From positions 528,379-592,378 of the forward strand of contig CAVTSB010000001.1 in assembly GCA_963737255.1 (NCBI GenBank): a DNA stretch of 64,000 nt, in the 5' to 3' direction. The DNA comes from an uncultured Bacteroidales bacterium (GTDB lineage Bacteria; Bacteroidota; Bacteroidia; Bacteroidales; VadinHA17). The notes beneath the pieces are model-generated. The model did no database searches. It worked only from the letters and a program-made list of their open reading frames with translations, and had not been told where the DNA came from. Shown here one piece after another: positions 1 to 64,000 of this stretch (within the stretch, counting starts at the first letter, position 1; every line of letters starts with the position of its first letter). Both the position numbers and the translations under genes were made by a program.

Positions 1-673
1 GCGGAACGCCAACAAACATCATATTCCATACTCCGCCCTCCCAGGAACCGAAATCTGTGTTTCTTGTAAACCACTGCTGTTGCGGACCGGAGTTGATCCT
101 GCCATCGACTTTGGAATTGGCAAGGAATCCTCCGCTTGCATATCCCTTGTCAAACAAATTCAGATTGCCTTTTACGTGCACCCTTCTCAGCGGAGCAGCC
201 TGCGAAACTCCCCAAACCATTGTTGAATCGGCAACAGGAATAATGGTCAGGTTCTCAACTGACCTCCAGAAATTTGTAAGGACGCTGTTGCCATGTGTGG
301 TATTTGACCTGACTGCACCCCTTATCACAACATCCTCCGGCGATTCCCCCAGTCCAAGTACCTGCATGTAGTAATCAACCTTCACATCAAGGTCGTATGT
401 CCCGGGTTTGAACAGAAGGGCATAGCGGTTTCTGCTGAATTCGCTCCTGCGTGCCGACTGCCTTTGGAAGATTGTGTCGATCGCCGCCTGGATCTCCTTC
501 ATATCCATCGAAGGGTCAAAAACTAATACATTTTCCCCCAGGAGTGAGCTGTTGAATTTTTCAAAGCCCTGAGGGAGAGGCTGGTCAGTTGTAACTGGTG
601 ATTGTGAAAATCCAAAAAAGGACAGAATTACTGATATGAAAATTACACTCGCGAACAGTAGTTTTATTTTCAT
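1..673 (-). CDS. GH55-family (bacterial exo-beta-1,3-glucanase-like) secreted protein, N-terminal part; runs off the window edge
   Basis: Missing from the ORF track. Manual translation from ATG at 673 gives signal peptide MKIKLLFASVIFISV, then NVLVFDPS, RYALLFKPGTY, NFWRSVENL, WAVSQAAPLRRVHVKG and QQQWFTRN...GGVWNMMFVG, motifs typical of bacterial GH55. Confidence 0.75.
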   Translation of the reverse strand, partial: MKIKLLFASVIFISVILSFFGFSQSPVTTDQPLPQGFEKFNSSLLGENVLVFDPSMDMKEIQAAIDTIFQRQSARRSEFSRNRYALLFKPGTYDLDVKVDYYMQVLGLGESPEDVVIRGAVRSNTTHGNSVLTNFWRSVENLTIIPVADSTMVWGVSQAAPLRRVHVKGNLNLFDKGYASGGFLANSKVDGRINSGPQQQWFTRNTDFGSWEGGVWNMMFVGVP

Positions 674-771
674 CGGAAGATTGAATTACTGATTAATGAC
701 AGACCAAGGTATGAAAAAAAAGAGAGCACCACGGGCGGGATTATTTTTTTTACCAAGAACTTTCGAAAAAG

Positions 772-807
772 AAATACGTATTATAATATGTATTATAATA
801 CGTATTT
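772..807. repeat. Perfect 17-bp inverted repeat (AAATACGTATTATAATA-TG-TATTATAATACGTATTT) built from ~12-bp AT-rich units
   Basis: Read directly; related units recur at 63492-63537. Confidence 0.8.
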
Positions 808-923
808 AAATAGAAATATAAGTTTATTAAACAGAGATATACACGGAGTTTTAGGGTAATTTTATCTCCAGGAAGATCGCGACTGGTTATTGATCTTCGT
901 ACAAGTTCTTCAAAGTTCCATTC

Positions 924-2024
924 TTACCTGAAAATAACGTTCACTACCATTATCTCCGATTTGCCGGTAGTTCTTACCGGCGGCCCCCAGAGCCGGATGC
1001 CGCTTGAAACGAAGAAATGTGTATTCCCTATTTTCCTGTAACCCCAGCTGAGTTCATATACCGAATTTGTGATAAGGTTTAATGGAAACAACTGCCCGTT
1101 GTGGGTATGCCCCGAGAACTGTATATCTGAATGTGTCCTGGCTGCCTGGATGATTTCATCCGGGCGGTGGTCGAGCAGTATAACGGGAAGTGAATCCGGA
1201 ACAGACCGTATCAGTTCGTCCAGAGTCTTCCTGTCACGGGTATGACTGTCATTCCTGCCCATGAGAATAATTGAGTCAGGCAGCATAACTGAACTGTCGC
1301 GCAACAATACGATTCCTGCCTTTTCGAAGAAGACAACCTTGTTCTGACTGCCATAATGCTCATGGTTTCCCGGAACTCCATAAACCCCGTATTCCGGCCT
1401 GATATTGCTGAAAAGATCTTCGAATTTCTGCATTTTTCCCCCCTCTTCGCCGCTTTCTACAATATCACCTCCGAACAACATAAGGTCTGGATCAATATCC
1501 CGGATCCTTTTTACAAATTTCTCAACAAACCACATAGGAGTATCATCATCCAGATGGAAATCGGATGCAAAAGCAATACGCAGATTTCCCGGTGCGCGGG
1601 ATCGCCGCGAAACCTCAATCTGGTAATCAGAGGTACGGATAGTGTTGAAATTTATTATCCCTGCTAAAACTATTGCTGCCGAAAGGCATACTATTGAAAA
1701 CAGAAACTTGTATCTGACCGGCTGCAGCCTGAGTTTATCACGCGGGATAATTTTGAAAACCAGGTTGATGAGGAGCAGCAGATCGGTAAGAAGCACAAAC
1801 AGGAAAAGGTAAAGAAAGAAGGGGAGAAGATAGTTTGCAACAGCTTCAGCAATTTGCCCGGCTGTTCCTGACAGGAAATTCCCAAGGGGATAAATAAGGA
1901 AAAGAAAGCCAAATATCAGGACATACCGGAGCCTGTGTTCCCTGGTGATAAATAGCTGCCATATCCGGATAAAGAGATAGAAACCAGGAAGGAGGTATGA
2001 TAATGTCAGAATGGTTCGGAACAT
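924..2024 (-). CDS. Membrane-anchored metallophosphoesterase (YkuE-like, calcineurin-like fold)
   Basis: N-terminal TM helices; motifs SDFH, GGDIV, GNHEHY, LDHRP, SGHTHNGQ. Confidence 0.9.
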   Translation of the reverse strand: MFRTILTLSYLLPGFYLFIRIWQLFITREHRLRYVLIFGFLFLIYPLGNFLSGTAGQIAEAVANYLLPFFLYLFLFVLLTDLLLLINLVFKIIPRDKLRLQPVRYKFLFSIVCLSAAIVLAGIINFNTIRTSDYQIEVSRRSRAPGNLRIAFASDFHLDDDTPMWFVEKFVKRIRDIDPDLMLFGGDIVESGEEGGKMQKFEDLFSNIRPEYGVYGVPGNHEHYGSQNKVVFFEKAGIVLLRDSSVMLPDSIILMGRNDSHTRDRKTLDELIRSVPDSLPVILLDHRPDEIIQAARTHSDIQFSGHTHNGQLFPLNLITNSVYELSWGYRKIGNTHFFVSSGIRLWGPPVRTTGKSEIMVVNVIFR

Positions 2025-2183
2025 GCCGGAGTATTTCTTGTTATTAGTTACTGGTTGCTTGTTGCAAGATAATAATTAAGTCATGCAGTCGTGCAGTCCG
2101 GAAAAAATCCGGAACGAACTCTGTACTTTCTGAAGACCGTAATACCGTAAGACTGCAAAACAGCACAACCAATAGTACGGGTA

Positions 2184-2198
2184 TGGCATATATTTTGT
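2184..2198 (+). promoter_or_regulatory. Putative sigma-54 -24/-12 promoter
   Basis: TGGCAT-N5-TTGT about 30 bp upstream of the 2229 start; matches the TGGCAY-N5-TTG consensus. Confidence 0.45.
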
Positions 2199-2228
2199 AC
2201 TTTAAAAAGGTGATAAATTTCAGAAATT

Positions 2229-2792
2229 ATGAAAACAACAGTTAAATATATAGGAATTCTTCTCCTGGCAGCCGGGATGTTGAGCATGCCGGCCAGGATC
2301 AATGCCCAGGACAGGAAGCTGGAAAGGCAGGAGAAGAAGGAAGCCAGGAAGGCTGAGTTGTATGCCAACTATAATGCGCTCGGTGGAATATTGAATTCAC
2401 GAAGATTTGTTCTTGAGGCGTTTAACCTATCAAACAGGTATGGAGAAAAGATCGTAGTATCGCCCAACGTGAATTTTATTATGGTAACATCCGGAAGGGG
2501 GATACTTCAGACGGGTATACTCTCGACACTTGGATACAATGGTGTCGGAGGAGTTACCGCCGAGGGGACAATAGGAAAGTATGAGGTTCACAACAATCCG
2601 AAGAGTCACAGTTACTTCATTCGTTTCAGTCTTAACACAGCGATAGGAACTTATGATGTGGCTATGTCAGTCAATGCCGAGGGCAGGGCAAGGGCCGAGA
2701 TTTCGGGATTAACACCCGGCAGAATTATTTACGAAGGGCATCTTGTCCCGGCAGAAAATTCAAGGGTCTATAAGGGAAGCCCGGTTATCTGA
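2229..2792 (+). CDS. DUF4251-family secreted protein
   Basis: Signal peptide, charged RQEKKEARK segment, FVLEA...VSPNVNFI...GYNGVGGVTAEG pattern typical of Bacteroidota DUF4251. Confidence 0.75.
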   Translation: MKTTVKYIGILLLAAGMLSMPARINAQDRKLERQEKKEARKAELYANYNALGGILNSRRFVLEAFNLSNRYGEKIVVSPNVNFIMVTSGRGILQTGILSTLGYNGVGGVTAEGTIGKYEVHNNPKSHSYFIRFSLNTAIGTYDVAMSVNAEGRARAEISGLTPGRIIYEGHLVPAENSRVYKGSPVI

Positions 2793-2941
2793 CCTGAAAA
2801 GTCCGAAAACAAAATTTCCTGAACATATCGTGTACCTTATTTGTTTAAATTATCCGCCCTGATAAAAGTATCGGAGCCAATAATCGGATATTTATTGAAA
2901 GAAACATTAAGTGATCAATTTTAAAAATAATACCGTAGATC

Positions 2942-3235
2942 ATGTCAAAATATCTAATTGAAGTCCCTCATGATGCTGACAGGATTGAGTGTTACCGTGC
3001 GGTACAGATCCTTTTAAGCACAGGAAATCACTTTTTGACAAATGCTGACTGGGGTTGTCATGACCATGTACATATGGCCTGGTTTTTTGCCGAGGTAGAT
3101 AGCAAAGAAGAAGCTCTCAGGATAGTGCCCCCATTTTACAGGGAGAAAACAAAAGTGACACTTCTCAACAAATTCAACCTTAGAGAGGTTGATGAGATCC
3201 TGAGCCATCACGACGCACATAAGGAAGTCCATTAG
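2942..3235 (+). CDS. Small hypothetical protein (His/Cys-containing)
   Basis: 97-aa ORF with A-rich leader; YLIEVPH...WGCHDHVH; no confident family. Confidence 0.6.
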   Translation: MSKYLIEVPHDADRIECYRAVQILLSTGNHFLTNADWGCHDHVHMAWFFAEVDSKEEALRIVPPFYREKTKVTLLNKFNLREVDEILSHHDAHKEVH

Positions 3236-3315
3236 TTTTGCCCGGATCCGAAGCTGTCAGGTTAGCAGGAAAAATTTTTAGTCCTGGTTGAAATCTTACC
3301 ATTTACGCCCCATAA

Positions 3316-3723
3316 TCAATTCCCCTTCAATCTTATTTCTGCTACTCTCTTTGATGTAACAGCGGTTGCCTTGTTACCCCAGCTTGAGCGTATCCAGGTG
3401 AGGATCTCAGCCACTTCCGGATCGGTGAGATGCCCGGCTGCAGGCATTTCCTGGGTATAAATTTGTCCGGCTACTTCAGTGGGGCCCTTTAGTCCGAAAA
3501 GGACAATCCTGATAAGGCTGTCAGGCTGGCCAATAACTTTTTCAGTGTTTACAAGAGGGGGGAACATACCCGGGACACCTGAACCTTCGGCCTGATGGCA
3601 CGGGAGGCAATGTTTGGCATAGAGCTCCTTTCCTCCCGTCAAATTGTCATTGTAAATAGAGTGATTGCCGGAGATCTGCAGCGACAACATCAGAACCATG
3701 AAATACCTGATCAGGATAATCAT
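3316..3723 (-). CDS. Monohaem c-type cytochrome
   Basis: Signal peptide, CLPCH haem motif, GVPGMFPPL, distal Met in QEMP; ATGA overlap with the upstream dehydrogenase. Confidence 0.9.
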   Translation of the reverse strand: MIILIRYFMVLMLSLQISGNHSIYNDNLTGGKELYAKHCLPCHQAEGSGVPGMFPPLVNTEKVIGQPDSLIRIVLFGLKGPTEVAGQIYTQEMPAAGHLTDPEVAEILTWIRSSWGNKATAVTSKRVAEIRLKGN

Positions 3724-5003
3724 TTGTTGTCAGTGTAAGAGATCTTCCAGATGCGCCCTTCCCTGGAATCCGAAACAAAGAGTGAACCGTCAGGCCCCTG
3801 GGCCAGTCCCATCGGTCGGTATTTGGCATCGTCGGGACTCTTAACAAAATCGACTCCTGCAAAACCATCGGCAAATACCTCCACCTCCCCCGATGGCTTA
3901 CCGCCGGTAAACGGGATAAATACTACATAATAGCCTTCCTGTTCGAAAGGGGCACGGTTCCACGATCCGTGGAAAGCAATGAAAGCCCCGTTCCTGTATT
4001 TCTCAGGGAACATAGAACCGGTGTAAAACAGCAGGTCGTTTGGAGCCATGTGGGCGGGGAAAGCCATTATAGGGTCTTCAGCGTCAGCGCACCGGCCGAC
4101 TGCATTTTTGTCACCTCCGTATTCGGGAGCAAGCAGCTTAATTTTTCTTACGGGATCATAGTAACAGTATGGCCATCCGAAAAAATCGCCATCATCGATT
4201 TCGAAGAATTCTTCGGCGGGCAATTCCGCGCTCTCCTTTTCCGAAAAGACTTCGGGGTAGAGCGACAGCTGATCCCTTCCATGCTGGACCACAAAAAGCT
4301 TATTGACAGATTGGTTCCAGGCAAGTGCGATCGAATTCCTTATCCCCGAAGCATACCGGTGTCCGTCCGCAACCTGATCCTGACCGGGCTTATCGTCGCG
4401 GAACTTCCATATGCCTGCATGCCGCTCCAACTGGGGACAGGGATCGATTCCCGGAGCGCCGGGTGACCTGTCAGGCTGAGAGCATGAATTTGACGGAGCG
4501 CCGACATTTACATAAAGATTGCCAGCTCCGTCGAGAGTGAAAGCTTTATCCCTGTGCTGGGTCTGATCAGGGAAGCCCCCGGCAATGAGAACGGCAGCCT
4601 CGGCAGGGATGAGTCCGTTTTTTGACAGGTGTACACGGTAGACTTCCTTGTAATTACTGAAATAAAGGAAGTCACCGCTTATCTCGAGCCCTGTTGACGG
4701 CGAATCGGTAAAAAACAGAGTTGAATCTGCTATTCCGTCATTGTTTTTATCACGAAGGGCTGCAATTCCCTTACCGTTTTTAAGGCGGCTGAGAGCCAGG
4801 AAGACGTCCCCGTTATTCCTGACTGCCAGATGACGTCCCTGTCCAAGCTTATCGGCGAAAATAACAGCCGAAAATCCGGTCGGAAGAGTCAATCCGCCGT
4901 TGTCTCCGGGGTTTTTGTCCGAAGGTGCATTTCCCCTGCACGAAAAAGGGATAACCGATGCGCCAAGACATACTGCCAGAAAGAGCTGCTTTAGTGGTTT
5001 CAT
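3720..5003 (-). CDS. PQQ-dependent sugar / L-sorbosone dehydrogenase family lipoprotein
   Basis: Lipobox FSC; GIRN, QHGRDQL, GWPYCYYD, PAHMAPNDL, AFHGSWNR, RPMGLAQGPDGSLFVSD beta-propeller motifs. Confidence 0.88.
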   Translation of the reverse strand: MKPLKQLFLAVCLGASVIPFSCRGNAPSDKNPGDNGGLTLPTGFSAVIFADKLGQGRHLAVRNNGDVFLALSRLKNGKGIAALRDKNNDGIADSTLFFTDSPSTGLEISGDFLYFSNYKEVYRVHLSKNGLIPAEAAVLIAGGFPDQTQHRDKAFTLDGAGNLYVNVGAPSNSCSQPDRSPGAPGIDPCPQLERHAGIWKFRDDKPGQDQVADGHRYASGIRNSIALAWNQSVNKLFVVQHGRDQLSLYPEVFSEKESAELPAEEFFEIDDGDFFGWPYCYYDPVRKIKLLAPEYGGDKNAVGRCADAEDPIMAFPAHMAPNDLLFYTGSMFPEKYRNGAFIAFHGSWNRAPFEQEGYYVVFIPFTGGKPSGEVEVFADGFAGVDFVKSPDDAKYRPMGLAQGPDGSLFVSDSREGRIWKISYTDNK

Positions 5004-5156
5004 TGTAGTGTTGACAGGTTAAGATTTGAGTATCTTTAACATATAACAAAATTGCCCGACATTTGTTTAGAAAAGATTAGTCAATCACCGGAGCCACAGG
5101 TGCTTGGCAGATCACTTATTACTTTCCTGAAATTTAATTTGTCACAGACCCGGGCT

Positions 5157-8066
5157 CTACCGCAGGATTATTTTGCCTATATACAGCAGTGGACCCGACT
5201 GCAGCTTAACAAGGTAAACTCCTTTATTTCCGCCTGCAGGGATCTGTAAAAGCGAACTTTTCAGGAATTCTGTATTATCCGTCTGACTTATGGTCCTTCC
5301 TGCCATATCGATCAGACTGGCTGATCCGTATTTGCCGTCCCAATCGTCCGACAGGGTCTGGATATTGACCATATCAAATGAAGTGAATATCCTGAATTTG
5401 CTTTGGGTAACAAAGGGATCTTCACCATTCCCCGAATTTTTAATCACCCTGATAACGAAACGGTCTTCCGTATTTCCTGCGGTTGCTTTAAATATCATGG
5501 AAGGGGTTATCTTCAGATTCAGGGTGAATCCGGATGTCTTATCTGTCAGGTAGACATTATAGTCTCTTAGCTCCTGCAACTGGGTGACTGTTATTTTATA
5601 TGTGCCTTGTTCGGAAATGTTTATTCCGACCGGGACCTCTGTACTGGTTTCGGGGAAGGGGATGCTGTTAATCGCGTAGCTGACTGGCTCTATTGTGGTC
5701 CACAGGCTGACATGGGTCCCTGTTTTGCTGAATTTATAAGCATCGAATTCAGAATCAAAGCTGTTTTTTGCTTTATTGTCAAAACGTATTACTGTTTCAT
5801 CAGTAGCTTTCAGGCCTTCAATTTTCAACCGTATGAGAGGTATTTCTTCAACTTCTCCCTTATATCTTGAATGGAAGTCATGAACCCGGGCAATCAGAGG
5901 AAATTCAACGGTCTGAACGGGGGCGTTTGCTTTTACAAAGAATCCCTGCATGGGCGGGATAAATCCGGTAGTCCCGTCAGGGATGCCAACATTATTTACA
6001 TATGTGGCAAAGGTGTTATTTGTAGTAAAATATATTGCATTGTCAACGGAGATTGATCTTATGCATGAATTCCAGTTAAGGCCCGATGAAAAAGGATTCC
6101 CTATCAGGTTCCATCCCTGTGTGGAATTTTCAGTTCCTGTATAGGATAAATCTTCAGTCTCACCAGTCGTATTCAGGATTCCACCAAAAGACTTCGTAAC
6201 ACCTTCAGTTTCATAAAAATAAATATTGTATCCTTTCCCGGGTTGAAGGGTATTAAAAGTAACAGGGGTTTCGGGATAGCCTCCATCCGAATAGTCCCAC
6301 CCATCCCAGGCTCTCCATCTCAAATTGTAATCGATACCCGTATAGTCCTCATAATATGCTGCCAGGTCCAGGGAACGAATTGGACCCTCAGTAAACACAT
6401 TAGTCGACAATGAAGACACGGGAGAGGAAATATAGTGCCATGGCCAGGTGAGTTCAGAGCCTCCGCCTGTGAGGTACAATTGAACATTTTCTTTTCCGCC
6501 GCCCGAATTATCATAGCTGTTCACAATAAGGGATGCAATAGCGTTCTGATCGGAACAAAGGTAAAGTGTACCGTTATTTACAAGTTCATTGAGAGAGACA
6601 TGTGCCCCTGGCTCTATTGCCATTTCATTGGAGATCCCGATGGTGAAATCCTGACCTGCTAATCCTGTCGGGTAATTTGTAAGTCCGGCAGGTATTAAAA
6701 CAGTCTGCGCGCCTGATGCCGGAAGGCCGCCTGAACTCCAGTTGCCGGCTGTTCCCCATTCAGTATTTACAGCTCCGGTCCATCCCATATACTGAACCTC
6801 ATAAGCGCCTATATCATAGGCTCCAACGCGGCCGTTGCCTGAAAAATCGGTCGCAGGAGGTAAGGGATCGCCTGTAGATATCCCTTTATCACGGCACGGG
6901 GATATTAGCTTTATGCGATAATCATAAGTTGCAGGATCATAGAAGTTAGGGCCATCAGGTTCAGCGTTTAAAGCATGTAATTTAAAACTGCTGGGGAATG
7001 TGTTTATATTAATTTCATTAGCACTAAGATAAACACTCTGAACTGCACAGTTAACAAGATTAGATGGAAGTGGCGGGTTCACGAAATAAACAGATTTTTT
7101 ATCCGGACTCCAAATGATTGAGTTTTTTATAACAGATCCTCCAGAAGTCCGGACAGCAACATTGTACGGAGTGTTATCTGCTATAACACAATTCAATATG
7201 TTCACCTTTCCATCTTCCTCGTTGTTGCTGGTTCCAACCGACACACCTCCACCAGTTGACAAACTGCAGGTATTATAATATATCATGCAATTTTGAATTA
7301 TTCCGCCTGCACCAGTATCAAAATGAATACCTCCGGTGGCTATTTCCGAGGTGTTTGAATATATTTTGCATCGTTCTATTTTGGGATTATTGACTCTAGT
7401 GTGATTAAAAATAGCGCCACCCCTGATATAAGTACCAGCTCCCATATTTACTGCACGATTGTAGGCGAATGTACAATCTGATATATTTGCGTCAGAATCA
7501 TATACTACTATGGCCCCACCGTTTTGTGCTTCATTTCCATTGAATGTACTGTTAGCAATAGTTATTTGAGAACTATTAGCCGCGTTTATATTAATAGCAT
7601 ACAATGCACCACCATTTGCAGCGACGTTGTTTCTGAATGTGCAGTATGTAATTTGTAATGTTGATTTACTGGCATAAATCGCACCGCCATCCGGGGCATT
7701 ACCTTTTTCGAAAATGCAATAAGCAAAACTGGAGCCTGAAGGTGCGTTCGAAAAATAAACATGTCCCCAAGTATTATTGGCGGCTGTAAATGTAATTAAA
7801 TGACCAATATCTCCATCAGCAATCAGTCTTCCTGGATTCACATCAATACCTGTACCTTCTGAAAATCTGAGAGTTGTACCGGGCTGAATAGTTAGTGTAT
7901 GTGATCTTGTTTCAATAAGCCCGCCTACATAAACGTCACCTGGACCAAAAGTAAAATCTTGAGTTAGCGGTCCAGAATACGGGAGTGCTGAAGTCCCATT
8001 CCCTGTTAATCCAAATATTAAATTTGTATATAAAATACAAGCTGATAATAAGAGTAGCTTCCTCAT
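5157..8066 (-). CDS. Large T9SS-secreted protein with parallel beta-helix (GGAI/FxxN) repeats
   Basis: Signal peptide; repeated GGAIY...FxxN; DIGAYE; GWNLIGNPF; FDAYK; C-terminal GVYLVKL...KIIL type A sorting domain. Confidence 0.8.
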   Translation of the reverse strand: MRKLLLLSACILYTNLIFGLTGNGTSALPYSGPLTQDFTFGPGDVYVGGLIETRSHTLTIQPGTTLRFSEGTGIDVNPGRLIADGDIGHLITFTAANNTWGHVYFSNAPSGSSFAYCIFEKGNAPDGGAIYASKSTLQITYCTFRNNVAANGGALYAININAANSSQITIANSTFNGNEAQNGGAIVVYDSDANISDCTFAYNRAVNMGAGTYIRGGAIFNHTRVNNPKIERCKIYSNTSEIATGGIHFDTGAGGIIQNCMIYYNTCSLSTGGGVSVGTSNNEEDGKVNILNCVIADNTPYNVAVRTSGGSVIKNSIIWSPDKKSVYFVNPPLPSNLVNCAVQSVYLSANEININTFPSSFKLHALNAEPDGPNFYDPATYDYRIKLISPCRDKGISTGDPLPPATDFSGNGRVGAYDIGAYEVQYMGWTGAVNTEWGTAGNWSSGGLPASGAQTVLIPAGLTNYPTGLAGQDFTIGISNEMAIEPGAHVSLNELVNNGTLYLCSDQNAIASLIVNSYDNSGGGKENVQLYLTGGGSELTWPWHYISSPVSSLSTNVFTEGPIRSLDLAAYYEDYTGIDYNLRWRAWDGWDYSDGGYPETPVTFNTLQPGKGYNIYFYETEGVTKSFGGILNTTGETEDLSYTGTENSTQGWNLIGNPFSSGLNWNSCIRSISVDNAIYFTTNNTFATYVNNVGIPDGTTGFIPPMQGFFVKANAPVQTVEFPLIARVHDFHSRYKGEVEEIPLIRLKIEGLKATDETVIRFDNKAKNSFDSEFDAYKFSKTGTHVSLWTTIEPVSYAINSIPFPETSTEVPVGINISEQGTYKITVTQLQELRDYNVYLTDKTSGFTLNLKITPSMIFKATAGNTEDRFVIRVIKNSGNGEDPFVTQSKFRIFTSFDMVNIQTLSDDWDGKYGSASLIDMAGRTISQTDNTEFLKSSLLQIPAGGNKGVYLVKLQSGPLLYIGKIILR

Positions 8067-8239
8067 GACATATTTACTAACGTAAATCTAGCCATTTCAT
8101 TGCTAACTGCCAAATAATCAAAGGACATAAGATTTAAAAGGGAGTTAGTCTGCAAGAGTGTGATGTTTCGGAGAAAACGGGCGGATTATCCGACACGGCA
8201 TTGGCTTATGGCTAAAATTCAGAGTGCTTAATGTAAATC

Positions 8240-8277
8240 AAAAAGCCCTTTACTATAATTTGAGTAAGGGGCTTTTT
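8240..8277. terminator. Bidirectional rho-independent terminator-like hairpin
   Basis: AAAAAGCCCTTTACT-8 nt-AGTAAGGGGCTTTTT, downstream of the minus-strand gene 8372-9202. Confidence 0.7.
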
Positions 8278-8371
8278 AATACCCGGCAGCCTCAAGGCAG
8301 GAAATGCCGGATATATCAAATGCCGTGAATATATACTTTACCTTTTCTGGTTATCTAACGTAATTCAGCTT

Positions 8372-9202
8372 TTAATAATAAACGTAAGTTCTTTCAGCAA
8401 CCAGCTTGAATTTCCCATCATCGATATTACTATAACACTGTAACCAGTTGCCATGGTCATCAAACAGAAGATCCTCCACATCCCACTTAATAACACTTTT
8501 TGGTCTTTCAATAGTGACTGTTTGTGTTGCCAAAAAGCCCTTATCATTAAAAGTATTCATGAAAGTTTGCCTCAGGGTATCATCCCCGGAATAAAATTTT
8601 GTTTCAATTACCTTTTGCAGTTCATTTAATGAAAAAACCTGATAGCTTCCCTTCATATTTTTAAAATCGAAATATTCAACTTTGGTATAATTGCCGTTAT
8701 CATCATACCTTATAGTAAACGTCGATATTAGTGTATCGGCTGTTGGTCTGTAGATCTTCCCGCCAACAAAATATCCCTTATTATCGTATTCTGGTATAAC
8801 ATATTGAGTGGTGCTATCTTTTGATTTAAAATCCCATCTGACGACTTTGCCATTTTCAAGAGTTCCAACCCTGCTGTTCCGGATTACATTTTTTTCATCT
8901 ATGAGGTCATATCTTGTCAGAGTACCCTTGTCGTCAAAGTAAGCTACAAGATTCCTGGTGGAACCCACACTGTCAAGATCCTTCCAGGTTGCGGGATCGC
9001 CTTTTATAATTTTACCGTCCTTAACAACAGCCCAATAGTTGGTTTCCCTTAATTCTTTAATCATACCGGTTAAAGACTCAGGGAAAAAAATATAATCAGT
9101 TCCAATTCCCAGGACTGTTTTCTCAACAGGTTTTTGCTGAGCACAACTGCAAAAAATAAGCACGGCCAAACCGCAGATAAATGTTTTCTTCTTCATATTC
9201 AA
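8372..9202 (-). CDS. Hypothetical lipoprotein (beta-rich, YD-like repeats)
   Basis: Lipobox FCSC; repeated YDxxG motifs; ends ERTYVYY. Confidence 0.7.
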   Translation of the reverse strand: MNMKKKTFICGLAVLIFCSCAQQKPVEKTVLGIGTDYIFFPESLTGMIKELRETNYWAVVKDGKIIKGDPATWKDLDSVGSTRNLVAYFDDKGTLTRYDLIDEKNVIRNSRVGTLENGKVVRWDFKSKDSTTQYVIPEYDNKGYFVGGKIYRPTADTLISTFTIRYDDNGNYTKVEYFDFKNMKGSYQVFSLNELQKVIETKFYSGDDTLRQTFMNTFNDKGFLATQTVTIERPKSVIKWDVEDLLFDDHGNWLQCYSNIDDGKFKLVAERTYVYY

Positions 9203-9479
9203 GAGATTTACATGTAAAGGAAAATTGTTAAAGGTTTGTTTATGAAAGTTAGACTAAAAAATGATCCAAGTCAAATTTTTTTTTTCAATTAATCTGTGCA
9301 GGTAAAAAGATCCGGTCAGACAAAAGAGGGGAATAACACCGTAGAAAGAGATAACCTGTATGCAACAGTAATTTTATTTATTCGTCTATTGAAGAGGGTA
9401 TTCTGATTATTAAAAACTCTCAGGTGCCCTCAGAGAATAGAATAAACAAACTGAAACTTTTGTAACCTTAAAACAATCC

Positions 9480-11801
9480 GTGAAAAACTTATTATTGATA
9501 TTCCGGAAACTGAGAAAGAGCAAGTCGGCTACTTTACTTGGGATCGCCGGACTTGTGGTCGGAATGATGTGCGTGTTCTGCATTTTTCTGCTGGTGACCG
9601 ATGAAATCAGCTATGACCGTTTTCATAAGCAGGTTGACCGTATCGTTGTGGTTCACGCTTATCTTGAAGGCGGGACTGATAAAGTTGATTTCAACGGTTG
9701 TCCGCCTGCAGTGGCTACCGCTTTAAGGGATGAATACCCGGAGGTTGAAACTACCTGCCGTTACATTCCGCCATATATACAATATCTGGTTGCTTACGGA
9801 GAAAACAGATACATTGAACGAACGGCTTTTGCCGACTTTACATTTTTTGATATTTTTTCGTTCCCGTTTGTTTACGGCGATAAAGGAGAAGCTGACACCC
9901 CTGACAGGATTGTTCTCACAGAGACAGTTGCCCGAAAATATTTCGGAAAAACCAATCCTGTCGGGAAAATTGTCAGGATGGATAACCGGGTCGACATGAC
10001 TGTGGTAGGGGTAATTAAAGACATCCCAAACAATTCGTCTATTACTTTCGATGCATTGATTCCACTCGAGAACATTCGGGTTAATTATTCGAGAACCGAC
10101 TATTTGTCAAGCTGGTACAACAATGGTTTTGTAACATTTGGCTTACTTACCACTCCTGAAGGTTTTGGGAAAGTAGCATCAACAATTACCCGGCGTATTC
10201 AGAAGGAATTGCCTGAATCGACTAATTACCTGAGAGCTTATAAATTTAAAGATGGCTATTTGTATGAACAGAAACATATCCGTAATGTTCGCATTTTCAG
10301 TATGATTGCATTGCTGGTCCTGTTAGCTGCAACGTTGAATTTCATTAATCTGAACACTGCCCGCTCGTCGAAGCAGGCAAAGGAAACAGGCTTGCGTAAA
10401 ACATTCGGGGCATCACGCATGAATGTGGTACGTTTGATCTATTCCGATGTGGCAATAATCTGTCTTCTGTCTTTTGCACTTGCTGTTCTGCTGGTCTATG
10501 CCGGATTGCCATTAATTAACAGGGTGATCGGGAAGGAAATCAGTATGGCAACAATGTTTTCATTCATACCTCTGGTTGTACTGTTCGTCATATACCTGCT
10601 GACGGTCCTGTTAGCTGGTAGTTATCCGGCGTTTTTTCTCTCATCGTTTTCTCCTGCCCAGATATTAAGTTCAAACTTCCAGACAGTCAAAAACCGGGGC
10701 ATTTTCCGAAATACGCTTGTAGTCGTAATGTTTGTTGTTTCGATTATATTGCTTTCATCGACCCTGGTTATATCGAAGCAAACCGGATACATGCAGAAGA
10801 TGGACCTCGGCTTCGAAAAAGATCAGTTGATGTATATCAGTCTTAAGGGGAAACTGAAAGAACAGGTCCAGGCCCTGAAACAAGAGCTGGGAAGTTCTCC
10901 CGGTGTGATTTCCACATCCGTTGTTTCCTACCTGCCTACTCAGATTGGGAATAATGGTGAAGGTTGGACCTGGGAGGGGAAAGACCCTAATTTCAAACCA
11001 TTGGTTACATCATGGGAAACGGACGAAGATTTTCTTAAAACATTCGGGGCAAAAATGGTTGAAGGTGATTTTTTTAATAAGGATCAGGAAGGAATCGTTA
11101 TCAACAAGACATTTGCCGATATAATAGGCTGGGATAGTTTTACCGGCAGGACATTGACCGGTTATGGAACACCATACCGTGTCCTGGGCGTTATTAAGGA
11201 TATACATTTTAATTCATTGGCAGCTGAGACAAAACCGATGTATATGGAAATGGTGGACAACTTAAAAAATTACCTGATCATTAAGGTAAATACTGACAAT
11301 ATTGGCAATACGATCGATTTTATCCGGAAAAGCTGCCAGGCTATTGAACCTTCGTTCCCTGTTGATTATGCTTTTTTAAATGACAGGTACGATCAACTGC
11401 TGGCATCCGAAATCAACCTGAAAAAGCTGGTTGGCATTTTTTCAGTTTTTGCCATTGTTGTATTATTCCTGGGCCTGTCAGGCATGGTCATGTTCCTTAT
11501 TGAACAAAAAACAAAAGAAATAGGTATCCGGAAATGTCTGGGTGAAAAAGTATTGTCGATTACCGGTCAGATAATAAAACCATTTCTGATTTCAGGGATA
11601 ATAGCAATAATAATTGCTGTTCCGGTAACATTGTATGTGATGGAGCGCTGGCTTCAGAGTTATGCTTATCATATTTCTCCTGATATCCGTGCTTTTTTAA
11701 TATCCGGAACTATCATAATCGGAATAGCTTTACTGACAGTGTTATTTAAAAGTCTGAAGGCTGCAACAAGGAACCCGGTTGAGGCATTACGGTATGAATG
11801 A
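9480..11801 (+). CDS. MacB/FtsX-family ABC transporter permease
   Basis: DEISYDRFH, NFINLNTAR...KETGLRKTFGA, KEIGIRK, NPVEALRYE; intact 773 aa. Confidence 0.92.
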   Translation: MKNLLLIFRKLRKSKSATLLGIAGLVVGMMCVFCIFLLVTDEISYDRFHKQVDRIVVVHAYLEGGTDKVDFNGCPPAVATALRDEYPEVETTCRYIPPYIQYLVAYGENRYIERTAFADFTFFDIFSFPFVYGDKGEADTPDRIVLTETVARKYFGKTNPVGKIVRMDNRVDMTVVGVIKDIPNNSSITFDALIPLENIRVNYSRTDYLSSWYNNGFVTFGLLTTPEGFGKVASTITRRIQKELPESTNYLRAYKFKDGYLYEQKHIRNVRIFSMIALLVLLAATLNFINLNTARSSKQAKETGLRKTFGASRMNVVRLIYSDVAIICLLSFALAVLLVYAGLPLINRVIGKEISMATMFSFIPLVVLFVIYLLTVLLAGSYPAFFLSSFSPAQILSSNFQTVKNRGIFRNTLVVVMFVVSIILLSSTLVISKQTGYMQKMDLGFEKDQLMYISLKGKLKEQVQALKQELGSSPGVISTSVVSYLPTQIGNNGEGWTWEGKDPNFKPLVTSWETDEDFLKTFGAKMVEGDFFNKDQEGIVINKTFADIIGWDSFTGRTLTGYGTPYRVLGVIKDIHFNSLAAETKPMYMEMVDNLKNYLIIKVNTDNIGNTIDFIRKSCQAIEPSFPVDYAFLNDRYDQLLASEINLKKLVGIFSVFAIVVLFLGLSGMVMFLIEQKTKEIGIRKCLGEKVLSITGQIIKPFLISGIIAIIIAVPVTLYVMERWLQSYAYHISPDIRAFLISGTIIIGIALLTVLFKSLKAATRNPVEALRYE

Positions 11802-12098
11802 ACTTTTCAGGCCTGCGCTGCAATTGTGACTGGTTAATCATGCAATTAAATCCTGAAATAATATCCAGGTTATTGCTGACTATTTACCCGGATAATGTTT
11901 AACTTGAACTGATTTTATGAAGATTGAAAGTCAGGCAGGCGTAGATAATGGGGTAATATACGGGGAGGGGAGGATGTCGCTTTTGTGACTGACGGGGCTG
12001 TGGTTTGTCAATAATGATGCATGAGTTGATGGAATCAGGTTAATTTACAAACGAAAGCATAACTTTATCCGCACAGGACTGATAAAAAATTTATACTG

Positions 12099-13314
12099 AT
12101 GAAAAACGCAATTATCAAATTCAGCGCTCTGATAGTGCCGGTTATTCTTTTCGGATGTTCATCAGGTGTTCAATCGCCTCAGCAGGAAGAGAAACCGGCA
12201 AAAAACGATTATTATGTGGCGGCGTATATCTGGCCGTCGTGCCACGACGATTCGTTGGGCAGGGAGAAGCTGTGGCCGGAAGGCACCGGCGAATGGGAAG
12301 TGATTAAAAAGGGCAATCCCCGTTTCGACGGACACTACCAGCCCCGTCAGCCGCTCTGGGGTTATGAACTGGACAACGATCCGAAAGTGGTTGAAAAATG
12401 GATTGATGCAGCCACTGACCATGGTGTAAATGTATTCGTTTACGACTGGTACTGGTATGAAGGGGGCCCATTCCTGGAAAGCGCCCTTAACGATGGTTTC
12501 CTGAAAGCCAGGAACAATGAAAAAATGCAGTTTTACATCATGTGGGCCAACCACGATGTGAAGTACAATTACTGGAACTATCACCGTTACAAGGACAATA
12601 CTGATATCCTGTGGAACGCCAAGGTGGACTGGAAAAACTATCAGATCATCGTCGACAGGGTCATCAACCAGTATTTCAAGCGACCGAACTATTTTAAAAT
12701 TAACGGCGAACCTGTATTTTCAATCTTCAGCGTGAACAAACTGCTGGAAAGCTTTGGCGACAGTGCGGAAGAAGCCCGTAAAGCGCTTGATTATTTCCGT
12801 GATGAAGTGAAAAAGGCCGGTTTCCCCGGGCTTGCATATCCAGTGGAACCAGGGCGGCGGCTCAGTGATGTCGGAAGAGGCAGCCGCGAAGTTTACCAGC
12901 AGTGTGAAAGCAATGGGTTTCAACAGTGTTGCCATGTACAATATGGGTGGACTCGATGAAGATTATATTGTTTATGGCACCAATTCTATCAAGATACGGG
13001 AACAGATGGACGCTATTCTGGATGTACCGGTCTTTCCCTGCGTGTCAATCGGATGGGACGATACGCCGCGTTTTCCCGCAAAAGGCATCCATGATGTGGT
13101 GCACTACAACAACACACCCCAGAGTTTTGCAGCCCTGCTCTCCAAAGCAAAAAAATATGCCGACAGCCATCCCGAACAGCCCAGGCTGATCACAATCAAC
13201 GCATGGAACGAATGGGTGGAAGGCAGTTACCTGTTGCCCGACATGCTCAACGGATTCGGTTATCTGGAAGCAGTGAAGGAGGTGATCATTGACGGTAAAT
13301 ACGACAGGTATTAA
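12099..13314 (+). CDS. Glycoside hydrolase family 99-like (WbsX) lipoprotein, one frameshift near 12830
   Basis: ORFs 12099-12959 and 12832-13314 join as GFPG/LHIQW; motifs FVYDWYWY, MWANHD, GWDDTPR, NAWNEWVEGSYLLPD. Confidence 0.82.
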
Positions 13315-13341
13315 ACCGGGAGGAGAATGTTTACAAACCGT

Positions 13342-13377
13342 TAAAAATAAGACGACTCGTTGATTTTTTATAACGTC
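13342..13377 (+). repeat. 3' end of the long cassette-spacer element (variant)
   Basis: AAAAATAAGAC...TTGATTTTTTATAAC-GTC resembles the 43905-43946 copy. Confidence 0.5.
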
Positions 13378-13411
13378 AGGCACAATAATAACTTAAAACA
13401 AATTTAATGAT

Positions 13412-14080
13412 ATGAGACAAACTTTCTTTATTTTCCTTTTTTTGCCGGGTCTGATCTTTCTTACCTCTTGTGAAAAGAAAAAAGATTTACTTATCGATGG
13501 TGATGGTAATGTGTATGAAACACTAACTATTGGTTCACAGGAATGGCTGACTGAGAATCTTAAGACCACAAAGTACAATGATGGCACTCCGATTACTTTA
13601 ATAACCGAAGGTAATGAATGGTCACTGACAACTGCAGGAGCTTATTGCTGGTATGACAATAATCCTGCATTTTATAAAGATACTCTGGGTGCATTATATA
13701 ACTGGTATGCCGTTGATACAAGGAAGCTTTGCCCGAAAGGATGGCATGTGCCTTCCGGAGAAGAGTGGACAACAATGATTACTTATCTGGGAGGGGATGA
13801 TGTGGCCGGTGGAAAATTAAAATATATTGGTACTGACTATTGGTTATATCCAAATGAGGGGGCCACTAACGAAACCTCGTTCTCTGCGCTTGGTGCCGGC
13901 TTCAGATTTTACCTTGATGGAGACTTTCGGAAAATCGGGATTGACAGTTATTTTTGGTCTTCATCAGAAGCAACAAATACTACAGCGTACAGGCTGGGCT
14001 TAAACCATTTTATCGAAGGGGCACTCTATTCTACAAGTACCAAACCTCATGGTTTTAGCGTACGGTGCACGAAGGATTAA
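13412..14080 (+). CDS. Fibrobacter succinogenes major paralogous domain lipoprotein
   Basis: Lipobox LTSC; DGDGNVY..IGSQEWLTENL, LYNWYAV, LCPKGWHVPS..EW, GFSVRC. Confidence 0.9.
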   Translation: MRQTFFIFLFLPGLIFLTSCEKKKDLLIDGDGNVYETLTIGSQEWLTENLKTTKYNDGTPITLITEGNEWSLTTAGAYCWYDNNPAFYKDTLGALYNWYAVDTRKLCPKGWHVPSGEEWTTMITYLGGDDVAGGKLKYIGTDYWLYPNEGATNETSFSALGAGFRFYLDGDFRKIGIDSYFWSSSEATNTTAYRLGLNHFIEGALYSTSTKPHGFSVRCTKD

Positions 14081-14129
14081 AAACAAAGGCAGCTAATATC
14101 GGTTGAAATTCAAATTTATAACAACCTAC

Positions 14130-14828
14130 ATGAAAACACGTAATATTTTGTGTCTCTGCTATTGCCTGGCCTTTATATTCTCCTGTTCTGTTTCAGGTCA
14201 GTCTTCTTTTCTTAAACACTATGAAACCAGGGAATCATTGGAATCAGATGGCAATGAGATTATTGCCGAATTCGACCTGTTCATTAAGGACCAGGGTTTT
14301 AGTCTACCCGCTATTCCAAAAGTAAAAATTCAAACTGAACCATCGTTAATCAGAATAGACAGGCAAAATAATACTGTTATTGTGCCTTATTGGGACGACC
14401 TGACAAATGATCAGAAAGAGATTTTTAAATCATGGAGAGGCGAAAATGCCGAGGAGTTGTTTGTTTTAATGTTCAACTGGTTTTTTATACCACATGAACT
14501 TGGCCATTTTATTAATCCGATGATTCATGATTTAAATCCTTATCAATGTGAGCGGGAAGCAAACGAGGTTGCTGTAATGTTTTTCAGAAGAAATCCTGAA
14601 AATTTTGAAAAGCTTGATTTTCTAAAGAAATCATTAACGCAAGTTCTGGAAATTCTGCCAAAAATTGATTTTGGTAATATGTCAGAAGCGGAATATTTCA
14701 ATGCCAATTATCAGAAGATTGGGAATAACCCAAATGTATACGGGTACTTTCAACTCAAGTTTATACTGAACATATTAAATAATCAGAAAGATTTTAGTAT
14801 TAAAAAGTATTTTGATCAGCAATTATGA
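14130..14828 (+). CDS. Hypothetical exported protein with HExxH metallopeptidase-like motif
   Basis: Likely start ATG 14130; HELGH followed by EREAN. Confidence 0.65.
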   Translation: MKTRNILCLCYCLAFIFSCSVSGQSSFLKHYETRESLESDGNEIIAEFDLFIKDQGFSLPAIPKVKIQTEPSLIRIDRQNNTVIVPYWDDLTNDQKEIFKSWRGENAEELFVLMFNWFFIPHELGHFINPMIHDLNPYQCEREANEVAVMFFRRNPENFEKLDFLKKSLTQVLEILPKIDFGNMSEAEYFNANYQKIGNNPNVYGYFQLKFILNILNNQKDFSIKKYFDQQL

Positions 14829-14831
14829 TCA

Positions 14832-14896
14832 TTTCGGATTTCAGATTTCGGATTGTGTGTTTCTAAATCCGCAATCCGCAATCCGCAATCCGCAAT
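14832..14896. repeat. Inverted heptamer module (TTTCGGA)n ... (ATCCGCA)n
   Basis: Four tandem ATCCGCA units facing TTTCGGA-type units; homologous module at 16003-16080. Confidence 0.85.
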
Positions 14897-14934
14897 AATT
14901 TAACCGATTATTTCTTCTTTCTGCTGGTTACAAT

Positions 14935-14982
14935 CCGATAAAATAGGACCACTTTTTGATGATTTATAACGAATTAGGTTTC
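14935..14982 (+). repeat. 3' end of the long spacer element plus cassette start (ATTAGGTTTC)
   Basis: CACTTTTTGATGATTTATAACGA-ATTAGGTTTC; the final 10 bp complement GAAACGCTAAT (15897-15907) with one bulge. Confidence 0.75.
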
Positions 14983-15125
14983 ATAGCCTCGAATTAACAG
15001 ACTATCTGCATCTTAACCATTTACATGAAACTCAAAGATTTCACACCATGACGACTGAACTTCTTCCCAACTGGACAAAAAAAAATAGAAAAGCAGACAA
15101 CCTGCTAACTTTAAATTATCTAAAA

Positions 15126-15857
15126 ATGAAATTAAATCCGTTATTAGTCATCGCACTTTGTGCATTGTATTTTTCTGGATGCGGATCGAATCCTACAGGA
15201 GATATAGATGCGATTAGCAAAAACCCATATGATACTTTAATCATTAGAAAAATAAGTAATGAATTATATATTTGTACCTGTAACCCCAATAAATCTTTTC
15301 CAAGCGGAGCAGGGAATTTATATTTTCAAGGAAAATGGAAACAAGATTTAGTAAACAAGGAGGTTGATTATAGAAATTGTGATGAGAGATTTTTAATTCA
15401 ATGGGATTTATCCGAATTACCAAAGGGGATTGAGATAGTCGAAGCTAAAATGGAGTTGTATTGTAATGATTTTAAAGGTGATAAACAAGGACAATTAGTA
15501 TACGAGTCTATAACTGAACCATGGAATGCTGATATTGGATATAGCAAAAAACCAAATACCATAATTGATGATAGAGTCTTAACTGATTGGCCAAAAGCGA
15601 AACAAAATCATGTCATAGATATTACAAATTTTATTAAAAAATGGTACTATAATGAAATTCCTAATTATGGATTGATGGGGTATAGTATTAATACTGAAAC
15701 TACGAATTCGGCAGTGTTTTGTTCTTCCATATATCCCGATAAAGCATTACAGCCAAAACTTGTAGTTATTTTTAAAAAGAATAAAGCATTTAATAAAAGT
15801 AAAGAAATTGTATATGATCAGGACCAGATTTCTGAAATAGACGGAATACATCTATAA
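15126..15857 (+). CDS. DNRLRE-domain (CBM96-like) lipoprotein
   Basis: Likely start 15126, lipobox FSGC; RFLIQWDLSELP..IVEAKMELY, DIT..IKKW...PNYGLM, PKLVV. Confidence 0.72.
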   Translation: MKLNPLLVIALCALYFSGCGSNPTGDIDAISKNPYDTLIIRKISNELYICTCNPNKSFPSGAGNLYFQGKWKQDLVNKEVDYRNCDERFLIQWDLSELPKGIEIVEAKMELYCNDFKGDKQGQLVYESITEPWNADIGYSKKPNTIIDDRVLTDWPKAKQNHVIDITNFIKKWYYNEIPNYGLMGYSINTETTNSAVFCSSIYPDKALQPKLVVIFKKNKAFNKSKEIVYDQDQISEIDGIHL

Positions 15858-15904
15858 AAGGACTGATTCACACCCTGACCAGATTTAACATGCTACGAAA
15901 CGCT

Positions 15905-16287
15905 AATACACAGGGCTTTAAATGGTGCGTAGCACCCGGTGGGGATCTCCGGTTGAATTTTATCCGTAACAGAAGGATAATCTGCAAGAATTTATTATGA
16001 TCATTTTGGATTTCGCCCGCCTGCCGGCAAGCAGGTATTTCGGATTGTATGTTTCTTAATCCGCAATCCGCAATCCGCATTCAGGAGATCAGGAGCCCGT
16101 TCGATGATCTTTAAGGTATTCCGGGAAAATATCCTTTTCATGGATTTTAATAAGTAAAAGATATGAGTTTACTTAATAATTGAGGTAATGGGTGTTGAGG
16201 GTTATGATACCCAAAAAAACAACCCGGATGGATACTGTTTACAACCCCGCAAAAATTAGACAACTTTTTGGTGATTTATAACGAGTT
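15905..16287 (+). repeat. Full-length (~383 bp) intergenic cassette-spacer element, copy A
   Basis: AATACACAGGGCTTTAAATGGTGCGTAGCACCCGGTGG ... GGGAAAATATCCTTTTCATGGAT ... TTTTTGGTGATTTATAACGAGTT; colinear with the copy at 41035-41390. Confidence 0.85.
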
Positions 16288-16353
16288 ATGTGTAAGGTTG
16301 GGCGCATCCGGACATAAAAAAAATAGTTACCTTTAAGGGATCATTCTTATAAA

Positions 16354-17190
16354 ATGACAGATTCGTGGTCAAAAATAGAAGTAGCATTAATTGTCGCTGA
16401 CTATTTTGATATGCTCAGCAAAGAGCTAAGCCGGTTTCCATATAAAAAAGCAGACCATAGAAGACAAATATTACTTCTTCTTAATAACAGATCAGAAGGA
16501 TCGATCGAATTTAAGCATCAAAATATCAGCGCAATACTGATAAATCTTGGTAGACCATATATCACTGGATATTTGCCACGTTATAATTACCAAAACCTGT
16601 TGGAAGACGAAGTTATAGACTACCTGATACATCATTCTGAAATTGAATCCGATTTCCACCAGTTTGTTGAAAAGGATTTAATTAAGCCACAAACCAGACT
16701 TGACTTTGAAAAAATTATTGTAACGCCTCCCGAGATGCTTACTGTAACTGAACCGAAACCATTATATAAACATAAAACTATTAAAATTAATTACTTAGAG
16801 AAAGAACAATCAAACAAAGTCATCGGACTATATGGAGAAGAAATAGTTATCGAGTATGAAAAATGGAATCTCATCAGATTAGGGAAAGACAAACTAGCTG
16901 ACAAAATTAAATGGATTTCAAAAGAAGAAGGTGATGGGGCTGGTTTTGACATCCTATCAAAAAACCTAAATGGAACAGATAAATATATCGAAGTAAAGAC
17001 GACCAGACTTGGAAAGGAAACACCCTTTTTCTTCTCTTCAAATGAACTTCAGTTTTCGATTAACAAAGCCACATATTATCATTTATACAGATTATTCAAT
17101 GTCGAAAGTGATGTTAAGCTCTTTCAAAAAAATGGGGCCTTGAATACTATTTGCAATTCTATTCCGACAATGTATAAGGGTTATTTCTAA
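16354..17190 (+). CDS. DUF3883 (NOV-C)-domain PD-(D/E)xK restriction-endonuclease-like protein
   Basis: N-terminal WSKIEVALIVADYFDML...SIEFKHQNISA; C-terminal GEE..IEYE, GDGAGFDILS, YIEVKTT, FFFSSNEL, YHLYRLF. Confidence 0.82.
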   Translation: MTDSWSKIEVALIVADYFDMLSKELSRFPYKKADHRRQILLLLNNRSEGSIEFKHQNISAILINLGRPYITGYLPRYNYQNLLEDEVIDYLIHHSEIESDFHQFVEKDLIKPQTRLDFEKIIVTPPEMLTVTEPKPLYKHKTIKINYLEKEQSNKVIGLYGEEIVIEYEKWNLIRLGKDKLADKIKWISKEEGDGAGFDILSKNLNGTDKYIEVKTTRLGKETPFFFSSNELQFSINKATYYHLYRLFNVESDVKLFQKNGALNTICNSIPTMYKGYF

Positions 17191-17236
17191 TAATCATGTC
17201 CAATATTTTTCTTATACCATGACAGTTTTAAATATA

Positions 17237-17742
17237 CCCTCCACATAAAACGGACGGTATAATTATTAAGCTCTTCCCAGTTTTTGCCCCGCCTCAGCGG
17301 GATTTCATCGCTTCCCTCCTCAACTTTTGCTCCTGCACCCAGATAGATTCGTAATGGTTCTTGCACCCGGACACCAGCCTTCGCTACCACCTTCACTTCG
17401 TTTCGGCGGCCAAAGAAAGCTACGGCTGTCAAAGCGCGCATCCACACCCAATTAAATCCTGCAACGTGATAAATTTCTGGCTCCAAGACAGTTTGTACCG
17501 CGACACTTCGCCAGTGCCCCCAACAAAAATCCTGTACCGTGATAGTTTACTGGCTCCGATCAAACTTGTATCGCGACACTCGTAATGCTCAATAAAATTT
17601 GTACCATTACCGATAGCTATCGGGAGGCAAAAAGTGCGCCATACACTTGCACTATGATCCGCCAGCAGGCAGAGCTAAAGTACCGGGATTGGTATCCGGT
17701 GCTTGCGTCGGGTAACACATCCTACCCATATTGCCGGGCGTT
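17237..17742 (+). repeat. ~505-bp non-coding attC-like spacer with an internal 43-bp direct repeat
   Basis: Starts CCCTCCACATAAA (complements the 16285 cassette start), ends CCCATATTGCCGGGC-GTT; 17465-17507 vs 17538-17580 match at 33/43 positions. Confidence 0.6.
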
Positions 17743-17892
17743 ATAGTTAATTGCCAAATTATCTGCACATTAGACAACTCCACAAGCAACTATCTATTAC
17801 TTAAAATCAACATTTTCATAGAATTTATTCTGGATATAGCAAATTGGCTTAATTCTTGATAATGTTCAACATACTCCTAAATACCTGAAACA

Positions 17893-18516
17893 ATGAAAAA
17901 ATCTATTTTGACTTCTATTGTTTTCATTTTGACTACGATTCTTTATGGCCAACAGGACCCCTTTGGCAACAGTGACCAAGACAACCTTAATTTTAAATCG
18001 GTAATTAAGATTTCTGTCTCCCCAACTGAAAATATTGCTCTATACAACCAACCTGTAGAAGGTGGACCAGGACGGAAGTTTAAACCCGGATTTAGTACTT
18101 CGTTTGAATATTTATTCCGCAGCAATAAAAAAATAAATCTTGGATTTGGATTGTGTTATCAATTCGCTCAAGCAGAGTACACTCCGAATATGAATACTGG
18201 TGATTTTACAGGACAGATTGATAAGATTAGTGTTATATCATTCAACTTTTCAACCATCTATAAATCAAAGAAGGACTTTTATCTAAGCCTCAATCCAATG
18301 GTAACGCTGCAACTTAATTACAATTCAGATTTCATAACAGATAAGCAAACCGGACTTGGCCTATCCTTTTCAGTTGGAAAATATTTCAATCTTAACGATA
18401 AGCTTCGACTAAACGTCGAACCAAAACTTTGGATTCACAATATTGTTCCATTCCGGAACGAAAATCTACCTTTAAGACTGACTATTTTCGGATTAAATCT
18501 TGGATTAGTTTTCTGA
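17893..18516 (+). CDS. Outer-membrane beta-barrel protein
   Basis: Signal peptide, alternating amphipathic strands, C-terminal GLNLGLVF. Confidence 0.75.
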   Translation: MKKSILTSIVFILTTILYGQQDPFGNSDQDNLNFKSVIKISVSPTENIALYNQPVEGGPGRKFKPGFSTSFEYLFRSNKKINLGFGLCYQFAQAEYTPNMNTGDFTGQIDKISVISFNFSTIYKSKKDFYLSLNPMVTLQLNYNSDFITDKQTGLGLSFSVGKYFNLNDKLRLNVEPKLWIHNIVPFRNENLPLRLTIFGLNLGLVF

Positions 18517-18594
18517 AAAAGTTTCAGCCAACTCCCGTTATGGTTAAGCTGGGGCATACAGATTTAAATTTGACTTCTTTAATATCTTCATACT

Positions 18595-19728
18595 ATGAAA
18601 TATTTAATTACAATTTTGATTTTACTTGGCTCTTTGAACACTAGTGCTCAGAAGAAAAGACCAATTGATTTTAAAATTAAAATAGGTATTCTGGAAGCTG
18701 GGAAAAATGATGCTATTACTGATGTACCTGGGGTAAAGGTTGGTCATTTTACTCTAAGTCAAGGTGATTCCATAAATACTGGTGCTACTGCAATCATCCC
18801 GCATCCTGATAATATTTTTCAAAACAAAGTACCAGCTGGAATATTCATCGGAAATGGATATGGGAAATTGACAGGATATCCTCAAGTAGAAGAACTTGGG
18901 AACATCGAGACTCCAATAATTCTTACAAATACTTTGAGCGTTCCAACGGCAGTTGATGCTATTATTGATTATACATTTAATTTTTCTGCAAACAAAAGTA
19001 TCAAAAGCGTAAATGCTATTGTCGGTGAAACTAATGATGGTGGTTTAAATGACATTAGAAAAAGATATCTCACAAAAGAACAAATGTTCCTTTCAATTCT
19101 TAATGCGGATACTGGTATTGTGAATGAAGGAAATGTTGGAGCTGGGACAGGAACATCATGTCTGGGCTTTAAAGGGGGTATTGGAACAGCTTCAAGAATA
19201 ATTCCAAAATCAAGAGGCGGTTACACTATAGGCGTACTGGTTCAGACAAATTTTGGAGGTATTTTACAAATAAATGGAGTTCCAATTGGTCTTGAGTTAG
19301 GTAAGCACAAGTTTAACAGGATAGAAGATGAGTATAGAGAAGATGGTTCGTGTATGATCGTCATAATGACAGATGCACCATTAGATTCGAGAAACCTGAA
19401 ACGATTAGCATCAAGATCAATGTATGGTATTGCAAGAACAGGAGGAATTTCATCAAATAGCAGTGGGGATTTTGCAATAGCAGTTTCTACAGCTCAAAAT
19501 CTTAGAATCCCTTATTCGACTGATTCCATGTATAATGATTTTAAGGTCCTGAAGAATGAATCTTTGGATATTTTATTCGAAGCTGTTATTGAGGCAACAG
19601 AAGAAGCTATAATTAATTCACTATTTGCTGCTGAGACAGTAACCGGGAATGATAATGTAACAGTTGAATCTATTCCTATTGACAAGACTTTGGAAATATT
19701 ACGAAAATATAATCGATTAAATAAATAA
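18595..19728 (+). CDS. P1/S58 family (DmpA-like) aminopeptidase
   Basis: NDAITDVPGVKVGH, GYGKLTG, VGETNDGGLND, EGNVGAGTG, KGGIGTASR, autoprocessing DG/SC site, EATEEAIINSL. Confidence 0.9.
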   Translation: MKYLITILILLGSLNTSAQKKRPIDFKIKIGILEAGKNDAITDVPGVKVGHFTLSQGDSINTGATAIIPHPDNIFQNKVPAGIFIGNGYGKLTGYPQVEELGNIETPIILTNTLSVPTAVDAIIDYTFNFSANKSIKSVNAIVGETNDGGLNDIRKRYLTKEQMFLSILNADTGIVNEGNVGAGTGTSCLGFKGGIGTASRIIPKSRGGYTIGVLVQTNFGGILQINGVPIGLELGKHKFNRIEDEYREDGSCMIVIMTDAPLDSRNLKRLASRSMYGIARTGGISSNSSGDFAIAVSTAQNLRIPYSTDSMYNDFKVLKNESLDILFEAVIEATEEAIINSLFAAETVTGNDNVTVESIPIDKTLEILRKYNRLNK

Positions 19729-19740
19729 AAGCCTAAGTAT

Positions 19741-19805
19741 AAAACACAGGGCTTTAAACGGTGCGAAGCACCCGGTAATGGAGCCCCGGTTGATCTAAAT
19801 CCCTC
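19741..19805 (+). repeat. 5' part of the long spacer element, copy B
   Basis: ACACAGGGCTTTAAACGGTGCGAAGCACCCGGT...CCCCGGTTGA. Confidence 0.85.
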
Positions 19806-19873
19806 CAGTAATGATATTATGGGGATTCAAAAGGGTTTTGTAACGATTGTTATTGTGTTGATAAGGGAAAAAG

Positions 19874-20423
19874 ATGATGAAAGAACGCAAACCGAACAGA
19901 TTACACGGATATGATTATTCTTCGGATAATTTTTATTTTGTTACGTCATGCGTTCAAAACAGAATTTGTTGTTTTGGTGAAATCAAAATCGTAGAATTCG
20001 TAGGGACAGGTCGCGACCTGTCCCTACAGGCCTTCCGCAAATGGTATTAAATGGCTATGGTAAAATTGCCGAGGAACAATGGTATTGGTTATCCGAACAA
20101 TATCAATATGTTTTTTTGCATGAATTTGTGGTGATGCCAAATCATATCCATGGCATCATAGAAATAAATCGGAACAATATCCTCGTACGGACAGGACGCG
20201 ACCTGCACGTACAACAACCAAAAATCAAATCATTATCCGAATTGATTGGTGCATATAAAACTACTGTATCCAAACAAATACATTTATCCGGATTTAAGAA
20301 TTCTCATGGCAGCGATCGTTTTATGACCATATCATTCGTGATGAACAATCAATGGATAGAATTTCCGATTACATCGTAAAGAATCCCATAAACTGGGAGC
20401 AAGATAAACTTTACAATATGTGA
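19874..20423 (+). mobile_element. REP-associated tyrosine (Y1 HUH) transposase, RAYT/IS200-like, two frameshifts
   Basis: Manual join: MKERKPNRLHGYDYS..YFVTSC / MVLNGYG...VVMPNHIHGI...SLSELIGAYKT / WQRSFYDHIIRDE...YIVKNPINW. Confidence 0.85.
20000..20027. repeat. Perfect 28-bp GTAG-type REP palindrome inside the RAYT gene
   Basis: GTAGGGACAGGTCG|CGACCTGTCCCTAC; degenerate second copy at 20185-20212. Confidence 0.9.
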
Positions 20424-20809
20424 ATGACAACACCTCCTTAATAGTTACCAAAGGCTGGTCCTACTGTAATCCGCTTTGCGATGCCGGAGCAGGTTATGGT
20501 GATTACCAGGAAAGGTCGTCACGGTTTTTGCTTTTACGTCAGGTTGCCTAGCTCCTCACGGAACTCATTCTCAATTACCTTTAACATATTTCAAATGATA
20601 TTATAATTATGCACTCATGATAACAAACCTCTAAGAAAACGCTGTTTAATTTCCCGGCTTGCCTCCTGAGTAAGAAGCCTCCCATTACCCTCCCTCCGCA
20701 AGCCTCTATTTCTCAGCCACTTTGATTAAGAGCTACGCAATCTAACCTCTTCGATATAATTTTTATCCCTGACAAATAATAATCTGATTCACCTGATAAA
20801 AAACAGAAA

Positions 20810-21787
20810 ATGAAAGCAATCGTCTATACAAAATACGGAACACCTGATGTTCTTGAATTAAAAGAGGTAGATAAGCCTATTCCCAAAGAGAATGAAGTCC
20901 TGATAAAAGTTTATGCGGTTTCACTGAATGACTGGGATTTAGGTCTACTTAAAGGCGACCTCATAAACCGCATCCTCAATGGTCTTCGCAAACCGAAGAT
21001 AAAAATACTAGGCTCCGACATAGCAGGACGAATTGAAACAGTTGGAAGAAACGTAAAGAAGTTTCAGCCCGGGGATGAAGTGTATGGGGATCTGAGCGGC
21101 AGATGGGGAGGCTTCGCTGAATATACCTGCGCCGGTGAAAATGAATTGGCCTTAAAGCCCGTAAGTATGAGTTTCGAGGAAGCAGCGGCAATACCTCAGG
21201 CGGCTATGCTGGCGGTACAGGGTCTTATTGATAAAGGTCAAATTCATTCAGGACAAAAGCTGCTGATTAATGGTGCGGGTGGAGGTGTAGGTACCTTTGC
21301 TGTGCAGATCGCCAAATTATATGGAGTTGAAGTTACAGGTGTTGACAACTCTGTCAAATTGGACATGATGCGCTCAATGGGTTTTGATCATGTCATTGAT
21401 TATAAACAGGAAGATTTCACTAAAAACGGGCATTGTTATGACCTGATTCTTGATGTTAAGACATATCGTCCGATGTCCGATTATACAAGGGCTTTATGTC
21501 CTAATGGAATTTATGTCACAGTCGGAGGTTCCAATGCCAGGCTTATACAGGCTTTATTGCTTGGGCTCTGGATTTCGATGATCAGTAAAAAGAGTATACG
21601 TATCGTTGCCCTGAAGAAAAACAAGGATTTAGCTTATATGAACGAGCTTTTCGAAGCCGGTAAAGTCAAACCTGTGATAGATGGCCCCTACAAGTTGGAC
21701 GAAGTTCCTGAAGCATTCAGGCATTTTGGTGAAGGAGCCCACAAAGGTAAAGTAGTAATAACTGTGGAACATAACCACAAACCATAA
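20810..21787 (+). CDS. NAD(P)-dependent alcohol dehydrogenase / quinone oxidoreductase (MDR family)
   Basis: MKAIVYTKYG, GSDIAG, LINGAGGGVGTFAVQIAK, HKGKVVI. Confidence 0.92.
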   Translation: MKAIVYTKYGTPDVLELKEVDKPIPKENEVLIKVYAVSLNDWDLGLLKGDLINRILNGLRKPKIKILGSDIAGRIETVGRNVKKFQPGDEVYGDLSGRWGGFAEYTCAGENELALKPVSMSFEEAAAIPQAAMLAVQGLIDKGQIHSGQKLLINGAGGGVGTFAVQIAKLYGVEVTGVDNSVKLDMMRSMGFDHVIDYKQEDFTKNGHCYDLILDVKTYRPMSDYTRALCPNGIYVTVGGSNARLIQALLLGLWISMISKKSIRIVALKKNKDLAYMNELFEAGKVKPVIDGPYKLDEVPEAFRHFGEGAHKGKVVITVEHNHKP

Positions 21788-21847
21788 AAATATTTGTAAT
21801 TTTATGGTGATTTCCTTCAGTAACTGTTTAATCTTAAATTTATTAAT

Positions 21848-22201
21848 ATGGTTAATAAAAATTACAAATCCATAGCCACTCTGATAGTTATTGTCTTTTT
21901 GGCTATATCATGCTCCGGTAACAAAAGCAAGGGCGTAAAGGACGAAACAGTTCAAAGCCCTTCATTAATTGAGGTCTCCATAAAGGGCATGTTCTGCACC
22001 GGATGTGAGCAAACAATTCAGACACGGGTAGGCGGGCTAGAAGGCGTCAAGTCAGTTAAAGCATCTTTTGTCACAGGGAAAGCTATAATTGAATATCTGC
22101 CCGGAGTAACTGATACAGTTAAGATTAAAGAAATGATTACCGGATCAGGTTACGGAGTGGTAAAATTCAATCCGGTAGAATCAGGAGTTCCGATGGAATA
22201 A
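21848..22201 (+). CDS. Heavy-metal-associated (HMA) domain lipoprotein
   Basis: Lipobox ISC; GMFCTGC metal-binding loop. Confidence 0.85.
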   Translation: MVNKNYKSIATLIVIVFLAISCSGNKSKGVKDETVQSPSLIEVSIKGMFCTGCEQTIQTRVGGLEGVKSVKASFVTGKAIIEYLPGVTDTVKIKEMITGSGYGVVKFNPVESGVPME

Positions 22202-22379
22202 TTTCTTCCGTTGTATGCTGAGAACTACGAGCGGAACCGCATCAACACATCTGAGAAGCAGCAGCTTTATTAACGCCGGCATACTATAGTGGAACACTGA
22301 CTGAGAGCGATTGAGATAATCAGCGGATAATGCTTCGCGACAAAATCACCGGGAACTTTGCCTCAGTAGTTAGTCAAAA

Positions 22380-23749
22380 CTAAAATTTCAATGTAAATTC
22401 TGATCCCTTATCGGGAGCAGAGTTCACTGAAATTGTGCCATCATGATTTTGCATTATCTGTTTTGACAGGCTTAATCCTATTCCTGAACCATTTTCTTTG
22501 GTTGTAAAAAATGGCACAAAAATATCTTCAATAATTTCACCCGGATATTCCAGTTCCATTATCCTCAACCTGAATTAATAGTGCCGTCATCAGCATATGA
22601 ATGCTTTCAGGTGAATTGTTCCAGTTCTTCTTATCGGATAAAGCTTCAACAGCGTTTTTTATTAGATTTATAAGAATCTGTTCCACCTGGGCAAAGTCTG
22701 CTTCTATTGACAGATCTGCAGGATAAACACTTGCAATGATTTTTATATTGTCTGGAAATATTTGATTCCATGAGGAGCTTGCATTTCCTGAACAGGCTTT
22801 CAATACTGAATTTGCATAGATTAGGTTTTGGCAATGATGTTAGGCTTCTGTATTTATCAACAAAATCCAGTAATCCTTTTCCTGTTTCTTCAATTGTGTT
22901 CAATCCGGAAAGTGTTTTTGAAACTATCTAGTTGTCAATATCTTCCACATGGAATCTGGGCTTTCTTTGTTCTTCTTTTTAAAATAACCTGAAATTACTG
23001 TTGTAAGAGAGGTAATCGGACTTATCGAATTCATGATTTCATGGGTTAGCACCCGGATTAATCTTTGCCAGGAATGCAATTCCTTTTTATCAAGTTCATT
23101 GGTGATATCCTGAAATGAGACCAGTTTTATTAGATTGCTTTCAAATTTCAGTTCAGTAGCTTTTACTAAAATACTTTGTAAAAGATTGTCTATTTTCATT
23201 TTATGCAATATCTCCTGTCCGGGTTTTATAGTACTTATGATTTTATATAGTTCATCATTCGATAGCTTTTAAAGACGATAATTCCGTGAAGTTGCTGAAC
23301 CTTTAAATATCTTTTTGCAGCCTTGTTATAAATTTCTATTCTTGCCATTCATATCAAATGATAATAGTCCGATATCAACATGGTCAACCACACTTTGCAG
23401 GAAATGGCTTGTTCTTTCATTTTCAATTTTAACATTCTGAATTATTGTATTCAGATTATTCATCCTGTCGTGCAATTTTCTGAATGAGTTACTATCTCCG
23501 TTTTCTGACATACGGATCGAAGAATCATGATTTTGAACTGAGGAAAAGAATTTTTCCAGATCAGTATTTGTCTGGTTAACCTTATTTACCAGCATCCAGG
23601 ACTGCAGTACAATCACGAAGATCATTCCTGCAAGAGTATAGTAGTATCCATGGTCGAGATGTTGCAAAACAACACCCAGCACCACACATGGATAATGTGA
23701 TCAGAACTACCCTGATCAGCACATTGATGAAAAATCTGTTAAGTACCAT
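22380..23749 (-). CDS. NtrY-like sensor histidine kinase, multiple frameshifts
   Basis: Fragments give LIRVLTHEIMNSISPI (H-box), QILINLIKNAVEA, DNGTGI, FFTTKENGSGIGLSLSKQI; start ATG 23749. Confidence 0.85.
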
Positions 23750-23760
23750 GGTGCAGGTTT

Positions 23761-25125
23761 CTATAGGTTATACTTCTGCATTTTATTATACATAGTCTGT
23801 CGGGCCAGACCAAGCTCTTTTGAAGCTTTCTGAACACTACCTTTATTGTTGTTCAGAGCAGATTGCAATGCCAGTTTTTCTATTTCGGCAAATGTCGGAG
23901 GCTTTTGGTTCGAGAGAGGTTGGTGATTGAATGGGAGATTATAAAATCTTCCGGAGCCAGTACATCTGATTCACATAATATAACTGCCTTTTCAATTGTA
24001 TGACGCAGCTCCCGCACATTTCCGGGCCAGCTGTATTTCATTAGTTTGTCGAGTGTCTTGCTGCTGAATTTCAGATTGAATTTTTCATATTTACCTGCAT
24101 ACTCTCTTAAAAAATGTTCTGCAAGCAGAACAATATCTTCCCCTCTGTCGCGCAATGGAGGCAGTTCAATCACAATTGTGTTTATGCGGTAATAAAAGAT
24201 CTTCCCTGAAAAGATTCCTGGTTACCAGTTCTTCCAGATTCTTATTTGTGGCACAGATGAGGCGGATATCAAATGGGATGGGAGTTTTTGATCCTACTCT
24301 GTAGATGACCCTGTTTTGAATGGCAGCTAGCAGTTTTGACTGCATATTATATGAAAGATTGCCGATTTCATCGAGGAACAAGGTGCCGCCTGAGGCAGTC
24401 TCAAACCATCCTGGTTTATCTTCTTTTGCATCGGTGAAGGCACCTTTTACATGACCGAACATTTCGCTCTCGAATAATGTCTCGGTTATTGTTCCGATGT
24501 CAACGCTGATGAATGCTTCGTCGGCTCTGCGTGAATTATTATGGATCTCTTTTACGATTAATTCTTTTCCTGTGCCATTCTCACCTATGACTAAAACATT
24601 TGCATCGGTTTTAGCTACCTTGTTTATCACCTGCAGTACGCTTCCCATTGCAGCTGATTTTCCTATCAGCGGAACAGATTGATTAATAATTCCTTTATTT
24701 ATCTGTTTCTGCCTGTCGCGCAGTTTTTTATTTTCAAGCTTTGATTGTCTGAGTTTTAATGCCGACTGGAGTGTAATGATAAGTTTATTATTATCCCAGG
24801 GTTTAACAACAAAGTCGGTGGCGCCTTCTTTTATGGCACGCACTGCCAGATCGACATCGGAATATGCAGTTATCATAACCACGGCGGCGAGAGGATCTGA
24901 TTTTAATATCCTGCTGAGCCAGTATATGCCTTCATTGCCGGTGTTGACGCCTGCTGAAAAGTTCATGTCGAGCAGGATAACATCAAATTCATCCTTATTT
25001 AAATAACCGGGGATCTGATTAGGATTTGATATGCCGGTGACGCTGTCAAATTCAGGTTCCAGCAGCTGGATGAGTGCTTTCAGAACCTGTTTATGATCGT
25101 CGACGATAAGTAATTTGCCTTTCAT
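23761..25125 (-). CDS. Sigma-54-dependent response regulator (NtrC family), frameshifted
   Basis: Receiver domain (LLDMNF, FVVKPW), GENGTGKEL, GHVKGAFTDA, LFLDEIG, WPGNVREL, C-terminal HTH ending LYNKMQKYNL. Confidence 0.9.
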
Positions 25126-25159
25126 TTATAATGCTTAGTAGTTTCACTAAACCTTGCCA

Positions 25160-25243
25160 TTGATTTTCTTCGTCTACCCCGTCCTCAAGGGGAGCGAAGA
25201 AAATCAATTTACTCTCCTTGAGGCTGGGGTAAATAAATTGATT
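25160..25243. repeat. Intergenic palindromic (REP-like) element
   Basis: ATTGATTTTCTTCG...CGAAGAAAATCAAT inverted pair overlapping TACCCCGTCCTCAAGG...CCTTGAGGCTGGGGTA. Confidence 0.6.
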
Positions 25244-25372
25244 TTCGAGCGGCGTTCACTTTTACTATTGCCTATAATATGGACATAAAATGCCCTTATA
25301 TTAGACAAATATAAATAATATTTATTTTGATATTATTACTTAAATGACTAATTTTCAAGTAAGTAAAAATTG

Positions 25373-25387
25373 TGGCACTGTAATTGG
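25373..25387 (+). promoter_or_regulatory. Putative sigma-54 promoter for the ABC permease genes
   Basis: TGGCAC-TGTAA-TTGG upstream of 25545, divergent from the sigma-54 activator gene. Confidence 0.55.
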
Positions 25388-25544
25388 AATATTTTTTAAC
25401 CACAAAGGGACACAATCTCGAGTACTTGGGATCACAAAGGACACTAAGAGTTTATACCGGAGATGTTCGACCAGATTAGACTCTGATGAAACTTAGTGTC
25501 TTTACGCCTTAGTGGCAAAATAAGGAATCCTGAATCTTGAATAT

Positions 25545-27901
25545 ATGTTAAGCAACTACTTCAAAATCGCACTCCGGAATATCAGAAGGTATTCAACATA
25601 TTCAATTTTGAATATTAGCGGAATGGCCATTGGCATGGCCTGTTCAATTTTGATTCTTTTATGGGTACAGGATGAATGGAGCTACGACAGGCATTTCGAT
25701 AATGCCGATAATTTATACCGTGTGATCGGAGACATGGGTACTACCAGCGGAGAAAGCTCTTTGACAGCAACAACACCTGCACCATTAGCAAAATCCCTGA
25801 AAGAAGAATATCCAGAAATAATCAGATCTTCCAGATGTGGCGTTGGTTCCCTGTTATCATTTAAAATGGGTGAGGAATTTATAGAAGAAACCGCTGTCCC
25901 TGTTGATAATGATTTCTTAAAAATGTTCAATATTGAGTTTGTTGCGGGGGATATCAATAACGCTTTAAACGCGCCCAACAATATTGTTCTTACAGAAAAA
26001 ATAGCAAAGAAATATTTCGGTAACGAATATCCGATTGGCAAAACATTAAAAATGGCGGAATCTGATGAAATATATACAATTACTGGAGTTGTAAAGAATC
26101 CGCATAATAGTCACCTCATGTTTGACTTATTGATTCCAATTAAGCTCAGAAAAGAATTTGAAAGTCTTAAAAGTGATATGCAAGTGTTTTGTTATAATTA
26201 TGTTGAGTTAATAAAAGGTACTGACAGTAAAATAGTTAATGAAAAAATCCGAAATTTTTTAGAAGATCATTCAAGCATGATGACTTTTGTGATTTCCCTT
26301 CAAAACATCAAAAACATCCATTTGTATTCTTCCGGAAAATATGGTCAGGATATAAAAGGCCATGGTGACATTACTTATGTAAGAATTATGTGCCTCATTG
26401 CTGTTTTTATTCTTCTTATTGCCTGTATCAATTTTATGAACCTTTATACTGCACAATCTGCCAGAAGGGCCAGGGAAATTGGTTTACGCAAAGTGGCAGG
26501 AGCAAATAGAAGAAAAATATTTGTTCAATTTATGGGAGAATCTCTGTTGCTGGTATTTATTTCCCACGTAATATCTATGATTTTAGTTGAATTGCTACTG
26601 CCCGGTTTTAATAACCTTATTGGCAAACAACTTGATATTAACTATCAAAGCCCTCATTTATATGTAGGGTTGATTGCAGTTATACTGTTTTGCGGTATAT
26701 TGGCCGGAAGTTATCCAGCCTTGTATCTGTCTTCATTAAAGCCACTGAATACAATAAAGGGTGTAATTAATAAAAATCCCGGCAATGCACAATTCAGAAG
26801 AGTTCTGGTTATTTTCCAGTTTTCCTTGTCGGTCTTGCTAATCATATGCACCTTAACTGTTGGAAATCAACTCAACTATATTCAAAATAAGAGTCTTGGA
26901 TTAAATAAAGATAACATAGGCTATTTTACGAGTCACACCAGACCTAAAGGCTCCACGCTTGACGACTTAAAAAAAGAGCTTTTAAACAATCCGGATATAG
27001 TGAGTGTAACCCGGGGCAATAATCCTGTCAACATTGAGAATAATGCCAATGGCTTTAATTGGACAGGAAATAATGAAGGTAATGATGTTTCATTTTATAT
27101 TTTGAGTTGTGATGCAGATTATGCCAAAACCTTTCAGCTTGAGCTTAAGAAGGGGCGTTTCTTTTCTTCTGAATTTTCAACTGATTCTTCTGCAGCAGTA
27201 ATTAATGAAAAGTGCTGCAGAAATCATGGGATTTAATGATCCAATCGGGGAAATTATATCGACACCCTGGGAATCGAAATTACATATCATAGGTGTAGTA
27301 AAGAATTTTCACTTTAAATCTATGCATTATAAAATTGAACCGCTTATTATGACATTAAATCCGGATATCGAATTTTTTATCAGGATGAAGCCTGATAGAG
27401 TACCATCAATTGTTTCTTATATTAAGAAAACTATACAATCATTTAATCTGCCTTATCCCCTGAATTTTCATTTTTTGGCTGATGATTATAACAATCTATA
27501 CCGGACAGAACAAAGAATGAGTAAAATATTTGGCTATGCCTCATTTCTTGCAATCTTCATTTCATGTCTTGGTCTTATAGGACTGTCTTCATTTATGACA
27601 GAGCGCCGTACAAAAGAAATCGGGATAAGGAAGGTTAATGGAGCAAAATCAATTGAATTATATTCACTTCTGTCAAAGGAATATCTCAATCTGGGTGATT
27701 ATTTCAATACTCATTGGATCACCTGTTGCCTGGTATGCCATGAATAAATGGTTGCAAAGTTATGCATACCGGATTACTTTAAATCCATGGATTTTTGCTG
27801 TGGTTGGCCTGATTGTTCTGTTTATCGCATTGCTTACGGTAGGTCTTCAATCGTATAAGGCTGCAAGAAAAAATCCGGTCGAGGCACTGAGGTATGAGTA
27901 G
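25545..27901 (+). CDS. MacB/FtsX-family ABC permease, two frameshifts
   Basis: NYFKIALRNI, DEWSYDRHF, ACINFMNL, EIGLRKVAGA; continues in ORFs 27205-27747 and 27638-27901 to NPVEALRYE. Confidence 0.88.
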
Positions 27902-28052
27902 GAGGAGTGAGGCCAGATCAAGACAACAGTTAAGAGATAAAAATTAAAGAGTTTGTTTGTTTAACTCCGTGACTTTAACTCCGTGATACTCCGTGTTTAA
28001 ATGGATCTATAACTTTACAACTATACAACTTTACAACCATACAACATATACC

Positions 28053-30437
28053 ATGCTCCGGAATTACTTCAAAATCGCCTTTCGAAATATCAAAAGACAT
28101 TCCACTTATTCAATTCTGAATATCAGCGGCATGGCCATTGGCATGGCCTGCTGCAATTTTAATTCTTTTATGGGTTACAGGATGAATGGAGCTACGACAG
28201 ACATTTCAAAAATGCCGACAATCTTTATCGTGATTATTGAAAAGAGAATCCTTCAGCAGGGTGTCTCACTGGTTGCAACACGCCGGGAGCTATTGACCTC
28301 AAGTTCTGAAAGAAGAATATCCTGAAATAATAAGGGCAACAAGATATGGACCTCATCCCGAATTAATTCTTCAAAAAGGTGATGAATTTATAGCAAGAGA
28401 AAGCGGTTGCAATGGTTGATAATGACTTTTTAAAAATGTTTGATATCGAGTTCGTTCATGGTGATATAAACAATGCCTTAAATGAACCACACAATATTGT
28501 TATCACTGAAGAAATGGCCTCAAATACTTCGGAAATGAGGATCCTCTCGGCAAAACAATGACAGAATCAGTTGGGTATCAGGTTACTGTTACCGGTCAGT
28601 ATGTAAAGAGATATGCCGTCAAACAGTCATATCCAGTTTGATTTTATGGTTCCCATTGAGTTGTAACGGACAGAGGAGCGCCCTAAATGACTGGAGTATC
28701 TGGCTGACATAATTATATTGAACTATCAAAGACGGAACAGATAGTAAATTACTTGAAGAGAAAATACGGTATTTTTTAAAAAAGCATAATCATAGGATCA
28801 CTAATTCGCGAGATTTTCCTTCAAAACATCAAAAAAATTCATCTGTTATTCTTCCAGGAAAATATAATTATGATATTAGCGGCCATGGTGATATTACTTA
28901 TGTAAGGATTATGAGCCTTATTGCTGTTTTTATTCTCCTCATTGCCTGTATCAACTTTATGAATCTTTCTACTGCCCAATCAGCAAGAAGAGCAAGGGAA
29001 ATTGGGATACGTAAAGTGGCAGGGGCAAACAAAGGAAAGAATAATCTTTCAGTTTTTAGGTGAATCACTGTTGATTGTGCTTGTGGCCCATGTTATTGCT
29101 ATGATCTTGGTTGAATTGCTTTTACCCGGCTATAACAATCTTACAGGAAGCAATTGCATGTTAATTATCAGAGTCCGGGTTTATATATTGGTCTAATCAG
29201 TATTGTTTTGTTTTGCGGTTTACTGGCAGGAAGTTATCCGGCATTTTATCTTTCATCTTTAAAACCGCTGGAGACAATAAAAGGGTTATCAATAAAAATC
29301 CAGGTAATCCGCGATTCAGAAGAGTTCTTGTTATTTTCCAGTTTTCACTTTCAGTTCTACTAATTATATGCACGCTGGTTGTAAGGAGACCAGACTTCAC
29401 TATATGCAGAAAAAGAAGCCTGGGATTTAATAAAGATAACATAGGATATTTTATATATCCTGCAGCCCCATGGGATCACAAACTGAAAACTGTAAAAAAC
29501 GAGCTAAACAATAATCCTGATATATTAAGTGTTACATGTTGCTCCTAACATGAAATCCTTTCAACATGGAGGGAACCACAATGGCAATCTTAACTGGACA
29601 GGCAAAAAGGAAGGTGACGATATTTTATTTTATGGTCTCGATGCTGATGACGATTATGCCAGAACGTTTCAGCTTGAACTGAAGGACGGTCGTTTCTTTT
29701 CTTCTGAATATTCAACGGATTCAAGTGCAATAGTAATAAATGAAAAGGCAGCAAGATCCTTGGCTTTAATGATCCTGTTGGGCAAACAATTACAGCTCCG
29801 AGTGGATCATAAATATAATATTATCGGAGTGGTGAAGGATTTTCATTTCAAATCATTACATCATAAAATCGGACCCTTGATTATGCGAATCGGCCCATCT
29901 AACTTTTCTTTATCAAGATGAAACCTGACAATATCACTTCAACAGTTGAATTCTATCAGAAAAACATATAATTCCTTTAAACCAATACATCCCCTTGATT
30001 TTCATTTTCTTGATGATGATTTTGATAACCTGTACCAGACTGAACAAAGAATGAGATAGAATATTTGGTTATTTCTCTATTCCTGGCAATCATAATTTCA
30101 TGTCTTGGACTTATAGGATTATCCTCATTTATGACGGAGCGCAGGACAAAAGAGATCGGAATAAGGAAAATAAACGGCGCAAAGTCCAATGAAATATTCT
30201 TCTTGCTGTCAAGAGAATATATTATATGGGTAATGATCTCAATTATAATTGCATGTCCGATTGCCTGGTATATCATGAATAAATGGCTTCAAAATTTTGC
30301 TTACCGGATTAACATAAGCTGGTGGATATTTGCACTGGCAGGCGTTATTGCTCTGCTTATTGCATTGCTTACAGTGAGCTGGCAATCGTATCAGAGCAGC
30401 AGGTAAAAATCCGGTTGAGGCGCTGAGGTATGAATAG
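28053..30437 (+). pseudogene. Tandem paralogous MacB/FtsX ABC permease, many frameshifts (pseudogene or assembly errors)
   Basis: MLRNYFKIAFRNI start; fragments colinear and visibly similar in DNA to 25545-27901; ends NPVEALRYE-TAG. Confidence 0.8.
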
Positions 30438-30618
30438 GAGAATTATGCAGGCTATATATTAACTGTTGATGCTCCATATGTATGCCAGTAGATACAATTC
30501 ACGGAGAGTGTCCCTTCGCCGTCAGGCACATTACGTAATATTTTGACCGTGAATCCGCTGAAGTAATATCTGGGGATACTTTTTCTATTGCGTTTGATAG
30601 AAATAAAAATTAATAATT

Positions 30619-32556
30619 ATGACAAAACATTCTTTAATTTTATTATTCTGCATTCTGATTGTAAGTGTTTCGATCAATGCCAGAGACATACACGTTTCGG
30701 TTAAAGGGAGTGATGTAAATGATGGTACTGCTTCAAAGCCATACAAAACAATAAGTCGGGCAGCCCAGGTTGTTATGCCTGGCGATGTGATCACAGTACA
30801 TGAAGGTGTATATCGAGAACAGATTACGCCTGCGCGAGGTGGAAACTCAGATAAAGAAAGAATTGTATATCATGCGGCTAAGGGTGAAAAGGTTGAGATA
30901 AAAGGATCTGAAATCATTAAAGGCTGGCAAAAGCTGGACAATGATACCTGGGTAGTAAAAATTCCAATTACCTTTTTCGGAAAATTCAATCCCTACAGCG
31001 ATTTAATCCGCGGCGACTGGTTTTATCCTACTCCCAAAGAGCGCATTTACCACACGGGAGCCGTTTATCTGAATGGGGATTGGCTGATGGAAGCACAAAA
31101 AAAAGAAGAGGTAATGGGATCAGCTGACGGAAAAAATCCCCTTTGGTGGACAGAAACCGATTCAACCACAACTACAATATGGGCACAATTCACAAATGCA
31201 GATCCCAATATAGAAACAGTTGAAATCAATGTCCGTCAGACTATTTTCTATCCCGACAAACCATTCATCAATTACATTACGGTTTCCGGGTTTATTTTGC
31301 AACATGCTGCTACTAATTGGGCTCCACCAACAGCAGAACAGATGGGGCTTATAGGAACTCATTGGAGCCGTGGCTGGATTATCGAAAACAATACCATACA
31401 GTATTCGAAGTGCGTGGGCGTTGCATTAGGTAAATATGGTGATCAATTCGACAATAAAGATACCGAATCGGCTGAAGGCTATGTGGGTACGATTAACCGG
31501 GCACTGGCATTCGGTTGGAATAAAGGAACAGTAGGCGGACATCTCGTTCGTAATAATACTATTGCTTATTGTGAGCAAACAGGTATTGTGGGAAGTATGG
31601 GTTGCGCTTTCAGTACCATTACCGGAAATACCATTCACGATATTCATGTCAGGCGATTATTTTCAGGCGCTGAAATGGCAGGGATAAAACTTCATGGTGC
31701 CGTAGATGTAATCATTGAAAAGAACCATATTTATTCCGCAAATATGGGTATATGGCTCGACTGGATGGCACAGGGGGCACAGGTAAACAACAATCTGATG
31801 CACGATAATTTACTTGACATATTCCTTGAAGTAAATCACGGTCCTGTGTTGGTAAGCAACAATATCCTGCTTTCCACAGCTTGTCTGCTAATGAATTCCA
31901 GTGGTGCCGCATTTGTACATAACCTTTTTGGTGGCAAAATAGATGTGATTTCATATGATTCACGCCTTACCCCATACCACAAACCTCACTCAACTTATGT
32001 TGAAAATCTTCACGATAATCCCGGGGGTGATGTCCGGTTTATTAATAACCTCTTTGTAAACCATGGTGATGCAAGCCAATACAGTCAAGCGCTTTTACCG
32101 GTTATCTTTGAGGGAAACGTTTTTACCAAAGGAAGTATAAGACCGATTCCCGATAACGGGGAAAAGAAATTCGGCGAATTGAGTGAAGCTGGAAAAGAGA
32201 AGTTTAATCGTTCCACCCCGGTGAATGCAGTAGAACGAAATTCACTTGTTGAGCATAACTTTGACACTGAAATCAAACTGATAATCGGGAAGATCGATAT
32301 TTATCTGGAACTTAACGTTGATAAGAATTGGGTTACAGGGGAAAAACGAAATATAGTAACTGCCGGTTTATTGGGAAGAGCCATCATCCCTGACCTCCCG
32401 TTCGAAAATGCCGATGGTTCACCTATTAAGATTGGCAATGATTATTTTGGCATGATGCGGAATACAGCCAATCCTTCACCCGGTCCCTTCGAGATAAGTA
32501 AAAGTGGCAGACAGGCGTCCCGGTCTTCGGAAAGAATAAATTTAACAATAATTTAA
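30619..32556 (+). CDS. GH120-like beta-xylosidase / right-handed beta-helix protein
   Basis: Signal peptide; HVSVKGSD..DGT..PYKTISRAA..PGDVITVHEGVYRE, WAPPTAEQ, EMAGIKLH, GIWLDW, EVNHGP. Confidence 0.8.
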   Translation: MTKHSLILLFCILIVSVSINARDIHVSVKGSDVNDGTASKPYKTISRAAQVVMPGDVITVHEGVYREQITPARGGNSDKERIVYHAAKGEKVEIKGSEIIKGWQKLDNDTWVVKIPITFFGKFNPYSDLIRGDWFYPTPKERIYHTGAVYLNGDWLMEAQKKEEVMGSADGKNPLWWTETDSTTTTIWAQFTNADPNIETVEINVRQTIFYPDKPFINYITVSGFILQHAATNWAPPTAEQMGLIGTHWSRGWIIENNTIQYSKCVGVALGKYGDQFDNKDTESAEGYVGTINRALAFGWNKGTVGGHLVRNNTIAYCEQTGIVGSMGCAFSTITGNTIHDIHVRRLFSGAEMAGIKLHGAVDVIIEKNHIYSANMGIWLDWMAQGAQVNNNLMHDNLLDIFLEVNHGPVLVSNNILLSTACLLMNSSGAAFVHNLFGGKIDVISYDSRLTPYHKPHSTYVENLHDNPGGDVRFINNLFVNHGDASQYSQALLPVIFEGNVFTKGSIRPIPDNGEKKFGELSEAGKEKFNRSTPVNAVERNSLVEHNFDTEIKLIIGKIDIYLELNVDKNWVTGEKRNIVTAGLLGRAIIPDLPFENADGSPIKIGNDYFGMMRNTANPSPGPFEISKSGRQASRSSERINLTII

Positions 32557-32598
32557 CTTACATTTACTGTTAATTATATTTTATTAATTACTTTTGCA

Positions 32599-32931
32599 TT
32601 GAAAATATCCTTTGGAGATAAAAAGTTAGAAAAGCTGGCAAATGATTACAGGAAGTGTCAAAAAGCGCTTGGCCAATTAAGAGCCAAATTATATAATAAA
32701 CGCTTACTTGATTTACATAACTCTCAAACACTTGAGGATGTTAGAAATTTACCAGGTCATTACCATGAACTTAAAGAGGACCGAAAAGGCCAATGGTCAT
32801 GTGATCTTGATCAACCATATAGACTTATTTTTGAACCTCAGGAAAAACCAATACCAGCTGATAAATCTGGTAAATATATTTGGCTTGAAATAAAAGGAGT
32901 TTAAATTATTGAAATAACAGATTATCATTGA
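32599..32931 (+). CDS. higB: HigB-type (RelE superfamily) toxin interrupted by a premature TAA at 32902-32904
   Basis: GHYHELKEDRKGQWSCDLDQPYRLIF; the frame continues after TAA as IIEITDYH-TGA, the typical HigB C-terminus. Confidence 0.75.
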
Positions 32932-32947
32932 CTTAGACAGAACAATT

Positions 32948-34036
32948 ATGGCAAATCTTAATCAGTATATTCCACAAGTTGCTTTTCATCCAGGTGAGAC
33001 TCTCTCGGAAAAATTGGATGAACTAGGAATGGGGCCAAAAGAATTCGCTGTTCGAACCGGGAAACCTGAAAAAACAATTATTGCAATTATCAAAGGTAAA
33101 AGTTCTATTACTGCAGAAATGGCAGTTCAATTCGAACATGTACTTAAGATACCGGCTCATTTTTGGTTAAATATACAGCGTAACTATGATGAGTTTGTTG
33201 CACGTGAAGAACGAAAAACAGTTCTTACGGCTTCCATTGGTTGGGCAAAACTATTCCCAATAACAGAAATGATAAAAAAAGGTTGGTTACCTCAAAACAA
33301 ATCTATAGAAAGCAGGACTGCAGATTTGCTGGCTTTCTTCAGTTTAAGTAACCATGTTGCCTGGGAAGATTACTATTTAAAACAACAGCTTAAAGTTGCA
33401 TTCAGAATTTCACTTGCACACACAAAGGAACCCTATGCAATCTCAGCTTGGCTACGCAAAGGAGACCTTCAAGCATCAGAATTAACTGCAATTGATTACA
33501 ATGAAAAAAACTTCAAGGATGCTTTGCCTGATATCAAGTCAGTAATGGCTAAACACCCGGTTGATTTTCCCAAAAAATTACAATCAATCTGTTTAGCCGC
33601 CGGCGTAAAAGTTGTTTATACTCCATGTTTACCAAAAGCACCAATAGTTGGATCAACCAGATGGCTTAATGATACTCCACTTATCCAATTATCAGGTAGA
33701 TACAAAAGAAATGATAGTTTTTGGTTTACATTTTTCCACGAAGCTGGGCATATAATCTTACATGGGAAGAAAGACATTTTCTTAGAAAAAATTGATTATT
33801 CAGATTTTGATAGAAATAAGGAAGAAGAGGCTGATAGTTTTGCCATTAAATGGACACTTACAGAAGAAGAAGAACAAGAAATTATTGAATCTGCACCATT
33901 AACTGAAGCTGATATTAAATCTTTCGCAAAAAGATTTAATACACATCCTGCAATAATCATTGGAAGATTACAACATGATGAGTTAATTCCATATGGATTA
34001 GGAAGACAATTCTTTAGACCTGTTGAGTTTAATTAA
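32948..34036 (+). CDS. higA: HigA-family antitoxin (Xre HTH) fused to an ImmA/IrrE metallopeptidase domain
   Basis: FHPGETL.E.L, ITAEMA, FWLNIQRNYD; C-terminal FWFTFFHEAGHI, E.EADSFA. Confidence 0.85.
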   Translation: MANLNQYIPQVAFHPGETLSEKLDELGMGPKEFAVRTGKPEKTIIAIIKGKSSITAEMAVQFEHVLKIPAHFWLNIQRNYDEFVAREERKTVLTASIGWAKLFPITEMIKKGWLPQNKSIESRTADLLAFFSLSNHVAWEDYYLKQQLKVAFRISLAHTKEPYAISAWLRKGDLQASELTAIDYNEKNFKDALPDIKSVMAKHPVDFPKKLQSICLAAGVKVVYTPCLPKAPIVGSTRWLNDTPLIQLSGRYKRNDSFWFTFFHEAGHIILHGKKDIFLEKIDYSDFDRNKEEEADSFAIKWTLTEEEEQEIIESAPLTEADIKSFAKRFNTHPAIIIGRLQHDELIPYGLGRQFFRPVEFN

Positions 34037-34132
34037 ATCCATCGCTCAGATCGCTTTAGATTGACCAGAAAGACGTCCGGGGCAAGGTTCTTAGACAGAC
34101 TCCCGTTGTGTGCAATTATAAAAAATGACATT

Positions 34133-34783
34133 GTGTTAAAAGAGAGACCCTTAATTGATAAAGAAATAAGAATCCTCAAGAAGGATATAAACCAGCTTGC
34201 CAAAAGAAATACTTTTCAAAAGAGGTTTCTGCTTGGTTGGACTATTGTGGCTATGATTGTTGTTACAATTGTTTTCTTTAGACTTGATTCGAAGGCCGAA
34301 TATTATCTTTTATTTGGGGCTGTAGTCATTTACATTTTGATTGGAGTATGGGTTTATCTTGAGAATGTTATTAAAATTAAGAAACAGAAGAATAGTATTG
34401 ACTTTGTTTTGGCAGAGAATAAGGCAAAATCAATTAAAATTGTTTCGAATAAGTATATTGAACTGTCTGAAGTCGAAGATGAAGGAGTATTCTATTTGTT
34501 CCAGATTGAGGATAATAAAATCCTTTCTTTTGGCGGTCAAGATTATTATCCAACTAATAAATTCCCAAGTGATGATTTTGAGATAGTAATGTGTCATGGG
34601 AAATCAGGGGAATTAGTACTACTTGAAAAATATGTAAACGGAAATAGAATTCAGCCGATTCAGAAAATAACTGGACATAGAAAACTGGAATTAATAAGTA
34701 GGTCAAAGTATCCAAACCCGAATAATTTTACAGTTATAGAGGGACAAATTGTACAAATTGAAAGTTTATTAATGAAAAAATAA
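34133..34783 (+). CDS. Hypothetical two-TM membrane protein (cassette gene)
   Basis: Likely GTG start at 34133; bracketed by GTTGTGTGC (34105-34113) and GCACACAAT (34786-34794). Confidence 0.7.
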   Translation: MLKERPLIDKEIRILKKDINQLAKRNTFQKRFLLGWTIVAMIVVTIVFFRLDSKAEYYLLFGAVVIYILIGVWVYLENVIKIKKQKNSIDFVLAENKAKSIKIVSNKYIELSEVEDEGVFYLFQIEDNKILSFGGQDYYPTNKFPSDDFEIVMCHGKSGELVLLEKYVNGNRIQPIQKITGHRKLELISRSKYPNPNNFTVIEGQIVQIESLLMKK

Positions 34784-34791
34784 CCGCACAC

Positions 34792-35082
34792 AATACATAT
34801 GGCTTTAAACGGTGCGAAGCACCCGGTGGTGAGCACCGGTTGAACAAATTCCCTCAGATGATTTACTATGGTGACTAAACCGGATTTTATAATTATTAAG
34901 TAAGATGATTGATCAGGGCAAGATTTTGGATTATTCCCATATAGGGATGCCATGCCGTGACTTTACAATCGACATAAGATAATGCCGTAGGGATATGCCA
35001 TGCATCCCTACCAAAACCATGGCATGTGCCTACCAACACAAAAAACAAATCAATTTACCAGGGAGCCCGGGAGACTCCTGTT
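34792..35082 (+). repeat. Mosaic spacer: 5' part of the long element (copy C), GTAG-type REPs, and a GGAGACTCCT-GTT end
   Basis: GCTTTAAACGGTGCGAAGCACCCGGTGG at ~34802; GTAGGGATATGCCATGCATCCCTAC at 34987-35011; CCTACCAACACAAAA.ACAAATCAATTT...CCCGGGAGACTCC shared with 47386-47441. Confidence 0.8.
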
Positions 35083-35132
35083 AAGTAACATAAAATTTCT
35101 ACCTGCAGATTAATCACTAAAAATTGGTATTT

Positions 35133-36119
35133 ATGAAATTATTAATTTTAATTGCCGTAATCATATTTTTTACAAATTGCAGGCACGATAAATCCGTCTG
35201 GGAGATGAAAACGCCCATGAGTACCAATCGTGCATTTCATTCCATTGCAGCTATTAATAATAAAATCTATGTATTCGGCGGATCTACCGGTAAAAAATCT
35301 GAATTCAGGGATACATCTTGTTCCGAGATGTATGATCCTCAAAAAAATAAATGGATTAGCCTCGCTCCGATGCCAGAACCTATAACTACTTCTTGTGCAA
35401 TAGCCCTGGGTAGAAAGATTTACATAATTGGCGGACAACAAAGCATTTTTTCCAAAAGAATTAGCAAAGTTTTATTATATGATCGTATTTCGAATGAATG
35501 GACTTATAAATCTCCAATGAATATTGCCCGGGCGTTTCATTGCGTAACAGCTTTAAACAATAAGATATATGCAATTGGCGGAAGAGAGTCTGATTCAGAA
35601 ATAAAATCTAAAAGAAGGGATTCACTGGCTGTTTATACGATCGAGGAATACAATACTAACACTGACAAATGGACCATAAAGAAAATATTACCTTTCAGGC
35701 ACTTTGCTATAGGCGCTGCAACAATCAATAACAAAATTTATATTCTTTCAGATACCATTAGCAATTTCACATTGGGGAAATCTGCAATCATGGAAGAATA
35801 TGATCCAGCAAAGAACTCCCTGAAAATTATCGCATCAATGACTCCTTCAAGATATGACGTTGCAATGACAACAGCCAATAATAAAATATATGTATTTGGA
35901 GGTTGGAATCAAGGCTCACTTTCCTTAGTTGAAGAATATGATCCTGAGTTGGATAAGTGGACTAATAAAAGCAATTTACCTTTTGCCATTCAAAATTGTC
36001 AGGCAATTTCCATCAGGAATCGCATTTTTATTTGTGGTGGAATAATTTATCCAAGGGATGGAAATGAAAAGCTGGATTTCATGATAGAATATTTTTCTAA
36101 TAGAGACAAACCAAACTAA
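35133..36119 (+). CDS. Kelch-repeat lipoprotein
   Basis: Lipobox FTNC; repeated KIYVFGG...YDP..N.W; bracketed by GTTAAGTAA (35080-35088) and TTACTTAAT (36141-36149). Confidence 0.9.
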   Translation: MKLLILIAVIIFFTNCRHDKSVWEMKTPMSTNRAFHSIAAINNKIYVFGGSTGKKSEFRDTSCSEMYDPQKNKWISLAPMPEPITTSCAIALGRKIYIIGGQQSIFSKRISKVLLYDRISNEWTYKSPMNIARAFHCVTALNNKIYAIGGRESDSEIKSKRRDSLAVYTIEEYNTNTDKWTIKKILPFRHFAIGAATINNKIYILSDTISNFTLGKSAIMEEYDPAKNSLKIIASMTPSRYDVAMTTANNKIYVFGGWNQGSLSLVEEYDPELDKWTNKSNLPFAIQNCQAISIRNRIFICGGIIYPRDGNEKLDFMIEYFSNRDKPN

Positions 36120-36146
36120 GCCCAGTTGATTGAAAATACATTACTT

Positions 36147-36178
36147 AATACATACAGCTTTAAACGGTGAGCAGCACC
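36147..36178 (+). repeat. 5' fragment of the long spacer element, copy D
   Basis: AATACATACAGCTTTAAACGGTGAGCAGCACC. Confidence 0.7.
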
Positions 36179-36313
36179 AACTTATGGAAAGTTACCGGCC
36201 AACTGTAGTAATAAATCCTACTGGTACAAACCAATAGATGAATTTGCTGATCTGCTGAACCAACGCGCTATAACTTAATTACATTTTTTAATAAAAACGT
36301 CATACTACATTCA

Positions 36314-37432
36314 ATGAGAAAGATAGTCTCTGTAATTTTATTTTTAGTGAGTTTGGTTACTTCCGGACAGAAAATCTCATTCAGCCAGGATTTATTATCT
36401 ACCAACGATCAGGAAATCATTGCCATAAGAGAGTTCTGGAAAGTATACGTTAGTGAGTGTGCGAGAAGTAAGGGCTCAGCATTCAAAAAGCATTGGAATC
36501 CTACTGAACTTGAACAAGGATTTACAGATATTGTAAACGATGAGCTTCCCATCTACTCACTTGGAGAGTTAGTAACCTTTGAAATAAAAAAAGAGACTAA
36601 TGGCTTTTACCGAATCAGAAGTAAAGTACTACCATTGGATCCTAACGACAAAAGCGTTTATGCAATTTTCAATATTTATGCGAAAAAGAATGAATCGGTC
36701 TATAAACTGTACAACCAATTCTTTTTTACAAAATCCAAATTAAACCATTTCCAATCAGGAGCTATCGATTACTATTATCCGGTAAACTATAATTTTTCAA
36801 TTAAGAAAGCCAAAGAAACTGCTGATTTCTATTCCAATATCTCAACGCTCTATGGTAATGCCAACAAAAACAAAATTACCTGTATCATTGGTAATACTTT
36901 TAATGAAGCCAACCGTTTTGTTGGATTTGATACTTCTATTATCTCCAGCAACTCTCTATATGCTGGCTATTCAATCAGGAATCAAAATATTATTCTTTCA
37001 TGCCGGGAAGACCATTTTCATGAGATTGTACATGCAGTCTTTTTTAAAATATTTCCCAATGCACCAGCATTATTTCATGAGGGAATAGCTACTTATTATG
37101 GTGGGACTGGAGGACAAGAGTATTCGAATCTTATCAGCCAATTAAGAAGCTTCATTAACAACAAACCGGGTATCGATTTATCAAATTTTGATAGTCTTAA
37201 TATTACTTTAGACAATGGAATAAATCATTTCTATTCAGTTGGAGCCATCTTTATCAATTATGCATTAAAAATTGGGGGACATAATAAGGTTTTGACATTA
37301 TTTCAATATTCAGTTTCCAATCCAACAAATTGGGACAATCCTGTACCTGCAATTAAAAATGAATTTGGAATTGAGAAAGATCAGATTGACTCATTTTTAA
37401 AAAAATATGTTCACGATTACAAAGACAATTAA
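36314..37432 (+). CDS. Secreted hypothetical protein with gluzincin-like HExxH...E motif
   Basis: Signal peptide; HEIVH followed by FHEGIATYYGG. Confidence 0.7.
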   Translation: MRKIVSVILFLVSLVTSGQKISFSQDLLSTNDQEIIAIREFWKVYVSECARSKGSAFKKHWNPTELEQGFTDIVNDELPIYSLGELVTFEIKKETNGFYRIRSKVLPLDPNDKSVYAIFNIYAKKNESVYKLYNQFFFTKSKLNHFQSGAIDYYYPVNYNFSIKKAKETADFYSNISTLYGNANKNKITCIIGNTFNEANRFVGFDTSIISSNSLYAGYSIRNQNIILSCREDHFHEIVHAVFFKIFPNAPALFHEGIATYYGGTGGQEYSNLISQLRSFINNKPGIDLSNFDSLNITLDNGINHFYSVGAIFINYALKIGGHNKVLTLFQYSVSNPTNWDNPVPAIKNEFGIEKDQIDSFLKKYVHDYKDN

Positions 37433-37481
37433 TCTCTCGAGACAAATGGGTGACATATACCATGATTAAAAAACGCACTAT

Positions 37482-37569
37482 AATACCCAGGACTTTTAAC
37501 GGTTTAAAGCGCCCGGTGGGGATCTCTGGTTGAATTTTATCCCTTACAGAAGAAAAATCTGCAAGAATT
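37482..37569 (+). repeat. 5' part of the long spacer element, copy E
   Basis: AATACCCAGGACTTTTAACGG...CCCGGTGGGGATCTCTGGTTGAATTTTATCC...AATCTGCAAGAATT, close to copy A. Confidence 0.85.
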
Positions 37570-37654
37570 GATTAATCCTTTGCATCTATATTTCAGGCTG
37601 GATTTATAAAAGAAAAAACATTCCATCTGAGCATCTGGAAAAATTATTGCAGGA

Positions 37655-38065
37655 TTGAGCTTTGGATTTATCAGACTTGGAAACTTTATGAATTCTGAAA
37701 TTATCGGCATTCCGACAACAAAACCCTGGGGTGTGATTTTTGAGCGGGTTGATTACGTACCAAGACACCCGGCTCAATTGTACGAGGCGATTTCTTATTT
37801 TATCATTTTTGCGGTTATGATGATTCTTTACAAAAAAATGAGAGACAGACTCAAGAACGGATTCTTTTTTGGGCTTGCAACTGTATTATTTTTTACAGCC
37901 AGATTTATAATTGAATTTGTAAAGGAGAACCAGGTCGGATTTGAAGATGGAATGAAATTCAATATGGGGCAACTTTTGAGTCTTCCTTACATTGTCGTGG
38001 GAATTGGATTTATTATTTATGGATTAATGAAAACTAGAAAATTACTCAACGCTGACATCCAATAA
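37655..38065 (+). pseudogene. lgt: C-terminal half of prolipoprotein diacylglyceryl transferase (5'-truncated)
   Basis: [47 protein letters not shown]; N-terminal half absent. Confidence 0.8.
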
Positions 38066-38198
38066 TTAAGTTTCTTCCTATCTGGACAACTTCGTAAACC
38101 TCGAGATTGCTGCATCATGACAATTAATGCACGTTAAAAAAACAAATTAAAAACTGGTACACTTTTTGTAACAATTTGTATATCTAACACCTAAGGTC

Positions 38199-38642
38199 GT
38201 GAAAAAACTTCTTATTTTTCCTTTGATAGTCATTTTTCTGATCTCATGCAAAAAGGAAACTTCTTCCTTTATTGCCAAATATCAGATGATCTCTGGAACA
38301 TGGAATCTTCAATTCATTTCCTATGATAGTTCAGGAGTTAAGATTACCAAAACATTATCATATAACAGATTGGTAATAAAGGATAATCTTGAATATCAAA
38401 TCTATATTGACCTGATTAATCAGGTTGAACACGGGACTATTAACATTATTACTCAAACCAACAACAAACTAGAACTCTATTTTGATGCTCAATGGCCAGG
38501 ATATAGTTCATTTTTTGGGTCCCATGTCTTTGGGGCTACTAATGTAGAATTGGTTTCGCTTTCGGACAAGGAATTGATTATCAAGACAATCAATGCTGGA
38601 TATGCAGAATATTCAGATCGGGAAATTGTTTTTAAAAGATAA
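38199..38642 (+). CDS. Hypothetical lipoprotein (lipocalin-like)
   Basis: Lipobox LISC-KK; ISGTW motif. Confidence 0.7.
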   Translation: MKKLLIFPLIVIFLISCKKETSSFIAKYQMISGTWNLQFISYDSSGVKITKTLSYNRLVIKDNLEYQIYIDLINQVEHGTINIITQTNNKLELYFDAQWPGYSSFFGSHVFGATNVELVSLSDKELIIKTINAGYAEYSDREIVFKR

Positions 38643-39222
38643 TAGTCAAATTACCGGACAGTCATTTCTAAGGATATATTTCTATCAATTGCACACAGAT
38701 TGACCCCAGTATTCTATTTAAAAAGAGCGAAACATAAGAACTAAACATAACGGACAAAAGGTAAGTTGTTCGTCACAGTTTTTGCTTTCCTGCCTGCCGC
38801 CTGCAACTTCGCTCCGTACTTTGGACAAAGCGCGTATTTTTGGATGTGTATTTGAAGGGTATCTTAAAACAGATCCGGAGGGATATTATGTGTTTGCTCT
38901 TTTGATCAATTGATTACCAGCAATTCGTAACGTAAATGTTTCCAGTCAGAACATTTATACGGCAGTAAAAAACGTATTCTGAAAAATGGAATCAATACAG
39001 GGTAAATAGATTCTCTCGGGTCATTAAGTTGTCAAAGATATAATAAACAATTATTAGCATGAGATTAAGTCATCAAAATGAGAAACAATTGACCGGGAAT
39101 TCAACAAAGCCCGGCATAGAAAGGTTAATGGAATCGGATAATAACCCACTATAGTTTTGGACAATAAATTATTTTGCTCATTGATTGACTGACTAATTTT
39201 AAAACATACTAAAAAATAACTT

Positions 39223-39543
39223 ATGATTTGCAGAATTTGGCATGGTTATACAACCAAAGATAATGCTGATACTTATGAAAATCTTCTTCAAAATGAAATT
39301 TTTATCGGCATTAAAAGCAGAAATATAGAGGGATACAAAGGTATTCAGCTGCTCAGGCAGGAACTTCCTCTCGAAACTGAATTTATAACTATCATGTGGT
39401 TTGACTCGATCGATGCGGTCATTAAATTTGCCGGGGAGGAATATCAGACTGCAGTAGTTCCAGGGAAGGCTCAGGAAGTTCTATCGAGATTTGACAAAAC
39501 TTCTCAACATTACACCGTAAAAATCGACAACTTTAAAATTTAA
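39223..39543 (+). CDS. Antibiotic biosynthesis monooxygenase (ABM)-like protein
   Basis: MICRIWHGYT...GYKGIQLLR...FITIMWFDSIDAV..FAG..Y..AVVP. Confidence 0.8.
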   Translation: MICRIWHGYTTKDNADTYENLLQNEIFIGIKSRNIEGYKGIQLLRQELPLETEFITIMWFDSIDAVIKFAGEEYQTAVVPGKAQEVLSRFDKTSQHYTVKIDNFKI

Positions 39544-39717
39544 TTTAGCTTGGCGATACAAAACTAAAAGAAAGGAACATTGCCTGATACAACCAAATAA
39601 ATTTGTCTTTAATGTTAATGTATAATATCAAAGAACCAGGTAAGAAATTAAAATTCTCAGTAGGACTCAGAAACTCTTTAATCGCTTAAAATAAAGAACG
39701 AAAACCTGACATGGACA

Positions 39718-40458
39718 ATGACAACTTATGAAAATATTTTTGAAAATACCTATAATAACCAGTTCCGGGCTGAATCATATTCTAAACTCGAATTCCCAAA
39801 TACTTACTATCTGGCATATCGGGATCTGCCTGAAATTATTTCTGCTCACGTTGCAGGCTCCAAAGCAATAGACTTTGGATGCGGAACCGGTCGATCAACA
39901 AGATTCTTAAAACAACTCGGATTTAATGTAATTGGCATTGACATCTCAAATGACATGCTCGAAATTGCCAAAAAACTTGACACAACAGGCGATTACCAAC
40001 CAGTCACCGATGGCAACTATAGCCACCTTGGAATCAATCAATTCGACCTCATTCAATCTATATTCACCTTTGACAACATTCCTGGTTGGGAAAATAGAAC
40101 TAACATTTTGAAAGGACTTCATGATCTGCTGAAACCGACCGGGAAAATTATTTGCCTTGATTCTACACCGGAACTTTACACAAATGAATGGGCATCATTC
40201 TCAACCAAGGACTTTCCAGATAACCGGAATGCTAATACAGGAGACATTGTTCGTGATATAATGTTAGATGTTGAAGACCGAAGACCCGTTGAAGATATCT
40301 TTTGGACAGTTTCAGATTACCATAAACTCTTTTCCAAAGCAGGATTGATTCTCGAGGCAACTTATAAACCAATTGGGTACAAAGACGAACCATTTAAATG
40401 GATTTCAGAACTTCATACTGCTCCATGGATGATTTTTGTGCTGCAAAAGAAATATTAG
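39718..40458 (+). CDS. Class I SAM-dependent methyltransferase
   Basis: AIDFGCGTGRS, IGIDIS..ML, LKPTGKII. Confidence 0.9.
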   Translation: MTTYENIFENTYNNQFRAESYSKLEFPNTYYLAYRDLPEIISAHVAGSKAIDFGCGTGRSTRFLKQLGFNVIGIDISNDMLEIAKKLDTTGDYQPVTDGNYSHLGINQFDLIQSIFTFDNIPGWENRTNILKGLHDLLKPTGKIICLDSTPELYTNEWASFSTKDFPDNRNANTGDIVRDIMLDVEDRRPVEDIFWTVSDYHKLFSKAGLILEATYKPIGYKDEPFKWISELHTAPWMIFVLQKKY

Positions 40459-40559
40459 AATCTCACTTCTGAATCAACTTTTGCCATGACCAGATATGTG
40501 GGTTTTACATTTGGCCTTGTGCTTAATTTTAAAAACAGAAAAACTGAATCCATTTCAAA

Positions 40560-41021
40560 ATGAATGAAAATAGAAAATACACTGCATATTGTGGATTGTA
40601 TTGCAAAGACTGTATACCTTCTAATAGCGAGCTTTTCACTCTGATAGATAACTTAGCGGATTTGTTGGATAATTTGGGTTTTGAGCATTATGCGAAGTTT
40701 AAATCCATGCGAATCAAAGAATTTCAGAATTATGGGACCTTTAGAAGCCTTTTAACTGAAATGAAAAAGCTTAAATGTGAAACAAACTGTTTTGAAGGTC
40801 CTGTTTCTGAATATGGTTGCAATAAAAATTGTGAGATGCGGGAATGTGTAATTGAAAAGGGCATTGAGGGATGTTGGGACTGCAAAGATTACAAAATATG
40901 TAAAAAGCTTGAAATACATAAAAATTTTCACCCTGGAATGGAGAACAACCTGGATATGATTAAGGAATTTGGACTTGACAATTGGCTTGACAAAAAGGGA
41001 AAGCATTATAAGTGGAGGTAA
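40560..41021 (+). CDS. DUF3795-family Cys-rich protein
   Basis: AYCGLYCKDC...CEMREC..KG..GCWDC; bracketed by TTGTGCTTAATTTTA (40517-40531) and TAAAACGAAGCACAA (41022-41036). Confidence 0.8.
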   Translation: MNENRKYTAYCGLYCKDCIPSNSELFTLIDNLADLLDNLGFEHYAKFKSMRIKEFQNYGTFRSLLTEMKKLKCETNCFEGPVSEYGCNKNCEMRECVIEKGIEGCWDCKDYKICKKLEIHKNFHPGMENNLDMIKEFGLDNWLDKKGKHYKWR

Positions 41022-41034
41022 TAAAACGAAGCAC

Positions 41035-41390
41035 AATACACAAGGCTTTACACTGTGCAAAGTACCCGGTGGTTAGCCCCGGTTGAATTAAATCCTCTAT
41101 AAAAGGATTTTCGACAGGAATTCATCTCCGATACTGCAGAATTGCGGAAATTAACGTTCCTGTAACCGTGCGGGATATTCAGAAAATCAGGAAGCTGTAT
41201 GATGCTCTTTAAGGTGTAGCCAGGGAAAATATCCCTTTCAAGGATAATAATAAGTAAACGATTTGAGTTACATTAATAAATGTGAGTTAATAGGTGTTGA
41301 GGGATATGTGACCAAAAAAACAAATTCAACAAGGGCGTACTAAGTTTACCAACCCGGTACAAGTAAATCCACCTTTTGATGACAAAAATA
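41035..41390 (+). repeat. Near full-length long spacer element, copy F
   Basis: AATACACAAGGCTTTA...GTGCAAAGTACCCGGTGG...GGGATATTCAGAAAATCAGGAA...GGGAAAATATCCCTTTCAAGGATAATAATAAGTAAA...GGTGTTGAGGG...CACCTTTTGATGA. Confidence 0.85.
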
Positions 41391-41660
41391 GTACATAGGG
41401 CATTCACCAAACCGGGATGCTCCGTTAAATTCGCAAGCTAACAATGCCAAAAATGCTTTTCACCATGAAAGAGAAGTTTGTAACATTTGTTACATATTTT
41501 GTATCCTTAGTCAAAATTCACTCTGAATTTAAATCGTTAAATTCTGGTCCAAAACGGGAAAATATGTGAACACAGAATGTAACAATTATTACAATTGAGA
41601 TACAGGCAGTCAAGATATTAAACAAAGAAGTTTTAAATCAATAATCGTAAAACTTGCATT

Positions 41661-42875
41661 ATGAGAATTCTCATTTCAATTATTTTGATTTCGATTTTTA
41701 CAGACCAAACCTATTCACAAAAGAAGATTGTAACATATTATGACAAACTATGGAGACTCACAACGAAAGACTTTGCGGAATATAGCAGGATCAGTTATAT
41801 AGATACAGTTAAATATCAATATACAGGAGAGGTAAAAGATTTCTATATCAATGGAAGTCTGCAAATGAAGGGGAAATATCAAAACAATGTAAAGGTTGAC
41901 AGGTTCTTATTCTATTATCCAAATGGAAATCTGATGACTAATGGATTTTATAAAGATAACAGCAGATGGGGAATTTGGACCAATTATTATGAGAATGGAA
42001 ATGTGAGAGATAAAATTGCTTTTAATAAAGATTTCCTGGGGGCTCTCGAATATTATAATGAAAATGGGGATACTATTATTAAAAATGGAACAGGGCTGTG
42101 GCAAACACAATTTCTGAACGATTTTACTTACAGAATAGGGTTAGTAAAAGGGGAATTCAAAGATTCTCTCAGACATGGAAACTGGAACTATTATACAATC
42201 AGTTTAACACCTGAAGTAGATGAAGAGCCAAGACTTGAATGCACCGAAATTTACGAAAACGGAAGGTTCATTTCAGGTAAATATTATTGGGGAGGAGGGC
42301 ATATTCAGGATATTTACTCTCCGGTCATGACCATATTCCCGGAGTCGGTTAAATTTGAGAATACTGAAACATGGCAAAAAACACCATATGCTTCAAAGAA
42401 CGAATACCCTGTTCTCAGATTTCTGCCTGAATTGGATTCAACACTATTGCCCGTTGATATTTATGCAAGATTCCCAGGAGGATTTGATTCACTAATTACA
42501 ACATTCAATGAGAAAATTAAGCTGCCAAAATCATTAATAAAAGCTGATAAAACACTGGCATGCAGTTTTGGAGTTCTGATTAGTAAGGCTGGCAAATTAA
42601 AAATCATTGAAGATCCAAATCAAGTAGCATTAATTATAAGTCCAGCCAAGAAACCATTTTATGTTCAAGTAAAAAAGATTTTAAAGAATTTACCTGATTG
42701 GGAGCCAGCAAAACGAGACAACAAAAACGTATCAAATCATTTCGATTTCCGTATAATTATGGAAGATGGAAGTATCAAAATTTCAATATCAACACCAAAT
42801 AGACAAAATCCAATAAAAAACTTGTTCCCGATGGCTTCATACGGATCATCAATAAAGAATAATAATAATCTATAA
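41661..42875 (+). CDS. MORN-variant repeat (YwqK-like) exported protein with TonB-C-like tail
   Basis: Repeated YY.NG, G.W..YYENG; C-terminal ARFPGG...WEPAKRDNKNV. Confidence 0.7.
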   Translation: MRILISIILISIFTDQTYSQKKIVTYYDKLWRLTTKDFAEYSRISYIDTVKYQYTGEVKDFYINGSLQMKGKYQNNVKVDRFLFYYPNGNLMTNGFYKDNSRWGIWTNYYENGNVRDKIAFNKDFLGALEYYNENGDTIIKNGTGLWQTQFLNDFTYRIGLVKGEFKDSLRHGNWNYYTISLTPEVDEEPRLECTEIYENGRFISGKYYWGGGHIQDIYSPVMTIFPESVKFENTETWQKTPYASKNEYPVLRFLPELDSTLLPVDIYARFPGGFDSLITTFNEKIKLPKSLIKADKTLACSFGVLISKAGKLKIIEDPNQVALIISPAKKPFYVQVKKILKNLPDWEPAKRDNKNVSNHFDFRIIMEDGSIKISISTPNRQNPIKNLFPMASYGSSIKNNNNL

Positions 42876-42906
42876 CATTTCACAAAAAACTATATAAAAC
42901 CCTGTC

Positions 42907-43000
42907 AAACACAGGGCTTTAAACGGTGCGAAGCACCCGTGGTTAGCCCCAGCCCAATTAAATCCCCCATAAAAGGATTATCCAAAGGATTCATTTCAGG
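42907..43000 (+). repeat. 5' part of the long spacer element, copy G
   Basis: ACACAGGGCTTTAAACGGTGCGAAGCACCCG.GGTTAGCCCC...AATTAAATCCCCCATAAAAGGATTATCC...GGATTCATTTCA. Confidence 0.85.
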
Positions 43001-43053
43001 GTGTTGATGGACAGATTTCGTTCTATATTTGAATAATAGTGATTACTTACCGC

Positions 43054-43776
43054 ATGACAAAAATTTCAACCATTAACAAACTCGGCTTTTTTCCTTCATA
43101 CTCAATTTTCATATCTGCTGCATTATTGCTGTACCTTTTGACCAGATACCTGATTCCATATCTAAGCACAACTACCGGTCAGGAACCCATCCTATTCTGG
43201 TTTATTGTTGGTGGATTAGGAATTTTCACACCCATGATAATTCTGGGAGTGGTATTATTGAGATCAGAAGGACTTACATTCAGCAAAGAAACCTTTACTG
43301 ACAGACTCCGATTCCACAGACTCACTAAAAGAGATTTGTTTTGGACTTTAATTGGTTTTGTAGCTGTTTCATTATCAAGTGCCCTGATCTTAAAATTATT
43401 AGTGCTATTTGTCGGTGAATTTGACCCATCTCCCTCGTTCATGACATTTGAACCGCTCTCAAAAGGACGTTACTGGCTCCTTGCTGTCTGGTTACCCTTT
43501 TGGATTTTAAATATTCTTGGCGAGGAATTCTTATGGCGGGGAGTTATGTTTCCAAAACAAGAGATTGCATTTGGTAAGTATACCTGGATTATACATGGAT
43601 TTGGCTGGGGATTATTTCATCTTGCTTTTGGATGGAAATTACTATTAACCTTAATCCCATTATTATTTATCCAGTCTTTTATAATCCAAAAAACAAAAAA
43701 CACCTGGACGGGCGTAATACTTCATGCTGGATTAAACGGACCGAGCTTTGTAGCAATATCACTAGGATTTCTTTAA
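43054..43776 (+). CDS. CPBP-family (CAAX/Abi) intramembrane glutamic endopeptidase
   Basis: Multi-TM; GEEFLWRG, WGLFH, GVILHAGLN; own TATATTTG -7 box at 43024. Confidence 0.88.
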   Translation: MTKISTINKLGFFPSYSIFISAALLLYLLTRYLIPYLSTTTGQEPILFWFIVGGLGIFTPMIILGVVLLRSEGLTFSKETFTDRLRFHRLTKRDLFWTLIGFVAVSLSSALILKLLVLFVGEFDPSPSFMTFEPLSKGRYWLLAVWLPFWILNILGEEFLWRGVMFPKQEIAFGKYTWIIHGFGWGLFHLAFGWKLLLTLIPLLFIQSFIIQKTKNTWTGVILHAGLNGPSFVAISLGFL

Positions 43777-43782
43777 ATATAA

Positions 43783-43946
43783 CAACACATAACACGGATA
43801 ATGCTACATGGGTCGTGATGCCAATGTAACTTTTCCGTGACTTGAAAAATCCGGTTCTCTATCGTGAACAAGAACAACCCAGGCACGTTTCTGGTACTGA
43901 AGGAGTGTAAAAAATAAGACCTTTTTTTGATGATTTATAACGAGTC
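43783..43946 (+). repeat. attC-like spacer ending in the long-element 3' motif
   Basis: Starts CAACACATAAC just after the stop; ends AAAAATAAGACCTTTTTTTGATGATTTATAACGA-GTC. Confidence 0.7.
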
Positions 43947-44021
43947 AGGTGGCGGGCGAAACAAACTTCTGCTACAGACATAGATTTCTTCTATATTTAC
44001 AATATTCATATCAAACTGAAA

Positions 44022-44987
44022 ATGATATCATACATGTTCAAAAAATCCTTTAACATTATATCACTGTTTGTGTTTACAATTCTCTCTGTCAATGCACAAT
44101 TCCAAACTTCGCAACTGACTAAAACATATTATGACAGCAAACGGGACCGGGAGTTAACAACAGAAATCTGGATTCCGGAAAAATCGAATTCTGAACCATT
44201 TCGATTAATTATGTTTTCCCACGGTACAGGTGGCAACAGGCTTGCTTGTCAGTGGTTTTGTGAAGGACTTGCAAAGAAAGGATTCCTGGTAGCCGCTGTT
44301 GACCATTATGGTAATACTTATACCAATCCTATTCCGAAAGAGTTCGTAACAGTATGGCAGCGACCACTTGATATAAGTTTTGTTTTGTCAAAGCTACTCA
44401 TCGAAAAAGAATTTGCAGGTAAAATAGATGAAAGCAAAATTTATGCTGCTGGATTTTCGCTGGGAGGATATACTTCAATTGCTTTGGCAGGAGCTAATTT
44501 TAACCTGGACAATTTTATTAGATTCATCCATACACCTCAAGGCTTTAAAGAAGCAAACATACCTGAAATGCCTGGCCTTATCAATCTTTTTGATCAGGAC
44601 AGTATTAAACTATCATTCAAAAGAGCTCCAAATCTTAAAGACAATAGAATAAAAGCTGTCTTTGTCATGGCACCTGCATTAGGTCAGGGATTTTTATCGA
44701 AAGACCAAATGAAAGATGTTAACATTCCGATATTTATTGCAGGGGTACAGTCAGACAGTATTGCTCCAATAACTACAAATGCTTTTCATTATAAAGAATT
44801 ATTGCCAAAAGCAGAATGGTTTTTAATAAAAGGCAAAGCAGGGCATTACGTTTTTTTAAATGAAGGGAATGAAGAAATGAAACAGGCAGCACCTACTTTT
44901 TTTAAGGACCCTGATGATGTTGCCAGGCGTAAAATACATCTGGAAATTGTTAACGAAGCGGAATCTTTCTTTTCAGGTCAAAAGTGA
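44022..44987 (+). CDS. Alpha/beta hydrolase (dienelactone hydrolase / PAF-acetylhydrolase-like), exported
   Basis: FSHGTGG, VAAVDHYGN, RPLDIS, GFSLGGYT nucleophile, AGHYVF. Confidence 0.85.
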   Translation: MISYMFKKSFNIISLFVFTILSVNAQFQTSQLTKTYYDSKRDRELTTEIWIPEKSNSEPFRLIMFSHGTGGNRLACQWFCEGLAKKGFLVAAVDHYGNTYTNPIPKEFVTVWQRPLDISFVLSKLLIEKEFAGKIDESKIYAAGFSLGGYTSIALAGANFNLDNFIRFIHTPQGFKEANIPEMPGLINLFDQDSIKLSFKRAPNLKDNRIKAVFVMAPALGQGFLSKDQMKDVNIPIFIAGVQSDSIAPITTNAFHYKELLPKAEWFLIKGKAGHYVFLNEGNEEMKQAAPTFFKDPDDVARRKIHLEIVNEAESFFSGQK

Positions 44988-45071
44988 GATAAAGGACTAT
45001 CTATAGACACTTGAGGCAACCTAAATGAATATAAATTTGTTTATTATCCAATAAATAAGCAAATAATCCAA

Positions 45072-45446
45072 ATGTCAAAGATTAAACCTGCCAGTGTCGA
45101 CGAATATATTAATGCAGCTCCCACTATAGCCCGGGGGAAGTTGCGAGAAATTCGCTCCATTTTAAGGAAAGTTGCTCCAAATGCCACTGAGTTGCTCAAA
45201 TGGGGGTATCCGGTATTTATGGAAAACAGAATTCTCTTTTCCTATTCAGCACATAAAACGCATATAAACTTTATGCCTACAGGTCCCGCTATGGAGCCTT
45301 TCAAGGAAGAACTATCGGAGTTTATTACAGGTAAAGATACCATCCAAATACCTTACGACAGGTCACTTCCAGGGAGACTTTTACAAAAAATTGCTGAATA
45401 TAGAATTAAAGATGTAAGAGAGAATGATGCAAAATGGATGTATTAA
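45072..45446 (+). CDS. DUF1801 (YdhG-like) protein
   Basis: VDEYI..AP, APNATE.LKWGYP, GKDTIQIPYD. Confidence 0.85.
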   Translation: MSKIKPASVDEYINAAPTIARGKLREIRSILRKVAPNATELLKWGYPVFMENRILFSYSAHKTHINFMPTGPAMEPFKEELSEFITGKDTIQIPYDRSLPGRLLQKIAEYRIKDVRENDAKWMY

Positions 45447-45606
45447 AAATGATTCAAAACGAACCCGACCGTGACAAGAGAACTAAAGTAGAGATCTTAA
45501 GAATATATGATACGAGACAGGATCCTAATACATTGACTTTCTAAACGGGCCCTAAAAACAAACACGGACAATGCAACACCCAGCAGGAAACAGCAGAAAA
45601 CCTGAC

Positions 45607-46104
45607 ATGAAATTTATTATCTCCTCCACCTTGATTATTGTAACACTTTTTGTTTGTTCCTGTACAAATAAAAATTCTAAAATTATTGGCTCCTGGAAAG
45701 CATCTTTTGATGACTCATTGGTAAACCCGGTCCAATACCTTGATTTTAATAATGTGGGGAATAAACTTGCAATTTCTATTGATGAGCCAGACGAAGACTG
45801 GTATAACATACCTGGTGAGAAACTTTACTTTCAAAATGACAGTTTACACTTTGAAAGATTCTGGGGATTAGAAAAATATGATGGAAAAATACTGCCCGGA
45901 GACACAGTAATTAAAGGATCAAAACAAATTGATAATAAACATCCTGTTGCATGTACGCTAAAAAGGATTTCAAAAGAGAACCTGCTTTATAAGATCCCCC
46001 GGTCTGGACCAAACGGTAAATCTTTGGTCAGATATAACTACAGTAAACCTGTTCAGAATTCCGGAGTCAACAACTCAGCGTCCTTTGCGGTTACTTTTCA
46101 ATAA
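45607..46104 (+). CDS. Hypothetical lipoprotein, probably a truncated N-terminal domain of a larger protein
   Basis: Lipobox CSC; IIGSW; ends abruptly after YNYSKPVQ; 101-bp segment duplicated at 49028-49128. Confidence 0.55.
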   Translation: MKFIISSTLIIVTLFVCSCTNKNSKIIGSWKASFDDSLVNPVQYLDFNNVGNKLAISIDEPDEDWYNIPGEKLYFQNDSLHFERFWGLEKYDGKILPGDTVIKGSKQIDNKHPVACTLKRISKENLLYKIPRSGPNGKSLVRYNYSKPVQNSGVNNSASFAVTFQ

Positions 46105-46376
46105 TCTATTAGTTCTTCAATGTCCGTTCCGAAGAATATCGGAAGAATATTTGCGAAATAAATCGCAACTGATTTCTAATTTCATCAGGCCAGGTTTAAC
46201 AGGCTCTGCCGAAACATTGAAACTGATGTCATATTTGTTGTGATTAATAAAACAAAACCAGTTGAAAAAGGGTTACTATGTCAGCTCTGTATGGGTATCG
46301 GACAGACTCCCATTTGAACAGGTTTGAAAAGCCTGCTCCTGCGGATTTTAGTAATTAATTCTAATTCATTACTGGT

Positions 46377-47352
46377 ATGAACACATTTAAATCCCTTTAC
46401 ACCAATACGCTTCTTCTGTTATGTGTGTGTTTTCTCAACTTCCTGCTCAGCAACAGGAACTTCAACAGAAATAGTTTTGGTTGGCAGCACCCCGGGAGAC
46501 GAGTTGATTAAATCTTTGCTGACAATTCCCACGGATACAAAAGTAGATTTTATCAGGTGGAATTTAAAGTTAAACAATGCAAATGCCAAGCAGAATTCTT
46601 TTCTGTTGGACATTAATTTTGGGGAATCGCAGCCCAATACATCAGGATTTAAAAATGGCGGAGAAAAACGTAGTTTTGAAGGTACATTTACTGTCTCTGA
46701 AAATAAGGATGTAAACACCGGCAGTGAAATTTATTATCTAAAAAGCAAAAGTCTTCCCAAAGCTATTTCGATAATCAAAATCAGTGAAAACCTTTTTCAC
46801 CTGCTGACACCTCAAAACGAACTTATACCCGGAAATGGAGGGTGGAGCTATTCACTAAACAGGAAAGAGACTGTTAATTCAGGTAAAATTTTAATTTCTT
46901 CAACGATTTCAGACAACAAATCTTTACAACTTGTTTTTGAGGGAAGAACACCCTGTCAGGAAATTTCTTATGAACACCCTGAAATGAACACAAGCCAGTC
47001 GTGCTTTAAATTGAAATGGAAATTAATTCTAAACAAAGATTCTGTAAATCATCTTCCTACAACTTATATCATTCGAAAAGTAGTGGATAATGAGCCTCGT
47101 GACGTTTCAGGAAAATGGACAATTACTACGGGGATACCAGCAAATCCTGATGCAATTATTTATAAAATTGAGCCTGACAAACCCGATGAAGCCATTGCAT
47201 TTCTGGTAGCGGACGACAATGTTTTATTTTTTCTCGACAAAAATAATGAACCTTATATAGGAAACGAAAATTTTAGTTTTACACTAAATAAAAGACAGCC
47301 GCTGACAAGCGGCATAGCCGATAAGGGTCTCGGTGATTTCGAGGGTTTGTGA
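46377..47352 (+). CDS. NlpE N-terminal-like lipoprotein (two CxxC-type modules), frameshift in the signal region
   Basis: ATG 46377 is out of frame with the body ORF 46423-47352; VGSTPGD..FIRWNLKL and FEGRTPCQE..CFKLKWKLIL; last codons run into an attC-like GCCGCTGACAAGCGGC sequence. Confidence 0.6.
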
Positions 47353-47359
47353 CACATTT

Positions 47360-47450
47360 CACCTTTCTACGGCGTATGGCACGTCCCTACCAACACAAAA
47401 TACAAATCAATTTTTAAAACCGTTGAAACCCGGGAGACTCCCGATGGCGT
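47360..47450 (+). repeat. REP half plus second-family spacer end (CCCGGGAGACTCCC-GATGGCGTC)
   Basis: GTCCCTACCAACACAAAATACAAATCAATTT...CCCGGGAGACTCCC matches 35029-35079. Confidence 0.75.
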
Positions 47451-47495
47451 CATTTGTGGGAACACTATTATATTTGCATACTTACTGACTAAAAA

Positions 47496-48293
47496 ATGGA
47501 ACAAACAATTGAACCTGGTGACAAATCCTCAGAAAAAGCATCAAATAATAAACAAGAGACAGTACCTGCTGATGCAAGCATCCCTATTTCAGTTAATAAT
47601 CCAAACCGTGCACCCGGGAAAAAAATCAGAACTTATTTATTTGAGTTTTTGATGCTCTTCCTTGCAGTATTCTGTGGGTTTATAGCAGATAACTGGCGTG
47701 AGAAATTGTCTGAACACCAACGTGAGAAGACATTCATCAGTTCTATTGTAGAAGATATCAAATCAGATACTCTTCAATCTAGTAATGTAATAGAAAGGTT
47801 AAAAGTTATGCATAATGGTATTGATAGTGTTTTAATCGCATTATTATCTCCTGATGTAATTGAGAACTCAAACTATGTGTACAGGATATGGACTAAAAAC
47901 CTGGGACTGGAAGTTTTTGTTTCAAATGACAGGACTATTCAACAACTTAAAAGCAGTGGGGAGTTAAGACTTATAAGGAACAAGGAAGTTTCTGACAGAA
48001 TAATGAGATATGATCAAACCCTTAAAAAATATTACACACAATCCAATTTAATGTACAACGCAATAACAAATATGACTTACTATAGTCAGCTCTTTGATTT
48101 TATTAGTCTTAGTAAAGATCAACAAGTTCCTGTACCCTTAACTGAACAAGGTAAGTTATCTTTGAACCAGGCTTATTCCCACCTTGACTTATGGAACAGA
48201 GGTCTTATCGGATTAATCAGTTGGCTGGAAATTGTTAATGAAGAAGGGAAAAGTTTATTGGTGTTTATTCAAAAAGAATATCGTCTGGAATGA
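47496..48293 (+). CDS. Hypothetical single-TM Bacteroidota protein (DUF6090-like)
   Basis: YLFEFLMLFLAVFCGFIADNWRE, TIQQLKSSGELRLIRN; TATATTTG -7 box at ~47469. Confidence 0.7.
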   Translation: MEQTIEPGDKSSEKASNNKQETVPADASIPISVNNPNRAPGKKIRTYLFEFLMLFLAVFCGFIADNWREKLSEHQREKTFISSIVEDIKSDTLQSSNVIERLKVMHNGIDSVLIALLSPDVIENSNYVYRIWTKNLGLEVFVSNDRTIQQLKSSGELRLIRNKEVSDRIMRYDQTLKKYYTQSNLMYNAITNMTYYSQLFDFISLSKDQQVPVPLTEQGKLSLNQAYSHLDLWNRGLIGLISWLEIVNEEGKSLLVFIQKEYRLE

Positions 48294-48315
48294 CAATATA
48301 ATTACATGAACACAA

Positions 48316-48350
48316 AATAAACAGGGTTTTTAACAGTGCGTCACACCCGG
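48316..48350 (+). repeat. 5' fragment of the long spacer element, copy H
   Basis: AATAAACAGGGTTTTTAACAGTGCGTCACACCCGG. Confidence 0.7.
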
Positions 48351-48391
48351 CGGTTAATGATAATTTTTTATCTTTCATAAAAAGAATAATT

Positions 48392-48643
48392 ATGAAAAGT
48401 TTAAGAATGTCTGCGACAATTACAGTTATCCTTGGATTTCTTTCTGTAATTGCCTTGATCATGCTATTTCTGGCACTTAGTGACATTGCAGATCAGGAAC
48501 CTGATTTAACCCTGGAATGGTATGTTTCCGGGATTTGCATTTTTATTCTCAGTGCATTTACAATTTCTACTTTCTTTACGCTGGGATTCTTGTTTAAATC
48601 TAAAATCCTATATAGCGACCGTGGAGGAAAAGCTTTCAATTAG
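48392..48643 (+). CDS. Small two-TM membrane protein
   Basis: Two hydrophobic helices; LALSDIADQEPDLTLEW. Confidence 0.7.
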   Translation: MKSLRMSATITVILGFLSVIALIMLFLALSDIADQEPDLTLEWYVSGICIFILSAFTISTFFTLGFLFKSKILYSDRGGKAFN

Positions 48644-48817
48644 TGAAAAAGTGCTGCGCATAAAATTAGAGTCAGCAATTGAAGCTTATAAAAACGACAG
48701 GAAATGCAGTTGCGAAAATGATATCCGGGTCGTTGGCTCCGCATGTGATGGTTTTAAATGCTTCCAATGCATAACAGGAAAAAAACGCCCGGCAGGAGAT
48801 TACGAAAAACTATGATC

Positions 48818-48910
48818 CATCCCTTCCATGGATAATAATTAGTTAAAAATATGAGTTACCTTATAAATAAAGCTACTCTTCAATGATTTTTAACGAGTTG
48901 GCGGTCATTT
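48818..48910 (+). repeat. 3' half of the long spacer element (internally deleted) with GTTGGCGGTCATTT cassette start
   Basis: ATCCCTTCCATGGATAATAATTAGTTAAAAATATGAGTTACC ... ATGATTTTTAACGA-GTTGGCGG. Confidence 0.8.
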
Positions 48911-48937
48911 ACAAATAAAATTAAGACTATATAAGGA

Positions 48938-49171
48938 ATGAGAATATTTATACTTCTAATTATCATCCTTTTACCCTGCGCGGCTTCGGGACAGACAATT
49001 GCCAACTGTATTGAAATAATCGATAGTGACTGGTTTAATATACCTGGTGAGAAAATTTACTTTCAAAATGACAGTCTGCACTTTGAAAGATTCCGGGGAT
49101 TTGAAAAATATGATGGGAAAATCCTGCCTGTCATCCAGGACCGGAAACCTGACAACTTTCAATTATCGTGA
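48938..49171 (+). pseudogene. Chimeric remnant: signal peptide fused to a copy of part of 45607-46104
   Basis: DWFNIPGEKIYFQNDSLHFERF.G.EKYDGKILP nearly identical to the 45607 protein. Confidence 0.65.
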
Positions 49172-49253
49172 CCAAAATTTATCACTCAGGTACAATTTCA
49201 GCCAGGTTTTCTTTTAGCTTCACAGAATGAATTCTTAAAAACACAATTACCAT

Positions 49254-49415
49254 GTGCGCAGCACCCGGGGGTGAGTTCCATGGAAATAAATACCCCACAT
49301 AAAGATTATCCATAGGATTCATTTCAAGTATAGCAAAACCGAGGAAATTTGTGCCCCTGTAAGCATCCGGGATATTCGGAAAATCAGGAATCCATTTGAT
49401 GATTTTTAAGGAGTC
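49254..49415 (+). repeat. Long spacer element, copy I (shortened)
   Basis: GTGCGCAGCACCCGG...GATTATCCATAGGATTCATTTCA...GGGATATTCGGAAAATCAGGAA...TTGATGATTTTTAAGGAGTC. Confidence 0.8.
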
Positions 49416-49798
49416 AGCGGTTAGTTGCAATAACGTTAATTTATTTGTCACACTTTTTGCTCTCCTGCTTGCCGGCAGAAAGATGCTCCTGCACATAGGA
49501 CACATTCGCGCTGACCACATGTAACAGGCAGAATTTTAATTAATCAATCTGAATTAATAACAGACTTATATCTCAGGCTGAAGAGGGTCAATTTAAACTG
49601 TTGTTATATAGTCTGGTCTATTATTTTCCCACCAGGCCATTCAATGGAAAATTAGTTCTGAAGTCCTCTGGCAGCTATTATTCAATTGCTCAATCGCTAT
49701 TCATAGACATAGCCGTAAATAAAAATGCATGTATTTTAAAAATTCTTGTAGCGTATCGTAATCCAGGTGCATTTAACAGTTAAACAATCAAATTTAAC

Positions 49799-50344
49799 AT
49801 GACTTGGGAACTTATTCAAAGAATTAAGCAAAAAGAGAAGAAGGCTCAGGAAGAGTTTTATAAAAAATATTCATCACAGATGTTCCGGTTAATTTATCGG
49901 TATGTAAAGAATGAAACAGATGCCGCTGGTATCCTTAATTCAGGATTCTTCAAGATCTTCAGCAAAATCGCCATTGTAAACTATGTAAACGAAATATGCT
50001 TTATTGCCTGGATGAAAAAAATAATGATAAATGAATCGCTTATGTTTTTGAGGCAATGTGATCATTTCATTGATATTGATATTTGTAATAAATCGCTTCC
50101 GGTGAACGAGGCAGATTGTCCTGACACCGGGTTAATAGTCGAAGATTATTACAATTTGATCAGGCAATTACCACAGGAGCTGAGGACCGTCTTTAATTTA
50201 TTCGCCATCGACGGATTTACTCATAAGGAAATAGCGTCAGAATTAAATATATCGGAATCAAGTTCCAGGGTTTATCTGACAAGAGCCAGAGCAATATTAA
50301 GGAAAAGGTTAACAGAAATAAAAATGGAATATGAAAGGAAATAA
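49799..50344 (+). CDS. ECF-type RNA polymerase sigma factor
   Basis: AQEEFYKKY...FIAWMKKIMIN...LPQELRTVFNLFAIDGFTHKEIA..LNISESSSR. Confidence 0.92.
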   Translation: MTWELIQRIKQKEKKAQEEFYKKYSSQMFRLIYRYVKNETDAAGILNSGFFKIFSKIAIVNYVNEICFIAWMKKIMINESLMFLRQCDHFIDIDICNKSLPVNEADCPDTGLIVEDYYNLIRQLPQELRTVFNLFAIDGFTHKEIASELNISESSSRVYLTRARAILRKRLTEIKMEYERK

Positions 50345-51218
50345 TATTGATAAAATATTCAGGGAAAAGATGGAGCTTCTTTCCGGATTACCTGAAAATA
50401 TAAGTTGGAACAAAGATACCGGCTGGCTGCAGTATCAGTCGCAATTTCACACGGAGAAGCCCTGGCAAAGAAGAATTATCGTTAGTCTTTTGTCAACAGC
50501 AGCAATATTGGCAGTCGTTCTGTTTGTAGTTATTCAGGAACCCTTTTCAGGGAGCAAAACTATTTTTAAGCAAAATAAGACTGCTGAAGTAAGTCGGATA
50601 AACCTGCCTGATGGGAACATGGCATGGCTTAATTCAAATAGCTCTGTTATGTACTCTTCGAAGATAAGTCCGGAAAATTTTGAATTAAGGGTAACTGGTG
50701 AAGTATATTTAGAAATTCCCAGCCTGAACAATGAAAAATATACAATCAAAGCCTTTAATGCTATTGTTGTTGTTGAAAAAGCTGCTTCAATAAATATAAA
50801 GGCATATTCAGATAATGAAAATGTTGATATCAATGTTATAACAGGAGCTATTAAGGTTTTTGAGGAAGGATCTCCGAATGGATTGGCATTACTTGTAACT
50901 CAGGGAAATTATTGTTCCGTACATAAATCGCAAAAGCTTATATATGCCTCGGTAAACAATAATGACAATTACCTTGCCTGGAAAACTGGCAAACTTACTT
51001 TTGAAGATCAGCCAATTGCAACTGTAGTCGATATACTTTCAGAATACTATAACAGACCAATAGAGATTTCGTCTGAATCAATAGCCTATTGTACGTTTTC
51101 TGGTTCGTTTGAAAAACCCGCTATTGAAAGTATTCTAAATAAAATTCAAGAAGATTTGAACTTCCAGGTTAATTATACCGGTACCAAAATTACTATTTCT
51201 GGAACAGGATGTCTATAA
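50331..51218 (+). CDS. FecR-family anti-sigma factor
   Basis: TM helix, LPDGNMAWLNSNS, GEVYLEI, LAWKTGKLTFED. Confidence 0.9.
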   Translation: MKGNNIDKIFREKMELLSGLPENISWNKDTGWLQYQSQFHTEKPWQRRIIVSLLSTAAILAVVLFVVIQEPFSGSKTIFKQNKTAEVSRINLPDGNMAWLNSNSSVMYSSKISPENFELRVTGEVYLEIPSLNNEKYTIKAFNAIVVVEKAASINIKAYSDNENVDINVITGAIKVFEEGSPNGLALLVTQGNYCSVHKSQKLIYASVNNNDNYLAWKTGKLTFEDQPIATVVDILSEYYNRPIEISSESIAYCTFSGSFEKPAIESILNKIQEDLNFQVNYTGTKITISGTGCL

Positions 51219-51235
51219 ACTTAAAATTTATTGAT

Positions 51236-52157
51236 ATGAAAATAATGATTCATATTTTTTTGGTTTTCATTGCCATGCAATCGATAACCAATGCACAATG
51301 CGGAATAAACTATAAGGAAATTCTGAAAAAAAATTGTAGCGGTGTCTACTTAAGACATCAGGATTACAACAATCTTACTGGCGGAGATATAAAACTTGTC
51401 TTAACAAAAGACAATAAATATGCAATCTACCTTCTTAATCCCAGCGAATCACTACCCAGGCTAAACATACTTGACTCAAATCATTTTCCTCTGCAGGATT
51501 ATGCTGAATCCGTCAATGCCGATAAGAACACTGCTTTATACACATTCAAAGTAAACGAAACAAGCGAGTATGGTTTTGAACTCGATTTTAATACGGATGA
51601 GAAAGCTTGTGTTTTACTTGCCATATATCTTCAGAATGATAAAAATTATAAAGCCGGCGTATATAAGAACTTCGATGAATTCAAATATGGAAACCCTTCA
51701 ATTGAATTTAACGGTCAGTTATTAAGTAAAAAAAAGAACTATGGGAAAAGGCAGTTGTATTCTTACAAATTGGAAATGAAAAACAAAAATCAGAAATCGC
51801 AGGATAAAGTATTCGGGTTCAGTGACGGGAAGGATATTTATATTAATATCACTTATCCGAAACTCAATTCGAATGCGGAATTTGTTAAAATGGAATATCT
51901 ATATAAATACTGCTATTTTGAATATATAAAAAACATACCTGTTTACAGTAGCCCCACCGTAATAATTGTCCCCAGCCTGAAACAAAAGTTACTTGATATA
52001 AATACCGGTGAGGTAATAGTACTTAATAAACAAAGCAATCCATGAAATTCTTGCTGACGATCAGACTCTTTTGGAAGAGTTTAACAATACCTCCGGAAAG
52101 GATAGAGTATTAAAAGAATACCTGGTTAAATACCTGCAGAAGCATAATGTAAATTAG
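51236..52157 (+). CDS. Hypothetical exported protein; frameshift near 52040
   Basis: Signal peptide; GVYKNFDEFKYGNPS, VFGFSDGKDIYIN; continuation EILADDQTLLEEF...YLVKYLQKHNVN in a shifted frame. Confidence 0.6.
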
Positions 52158-52293
52158 ACTGTAGAATTAATAGTAAATAAGACATAACTAACTAATAACT
52201 TGTAATATTGACATGATACTTAATAGTATAGAAGAGCAACAGCAGGACCGCAGAAAGCCTGAGAGTTCGCCACGTGCAAAGAATGGACAGATC

Positions 52294-53166
52294 ATGGAAT
52301 CGCCGGATAACCGTATAACAGGCACCAAGGCCGGGCAATGGATTGGAATGGCACTCTGCACTGCGGTTCTGGCGGCCGGGGCATTAGAGCAGCTTATTAG
52401 TAACCGGCCGGCCAACGCCGGGACTTTCGCTCCGGACTGGCTACCTTTCGCCGCTGCGGTGATCGCTGCAGCGGGGATCATGCGATGGAATGGTCACCCG
52501 CAGTGGCTTCATGTACAGCAAGCATTACGTTGGAGCGGTCTTTTTCTGATGATATGGGTAGCGAATGGATTATTGTTCGACTTTTTAGCTATGGCAGGCC
52601 TCATCGGTGATCCGGCGACGGGTCTCAGAATTGGCGTCGACTGGCCGGCGATGGCAACCCGGTCCTTTGCCCTCGCTGTCGCAGTCTTTCTCGCCAGTAT
52701 CACCCTGGCGCGACCGGTCACCATGGCATCCACCCGCTCAGCTGGCTGGTACGGTTACGCCGCGTTCGTGCTCGCTCTTCCCTACCCGGTTCTCAGGATA
52801 TGGTGGGCGCTTGGAGGAACACCAGGGCTTATATCACCCGGCGCTGCAGGCCATGGCTTAGCTCCAATACTGCTTACTATCCCATGGCTTCTGGCGGCCG
52901 CTCTGTCCCTGCTTCTTGTTTCACCACGGCGCTGGAAGCCTCGCAGGTTATTGCTGGCCGCAGGCTGGTCCGCAACTGCCGTCGTCGCCTCGATCGCGCC
53001 GGCGGCTTGCTGGTCGATGATCACCAGGTTAGCCAGCGGCGATCAAACTGGCCAGAAGGGCATGGCGATATGGGTCTTTTGTCTCTTTTACGGCAGCTGG
53101 CTCCTCTGGGCTATAGCTGCCGGTGCCGCCACCCGCTCGTATCAGTTGCGGAGTGCCAGCTCATAA
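52294..53166 (+). CDS. Multi-TM membrane protein, GC-rich, probably of foreign origin
   Basis: Ala/Trp/Gly-rich helices; DNA visibly much more GC-rich than the flanks; start uncertain (52213 or 52294). Confidence 0.7.
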   Translation: MESPDNRITGTKAGQWIGMALCTAVLAAGALEQLISNRPANAGTFAPDWLPFAAAVIAAAGIMRWNGHPQWLHVQQALRWSGLFLMIWVANGLLFDFLAMAGLIGDPATGLRIGVDWPAMATRSFALAVAVFLASITLARPVTMASTRSAGWYGYAAFVLALPYPVLRIWWALGGTPGLISPGAAGHGLAPILLTIPWLLAAALSLLLVSPRRWKPRRLLLAAGWSATAVVASIAPAACWSMITRLASGDQTGQKGMAIWVFCLFYGSWLLWAIAAGAATRSYQLRSASS

Positions 53167-53360
53167 CCATTCGACGTATATGAATATAAAAATTAAAGTT
53201 GAGTTAGGAGACGTTCAAAAGACACTATTCATGCCTGTTTGGGCCAGAGCAGTTGAATTGATGGTCTTGAATTGAGCCTGAAAATGAACAGATTGCAAAG
53301 ATCTCAGATTCGCTTGACATCCAATATATGATCCATCTGAAAATAAAGAAATAAAAAAAT

Positions 53361-53415
53361 AGCGGGGACATGCCATGGCAATTCCCTGCCAAAACCATGG
53401 CATGTCCCTGCCAAC
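53361..53415. repeat. GTAG-type REP pair (GGGACATGCCATGGC...CCCTGCC-AAAA-CCATGGCATGTCCCTGCC)
   Basis: Same layout as 34987-35034; related copy at 56326-56353. Confidence 0.8.
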
Positions 53416-53456
53416 AAAAGAGTTCAAGTTATTTTCTGATTAAAAGGGCAAAAAAA

Positions 53457-53512
53457 TTTGCTTTAAATAAAATTGATAATAAATTTGTCCCAAAGTGGAA
53501 TAATTCTACTTT
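53457..53512 (+). promoter_or_regulatory. Bacteroidota sigma-70 promoter with an adjacent palindromic (PerR/Fur-like) operator
   Basis: TTTG (53457-60)-N19-TAAATTTG (53480-87), then AAAGTGGAAT-A-ATTCTACTTT (53492-53512, one mismatch). Confidence 0.65.
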
Positions 53513-53524
53513 AATTGTATTTAT

Positions 53525-53968
53525 ATGAATATCGAATCTCTCAGGATCAAATTACGTGACAAAGGGCTTAAAGCCACCCCTAGACGATTATCAATACTTG
53601 AGGCAATAATTGGATTAAATAATCACCCCACCGCAGAAGAAATAATTAAATATATAAGAAATAAAAACCGGAATATTGCTACAGCTACTGTTTACAAGGC
53701 GCTTGATATTATGGTCGCCAGGAAAGTAATAATCAAAGTTGACACAGAAAAACAAATAATCCGTTATGATGCAACTCCCGAACCACACCATCATTTATAC
53801 AGTGCTGAATCAAGCATAATAAAAGATTATGAAAATGAAGAAATAAATATAATTCTTGAAAAATATTTCAAAAAAAACAAAATCCGGGATTTTGATATCG
53901 AGGAGATAAAACTTCAAATAATCGGGAAGTTTAGAAACACCGAAAAATATGCAAATGAAAATGATTGA
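53525..53968 (+). CDS. perR: Fur-family transcriptional repressor, PerR-like
   Basis: GLKATPRR, NHPTAEEI, ATVYKAL, RYDA...HHHL; directly upstream of katG. Confidence 0.8.
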   Translation: MNIESLRIKLRDKGLKATPRRLSILEAIIGLNNHPTAEEIIKYIRNKNRNIATATVYKALDIMVARKVIIKVDTEKQIIRYDATPEPHHHLYSAESSIIKDYENEEINIILEKYFKKNKIRDFDIEEIKLQIIGKFRNTEKYANEND

Positions 53969-54011
53969 TGCATAATTGATATCATCATCAGTACAAATAA
54001 ATCTTCTTTAA

Positions 54012-56246
<2,235 letters not shown>

Positions 56247-56295
56247 TTATTAAAACAAGAAATACCGTGAAAGAAAAAATATAAGGTTAAAAGAT

Positions 56296-56356
56296 TGGGA
56301 TTATTATTTTGGATTATTCCCATATGTAGGGTCACGCCATGGCATGTCCCTGCCAA
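56296..56356. repeat. REP-containing element
   Basis: TTTTGGATTATTCCCATAT (shared with 34924-34942) followed by GTAGGGTCACGCCATGGCATGTCCCTGCC. Confidence 0.75.
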
Positions 56357-56424
56357 ACTATACGTCATCCGGTGCCAGGAATTGAACTATATTTGATTTT
56401 AATTTTATATTCAGAGAAAAAATT

Positions 56425-57261
56425 ATGAATAGACGTAAAGCAATGAAAATAGCTGCTGGTACTATTATTGGAGGCGGAGCTGGCATTTTGACCCTCTCTA
56501 ATGCATTCAGGCCAGAATACCAGCCGTTGGAGGAGCCAAAGAAACTGGAATACAATAACACCAAAACCACCTGGGCATATCATGCTTTAAACCCTGCTGT
56601 ATCTGCTGATTTAGCCTATAAAAATTATGACAGTGGTAGTTGCATGTATGCTTCATTTAAAAGTATAATATCTCAATTAGCTGATAAATATGGTGAGCCT
56701 TATTCATCATTCCCCATTCATATGATGAAGTATGGTCATGGCGGTATTGGTGGCTTTGGTACTATCTGTGGAGCACTTAACGGAGCAGCAGCAGCTATAG
56801 GATTATTCGTAGCAGAAAAAGCCAGCCAGGATAGTTTGATCACCGGGCTTTTCAAGTGGTACGAAGAGACCAGACTTCCTGTATTCAGACCCCAACTTGC
56901 CATTTTGGACTTCAAACCACCATCGACAATTTCTAATTCAACGCTATGCCATGCATCCAACACGAACTGGGGAAAGGAAGCCGGATATAATATCAACAGC
57001 GATGAACGTAAAGAAAGGTGTCGCCGTTTGACAAGTGACGTGGCATCTCGTATCACTGTTGATCTAAACGAATATTTTGGTAATACTTATGTAACAAGTG
57101 GCCATGATAACGAAAGTATTAGGACTTGTTTGACGTGCCATAGTGATAATGGTAAACTAAGCAACACCAGTGGCAAAATGGGTTGTGCTTCCTGTCATAC
57201 TGAATCGATTGGACATAAAGTCTTTGCCGATATACATTACAGACTGGTGAAGGCAAAATAA
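56425..57261 (+). CDS. C-GCAxxG-C-C family (split-Soret cytochrome c-like) protein with Tat signal and two haem motifs
   Basis: MNRRKAMK; GSCMY, GTICGALNGA, LCHAS, ERCRRLT; CLTCH and CASCH. Confidence 0.8.
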   Translation: MNRRKAMKIAAGTIIGGGAGILTLSNAFRPEYQPLEEPKKLEYNNTKTTWAYHALNPAVSADLAYKNYDSGSCMYASFKSIISQLADKYGEPYSSFPIHMMKYGHGGIGGFGTICGALNGAAAAIGLFVAEKASQDSLITGLFKWYEETRLPVFRPQLAILDFKPPSTISNSTLCHASNTNWGKEAGYNINSDERKERCRRLTSDVASRITVDLNEYFGNTYVTSGHDNESIRTCLTCHSDNGKLSNTSGKMGCASCHTESIGHKVFADIHYRLVKAK

Positions 57262-57441
57262 CCGGAACGACCCAGGCAAAATAAAACAATGCCCCAGAGC
57301 ACTGTTAACCAATCGGTGTAGGAAAAAAGTATTCTATGTATTTGTCTATTTTGACCACTTAGGCGGCCAGTTTGTTCTCCTGGGCATACTCGTTTAAGCT
57401 CTTATTATTATACGATTTTTAAGCAATAAAAGCAAAATTAC

Positions 57442-58582
57442 ATGGAAAAGCCTGTTTATCTGGATTATAATGCAACCACACCTGTTGACCCGGAAGTAGC
57501 AGGTGAAATGATTCCGTATATTCAGAATCACTTTGGGAATCCCTCAAGTTCATATTCCCTTGGCAGAAACAGCAAAGAAGCTATATTCAGGGCACGAAAA
57601 CAGGTGGCCGATTTAATAAATTCGGATCCTGATGAAATTATTTTTACAAGCTGTGCAACTGAATCAAATAATCTTGCTATCATAGGTACCGCCTTAGCTA
57701 AAAGGAATGAAGGGAACCATATTATCACATCTTCAATCGAACATCCTGCGGTAAATGAAGTATGCAAATATCTGGAATCTCAAGACTTTGAAATAACGTA
57801 CCTCCCTGTAGATCTTAATGGCAGGATTAATCCTGAGGATGTTGAGTATGCCATTCGTCCGGAAACGATACTTGTCACCATTATGCATGCAAATAATGAA
57901 GTTGGTGCAATTCAGCCTGTAAGCGAAATCACTGTAATAACCAAACGAAAGCATATCCTGTTTCATTCCGACGCGGCACAATCTGTCGGGAAGATAGAAA
58001 CCGATGTAAAAAAACTTGGAATCGATTTGCTTACGATAGCTGGACATAAGCTCTATGCGCCTAAAGGTATTGGCGCATTATATATAAAGCGGGGAATAAA
58101 ACTGCAAAATTTAATGTACGGAGCAGGCCAGGAAAAAGGAATCAGACCCGGGACAGAAAATGTAATCCATGTTGTTGGTCTGGGCAAAGCATGTGAAATT
58201 GCCAAAAGGGATCTGGGTAAAAACCGTTTAAATATGCAATCAACGCGGGACAGGTTATTAAGTGGCCTCAGAAATAAAATTGGAGACAAAGTAAAAGTAA
58301 ACTCCAGTTTAGAAAACTGTCTTCCAAACACACTCAGTATAGCATTCGATAAGGTTGAATGCTCTTTCACTGACTTCAATTACAGGTAACAATTTATTTA
58401 TCTCCACAGGTTCAGCTTGTCATTCCGGCAGTACCGAAATATCATCAGTGTTAAAAGCGATGAAAACCAGCTTTGAGACAGCAGCAGGTACCGTGAGGAT
58501 TTCAACCGGGAAATACACTACTGATGAAGAAATTGATTTTGCGATAGAAGTTCTTTCGGATGCAGCAATAAATCTTTCTTAA
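57442..58582 (+). CDS. Cysteine desulfurase (IscS/NifS type), frameshift near 58355
   Basis: YLDYNATTP, FGNPSS, IEHPAV, HSDAAQSVGK, AGHKLYAPKGIG, RPGTEN; catalytic STGSACHS in the second frame. Confidence 0.9.
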
Positions 58583-58631
58583 ATGTAGCCACTATTAATC
58601 TTAGATAATTCAACATTCAAGCAGACTGAAC

Positions 58632-58988
58632 ATGAAAAAAGTATTGATTCTGATCAATGATGCTCCTTACGGAACCGAAAAAGCTTTTAACGCTTTACGG
58701 CTTGCCATGCAAATCCAGAAAGATTATGAAGACACTGATTTATATATATTTCTTATGGCTGACGCTGTAACATGTGCTTTACCTGGTCAGAATACTCCGA
58801 ATGGTTACTATAACATTGAAAGAATGTTAAAAGCAGTATTGATGAAGAATGGTAAAGTGAAGCTTTGTACATCATGCGCAGATCCGCGTGGTCTCAAAGA
58901 AATGAAGCTTATAGAAGGTGCTGAATTAAGCACTTTGAAAGAACTTTCACGATTAACAATGGAATGTGACAAACTGATTGCATTCTAA
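58632..58988 (+). CDS. DsrE/YchN-family sulfur-relay-like protein
   Basis: INDAPYGTEKAFNALRLA, FLMADAV, GYYNIERML, LCTSC. Confidence 0.85.
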   Translation: MKKVLILINDAPYGTEKAFNALRLAMQIQKDYEDTDLYIFLMADAVTCALPGQNTPNGYYNIERMLKAVLMKNGKVKLCTSCADPRGLKEMKLIEGAELSTLKELSRLTMECDKLIAF

Positions 58989-59030
58989 ACTCATCCCCGG
59001 TCTTTCCCTGGAGGAGAACAGTGAAATCAG

Positions 59031-59120
59031 AATGAGTGTGAGAGCGAGAGCGAGGAAAAGGAGGCGGGAGTGCTCGCTTTCGGCTGCCTACCGGCAGGCA
59101 GGCTCTCACTCCCGCTCTTT
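59031..59120. repeat. GA-rich inverted repeat downstream of the tRNA with an embedded CTGCCTACCGGCAGGCAGG mini-palindrome
   Basis: GCGGGAGTG...CACTCCCGC arms; related mini-palindromes at 16016, 38789 and 49464. Confidence 0.6.
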
Positions 59121-59125
59121 TTCAG

Positions 59126-59209
59126 TACCCGGAGCCGGGATCGAACCGGCACAGCATTGCTGCCACTGGTGTTTGAGACCAGCGCGTCTACCAATTCCGC
59201 CATCCGGGC
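59126..59209 (-). tRNA. tRNA-Leu (anticodon CAA), CCA not encoded
   Basis: GCCCGGATGGCGGAATTGGTAGACGCGCTGGTCTCAAACACCAGTGGCAGCAATGCTGTGCCGGTTCGATCCCGGCTCCGGGTA; long variable arm, GGTTCGATCC T-loop. Confidence 0.95.
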
Positions 59210-59519
59210 GTTAAAATAATTTCGGTAGAAAATTAAGAATTTTATTTTTTAGAAAGAACTCTGCCCGTTGATTGGGATGGCGGAATTGTCCCACCCCTGC
59301 AGGCTGGCTCCTCGCTAAAATCCCCCACCGGCGGGATTATTAACGCTCGGCCCTGCCATCCGGGCGTTAAAATATTTCGGTAGAAAATTAAGAATTTTAT
59401 TTTTTAGAAAGAACTCTGCCCGTTGATTGGGATGGCGGAATTGTCCCACCCTGCAGGCTGGCTCCTCGCTAAATCCCGCCACCGGCGGGATTATTAACGC
59501 TCGGCCCTGCCATCCGGGC
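59199..59519 (-). repeat. Two tandem ~155-bp units upstream of the tRNA, each starting with the first 11 nt of the tRNA
   Basis: GCCATCCGGGC at 59199, 59355 and 59509; units nearly identical. Confidence 0.9.
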
Positions 59520-59535
59520 TTGTCGTGCGGTCGTG

Positions 59536-59543
59536 CGAAAATA
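59536..59543 (-). promoter_or_regulatory. Putative -7 box (TATTTTCG) for the tRNA transcript
   Basis: One mismatch to TAnnTTTG, 16 bp upstream of the first repeat unit. Confidence 0.5.
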
Positions 59544-59568
59544 GGGATTTTTTTTAACTTTTGTCTTT

Positions 59569-60378
59569 TTACTTTTGTCTTTTATCTTTACTCAGATCCA
59601 GCAGTTCGACCTTCCTGAACTCAACCGGGTGACTCTCGGCCTGCAAACAGATGTAACCCTCTCTTATCATGGTCCCCTCCGGAACGGGGTATCCTTCAGG
59701 GGCACCTCCGACCTGAGGCCTGCCATACGTAAGAACAGTATCGCCCTCAAGAATGTGGTGGATTACACTATCGCTAACTACCAGGAATTCTGCAGTAACC
59801 CAGACATCCCCATGATAGGTTTTGGATTTTGAGTTTGTGCAGTGCTGAGTGATCAGCTTGCCGTCCATCTCAATATGCGTTCCGGGTGTGCATACATTGC
59901 TGGTTGTCCTCTCGGCAACACCGTCACCACCCAGAAACTGGGCTTCGATCGAAACGGGAAAATCCTGGTCGAGTGTCATCGAGGCAGCTGATTGCGAATG
60001 AAGCATCACACCGCTGTTCCTGAAAGCCCAGGAGGGTCCTCCGGGTACCTGGTCCCCAACAAACCTGTACTCTATCCTCAGCCTGTAATGAGAAAAGGGA
60101 TCCTTGTAAAATATATGGCCGAACTCGTTCCTGAAAGTGTCAATACCCTGGTACCTGACTTTCAATAATCCATCTTCAACGCTGAATATATTCTTATAAT
60201 TTTCGTTCAGTTCGTGTCCCTTGATCTTTATGCTCCATCCTTCAAGATCTTTGCCGTTAAAGAGCTGGATCCACTCCTCCTTTACGGGTTTATTGCTGCT
60301 GCAGGATACCGTAAATAAAACTAAAGTCACAAGTATAAGGGTGTTTTTCATGGGATTGGGTTTAAGAGTTGATATCAT
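59569..60378 (-). CDS. DUF1080 (3-keto-disaccharide hydrolase) lipoprotein
   Basis: Lipobox VSC; WIQLFNGKDLEGW, RNSGVMLH, EGYICLQAESHPVEFRK. Confidence 0.9.
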   Translation of the reverse strand: MISTLKPNPMKNTLILVTLVLFTVSCSSNKPVKEEWIQLFNGKDLEGWSIKIKGHELNENYKNIFSVEDGLLKVRYQGIDTFRNEFGHIFYKDPFSHYRLRIEYRFVGDQVPGGPSWAFRNSGVMLHSQSAASMTLDQDFPVSIEAQFLGGDGVAERTTSNVCTPGTHIEMDGKLITQHCTNSKSKTYHGDVWVTAEFLVVSDSVIHHILEGDTVLTYGRPQVGGAPEGYPVPEGTMIREGYICLQAESHPVEFRKVELLDLSKDKRQK

Positions 60379-60383
60379 ATATG

Positions 60384-62318
60384 TTACACTGTAGCTCCTT
60401 TGGGCCTTTGCGCTTTTGTGCCCTTTAACACCATTTTCCTTACTGCTGCGGCAATGCTGTCCGCATCAAAACCGCACTCCCTGATCAGTTCCTCCTGGGT
60501 TCCCTGCTCAACGAAGTAATCGGGGATGCCGAGCCGCCTGATATCAGCCTTGTATCCGTTGTCGCACATGAACTCGGCAATAGCGCTGCCAAACCCTCCC
60601 TTAAGGATGCCATCCTCAACGGTGATGATCTTGTCGAAGTTCTGGAAGACTGAATGAAGAACAGCAGTATCGAGGGGTGCAACGAATCTCATATCAAAGT
60701 GCTCAGCTGAGATTCCTTCCCGTTTAAGCTTTTCGGTCGCCGCTATCACAAAATTGCCAGGATGACCAATGCTTAATATGGCAATATCGTTACCGGAAGC
60801 AATGTGTCTGGCTTTTCCGATCTCTATTTCCGTGAATGGCTGAACCCAATCCTGTACCATGCTTTTACCCCTGGGATAGCGTATTGCAACCGGCGATTTG
60901 ATCTTGTCGAGCTGCGCGGTGTACATCATATTGCGTAATTCCGGGCCGTTCATCGGAGCAGCTATTATCATATTCGGGATGCTCCGCATGAAAGCGATGT
61001 CAAAAAATCCATGGTGAGTGGCGCCATCTGAACCAACAAGCCCTCCGCGGTCCAGGCAGAACACCACATGAAGATTCTGAAGGGCAACATCATGGATCAC
61101 CTGGTCATAAGCTCTTTGCATGAACGATGAATAAATATTGCAGAACGGAACCATACCCTGTGTGGCAAGTCCGGCTGAGAAAGTAACTGCATGCTGCTCA
61201 GCAATGCCTACATCGAACACCCTGTCGGGGAACTCCTTCATCATTATGCATAATGAACTGCCGGTTGGCATTGCCGGGGTGATGCCTGCAATCTTTTCAT
61301 TCCCGCGGGCAAGCTCAAGCAGTGTATTCCCGAATACCTCCTGGTAGAGGGGAATATCGACTGCTTCGGGACTGGCTAATAAAACACCGGTATTCTTGTC
61401 GAATTTTCCGGGTGAATGAAAAGTGGTCTGGTTTTCCTCGGCCTGTTTGAATCCCTTTCCCTTGATGGTCTGGCAATGAAGAAGCTTGGGTCCGGGGATC
61501 CTTTTCAGATCCTGAAGAACACTGGTCAGGTGAAGGATGTCGTGGCCGTCGATGGGGCCGAAATATCTGAAATTCATTCCCTCAAAGAAATTGCTCCTGG
61601 CAAGTATGGTACTTTTGAATCCGGCCTGTAGCTGTCTTGCAAGCGTCCGGTATTTCGGACCGGTCGAACCGAACCGGCCCAGGAGATTCCAGATCTTGTT
61701 CCTGAATCTGTTATAGGTACTGCTTGTCGATATGTCGAGAAGGTATTCCTTTAGCGCTCCTACATTTGGGTCGATCGCCATATTGTTATCGTTCAGGATG
61801 ACAAGAATATCCGATTTGGCAATTCCTGCATTGTTCAACCCTTCAAAAGCCTCGCCCGCAGTCATTGCACCATCTCCGATAACGGCAACTACATTCCTTT
61901 TCTCACCTTTCCTTTTTGAGGCAACTGCCATTCCGAGGGCAGCTGATATGGATGTCGAGGAGTGGCCCGTGCCGAATGCATCATATTCACTTTCAGCCAT
62001 TTTGGGGAAGCCGCTTAATCCCCGGTATTTTCTGTTCGTTGGAAATTGGTCCCTCCTCCCTGTAAGTATCTTATGACCGTATGCCTGGTGACCTACATCC
62101 CATATGATCTTGTCGTACGGGGTATTGAAGACATAATGAAGCGCAACGGTAAGCTCTACAACACCCAGGCTTGCACCCAGATGGCCGGGATTCTTGCTGA
62201 CCATATCAATAATAAACTGACGTAGTTCCGAACTAACCTCTACCAGGTCAGCCGGATCAAGTTTCCTGAGATCTTCAGGAGATGAAATCTTAAACAACAG
62301 GCTCTCCTCCCGGTTCAT
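60384..62318 (-). CDS. dxs: 1-deoxy-D-xylulose-5-phosphate synthase
   Basis: GHLGASLGVVELT, WDVGHQAYGHK, GDGAMTAG..EGLNN, DVGIAEQHAV, DGATHHG, IRYPRG; TATATTTG -7 box at 62344-62351 (minus). Confidence 0.97.
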   Translation of the reverse strand: MNREESLLFKISSPEDLRKLDPADLVEVSSELRQFIIDMVSKNPGHLGASLGVVELTVALHYVFNTPYDKIIWDVGHQAYGHKILTGRRDQFPTNRKYRGLSGFPKMAESEYDAFGTGHSSTSISAALGMAVASKRKGEKRNVVAVIGDGAMTAGEAFEGLNNAGIAKSDILVILNDNNMAIDPNVGALKEYLLDISTSSTYNRFRNKIWNLLGRFGSTGPKYRTLARQLQAGFKSTILARSNFFEGMNFRYFGPIDGHDILHLTSVLQDLKRIPGPKLLHCQTIKGKGFKQAEENQTTFHSPGKFDKNTGVLLASPEAVDIPLYQEVFGNTLLELARGNEKIAGITPAMPTGSSLCIMMKEFPDRVFDVGIAEQHAVTFSAGLATQGMVPFCNIYSSFMQRAYDQVIHDVALQNLHVVFCLDRGGLVGSDGATHHGFFDIAFMRSIPNMIIAAPMNGPELRNMMYTAQLDKIKSPVAIRYPRGKSMVQDWVQPFTEIEIGKARHIASGNDIAILSIGHPGNFVIAATEKLKREGISAEHFDMRFVAPLDTAVLHSVFQNFDKIITVEDGILKGGFGSAIAEFMCDNGYKADIRRLGIPDYFVEQGTQEELIRECGFDADSIAAAVRKMVLKGTKAQRPKGATV

Positions 62319-62474
62319 TCCCTACTGTGTAAATACTACGCTGCAAATATAACAATTATATTTCCGCGATGTAAGAAGGGGTGTTACATGTATTTTCTTA
62401 TTTTTGTGCAAAGGCTTATGTCGTTAACAACCTGTACCTATTGTTTTCAATCATTATAAAACATTTTTCCTATT

Positions 62475-63488
62475 ATGAATAAATCAATTGTTGTCTGTCT
62501 GATTGTCATATTATCAGTAATTTCCGGTGTGTCGTGTGTTCCGGGCAAAAAATTCAGGGAGCTTCAGAAAACAAACACGCAAAACCTGATTGAACGCGAC
62601 GATTTCAAAGCCGCGAACCTGAAACTGACAATGCAAAACAGGGAGCTTGAAACGAAACAGGAGGCGCTTGTAAAGGAGATGGAAAACCTGAAGAAGGAAT
62701 ACGCACTTGCCGATATGGAAAGGAACAGGGCAAAGGAAGAGCTGAGCCTTGTCTCTGACAGGTACAACAACCTGCAAAGTGCCCAGGAGGAGCTTATCCG
62801 CGGAAATGTGAGTGAGACAAAGAAGCTTCTCACCGAACTTCAGGCTGCCCAGGCTGACCTGAAGCAGAAAGAGGATGTTCTCCGGCAGCTTGAACAGTCG
62901 ATGGATATGAAGAAGATCTCCCTTGATGAGCTTACCCTGGAGCTTGAAAGGAAAAATGCAAGGATGGCCGAGCTTGAAAAGATACTTGACGATCAGAAGA
63001 GAATTGTTGAGGAGCTCAGGCGCAAGGTTTCGGAGGCATTGCTCGGATTTGAAAATAACGGACTTACAATTAGCAACAGGAACGGCAAAGTATATGTGTC
63101 GCTTGACGAGAAGCTGCTGTTCAAAACAGCAAGCTGGGACATTGATGCAAACGGCAGGAATGCCCTGAAGAAGCTGGCAGGCGTGCTTGAAAAGAATACT
63201 GATATCCAGGTAACCATTGAGGGACATACCGATAATGTACCCTACAAGCCGGGCTCGGGGCAGCTCAGGGATAACTGGGATCTAAGCGTTAAAAGAGCGA
63301 CTACGGTTGTACGGGTTTTGCTTGAGGGGTCAAAAATCAAACCGGAGAGGCTGACTGCAACGGGAAGGAGTGAATACCTGCCCGTTGAAGCAGGCAATAC
63401 CCCCGAAGCGAGGCAGAAGAACAGGAGGACAGAGATTATTCTTACCCCGGACCTTTCGGAACTCTATGATTTGATCAATAAGTATTAA
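62475..63488 (+). CDS. OmpA/MotB-family lipoprotein with long coiled coil
   Basis: Lipobox VSCV; GKVYVSL.EKLLF, IEGHTDN, NWDLSVKRA, KNRRTEIILTP. Confidence 0.92.
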   Translation: MNKSIVVCLIVILSVISGVSCVPGKKFRELQKTNTQNLIERDDFKAANLKLTMQNRELETKQEALVKEMENLKKEYALADMERNRAKEELSLVSDRYNNLQSAQEELIRGNVSETKKLLTELQAAQADLKQKEDVLRQLEQSMDMKKISLDELTLELERKNARMAELEKILDDQKRIVEELRRKVSEALLGFENNGLTISNRNGKVYVSLDEKLLFKTASWDIDANGRNALKKLAGVLEKNTDIQVTIEGHTDNVPYKPGSGQLRDNWDLSVKRATTVVRVLLEGSKIKPERLTATGRSEYLPVEAGNTPEARQKNRRTEIILTPDLSELYDLINKY

Positions 63489-63491
63489 AAA

Positions 63492-63537
63492 ATATGTCTT
63501 ATAATACGTATTATATACGTCTTATAATATGTATTTA
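63492..63537. repeat. AT-rich ~12-bp unit repeat / palindrome between convergent genes
   Basis: ATATGTCTTATA-ATACGTATTAT-ATACGTCTTATA-ATATGTATTTA; TATAATACGTATTATA is self-complementary; same units as 772-807. Confidence 0.7.
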
Positions 63538-63545
63538 ATTCGCAA

Positions 63546-64000
63546 TCACTCCTTAAATTCCTGCAACCTTACCTTCATATTCTTCAGGGCTTCGAGCAAA
63601 TTTTCCTCGGGTTTGAGAAAATCCTGATTTCCCCAGAATACCGGATCATAGGTCGTAATGGTTTTCGAAAAGATTGAATGGATCGGTGCCAGTTCTTCCC
63701 GGTCAAATCTTTCCACATTTTGCAGATCGATATCAGTCACTGCCATTTCGAAAAAGACATTGAACTGGGTGTTAAAGAGCTTTTTCTTTTGTCTCGATGC
63801 GAAGACCAGGTCTCCCCTGACGTGGCTTAAAAAATACCTGTTGTCCAACTTACGGTAGCTCACTGAGTATTTAACTGAAACCGGCCAGGTTGTAAATTCC
63901 TTTGACGGGCTTGAAATGAATTTATCCTTCATCCTTTGAAGAAACCTGGGATTGATCTCAAAATCGGCTCGAAGAATGGCATAATCGGTTGTATTTATGA
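63546..64000 (-). CDS. C-terminus of a conserved Bacteroidota protein (probably carboxypeptidase-like regulatory domain family); partial
   Basis: Open frame from the window edge; YFLSHVRGDL...YDPVFWGNQDFLKPEENL. Confidence 0.6.
   Translation of the reverse strand, partial: INTTDYAILRADFEINPRFLQRMKDKFISSPSKEFTTWPVSVKYSVSYRKLDNRYFLSHVRGDLVFASRQKKKLFNTQFNVFFEMAVTDIDLQNVERFDREELAPIHSIFSKTITTYDPVFWGNQDFLKPEENLLEALKNMKVRLQEFKE

Follow-up and report, generated by a model that had tools for sequence, protein, structure and literature searches.

In classical integrons, attC is an imperfect inverted repeat with R''/R' (RYYYAAC/GTTRRRY) and L''/L' and with extrahelical bases, which are read by the additional domain of the integrase IntI. 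Sedentary chromosomal integrons whose integrase is oriented as the cassettes are of the Treponema denticola type, whilst at least two attC sites (IntegronFinder model) without IntI nearby constitute a CALIN. The dif-like sites of Xer systems are 28 bp long, with two 11-bp arms, and function in dimer resolution. Integrons are both defined and sought by the additional domain of IntI together with a single attC model, criteria under which Bacteroidota appear almost without cassette arrays. According to the passage on this phylum in the IntegronFinder 2.0 paper (PMC9024848), only In0 had been found earlier in Bacteroidetes, and in the literature we found no description of the Bacteroidota system presented here.

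The window, by which we mean the whole 64,000-nucleotide stretch analysed from an uncultured Bacteroidales genome, very probably contains an orphan, atypical and partly decayed array belonging to a cassette system that resembles integrons and occurs widely in Bacteroidota. Approximately 30 unrelated genes, mostly on the + strand, occupy 14.9-49.4 kb with a common repeat family between neighbours, and the repeat search returned families of 4-8 copies, confirming the shared repeats noted in an earlier, sequence-only reading. That reading had described about 25 unrelated single genes, all on the + strand; the genes are indeed unrelated and separated by repeats, but their count is nearer 30 and the strand is mixed, as the - strand carries a degraded two-component system at 22.5-25.1 kb. 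No sites were recognised between 20.4 and 32.5 kb, where - strand genes and several pseudogenes are located. The array lies in a variable region of 36.8% GC, compared with 43-44%. The left flanking gene (12080-13318) shares 86-88% identity with its counterparts in three relatives (G005, G006 and G008), the DNA beyond it differing in each, and on the right homology resumes at 53450-54036; region content varies among all relatives having the same flank.

At the sites of the window, a left arm conserved in sequence and termed A-type (nhmmer counts: window, nine copies; genome, 22) is followed by right arms of several kinds (Table 1). The profile search detected no integrase in the window, nor is there one upstream of the attI-like core remnant at the array head. 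This core equals the one found 3' of an intact integrase gene on another contig of the same genome (C5) and the family consensus TATA..A|GTT. The repeats of the window hold copies of the C5-type attI core and of the final 12-23 codons of an integrase gene of that type; four or five attI cores are internal to the array, and the integrase-gene 3' end accompanies three. In the first composite site, the remnant matched the 3' end of the C5 gene at 88% over 42 nt (blastn). A separate palindromic repeat occurs at 14831-14904 and 16037-16082.

Table 1. Features of the variable region, in window coordinates.
Feature	Position	Strand	Remarks
Variable low-GC region	13319..53450	.	Flanks kept in relatives
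attI-like core remnant ..TTTATAACGA|ATTAGG	14935..14972	+	Array head; repeat family D9
Cassette, ends ATTAGGTTTC / GAAACGCTAAT	14973..15907	+	Gene 15048-15857, weak CBM96 match
Composite site	15908..16284	+	A-type left arm 15900-15997, inserted palindromic repeat 16037-16082, integrase 3' remnant, attI-like core 16247-16284
Integrase gene remnant, last 11 codons and stop (IQEIRSPFDDL, stop)	16079..16114	+	Translation
Cassette GTTATGTGTAAGG...CCCTCCACATAAA	16285..17249	+	Gene 16354-17190, NOV_C domain
Long degenerate site, ends ..ACGGACGGTATAAT / CCCATATTGCCGGGC|GTTATAG	17250..17739	+	Both ends resemble hairpin sites of locus L014
Cassette GTTATGGTTAAGCT...AGCCTAAGTATAAA	18537..19743	+	Peptidase S58 gene 18595-19728
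Short A-type site: left arm and TGTAACGATT|GTTATTG end	19735..19850	+	
Degraded two-component system	22537..25125	-	
Two FtsX-like permease pseudogenes	25545-30406	+	Next after two-component system
HigB-like toxin and HTH/M78 antitoxin-like pair	32599..34036	+	
Cassette GTTGTGTGC...GCACACAAT	34105..34794	+	Preceded by right arm ..GACAGACTCCC| at 34039-34104
Cassette GTTAAGTAA...TTACTTAAT	35080..36149	+	Kelch-repeat gene 35124-36119
A-type left arm	37476..37574	+	3' of gene 36314-37432; right-end boundary 37484
Unit: genes 39223-39543 and 39718-40458 (methyltransferase)	39141..40516	+	After gene 22 in other strains
Cassette TTGTGCTTAATTTTA...TAAAACGAAGCACAA(T), best-defined	40517..41037	+	Gene 40560-41021 (DUF3795); ends 13/15
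Composite site	41038..41390	+	A-type left arm, integrase 3' remnant 41150-41212 (INVPVTVRDIQKIRKLYDAL, stop), degenerate attI-like region
A-type left arm	42902..42998	+	Before CPBP protease gene 43039-43776
Internal attI-like core ..TTTATAACGAG|	43906..43944	+	Donor side of joint 43944 to 40517
Internal attI-like core ..TTTTTAACGA|GTTGGCG	48859..48896	+	
Partial A-type arm 49254-49324 and integrase 3' remnant 49341-49409 (EEICAPVSIRDIRKIRNPFDDF, stop)	49254..49409	+	

Gene-specific complementary ends were present at only about five to seven of the ~30 window genes. All six pairs proposed by the sequence-only reading were recovered in place, with complementarity of 10/11 including a 1-nt indel (14973/15897), 10/13 (16285/17237), 10/14 (18537/19730), 8/9 (34105/34786 and likewise 35080/36141) and 13/15 (40517/41022). 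When left ends were set by conserved context and right ends by the repeat boundary, cognate ends of the four ungapped pairs scored 10, 9, 10 and 10 of 12, compared with a mean of 3.7/12 for non-cognate ends (sd 1.7, n = 92, maximum 9), and the observed cognate sum was reached by none of 20000 random pairings. When each end was searched for its best complement without anchoring, upstream matches did not exceed those of the downstream control (not significant), so complementarity by itself is weak evidence. Comparison with shuffled pairings, proposed as a check, favours the pairs with anchored ends, and the degree of end complementarity within the window is moderate. Ends that are complementary at 9/9 positions (GTTATAGCCA...TGGCTATAA) were also found in a further array of the same genome (C10).

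The gene on C5 encodes a 387-aa Xer/IntI-like tyrosine recombinase and is followed on the + strand by an attI-like core ~185 nt past the stop codon and then by eight hairpin sites matching the model R1 described below, with cassette ends that include GTTAGCCACTATTTT / AAAAACAGTGGCTAAC. The earlier statement that the array has no integrase is thus correct for the window and incorrect for the genome, which holds a recombinase, attI and a regular array. Against the integron integrase model TIGR02249 (cut-off 265 bits), the C5 recombinase scored 189 bits, in two stretches skipping model positions 180-238, and family members scored 189-217 bits, under the cut-off. The IntI insertion is missing, 27 residues standing in place of the 69 of IntI4 (2a3v), and the catalytic R, K, H, R, H and Y were invariant in 26 homologues. 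Top sequence matches were XerA (5hxy, 125 bits) and XerD, and sources name the protein XerD or site-specific integrase, whilst the C-terminal ..SPFDDL tail aligns with IntI4 and not with Xer chains. Many members, the C5 recombinase among them, carry an extra N-terminal domain of ~70 aa without a Pfam family. Relatives were encoded by 587 of 600 candidate stretches.

Elsewhere in the family, the integrase sits beside regular arrays whose ends are complementary over 10-15 nt, and the first GTT site, with its conserved core, lies 48-123 nt past the integrase stop codon (24 loci). At family sites the ends are YAAC/GTT, and the stem, paired at 16/16 positions with compensatory changes, begins 1 nt after AAC, ends 5 nt before GTT and contains two conserved 1x1 mismatches. 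R1, a covariance model built here from family hairpin sites, gave 85 hits in 34 of 48 loci of other genomes; 83 were on the integrase strand, all of those downstream. It gave no hits around 12 classical IntI genes (TIGR02249-positive, Bacteroidota) at distances up to 9.5 kb. Sites of the R1 type were present in about half of the sampled genomes. Across 151 genomes they were associated with the family integrase (42/34/9/66, odds ratio 9.1, with a p value that is too strong because related genomes are not independent) and showed no co-occurrence with TIGR02249 (odds ratio 1.25); no family integrase was detected at E <= 1e-80 in 34 of the 76 genomes with R1 sites. In the window itself, R1 gave no hits even with filters off, the best match (13.1 bits, E 0.76) being a palindrome outside the array, and it did not match the long degenerate site. 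For the A-type left arms, merely a 3-bp hairpin was predicted and no covariation was found; given their conserved sequence, folding is unsupported for the window's own sites. The reported lack of a canonical attC accordingly describes the window and not the system, in which covarying YAAC...GTT hairpins occur elsewhere.

Comparison with related strains, based on contigs of at least 90% likeness rather than reads, yielded 13 contig joints. Five joint ends fell no more than 2 nt from boundaries fixed beforehand (37486, 38750, 41035, 43944 and 40517), where ~0.09 such coincidences were expected by chance (14 boundaries in 20 kb). The joint from 43944 to 40517, seen in three runs, brings an attI-like core to the left end of cassette 22 (..ACGAG|TTGTGC), exactly at G|TT. 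At its right end, other strains diverge at 41035, and a joint from 41035 to 39141, also in three runs, has 72 other letters between. Gene order in relatives is in keeping with exchange at the GTT positions: cassettes 20-21 and 22 have swapped order, with one junction exactly at G|TT. A joint from 41066 to 34039 indicates that the right arm at 34039-34104 travels with the cassette that follows it, and 37486 and 37574 are further points at which the contigs of other strains part from the window. Of the 13 joints, four lay off the predicted boundaries (41920 to 42430, 42226 to 42659, 42853 to 44013 and 46680 to 47344), and several others fell inside the repeats of the sites and could be products of homologous recombination or of alignment choice. 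No circular form was seen among these contigs.

The likeness to integrons and CALINs comprises a tyrosine recombinase adjoining a putative attI, unrelated and mostly single genes on the same strand (a toxin-antitoxin pair included), imperfect-palindrome sites (..YAAC / GTT..), cassette-specific complementary ends and an order that varies among strains; as in integrons, single-gene cassettes in one orientation are exchanged at G|TT. The system differs from integrons in that the recombinase has no IntI additional domain, family stems carry mismatches instead of one-sided bulges, attI ends in a family-wide core, and window sites, conserved in sequence, contain remnants of integrase and attI. Xer systems (XerA, XerC/D, pdif modules, IMEX) provide the nearest recombinase sequences, but the sites here are ~130-nt hairpins rather than 28-bp dif-like sites and the gene stands at the head of cassette arrays. 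Among known Bacteroidota enzymes, TIGR02249-positive integron integrases share the phylum and a related catalytic domain, yet R1-type sites were missing within 9.5 kb at 12/12 loci tested, whereas the insertion-less family adjoins arrays.

Judging from these sequences, we propose that recombination would be catalysed by a C5-type enzyme, an Xer/IntI-related tyrosine recombinase transcribed toward the array, without the IntI insertion and often with the ~70-aa N-terminal domain. Its attI would lie ~50-190 nt past the stop codon and end in TATA(A)ACNA|GTT, and its partners between cassettes would be hairpins, presumably recombined as folded single strands, that consist of YAAC, A, a ~17-bp stem with two conserved 1x1 mismatches, a loop, the returning stem, AAAC(C) and GTT. 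Exchange at G|TT would place at the start of each cassette the partner of that cassette's right end and, as in integrons, would produce gene-specific complementary ends. Such an enzyme, active in trans or encoded by copies since lost, probably assembled the window array and rearranged its order, and the internal attI cores with an integrase 3' end may be fossils of earlier platforms, possibly arising from recombination at a secondary GTTAAGG-like site in the GLRH codons that would inactivate the platform. The suggestion that the genes were acquired as circular cassettes is thus supported in part, by cassette-like behaviour, integron-type logic and a G|TT junction, and that of a Bacteroidota cassette system overlooked by classical criteria is supported.

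The view that the array is a decayed CALIN of a classical integron, its cassettes having been recruited by an IntI with the additional domain, an enzyme since lost, is in keeping with the integron-type cassette logic, the GTT/AAC-type ends and the TIGR02249-positive IntI genes in 67 of 201 sampled Bacteroidota genomes (300-497 bits). We consider it very unlikely, since this genome, 98.9% complete, has no match above the TIGR02249 cut-off, the gene remnants within the sites belong to the insertion-less family, and R1 sites neither lie near the 12 classical IntI genes nor co-occur with such genes across genomes; the earlier label of a decayed CALIN is right in part, the array being orphan and atypical but very probably not descended from a classical IntI integron. 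The repeats might instead be dispersed pieces of mobile elements, small and integrase-bearing or MITE-like, that spread between genes which never were cassettes and whose order changed by homologous recombination. The conservation of the A-type arms in sequence without covariation, copies cut off at varied points, the many contig joints inside repeats and the one copy containing a separate palindromic repeat would suit this, but gene-specific complementary ends adjoin the repeats, the junction of attI core|TTGTGC matches cassette 22's unique left end to the nucleotide, and the same integrase family sits beside regular arrays with 10-15 nt complementary ends, which together make it unlikely. 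REP/RAYT or MITE repeats as such were rejected, as the inverted repeats flank genes, not repeats, and vary from gene to gene.

Tandem accretion of islands with the integrase gene's 3' end as their target, each bringing a replacement for that end, like tRNA-gene islands, would explain why all six or seven integrase fragments in the genome begin in the last 52 codons (aa 336-361, mostly 336-346), mostly at or just past the GLRH codons, with upstream gene parts in none. Such accretion is highly improbable, however, as the array head has no N-terminal integrase part, the remnant is missing from most sites, and the units are single 0.5-1.2 kb genes without integration genes of their own. Returning to a cassette system served by the C5-type family, we put at about even the chance that it constitutes a phylum-wide, unannotated integron analogue of Bacteroidota. 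Its insertion-less recombinase, often extended by an N-terminal domain with a weak resemblance in fold to branched-DNA-recognition modules (UvsW, XPB and SMARCAL1), would recombine attI TATA..A|GTT with mismatch-bearing hairpins, and the window would represent a later stage, that of orphan arrays with conserved sites and integrase-3'-end/attI fossils.

If this is true, a major bacterial phylum, found in soil, water and gut, captures cassettes by a system of its own, whose gene pool goes unreported by current tools. Comparing both systems would reveal the essential parts of integron design, and the integrase and attI fossils within arrays bear on the birth and death of platforms and sites, a question that is open for integrons.

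In the source genome the window corresponds to G000:C1:528379-592378. Between ~13.3 and 53.4 kb of the window, GC content falls to 36.8%, compared with 43-44% in the flanks, and this stretch encodes ~30 unrelated ORFs. The sequence-only reading had placed all genes of the array on the + strand, which holds for nearly all ORFs but not for a two-component system on the - strand (see table). Pfam matches among the array ORFs included peptidase S58, NOV_C, Kelch, methyltransferase, DUF3795, CPBP protease, alpha/beta hydrolase, DUF1801, an Lgt C-terminal fragment and a HigB-like toxin with its HTH/M78 partner, with ~10 ORFs lacking a Pfam family. The 112-aa product of ORF 20041-20379, with no Pfam family at E <= 0.001, contains a ..PNHIHGII.. 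motif and may resemble IS200/RAYT-type Y1 transposases. The FtsX/MacB-like permease copies are 71-87% identical over separate segments, and an Rfam scan of the window detected one tRNA and nothing else. The left-flank gene (12080-13318) is frameshifted in the window (two overlapping ORFs, 12099-13314) and intact (404 aa) in three relatives (G005, G006 and G008). Downstream of this gene each relative carries different genes, so the locus is variable, and homology resumes on the right side at 53450-54036. In the synteny comparison that would show gain or loss at the GTT, the relatives had only the flanking genes in common with the window, with no homologous cassettes at the locus.

Positions of repeats, palindromic elements and degraded genes in the window
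Feature	Position	Strand	Remark
Full-length repeat copy	15908-16284		one of two in all
Full-length repeat copy	41038-41390		one of two in all
Long degenerate site	17250-17739		both ends like those at the numbered locus L014
Degraded two-component system	22.5-25.1 kb	-	breaks one-strand pattern
FtsX/MacB-like permease, first tandem copy	25545-27747	+	frameshifted
FtsX/MacB-like permease, second tandem copy	27993-30406	+	heavily frameshifted
Separate palindromic repeat ATTTCGGATT...AATCCGCAATCCGCAATCC	14831-14904		before first attI-like core; repeat also on contigs C5, C6, C8, C10
Separate palindromic repeat ATTTCGGATT...AATCCGCAATCCGCAATCC	16037-16082		within one composite site
Palindromic element GGGACATGCCATGG...CCATGGCATGTCCC	34940-35060		inside a site
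Palindromic element GGGACATGCCATGG...CCATGGCATGTCCC	47376-47443		inside a site
Palindromic element GGGACATGCCATGG...CCATGGCATGTCCC	53361-53420		right edge of variable region

All six pairs of complementary ends quoted in the sequence-only reading were located at their positions. In a free search, the best complement per right end scored no higher on the upstream side than in a control on the downstream side; with anchored ends, complementarity was evident. Each left end is immediately preceded by a conserved context, either ..TATAACGA or ..ACTCCC, and so can be set without using complementarity. Anchored cognate pairs were complementary at 10, 9, 10 and 10 of 12 positions, compared with a mean of 3.7 (sd 1.7, maximum 9) for anchored non-cognate pairs (n = 92), and 0 of 20000 random pairings reached the observed cognate sum. 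The pair 14973/15907 is complementary given a 1-nt indel. The sequence-only observation is confirmed.

The intergenic regions of the array share a common repeat family. Its left boundary is sharp, with a gene-specific ..AAT, ..AAC or ..AAA end followed by ACACAGGGCTTTAAACGGTGCGAAGCACCC.., a conserved left arm (A arm), of whose 22 genomic copies nine lie in the window and the rest on contigs C3, C8, C10 and C11 and elsewhere on C1. Beyond the A arm, the repeat corresponds in the same orientation to the closing codons of a tyrosine recombinase gene on contig C5 and to sequence lying downstream of it. Translated, the integrase 3' remnants in the window read IQEIRSPFDDL, INVPVTVRDIQKIRKLYDAL and EEICAPVSIRDIRKIRNPFDDF, each ending at a stop codon, as does the C-terminus of the C5 integrase, ..TEIYTHVTTQSIQKIRSPFDDL. 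On its right side the repeat is bounded by ..TTTATAACGA followed by GTTATG; this boundary is present at four window positions (14973, 16285, 43944 and 48897) and equals the C5 sequence ~185 nt past the integrase stop codon, ..ATATAACTA followed by GTTAGG. Interpreted instead as a - strand gene remnant, the repeat yields similar translations, yet their frames shift among copies, and + strand integrase remnants fit better. An origin of the A-type arm from the integrase codons for HSYATHLLESG was suggested by a short likeness seen by eye, for which tblastn gave no support, and attI as a giant hairpin including the integrase 3' end was rejected, no complementarity being visible by eye on C5.

The earlier statement that the array has no integrase is correct within the window, where no recombinase ORF was found, but not for the genome, since C5 encodes a related recombinase. 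A search of this genome (98.9% complete) with TIGR02249 (integron integrase) returned no match over the cut-off. The C5 integrase (387 aa, domains Phage_int_SAM_4 and Phage_integrase) falls below the cut-offs of both XerA (203 bits, cut-off 220) and TIGR02249 (189 bits in two stretches, cut-off 265). Alignment with IntI4 (2a3v) covers residues 115-284 and 312-385, separated by a gap of 27 residues as opposed to 69 in IntI4, where the region is said to form the family-defining additional domain contacting attC extrahelical bases. Unlike this alignment, that with XerA/XerD is unbroken, and IntI4 is the sole aligned match for the ..SPFD C-terminal tail. Smyshlyaev et al. (PMC8138268) describe the insertion in their integron-like subgroup as 'not fully conserved'. 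Residues 1-70 of the C5 integrase are confidently predicted (pLDDT 92) to form a beta-beta-alpha-beta-beta-alpha-beta domain, for which there was no Pfam family and no Foldseek match at E <= 0.001. Its top structural neighbour was the T4 UvsW N-terminal domain (VIA-align Z 7.0, a level usual for models without a true match; rmsd 2.1, 62 residues), others being the XPB N-terminal domain (Z 5.8-5.9) and the SMARCAL1 HARP domain (Foldseek E 0.07). With scores at chance level, these likenesses are only a lead, which may point towards recognition of DNA structure.

In sources, the C5 protein goes by the name XerD or site-specific integrase. Relatives were encoded in 587 of 600 candidate stretches from a species-genome collection, and 80 family loci, nearly all Bacteroidota, were kept. 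Searches of openly accessible full texts yielded no description of the integron-like system. Many family contigs end within 1-3 kb past the integrase gene, and the gene often lies within 100-250 nt of a contig end with its 3' end outward, a pattern that assembly breaks in a variable or repeated array would produce. Complementary GTT...AAC 15-mers (<=2 mismatches, 150-4000 nt apart) numbered 90 in 237 kb downstream of the integrase versus 36 in 366 kb upstream. Those on the downstream side form tandem series beginning 48-123 nt past the stop codon. Across 24 loci, the first GTT is preceded by TATA at -9 to -6 (22-24/24) and A at -1 (23/24), with two direct repeats visible by eye further upstream. 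Cognate ends at locus L014 matched over 10-15 nt. Alignment of 11 sites from eight loci gave the consensus YAAC-A-stem...stem-AAAC(C)-GTT, with compensatory double changes in 16 of 16 predicted stem pairs and two conserved 1x1 mismatches in the hairpin stem. With a covariance model (R1) built from these 11 hairpin sites, 34 of 48 loci gave matches at E <= 0.01, 85 in all; 83 were on the integrase strand, all downstream of the gene (83/83), and the remaining two (- strand) were echoes of strong + strand matches. The integrase N-terminal domain was present in ~25 of 70 profile-positive genomes, the others matching from ~position 90 on. Open frames of 490-590 aa in many genomes of the genus match integrase residues 105-387 only, and one array downstream of a family integrase (L134, G071:C22) includes two 282-aa Xer-like recombinase genes with equal scores.

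Genes resembling classical IntI are common across the phylum, TIGR02249 matches over the cut-off and covering the full model being found in 67 of 201 sampled genomes, and no R1 sites were detected within 9.5 kb of 12 classical IntI-like genes. R1 sites were present in 76 of 151 sampled genomes (with family integrase, 42; sites only, 34; integrase only, 9; neither, 66). They co-occurred with the family integrase, at an odds ratio of 9.1 (Fisher p 1.6e-8); for TIGR02249 an odds ratio of 1.25 (p 0.6) showed no association. Both p values overstate the case because related genomes are not independent.

Within the source genome, R1 identified eight sites after the C5 integrase and one each on C6 and C10, a lower bound with 150 of 1434 first-look candidates scored; integrase and sites together make the system complete in this genome. 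The eight C5 sites include those of six nearly identical tandem 352-nt cassettes, each with a hairpin site, at locus L009 (9757-11657; G000:C5:649757-651657), directly after attI of the intact integrase; these copies may reflect a true amplification or arise from assembly. R1 found no site in the window, even unfiltered, nor any at the same locus in relatives. The window's top R1 score, non-significant, fell on the GGGACATGCCATGG...CCATGGCATGTCCC element. A-arm sequence is conserved, and the hairpin predicted for it spans only 3 bp. On C10 and C11 the A arm continues into a right arm, ..GACTGTGTATAAAAC.., able to pair with ATACACAG; in the window, A arms are joined to attI cores or ..ACTCCC arms, or are truncated. 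A further array with A-type sites (L010, G000:C3:8001-26000) includes an integrase 3' fragment and four or more paralogous lipoprotein genes (~400-420 aa), whose C-termini resemble one another (..ETDNPILM..RLK). None of the 6-7 integrase fragments in the genome begins before the last 52 codons; their starts range over aa 336-361, most being at 336-346, at or just past the GLRH codons (GGA TTA AGG CAC), and two are preceded by a site 3' end, ..AAAACCG immediately followed by TTATGGCAC. These fragment starts and the preceding site end suggest that recombination may have used a GTTAAGG-like secondary site within the integrase gene.

Four freshwater-sediment metagenome runs (X1-X4) contain 0.27-0.49 of sampled words, parts without cover being uninformative, and their contigs, which cannot reveal circles, gave 13 joints when aligned to window 30001-50000 at >=90% likeness. 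One joint (43944 to 40517, three runs) connects an attI-like core, ..ATAACGAG, directly to TTGTGCTTAA at a junction between G and TT, TTGTGCTTAA being the left end previously assigned to the gene-22 cassette (40517-41037, DUF3795). Another (41035 to 39141, three runs; 72 other letters between, side up to 168 nt) puts genes 20-21 after gene 22, opposite to the window order. Joints 37486 to 34869 and 38750 to 34876 have exits <=2 nt from two right-end boundaries set earlier, and loose ends at 34792 show that a single A arm has two or more distinct neighbours on its upstream side. Overall, 5 of 26 joint ends fell <=2 nt from 14 pre-set boundaries, with ~0.09 expected. As evidence to the contrary, joints 41920 to 42430, 42226 to 42659, 42853 to 44013 and 46680 to 47344 were off predicted boundaries, and several others, inside repeats, could derive from homologous recombination or alignment choice. 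The MORN-repeat gene (41661-42875) lacks 432 nt in related strains' contigs (window 41920-42659), with 8 letters instead (three runs).

We consider it likely that the array in the window is orphan and atypical, has partly decayed and belongs to an integron-like system. Like integrons, this system behaves in an integron-like manner; unlike them, its recombinase falls outside IntI by the defining test, and it is consequently not filed as an integron. Ultimately, the integron-like interpretation stands in substance, and is now tied to one specific recombinase family and one site class.

Follow-up and report, generated by a model that had tools for sequence, protein, structure and literature searches.

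The junctions between gene cassettes in an array of an uncultured Bacteroidales genome are best read as mosaics, built from the inverse core of the preceding cassette, the end of an IS91-family insertion sequence (IS) and, in two copies denoted A and F, a relic of an integrase gene, a spacer and an attI-type site. Together with the history that we propose for it below, this reading has in our estimate a probability of roughly 70%. Each of the parts can be identified, and the IS-derived segment, referred to here as the 5' module, is fixed in both position and orientation. The original prediction, made for a window of 64,000 nucleotides (C1:528379-592378 of a 5.1-Mb genome), was of a repeated non-coding element of ∼380 bp that occupies the attC position and that might be a new type of recombination spacer, a non-autonomous element that replaced attC interiors or a structured RNA. 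The placement at the attC position is borne out, and the 3' end of the element proves to be a live crossover point in the population, as joints in sister strains establish. A single new type of spacer is refuted, since the 5' module matches a known IS end; a non-autonomous element replacing attC interiors fits the 5' module and not the ∼380-bp unit as a whole. What emerges is a case of cassette arrays remodeled by a parasite aimed at their recombination sites, with an IS91-type element replacing the 5' arm of attC and hairpin stubs left at a third or more of the junctions of the genome. Annotators should treat such stubs as remnants of an IS and fragments of an integrase pseudogene and should not enter them as new RNA genes or new classes of attC.

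The plus-strand run of genes from ∼13.4 to 59 kb of the window is a cassette array of a Bacteroidales integron-like system, with a mixed cargo (Kelch, methyltransferase, hydrolase, DUF3795 and Rce1-like genes) and an Xer-like recombinase that is co-oriented with the cassettes. A search of the whole genome for integron integrases gave no match above the cut-off. The same search led to an intact 387-aa tyrosine recombinase at C5:648181-649344, whose match to TIGR02249, at 189 bits (cut-off 265), is split into model positions 2-179 and 239-315 and skips the catalytic-domain insertion specific to IntI; the insertion is absent from the enzyme, which carries an N-terminal extension of ∼115 aa. When compared with structures in the PDB, XerA is the best match and an IntI4 chain matches in two stretches. 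Relatives of this C5 recombinase are encoded in 587 of 600 matched stretches of GTDB genomes, mostly from Bacteroidota. The sequence ..GTTTACAACCCGG..TTTTGATGATATATAAC-TA-GTTAGGG is found 190 bp after the stop of the C5 gene, and downstream of this site lie five gene-less units of ∼355 bp that all terminate in a hairpin site (..GGCTAAAC|GTTAGGGTC). Of the 25 loci of relatives whose downstream DNA was inspected, 21 have a similarly built site at a distance of 100-190 bp past the gene, with two direct repeats of which the second ends ..TATAAAC-N-AGTTR. Several relatives have classical attC hairpin sites of ∼130 nt with an inverse core matching the attI-side core. The layout expected of an attI (100-190 bp after the gene, two direct repeats, core ..TATAAC-N1-2-G|TTR) was thus found when the C5 locus, the 25 relatives (21 fit) and the copies in the window were checked.

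The array shares with classical integrons (IntI, attI, attC) the pairing of inverse core and cassette start, the G|TT crossover and two repeats upstream in attI, and classical hairpin attCs are present in the same genome. It departs from them in a recombinase without the IntI insertion and with the N-terminal extension noted above, in junctions that do not fold as attC hairpins and in copies of the attI-type site that recur inside the array. We found no paper on attI-type copies inside Bacteroidota arrays. The report of IntegronFinder 2.0 gives complete integrons as nearly absent from Bacteroidetes. A published relative of this type of array is rAID-1 (Ross et al., bioRxiv 10.1101/471110), a group of recombinase-associated gene clusters from gut Bacteroidales for which a XerD-like recombinase, genes in a common orientation and intergenic repeats resembling those of integrons are described; the likeness is one of description and covers the array. 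Unlike rAID-1, the present array belongs to a Bacteroidales genome from freshwater sediment and has the mixed cargo listed above.

Nine copies of the 5' module had been predicted for the window. The 38-mer given for it retrieves three of these at up to 3 mismatches (15905, 19741 and 34792, with 0 expected by chance), and a profile constructed from six copies recovers all nine at E<0.01, six strongly and three (at 49253, 48313 and 36144) weakly, with E from 1e-4 to 4.5e-3. Over the whole 5.1-Mb genome the six-copy profile finds 22 copies at E<0.01. As predicted, the module lies shortly after a stop codon: 21 of the 22 genome copies begin 9-67 nt past the end of an ORF that runs in the same orientation and is 77 aa or longer, and the remaining copy begins 244 nt past a stop. 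In the window the copies of both the 5' module and the 3' module are without exception intergenic and on the plus strand.

The module begins directly behind the inverse core of the cassette itself (..YTAA|T), the preceding 14 nt being variable and ending in YTAA. In 6 of the 22 copies these 14 nt recur as their reverse complement precisely where the same cassette begins, directly behind a junction module; a seventh case is cassette 40517, where the inverse core matches the start and a sister-strain joint confirms it. No convincing match between inverse core and cassette start was found for 15 of the 22. In copy A the pair is TACGAAACGCTAAT and, 936 nt upstream, AATTAGGTTTCATA: the R''-like inverse core of the cassette of gene 15048-15857 is at 15892..15906 (plus strand, GCTACGAAACGCTAA) and, in reverse complement, is similar to the opening bases of the cassette, TTAGGTTTCATAGC at 14974, behind the 3' module at 14954. 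Matches with up to 3 edits are common by chance, at 1.2-6.9 per search, so that it is the placement at the module edges that carries the argument. The complementarity of R'' and R' at the cassette boundary that characterizes a classical attC is therefore present in these six copies and in cassette 40517.

In order to place the 5' module among known elements we make use of 62 copies collected by a pattern scan of metagenome contigs. Of the 62, 20 have a gene for an IS91 transposase on the other strand no more than 1 kb beyond the module, and among loci that extend at least 2.6 kb downstream the transposase is found in 7 of 16. The transposase ORF, of 381 aa, matches Pfam Y2_Tnp at 1e-51 as well as Zn_Tnp_IS91, and scores 389.6 bits against NCBIfam transpos_IS91 (NF033538, cut-off 125). 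A gene for a tyrosine recombinase of 212-287 aa, 34-49% identical to the C5 enzyme, precedes the transposase in 14 loci; IS91 members with such an upstream gene form what we take to be a subgroup listed in ISfinder. The far end of the IS was located ∼2.4 kb from the module in 11 loci and reads ..GCGGGATTTAGTTCAAC, an inverted copy of GTTGAACTAAATCCC in the module. A further repeat, ACGGACAA..GTTYGTCAC..TTTTTGC, adjoins this far end. Of 61 loci, 54 have ..TA before the module (..YTAA|T), and in one locus (L142) the entire element sits between a cassette inverse core and a classical 3' arm. On the strength of these matches the 5' module is assigned, from sequence, to the terminal 35-250 nt of an IS91-family element, without genes.

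The extent of each copy in the window was established with a profile of the transposase-distal end of 10 gene-bearing metagenome copies. The window modules, all on the plus strand, keep the terminal 35-130 nt and match from positions 1-65 up to positions 1-130 of this profile. In copy A the remnant (15907..16013) corresponds to positions 1-120 with E 1.4e-8 and includes the stem S1, the hairpin H1, GGTTGAAT, which is the inverted-repeat box of the element, and a small TTATCC/GGATAA hairpin. The copy F module (41026..41113) corresponds to positions 1-65. A short form at 19733..19855 covers positions 3-116 and has an AAATCCC/GGGGATT hairpin; the module with its tail at 34784..34968 covers positions 1-130, and that at 42900..42985 positions 3-80. 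A further module lies at 37473..37574. Degenerate modules occur at 36144..36178 (profile E 0.0045) and 48313..48356 (8.9e-4), and a partial one, at 49253..49409, runs into an integrase relic KYSKTEEICAPVSIRDIRKIRNPFDD of 26 residues (E 0.004) whose last codons form the junction, the last codon, F, and the stop being read by eye.

All 22 end copies in this genome are without IS genes. No complete IS is present in the window, and a profile of the far end of the IS has no match in the window; its single match in the whole genome is at the sole gene-bearing copy, on contig C6, which is truncated (residues 1-343), decayed and has lost the end studied here. A MITE was considered and rejected, since both terminal inverted repeats would be required and the window copies retain one end. 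Derivation of the 5' module from the integrase was likewise rejected, the sole match, at 37473-37526, having E 22 and no frame-consistent support. The gene-bearing copies share with the IS91 family a Y2 HUH rolling-circle transposase, structured ends and a two-gene layout. Members of this family have distinct origin and terminus ends, require a fixed target tetranucleotide beside the origin end and produce no target duplication. The stubs in the window differ in being gene-less and in lying always behind a cassette inverse core, in one orientation. We found no paper on IS91 elements that target attC or on their target rule.

Two hairpins had been predicted for the element. The stem GGTGC-N3-GCACC of the first, H1, is real; its loop is variable and the exact GCGAAGC tip occurs in 3 of the 9 window copies. 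Copy A, with H1 at 15924..15936 (GGTGC-GTA-GCACC, plus strand), has the tip GCGTAGC, and among the 62 metagenome copies the loop is GAA in 32 and GTA in 30. The second, CCGGTG-N5-CACCGG, is present in the 34792 copy and in that copy alone. Over 67 distinct copies H1 is Watson-Crick paired in 319 of 335 cells (G.T 5, A.C 5, other 6), with one copy doubly compensated (GATGC/GCATC), and S1 in 438 cells (G.T 50, A.C 13, other 79). Conserved hairpins just after a co-oriented stop in 21 of 22 copies, and the excess of G.T over A.C cells in S1 on the sense strand, are what would be expected if the module were a structured RNA of cassette 3' untranslated regions, a terminator, stabilizer or small RNA. 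We regard this as highly improbable. The bias is opposite in a third stem (18 G.T versus 49 A.C), no T-run follows the hairpins and the fixed position and orientation already follow from the insertion rule of the IS. A check against Rfam, called for by the original prediction, found one tRNA in the whole window at the gathering score and zero matches over 15850-16350 at E<=1; the structured-RNA option is without support.

When the two ends of the IS are joined, 4 of 4 loci yield an imperfect hairpin of 75-76 nt (z from -6.1 to -7.2), made up of a 13-bp outer helix, then S1 (GGGCTTCAT/ATGAAGCCC) and the mini-hairpin H1 at the tip. The hairpin is predicted by this folding to be an attC-like site of the IS itself. 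The hairpin could instead belong to a class of short native attC, as 13 of the 62 metagenome copies have it without the IS inverted repeat. On that account S1 and H1, together with the inverse core and G|TTGAAC, would make up an attC of ∼60 nt, the IS would merely have inserted at G|TT and the window copies would be attCs with IS scars. In several of the 13 copies the sequence does change right after ..CCG/G|TT, GTTGAAY in the orientation of the array fits the usual GTTRRRY core and sister strains show a junction of 72 nt after cassette 40517-41035. Yet 47 of the 60 scorable copies run on from the hairpin into the IS repeat, the hairpin is found at the opposite end in all 11 loci where the far end was located, and in the joined-ends fold it stands between both inverted repeats and so completes the attC-like site of the IS. 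The module is, moreover, absent from 80 related platform loci (0 matches), and in 40 relatives weak matches were obtained in 2, both of the same genus. We therefore consider a native attC unlikely and retain the assignment to the IS.

The 3' half of the ∼380-bp unit has a different origin, and its sequence identifies it as an integrase pseudogene relic followed by an attI-type site. The relics in A and F correspond to the last 11-31 codons of the integrase. In copy A the order is relic, spacer copy, attI-type site, all on the plus strand: IQEIRSPFDDL-stop (16079..16114), which agrees in 10 of 11 residues with the C-terminus of the 387-aa C5 enzyme; a spacer (16115..16236) homologous to DNA after the C5 gene, to copy F and to C3:13668-13887; and the site at 16237..16285 (profile match 16223-16296), with a first repeat GTTTACAACCCC and a second repeat plus core TTTTGGTGATTTATAAC-GA-G, in keeping with the general build of two repeats followed by TTATAAC-GA-G|TT. 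The next cassette starts at 16286 (TTATGTG..). The relic in copy F, GFSTGIHLRY..VTVRDIQKIRKLYDAL-stop (41105..41212, plus strand), comprises ∼31 residues with a small deletion, 24 of them found by tblastn at 50% identity and the extension to GIHLRY read by eye. Its truncated site (41333..41382, plus strand; profile match to 41403) breaks off after TTTTGATGA, and 134 nt more precede cassette 41517. Copies A and F had been described as colinear over ∼350 bp; the colinearity holds for two blocks, of 98 bp at 73% and 148 bp at 79%, and nothing beyond.

The six predicted copies of the 3' end are recovered in full by a profile, which adds a weak seventh at 49381-49421. Besides A and F these attI-type modules, all on the plus strand, comprise one at 13315..13384, probably the array head, which directly follows a WbsX-like gene with a frameshift; one at 14916..14973 (profile match to 14983) that ends ..TTTATAACGAA|TTAGG; one at 43883..43944 (to 43953) with a decayed integrase relic (43863-43937) before it; and a short form at 48846..48900 (to 48908) behind ORF 48522-48815. 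Platform relics with one identical internal deletion of the integrase occur at three further loci, C3:13.2-13.9 kb, C1:11.4-12.1 kb (minus strand) and C10:153.2-153.8 kb (minus strand). A type-B 3' module follows another integrase relic, C1:190013-190253, and follows 5' modules on C10 and C11, and there is a third kind of 3' end, the 3' arm of a classical hairpin site, which reads ..AGACAGACTCCC|GTT. Joins of the same kind between IS end and integrase relic stand behind different genes in five or six of the window copies, for which a single random deletion is no explanation. Two other origins of the relic were rejected: an intact integrase nested between 5' module and attI, there being no 5' module upstream of the C5 gene and 0 metagenome copies with a co-oriented integrase after the module, and the recombinase of the IS itself, which is on the wrong strand, the relic being closer to the C5 enzyme.

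That the two ends of the unit do not pair like the boxes of an attC had been stated in the original prediction, and this is confirmed. The best duplexes between the 5' segment and DNA 45-650 nt downstream are no better than those of shuffled controls in 21 copies (z -1.45 to +1.62), with the best duplex at the expected junction in 4 of 21, and five whole elements consisting of a 5' module and a type-B end fold with z from -0.65 to +1.08. The L''/L' palindrome of a classical attC is thus missing, as compared with z values of -4.5 (top strand) and -6.4 (bottom strand) for one classical attC hairpin at the C5 locus of the same genome, whose ends are paired. The length is also not that of a classical attC, which is roughly 57-141 nt: A runs from 15892 to 16285 (394 nt) and F from 41021 to 41516 (∼495 nt), with short forms of the element of 105-190 nt existing as well.

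Sister strains were compared using contigs from four sediment metagenome runs aligned to 33001-50000, the strains being related at 90-99% identity; the joints are from assembled contigs in which mis-joins at repeats are possible, and several have short sides of 21-39 nt. The point of cassette exchange is precisely the G|TT of the attI-type module: position 43944 (G) is joined to cassette 40517 in three of the runs (X2, X3 and X4) as ..ATAACGAG|TTGTGCTT (..TTTATAACGAG to TTGTGCTTAATT..). In X2 and X4 position 34968, the end of the 5' module tail, is joined to another cassette, at 41517, with one inserted G, giving G|TTCACTC, so that a G|TT crossover as in attC is seen in both joints. A third joint, from 41035 through 72 nt to 39141 (X2, X3 and X4), places cassettes 39141-40454 and 40517-41035 in reverse order relative to the window. 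A sister contig (L116) is colinear with 10448-16462 except that, at the array head, two copies of the attI-type module are separated by an additional 1.7 kb. The extra piece begins after ..ATACGAG|TTGG and ends in the same ORF tail, spacer and attI-type module as 48627-48908 of the window (ORF 48522-48815). The gene thus travels with the attI-type module as its 3' site, and spacer plus module move with it as one unit.

Such movement of gene, spacer and 3' module together, with the unit at the attC position, would also be expected if the stretch from 5' to 3' end worked as a single recombination site, long and of a new type, with both ends co-selected. The ends are, in addition, kept while the middle shrinks, from ∼380 nt in A to ∼130 nt in run X3, where a 5' module is joined directly onto an attI-type module (37574 to 43910). 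A single long site is nevertheless very unlikely in our judgment. The ends are unpaired, the interior is recognizably a pseudogene, the 5' module is combined with at least 4 different 3' ends (attI-type A, attI-like B, the classical arm ..AGACAGACTCCC|GTT and others) and 3' modules without a 5' module are found at 13315, 14916 and 43883.

The mosaic reading suggests the following history. The IS would have invaded cassette recombination sites, destroying their 5' arm, and deletions would then have removed the IS genes, fusing the IS end to a neighboring platform relic. The attI-type module, presumably bound in double-stranded form by the C5 recombinase, would be the working 3' recombination site, and the IS end would be a passenger or at most a supplier of a hairpin. 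A bolder version, which we put forward tentatively and think rather less than an even bet, is that the hairpin end is a gene-less mini-cassette, derived from an element with IS91 transposase plus recombinase, that still inserts backwards at inverse cores and so rebuilds hybrid sites; fused to an integrase tail and attI it would become a portable docking site, and exchange would take place between double-stranded attI-type copies and not between folded attC hairpins. Exchange of this sort would suit a recombinase without the hairpin-reading insertion of IntI. The array still shuffles in nature, with attI-type copies as cassette boundaries, and if attI-type use is true it would amount to cassette exchange without hairpins in the Bacteroidota, in integron-like systems of the Xer type. 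Such systems should escape the standard integron finders, because the recombinase is without the IntI insertion and these junctions do not fold.

Other parasites of integrons provide points of comparison. IS1111-attC insertion sequences and group IIC-attC introns insert into integron attC sites in a site- and orientation-specific manner. The present element is likewise a site- and orientation-specific parasite of attC; it differs in that IS1111-attC and group IIC-attC use a DEDD transposase and a reverse transcriptase, respectively, whereas it imitates a cassette by means of an attC-like site that it carries itself. ISCR1 is IS91-like, abuts complex class 1 integrons and is linked to rearrangement of neighboring integron DNA. 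The likeness lies in an IS91-like element beside an integron with rearranged neighboring DNA; unlike the element described here, ISCR1 has no companion recombinase and no attC-like end.

Two smaller features complete the description of the junctions. One further joint in the sister strains, from 42853 to 44013 (X2 and X3), is at no recognizable site. Copy A, alone among the elements, carries a private insertion of 66 bp at 16017..16082, a small dispersed repeat made up of a GC-rich palindrome and ATCCGCA repeats; it has 7 BLAST matches in the genome (3 plus, 4 minus) on 5 contigs and occurs also at 14845-14890.

Three relics of the platform, which comprises a Xer-like integrase gene, a spacer and an attI-type site, are found in the window's own genome, G000, on contigs C3 (13200-13900), C1 (11380-12100, minus strand) and C10 (153250-153800, minus strand). 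All share one internal deletion, the joint of which leads from the region upstream of the integrase to approximately codon 333; the spacer comes next, and then the attI-type site. This suggests a copied, non-autonomous platform unit. On C5, where the platform is intact, its attI site is immediately followed by five tandem units of ∼355 bp each that contain no gene (G000:C5:649523-651310; L001:2500-3534). Each is terminated by the same classical attC-like hairpin, and the units look like empty cassettes.

A further classical attC-like site, ..GCCCTAAC..GGCACTTACCGCCTAAC|GTTAGGACG, is located on contig C6 (G000:C6:33380-33530), at a distance of 1.9 kb from that contig's decayed IS91-type element. 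The repeat ACGGACAA..GGTAAGTTGTTYGTCAC..TTTTTGCTTT often comes straight after the IS91-type element, at its far end (metagenome loci L107, L111, L122, L142 and L150), and also occurs by itself in the window (38751-38800, ∼49430-49470 and ∼20495-20535). Another family of junction repeats, based on ..GCCATGGCATGTCCCTGCCAAMAC.. and with internal palindromes, is present at window positions 34990-35078, 47376-47441, 53365-53419 and ∼56330-56380. A small dispersed repeat (window 16017-16082 and 14845-14890) combines a GC-rich palindrome with tandem ATCCGCA heptamers, with 7 matches on both strands of 5 contigs of the genome.

A MacB/FtsX-type permease gene is duplicated in the window (25554-27904 vs 28062-30440; 2.4 kb, 73% identity), with the second copy split into several short ORFs, and two cassette regions have a 101-bp stretch in common (45796-45896 vs 49028-49128; 91% identity). 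The right edge of the cassette array (59126-59519) carries a minus-strand tRNA gene, after which, and overlapping the end of the gene, there is a 167-bp tandem duplication (97% identity).
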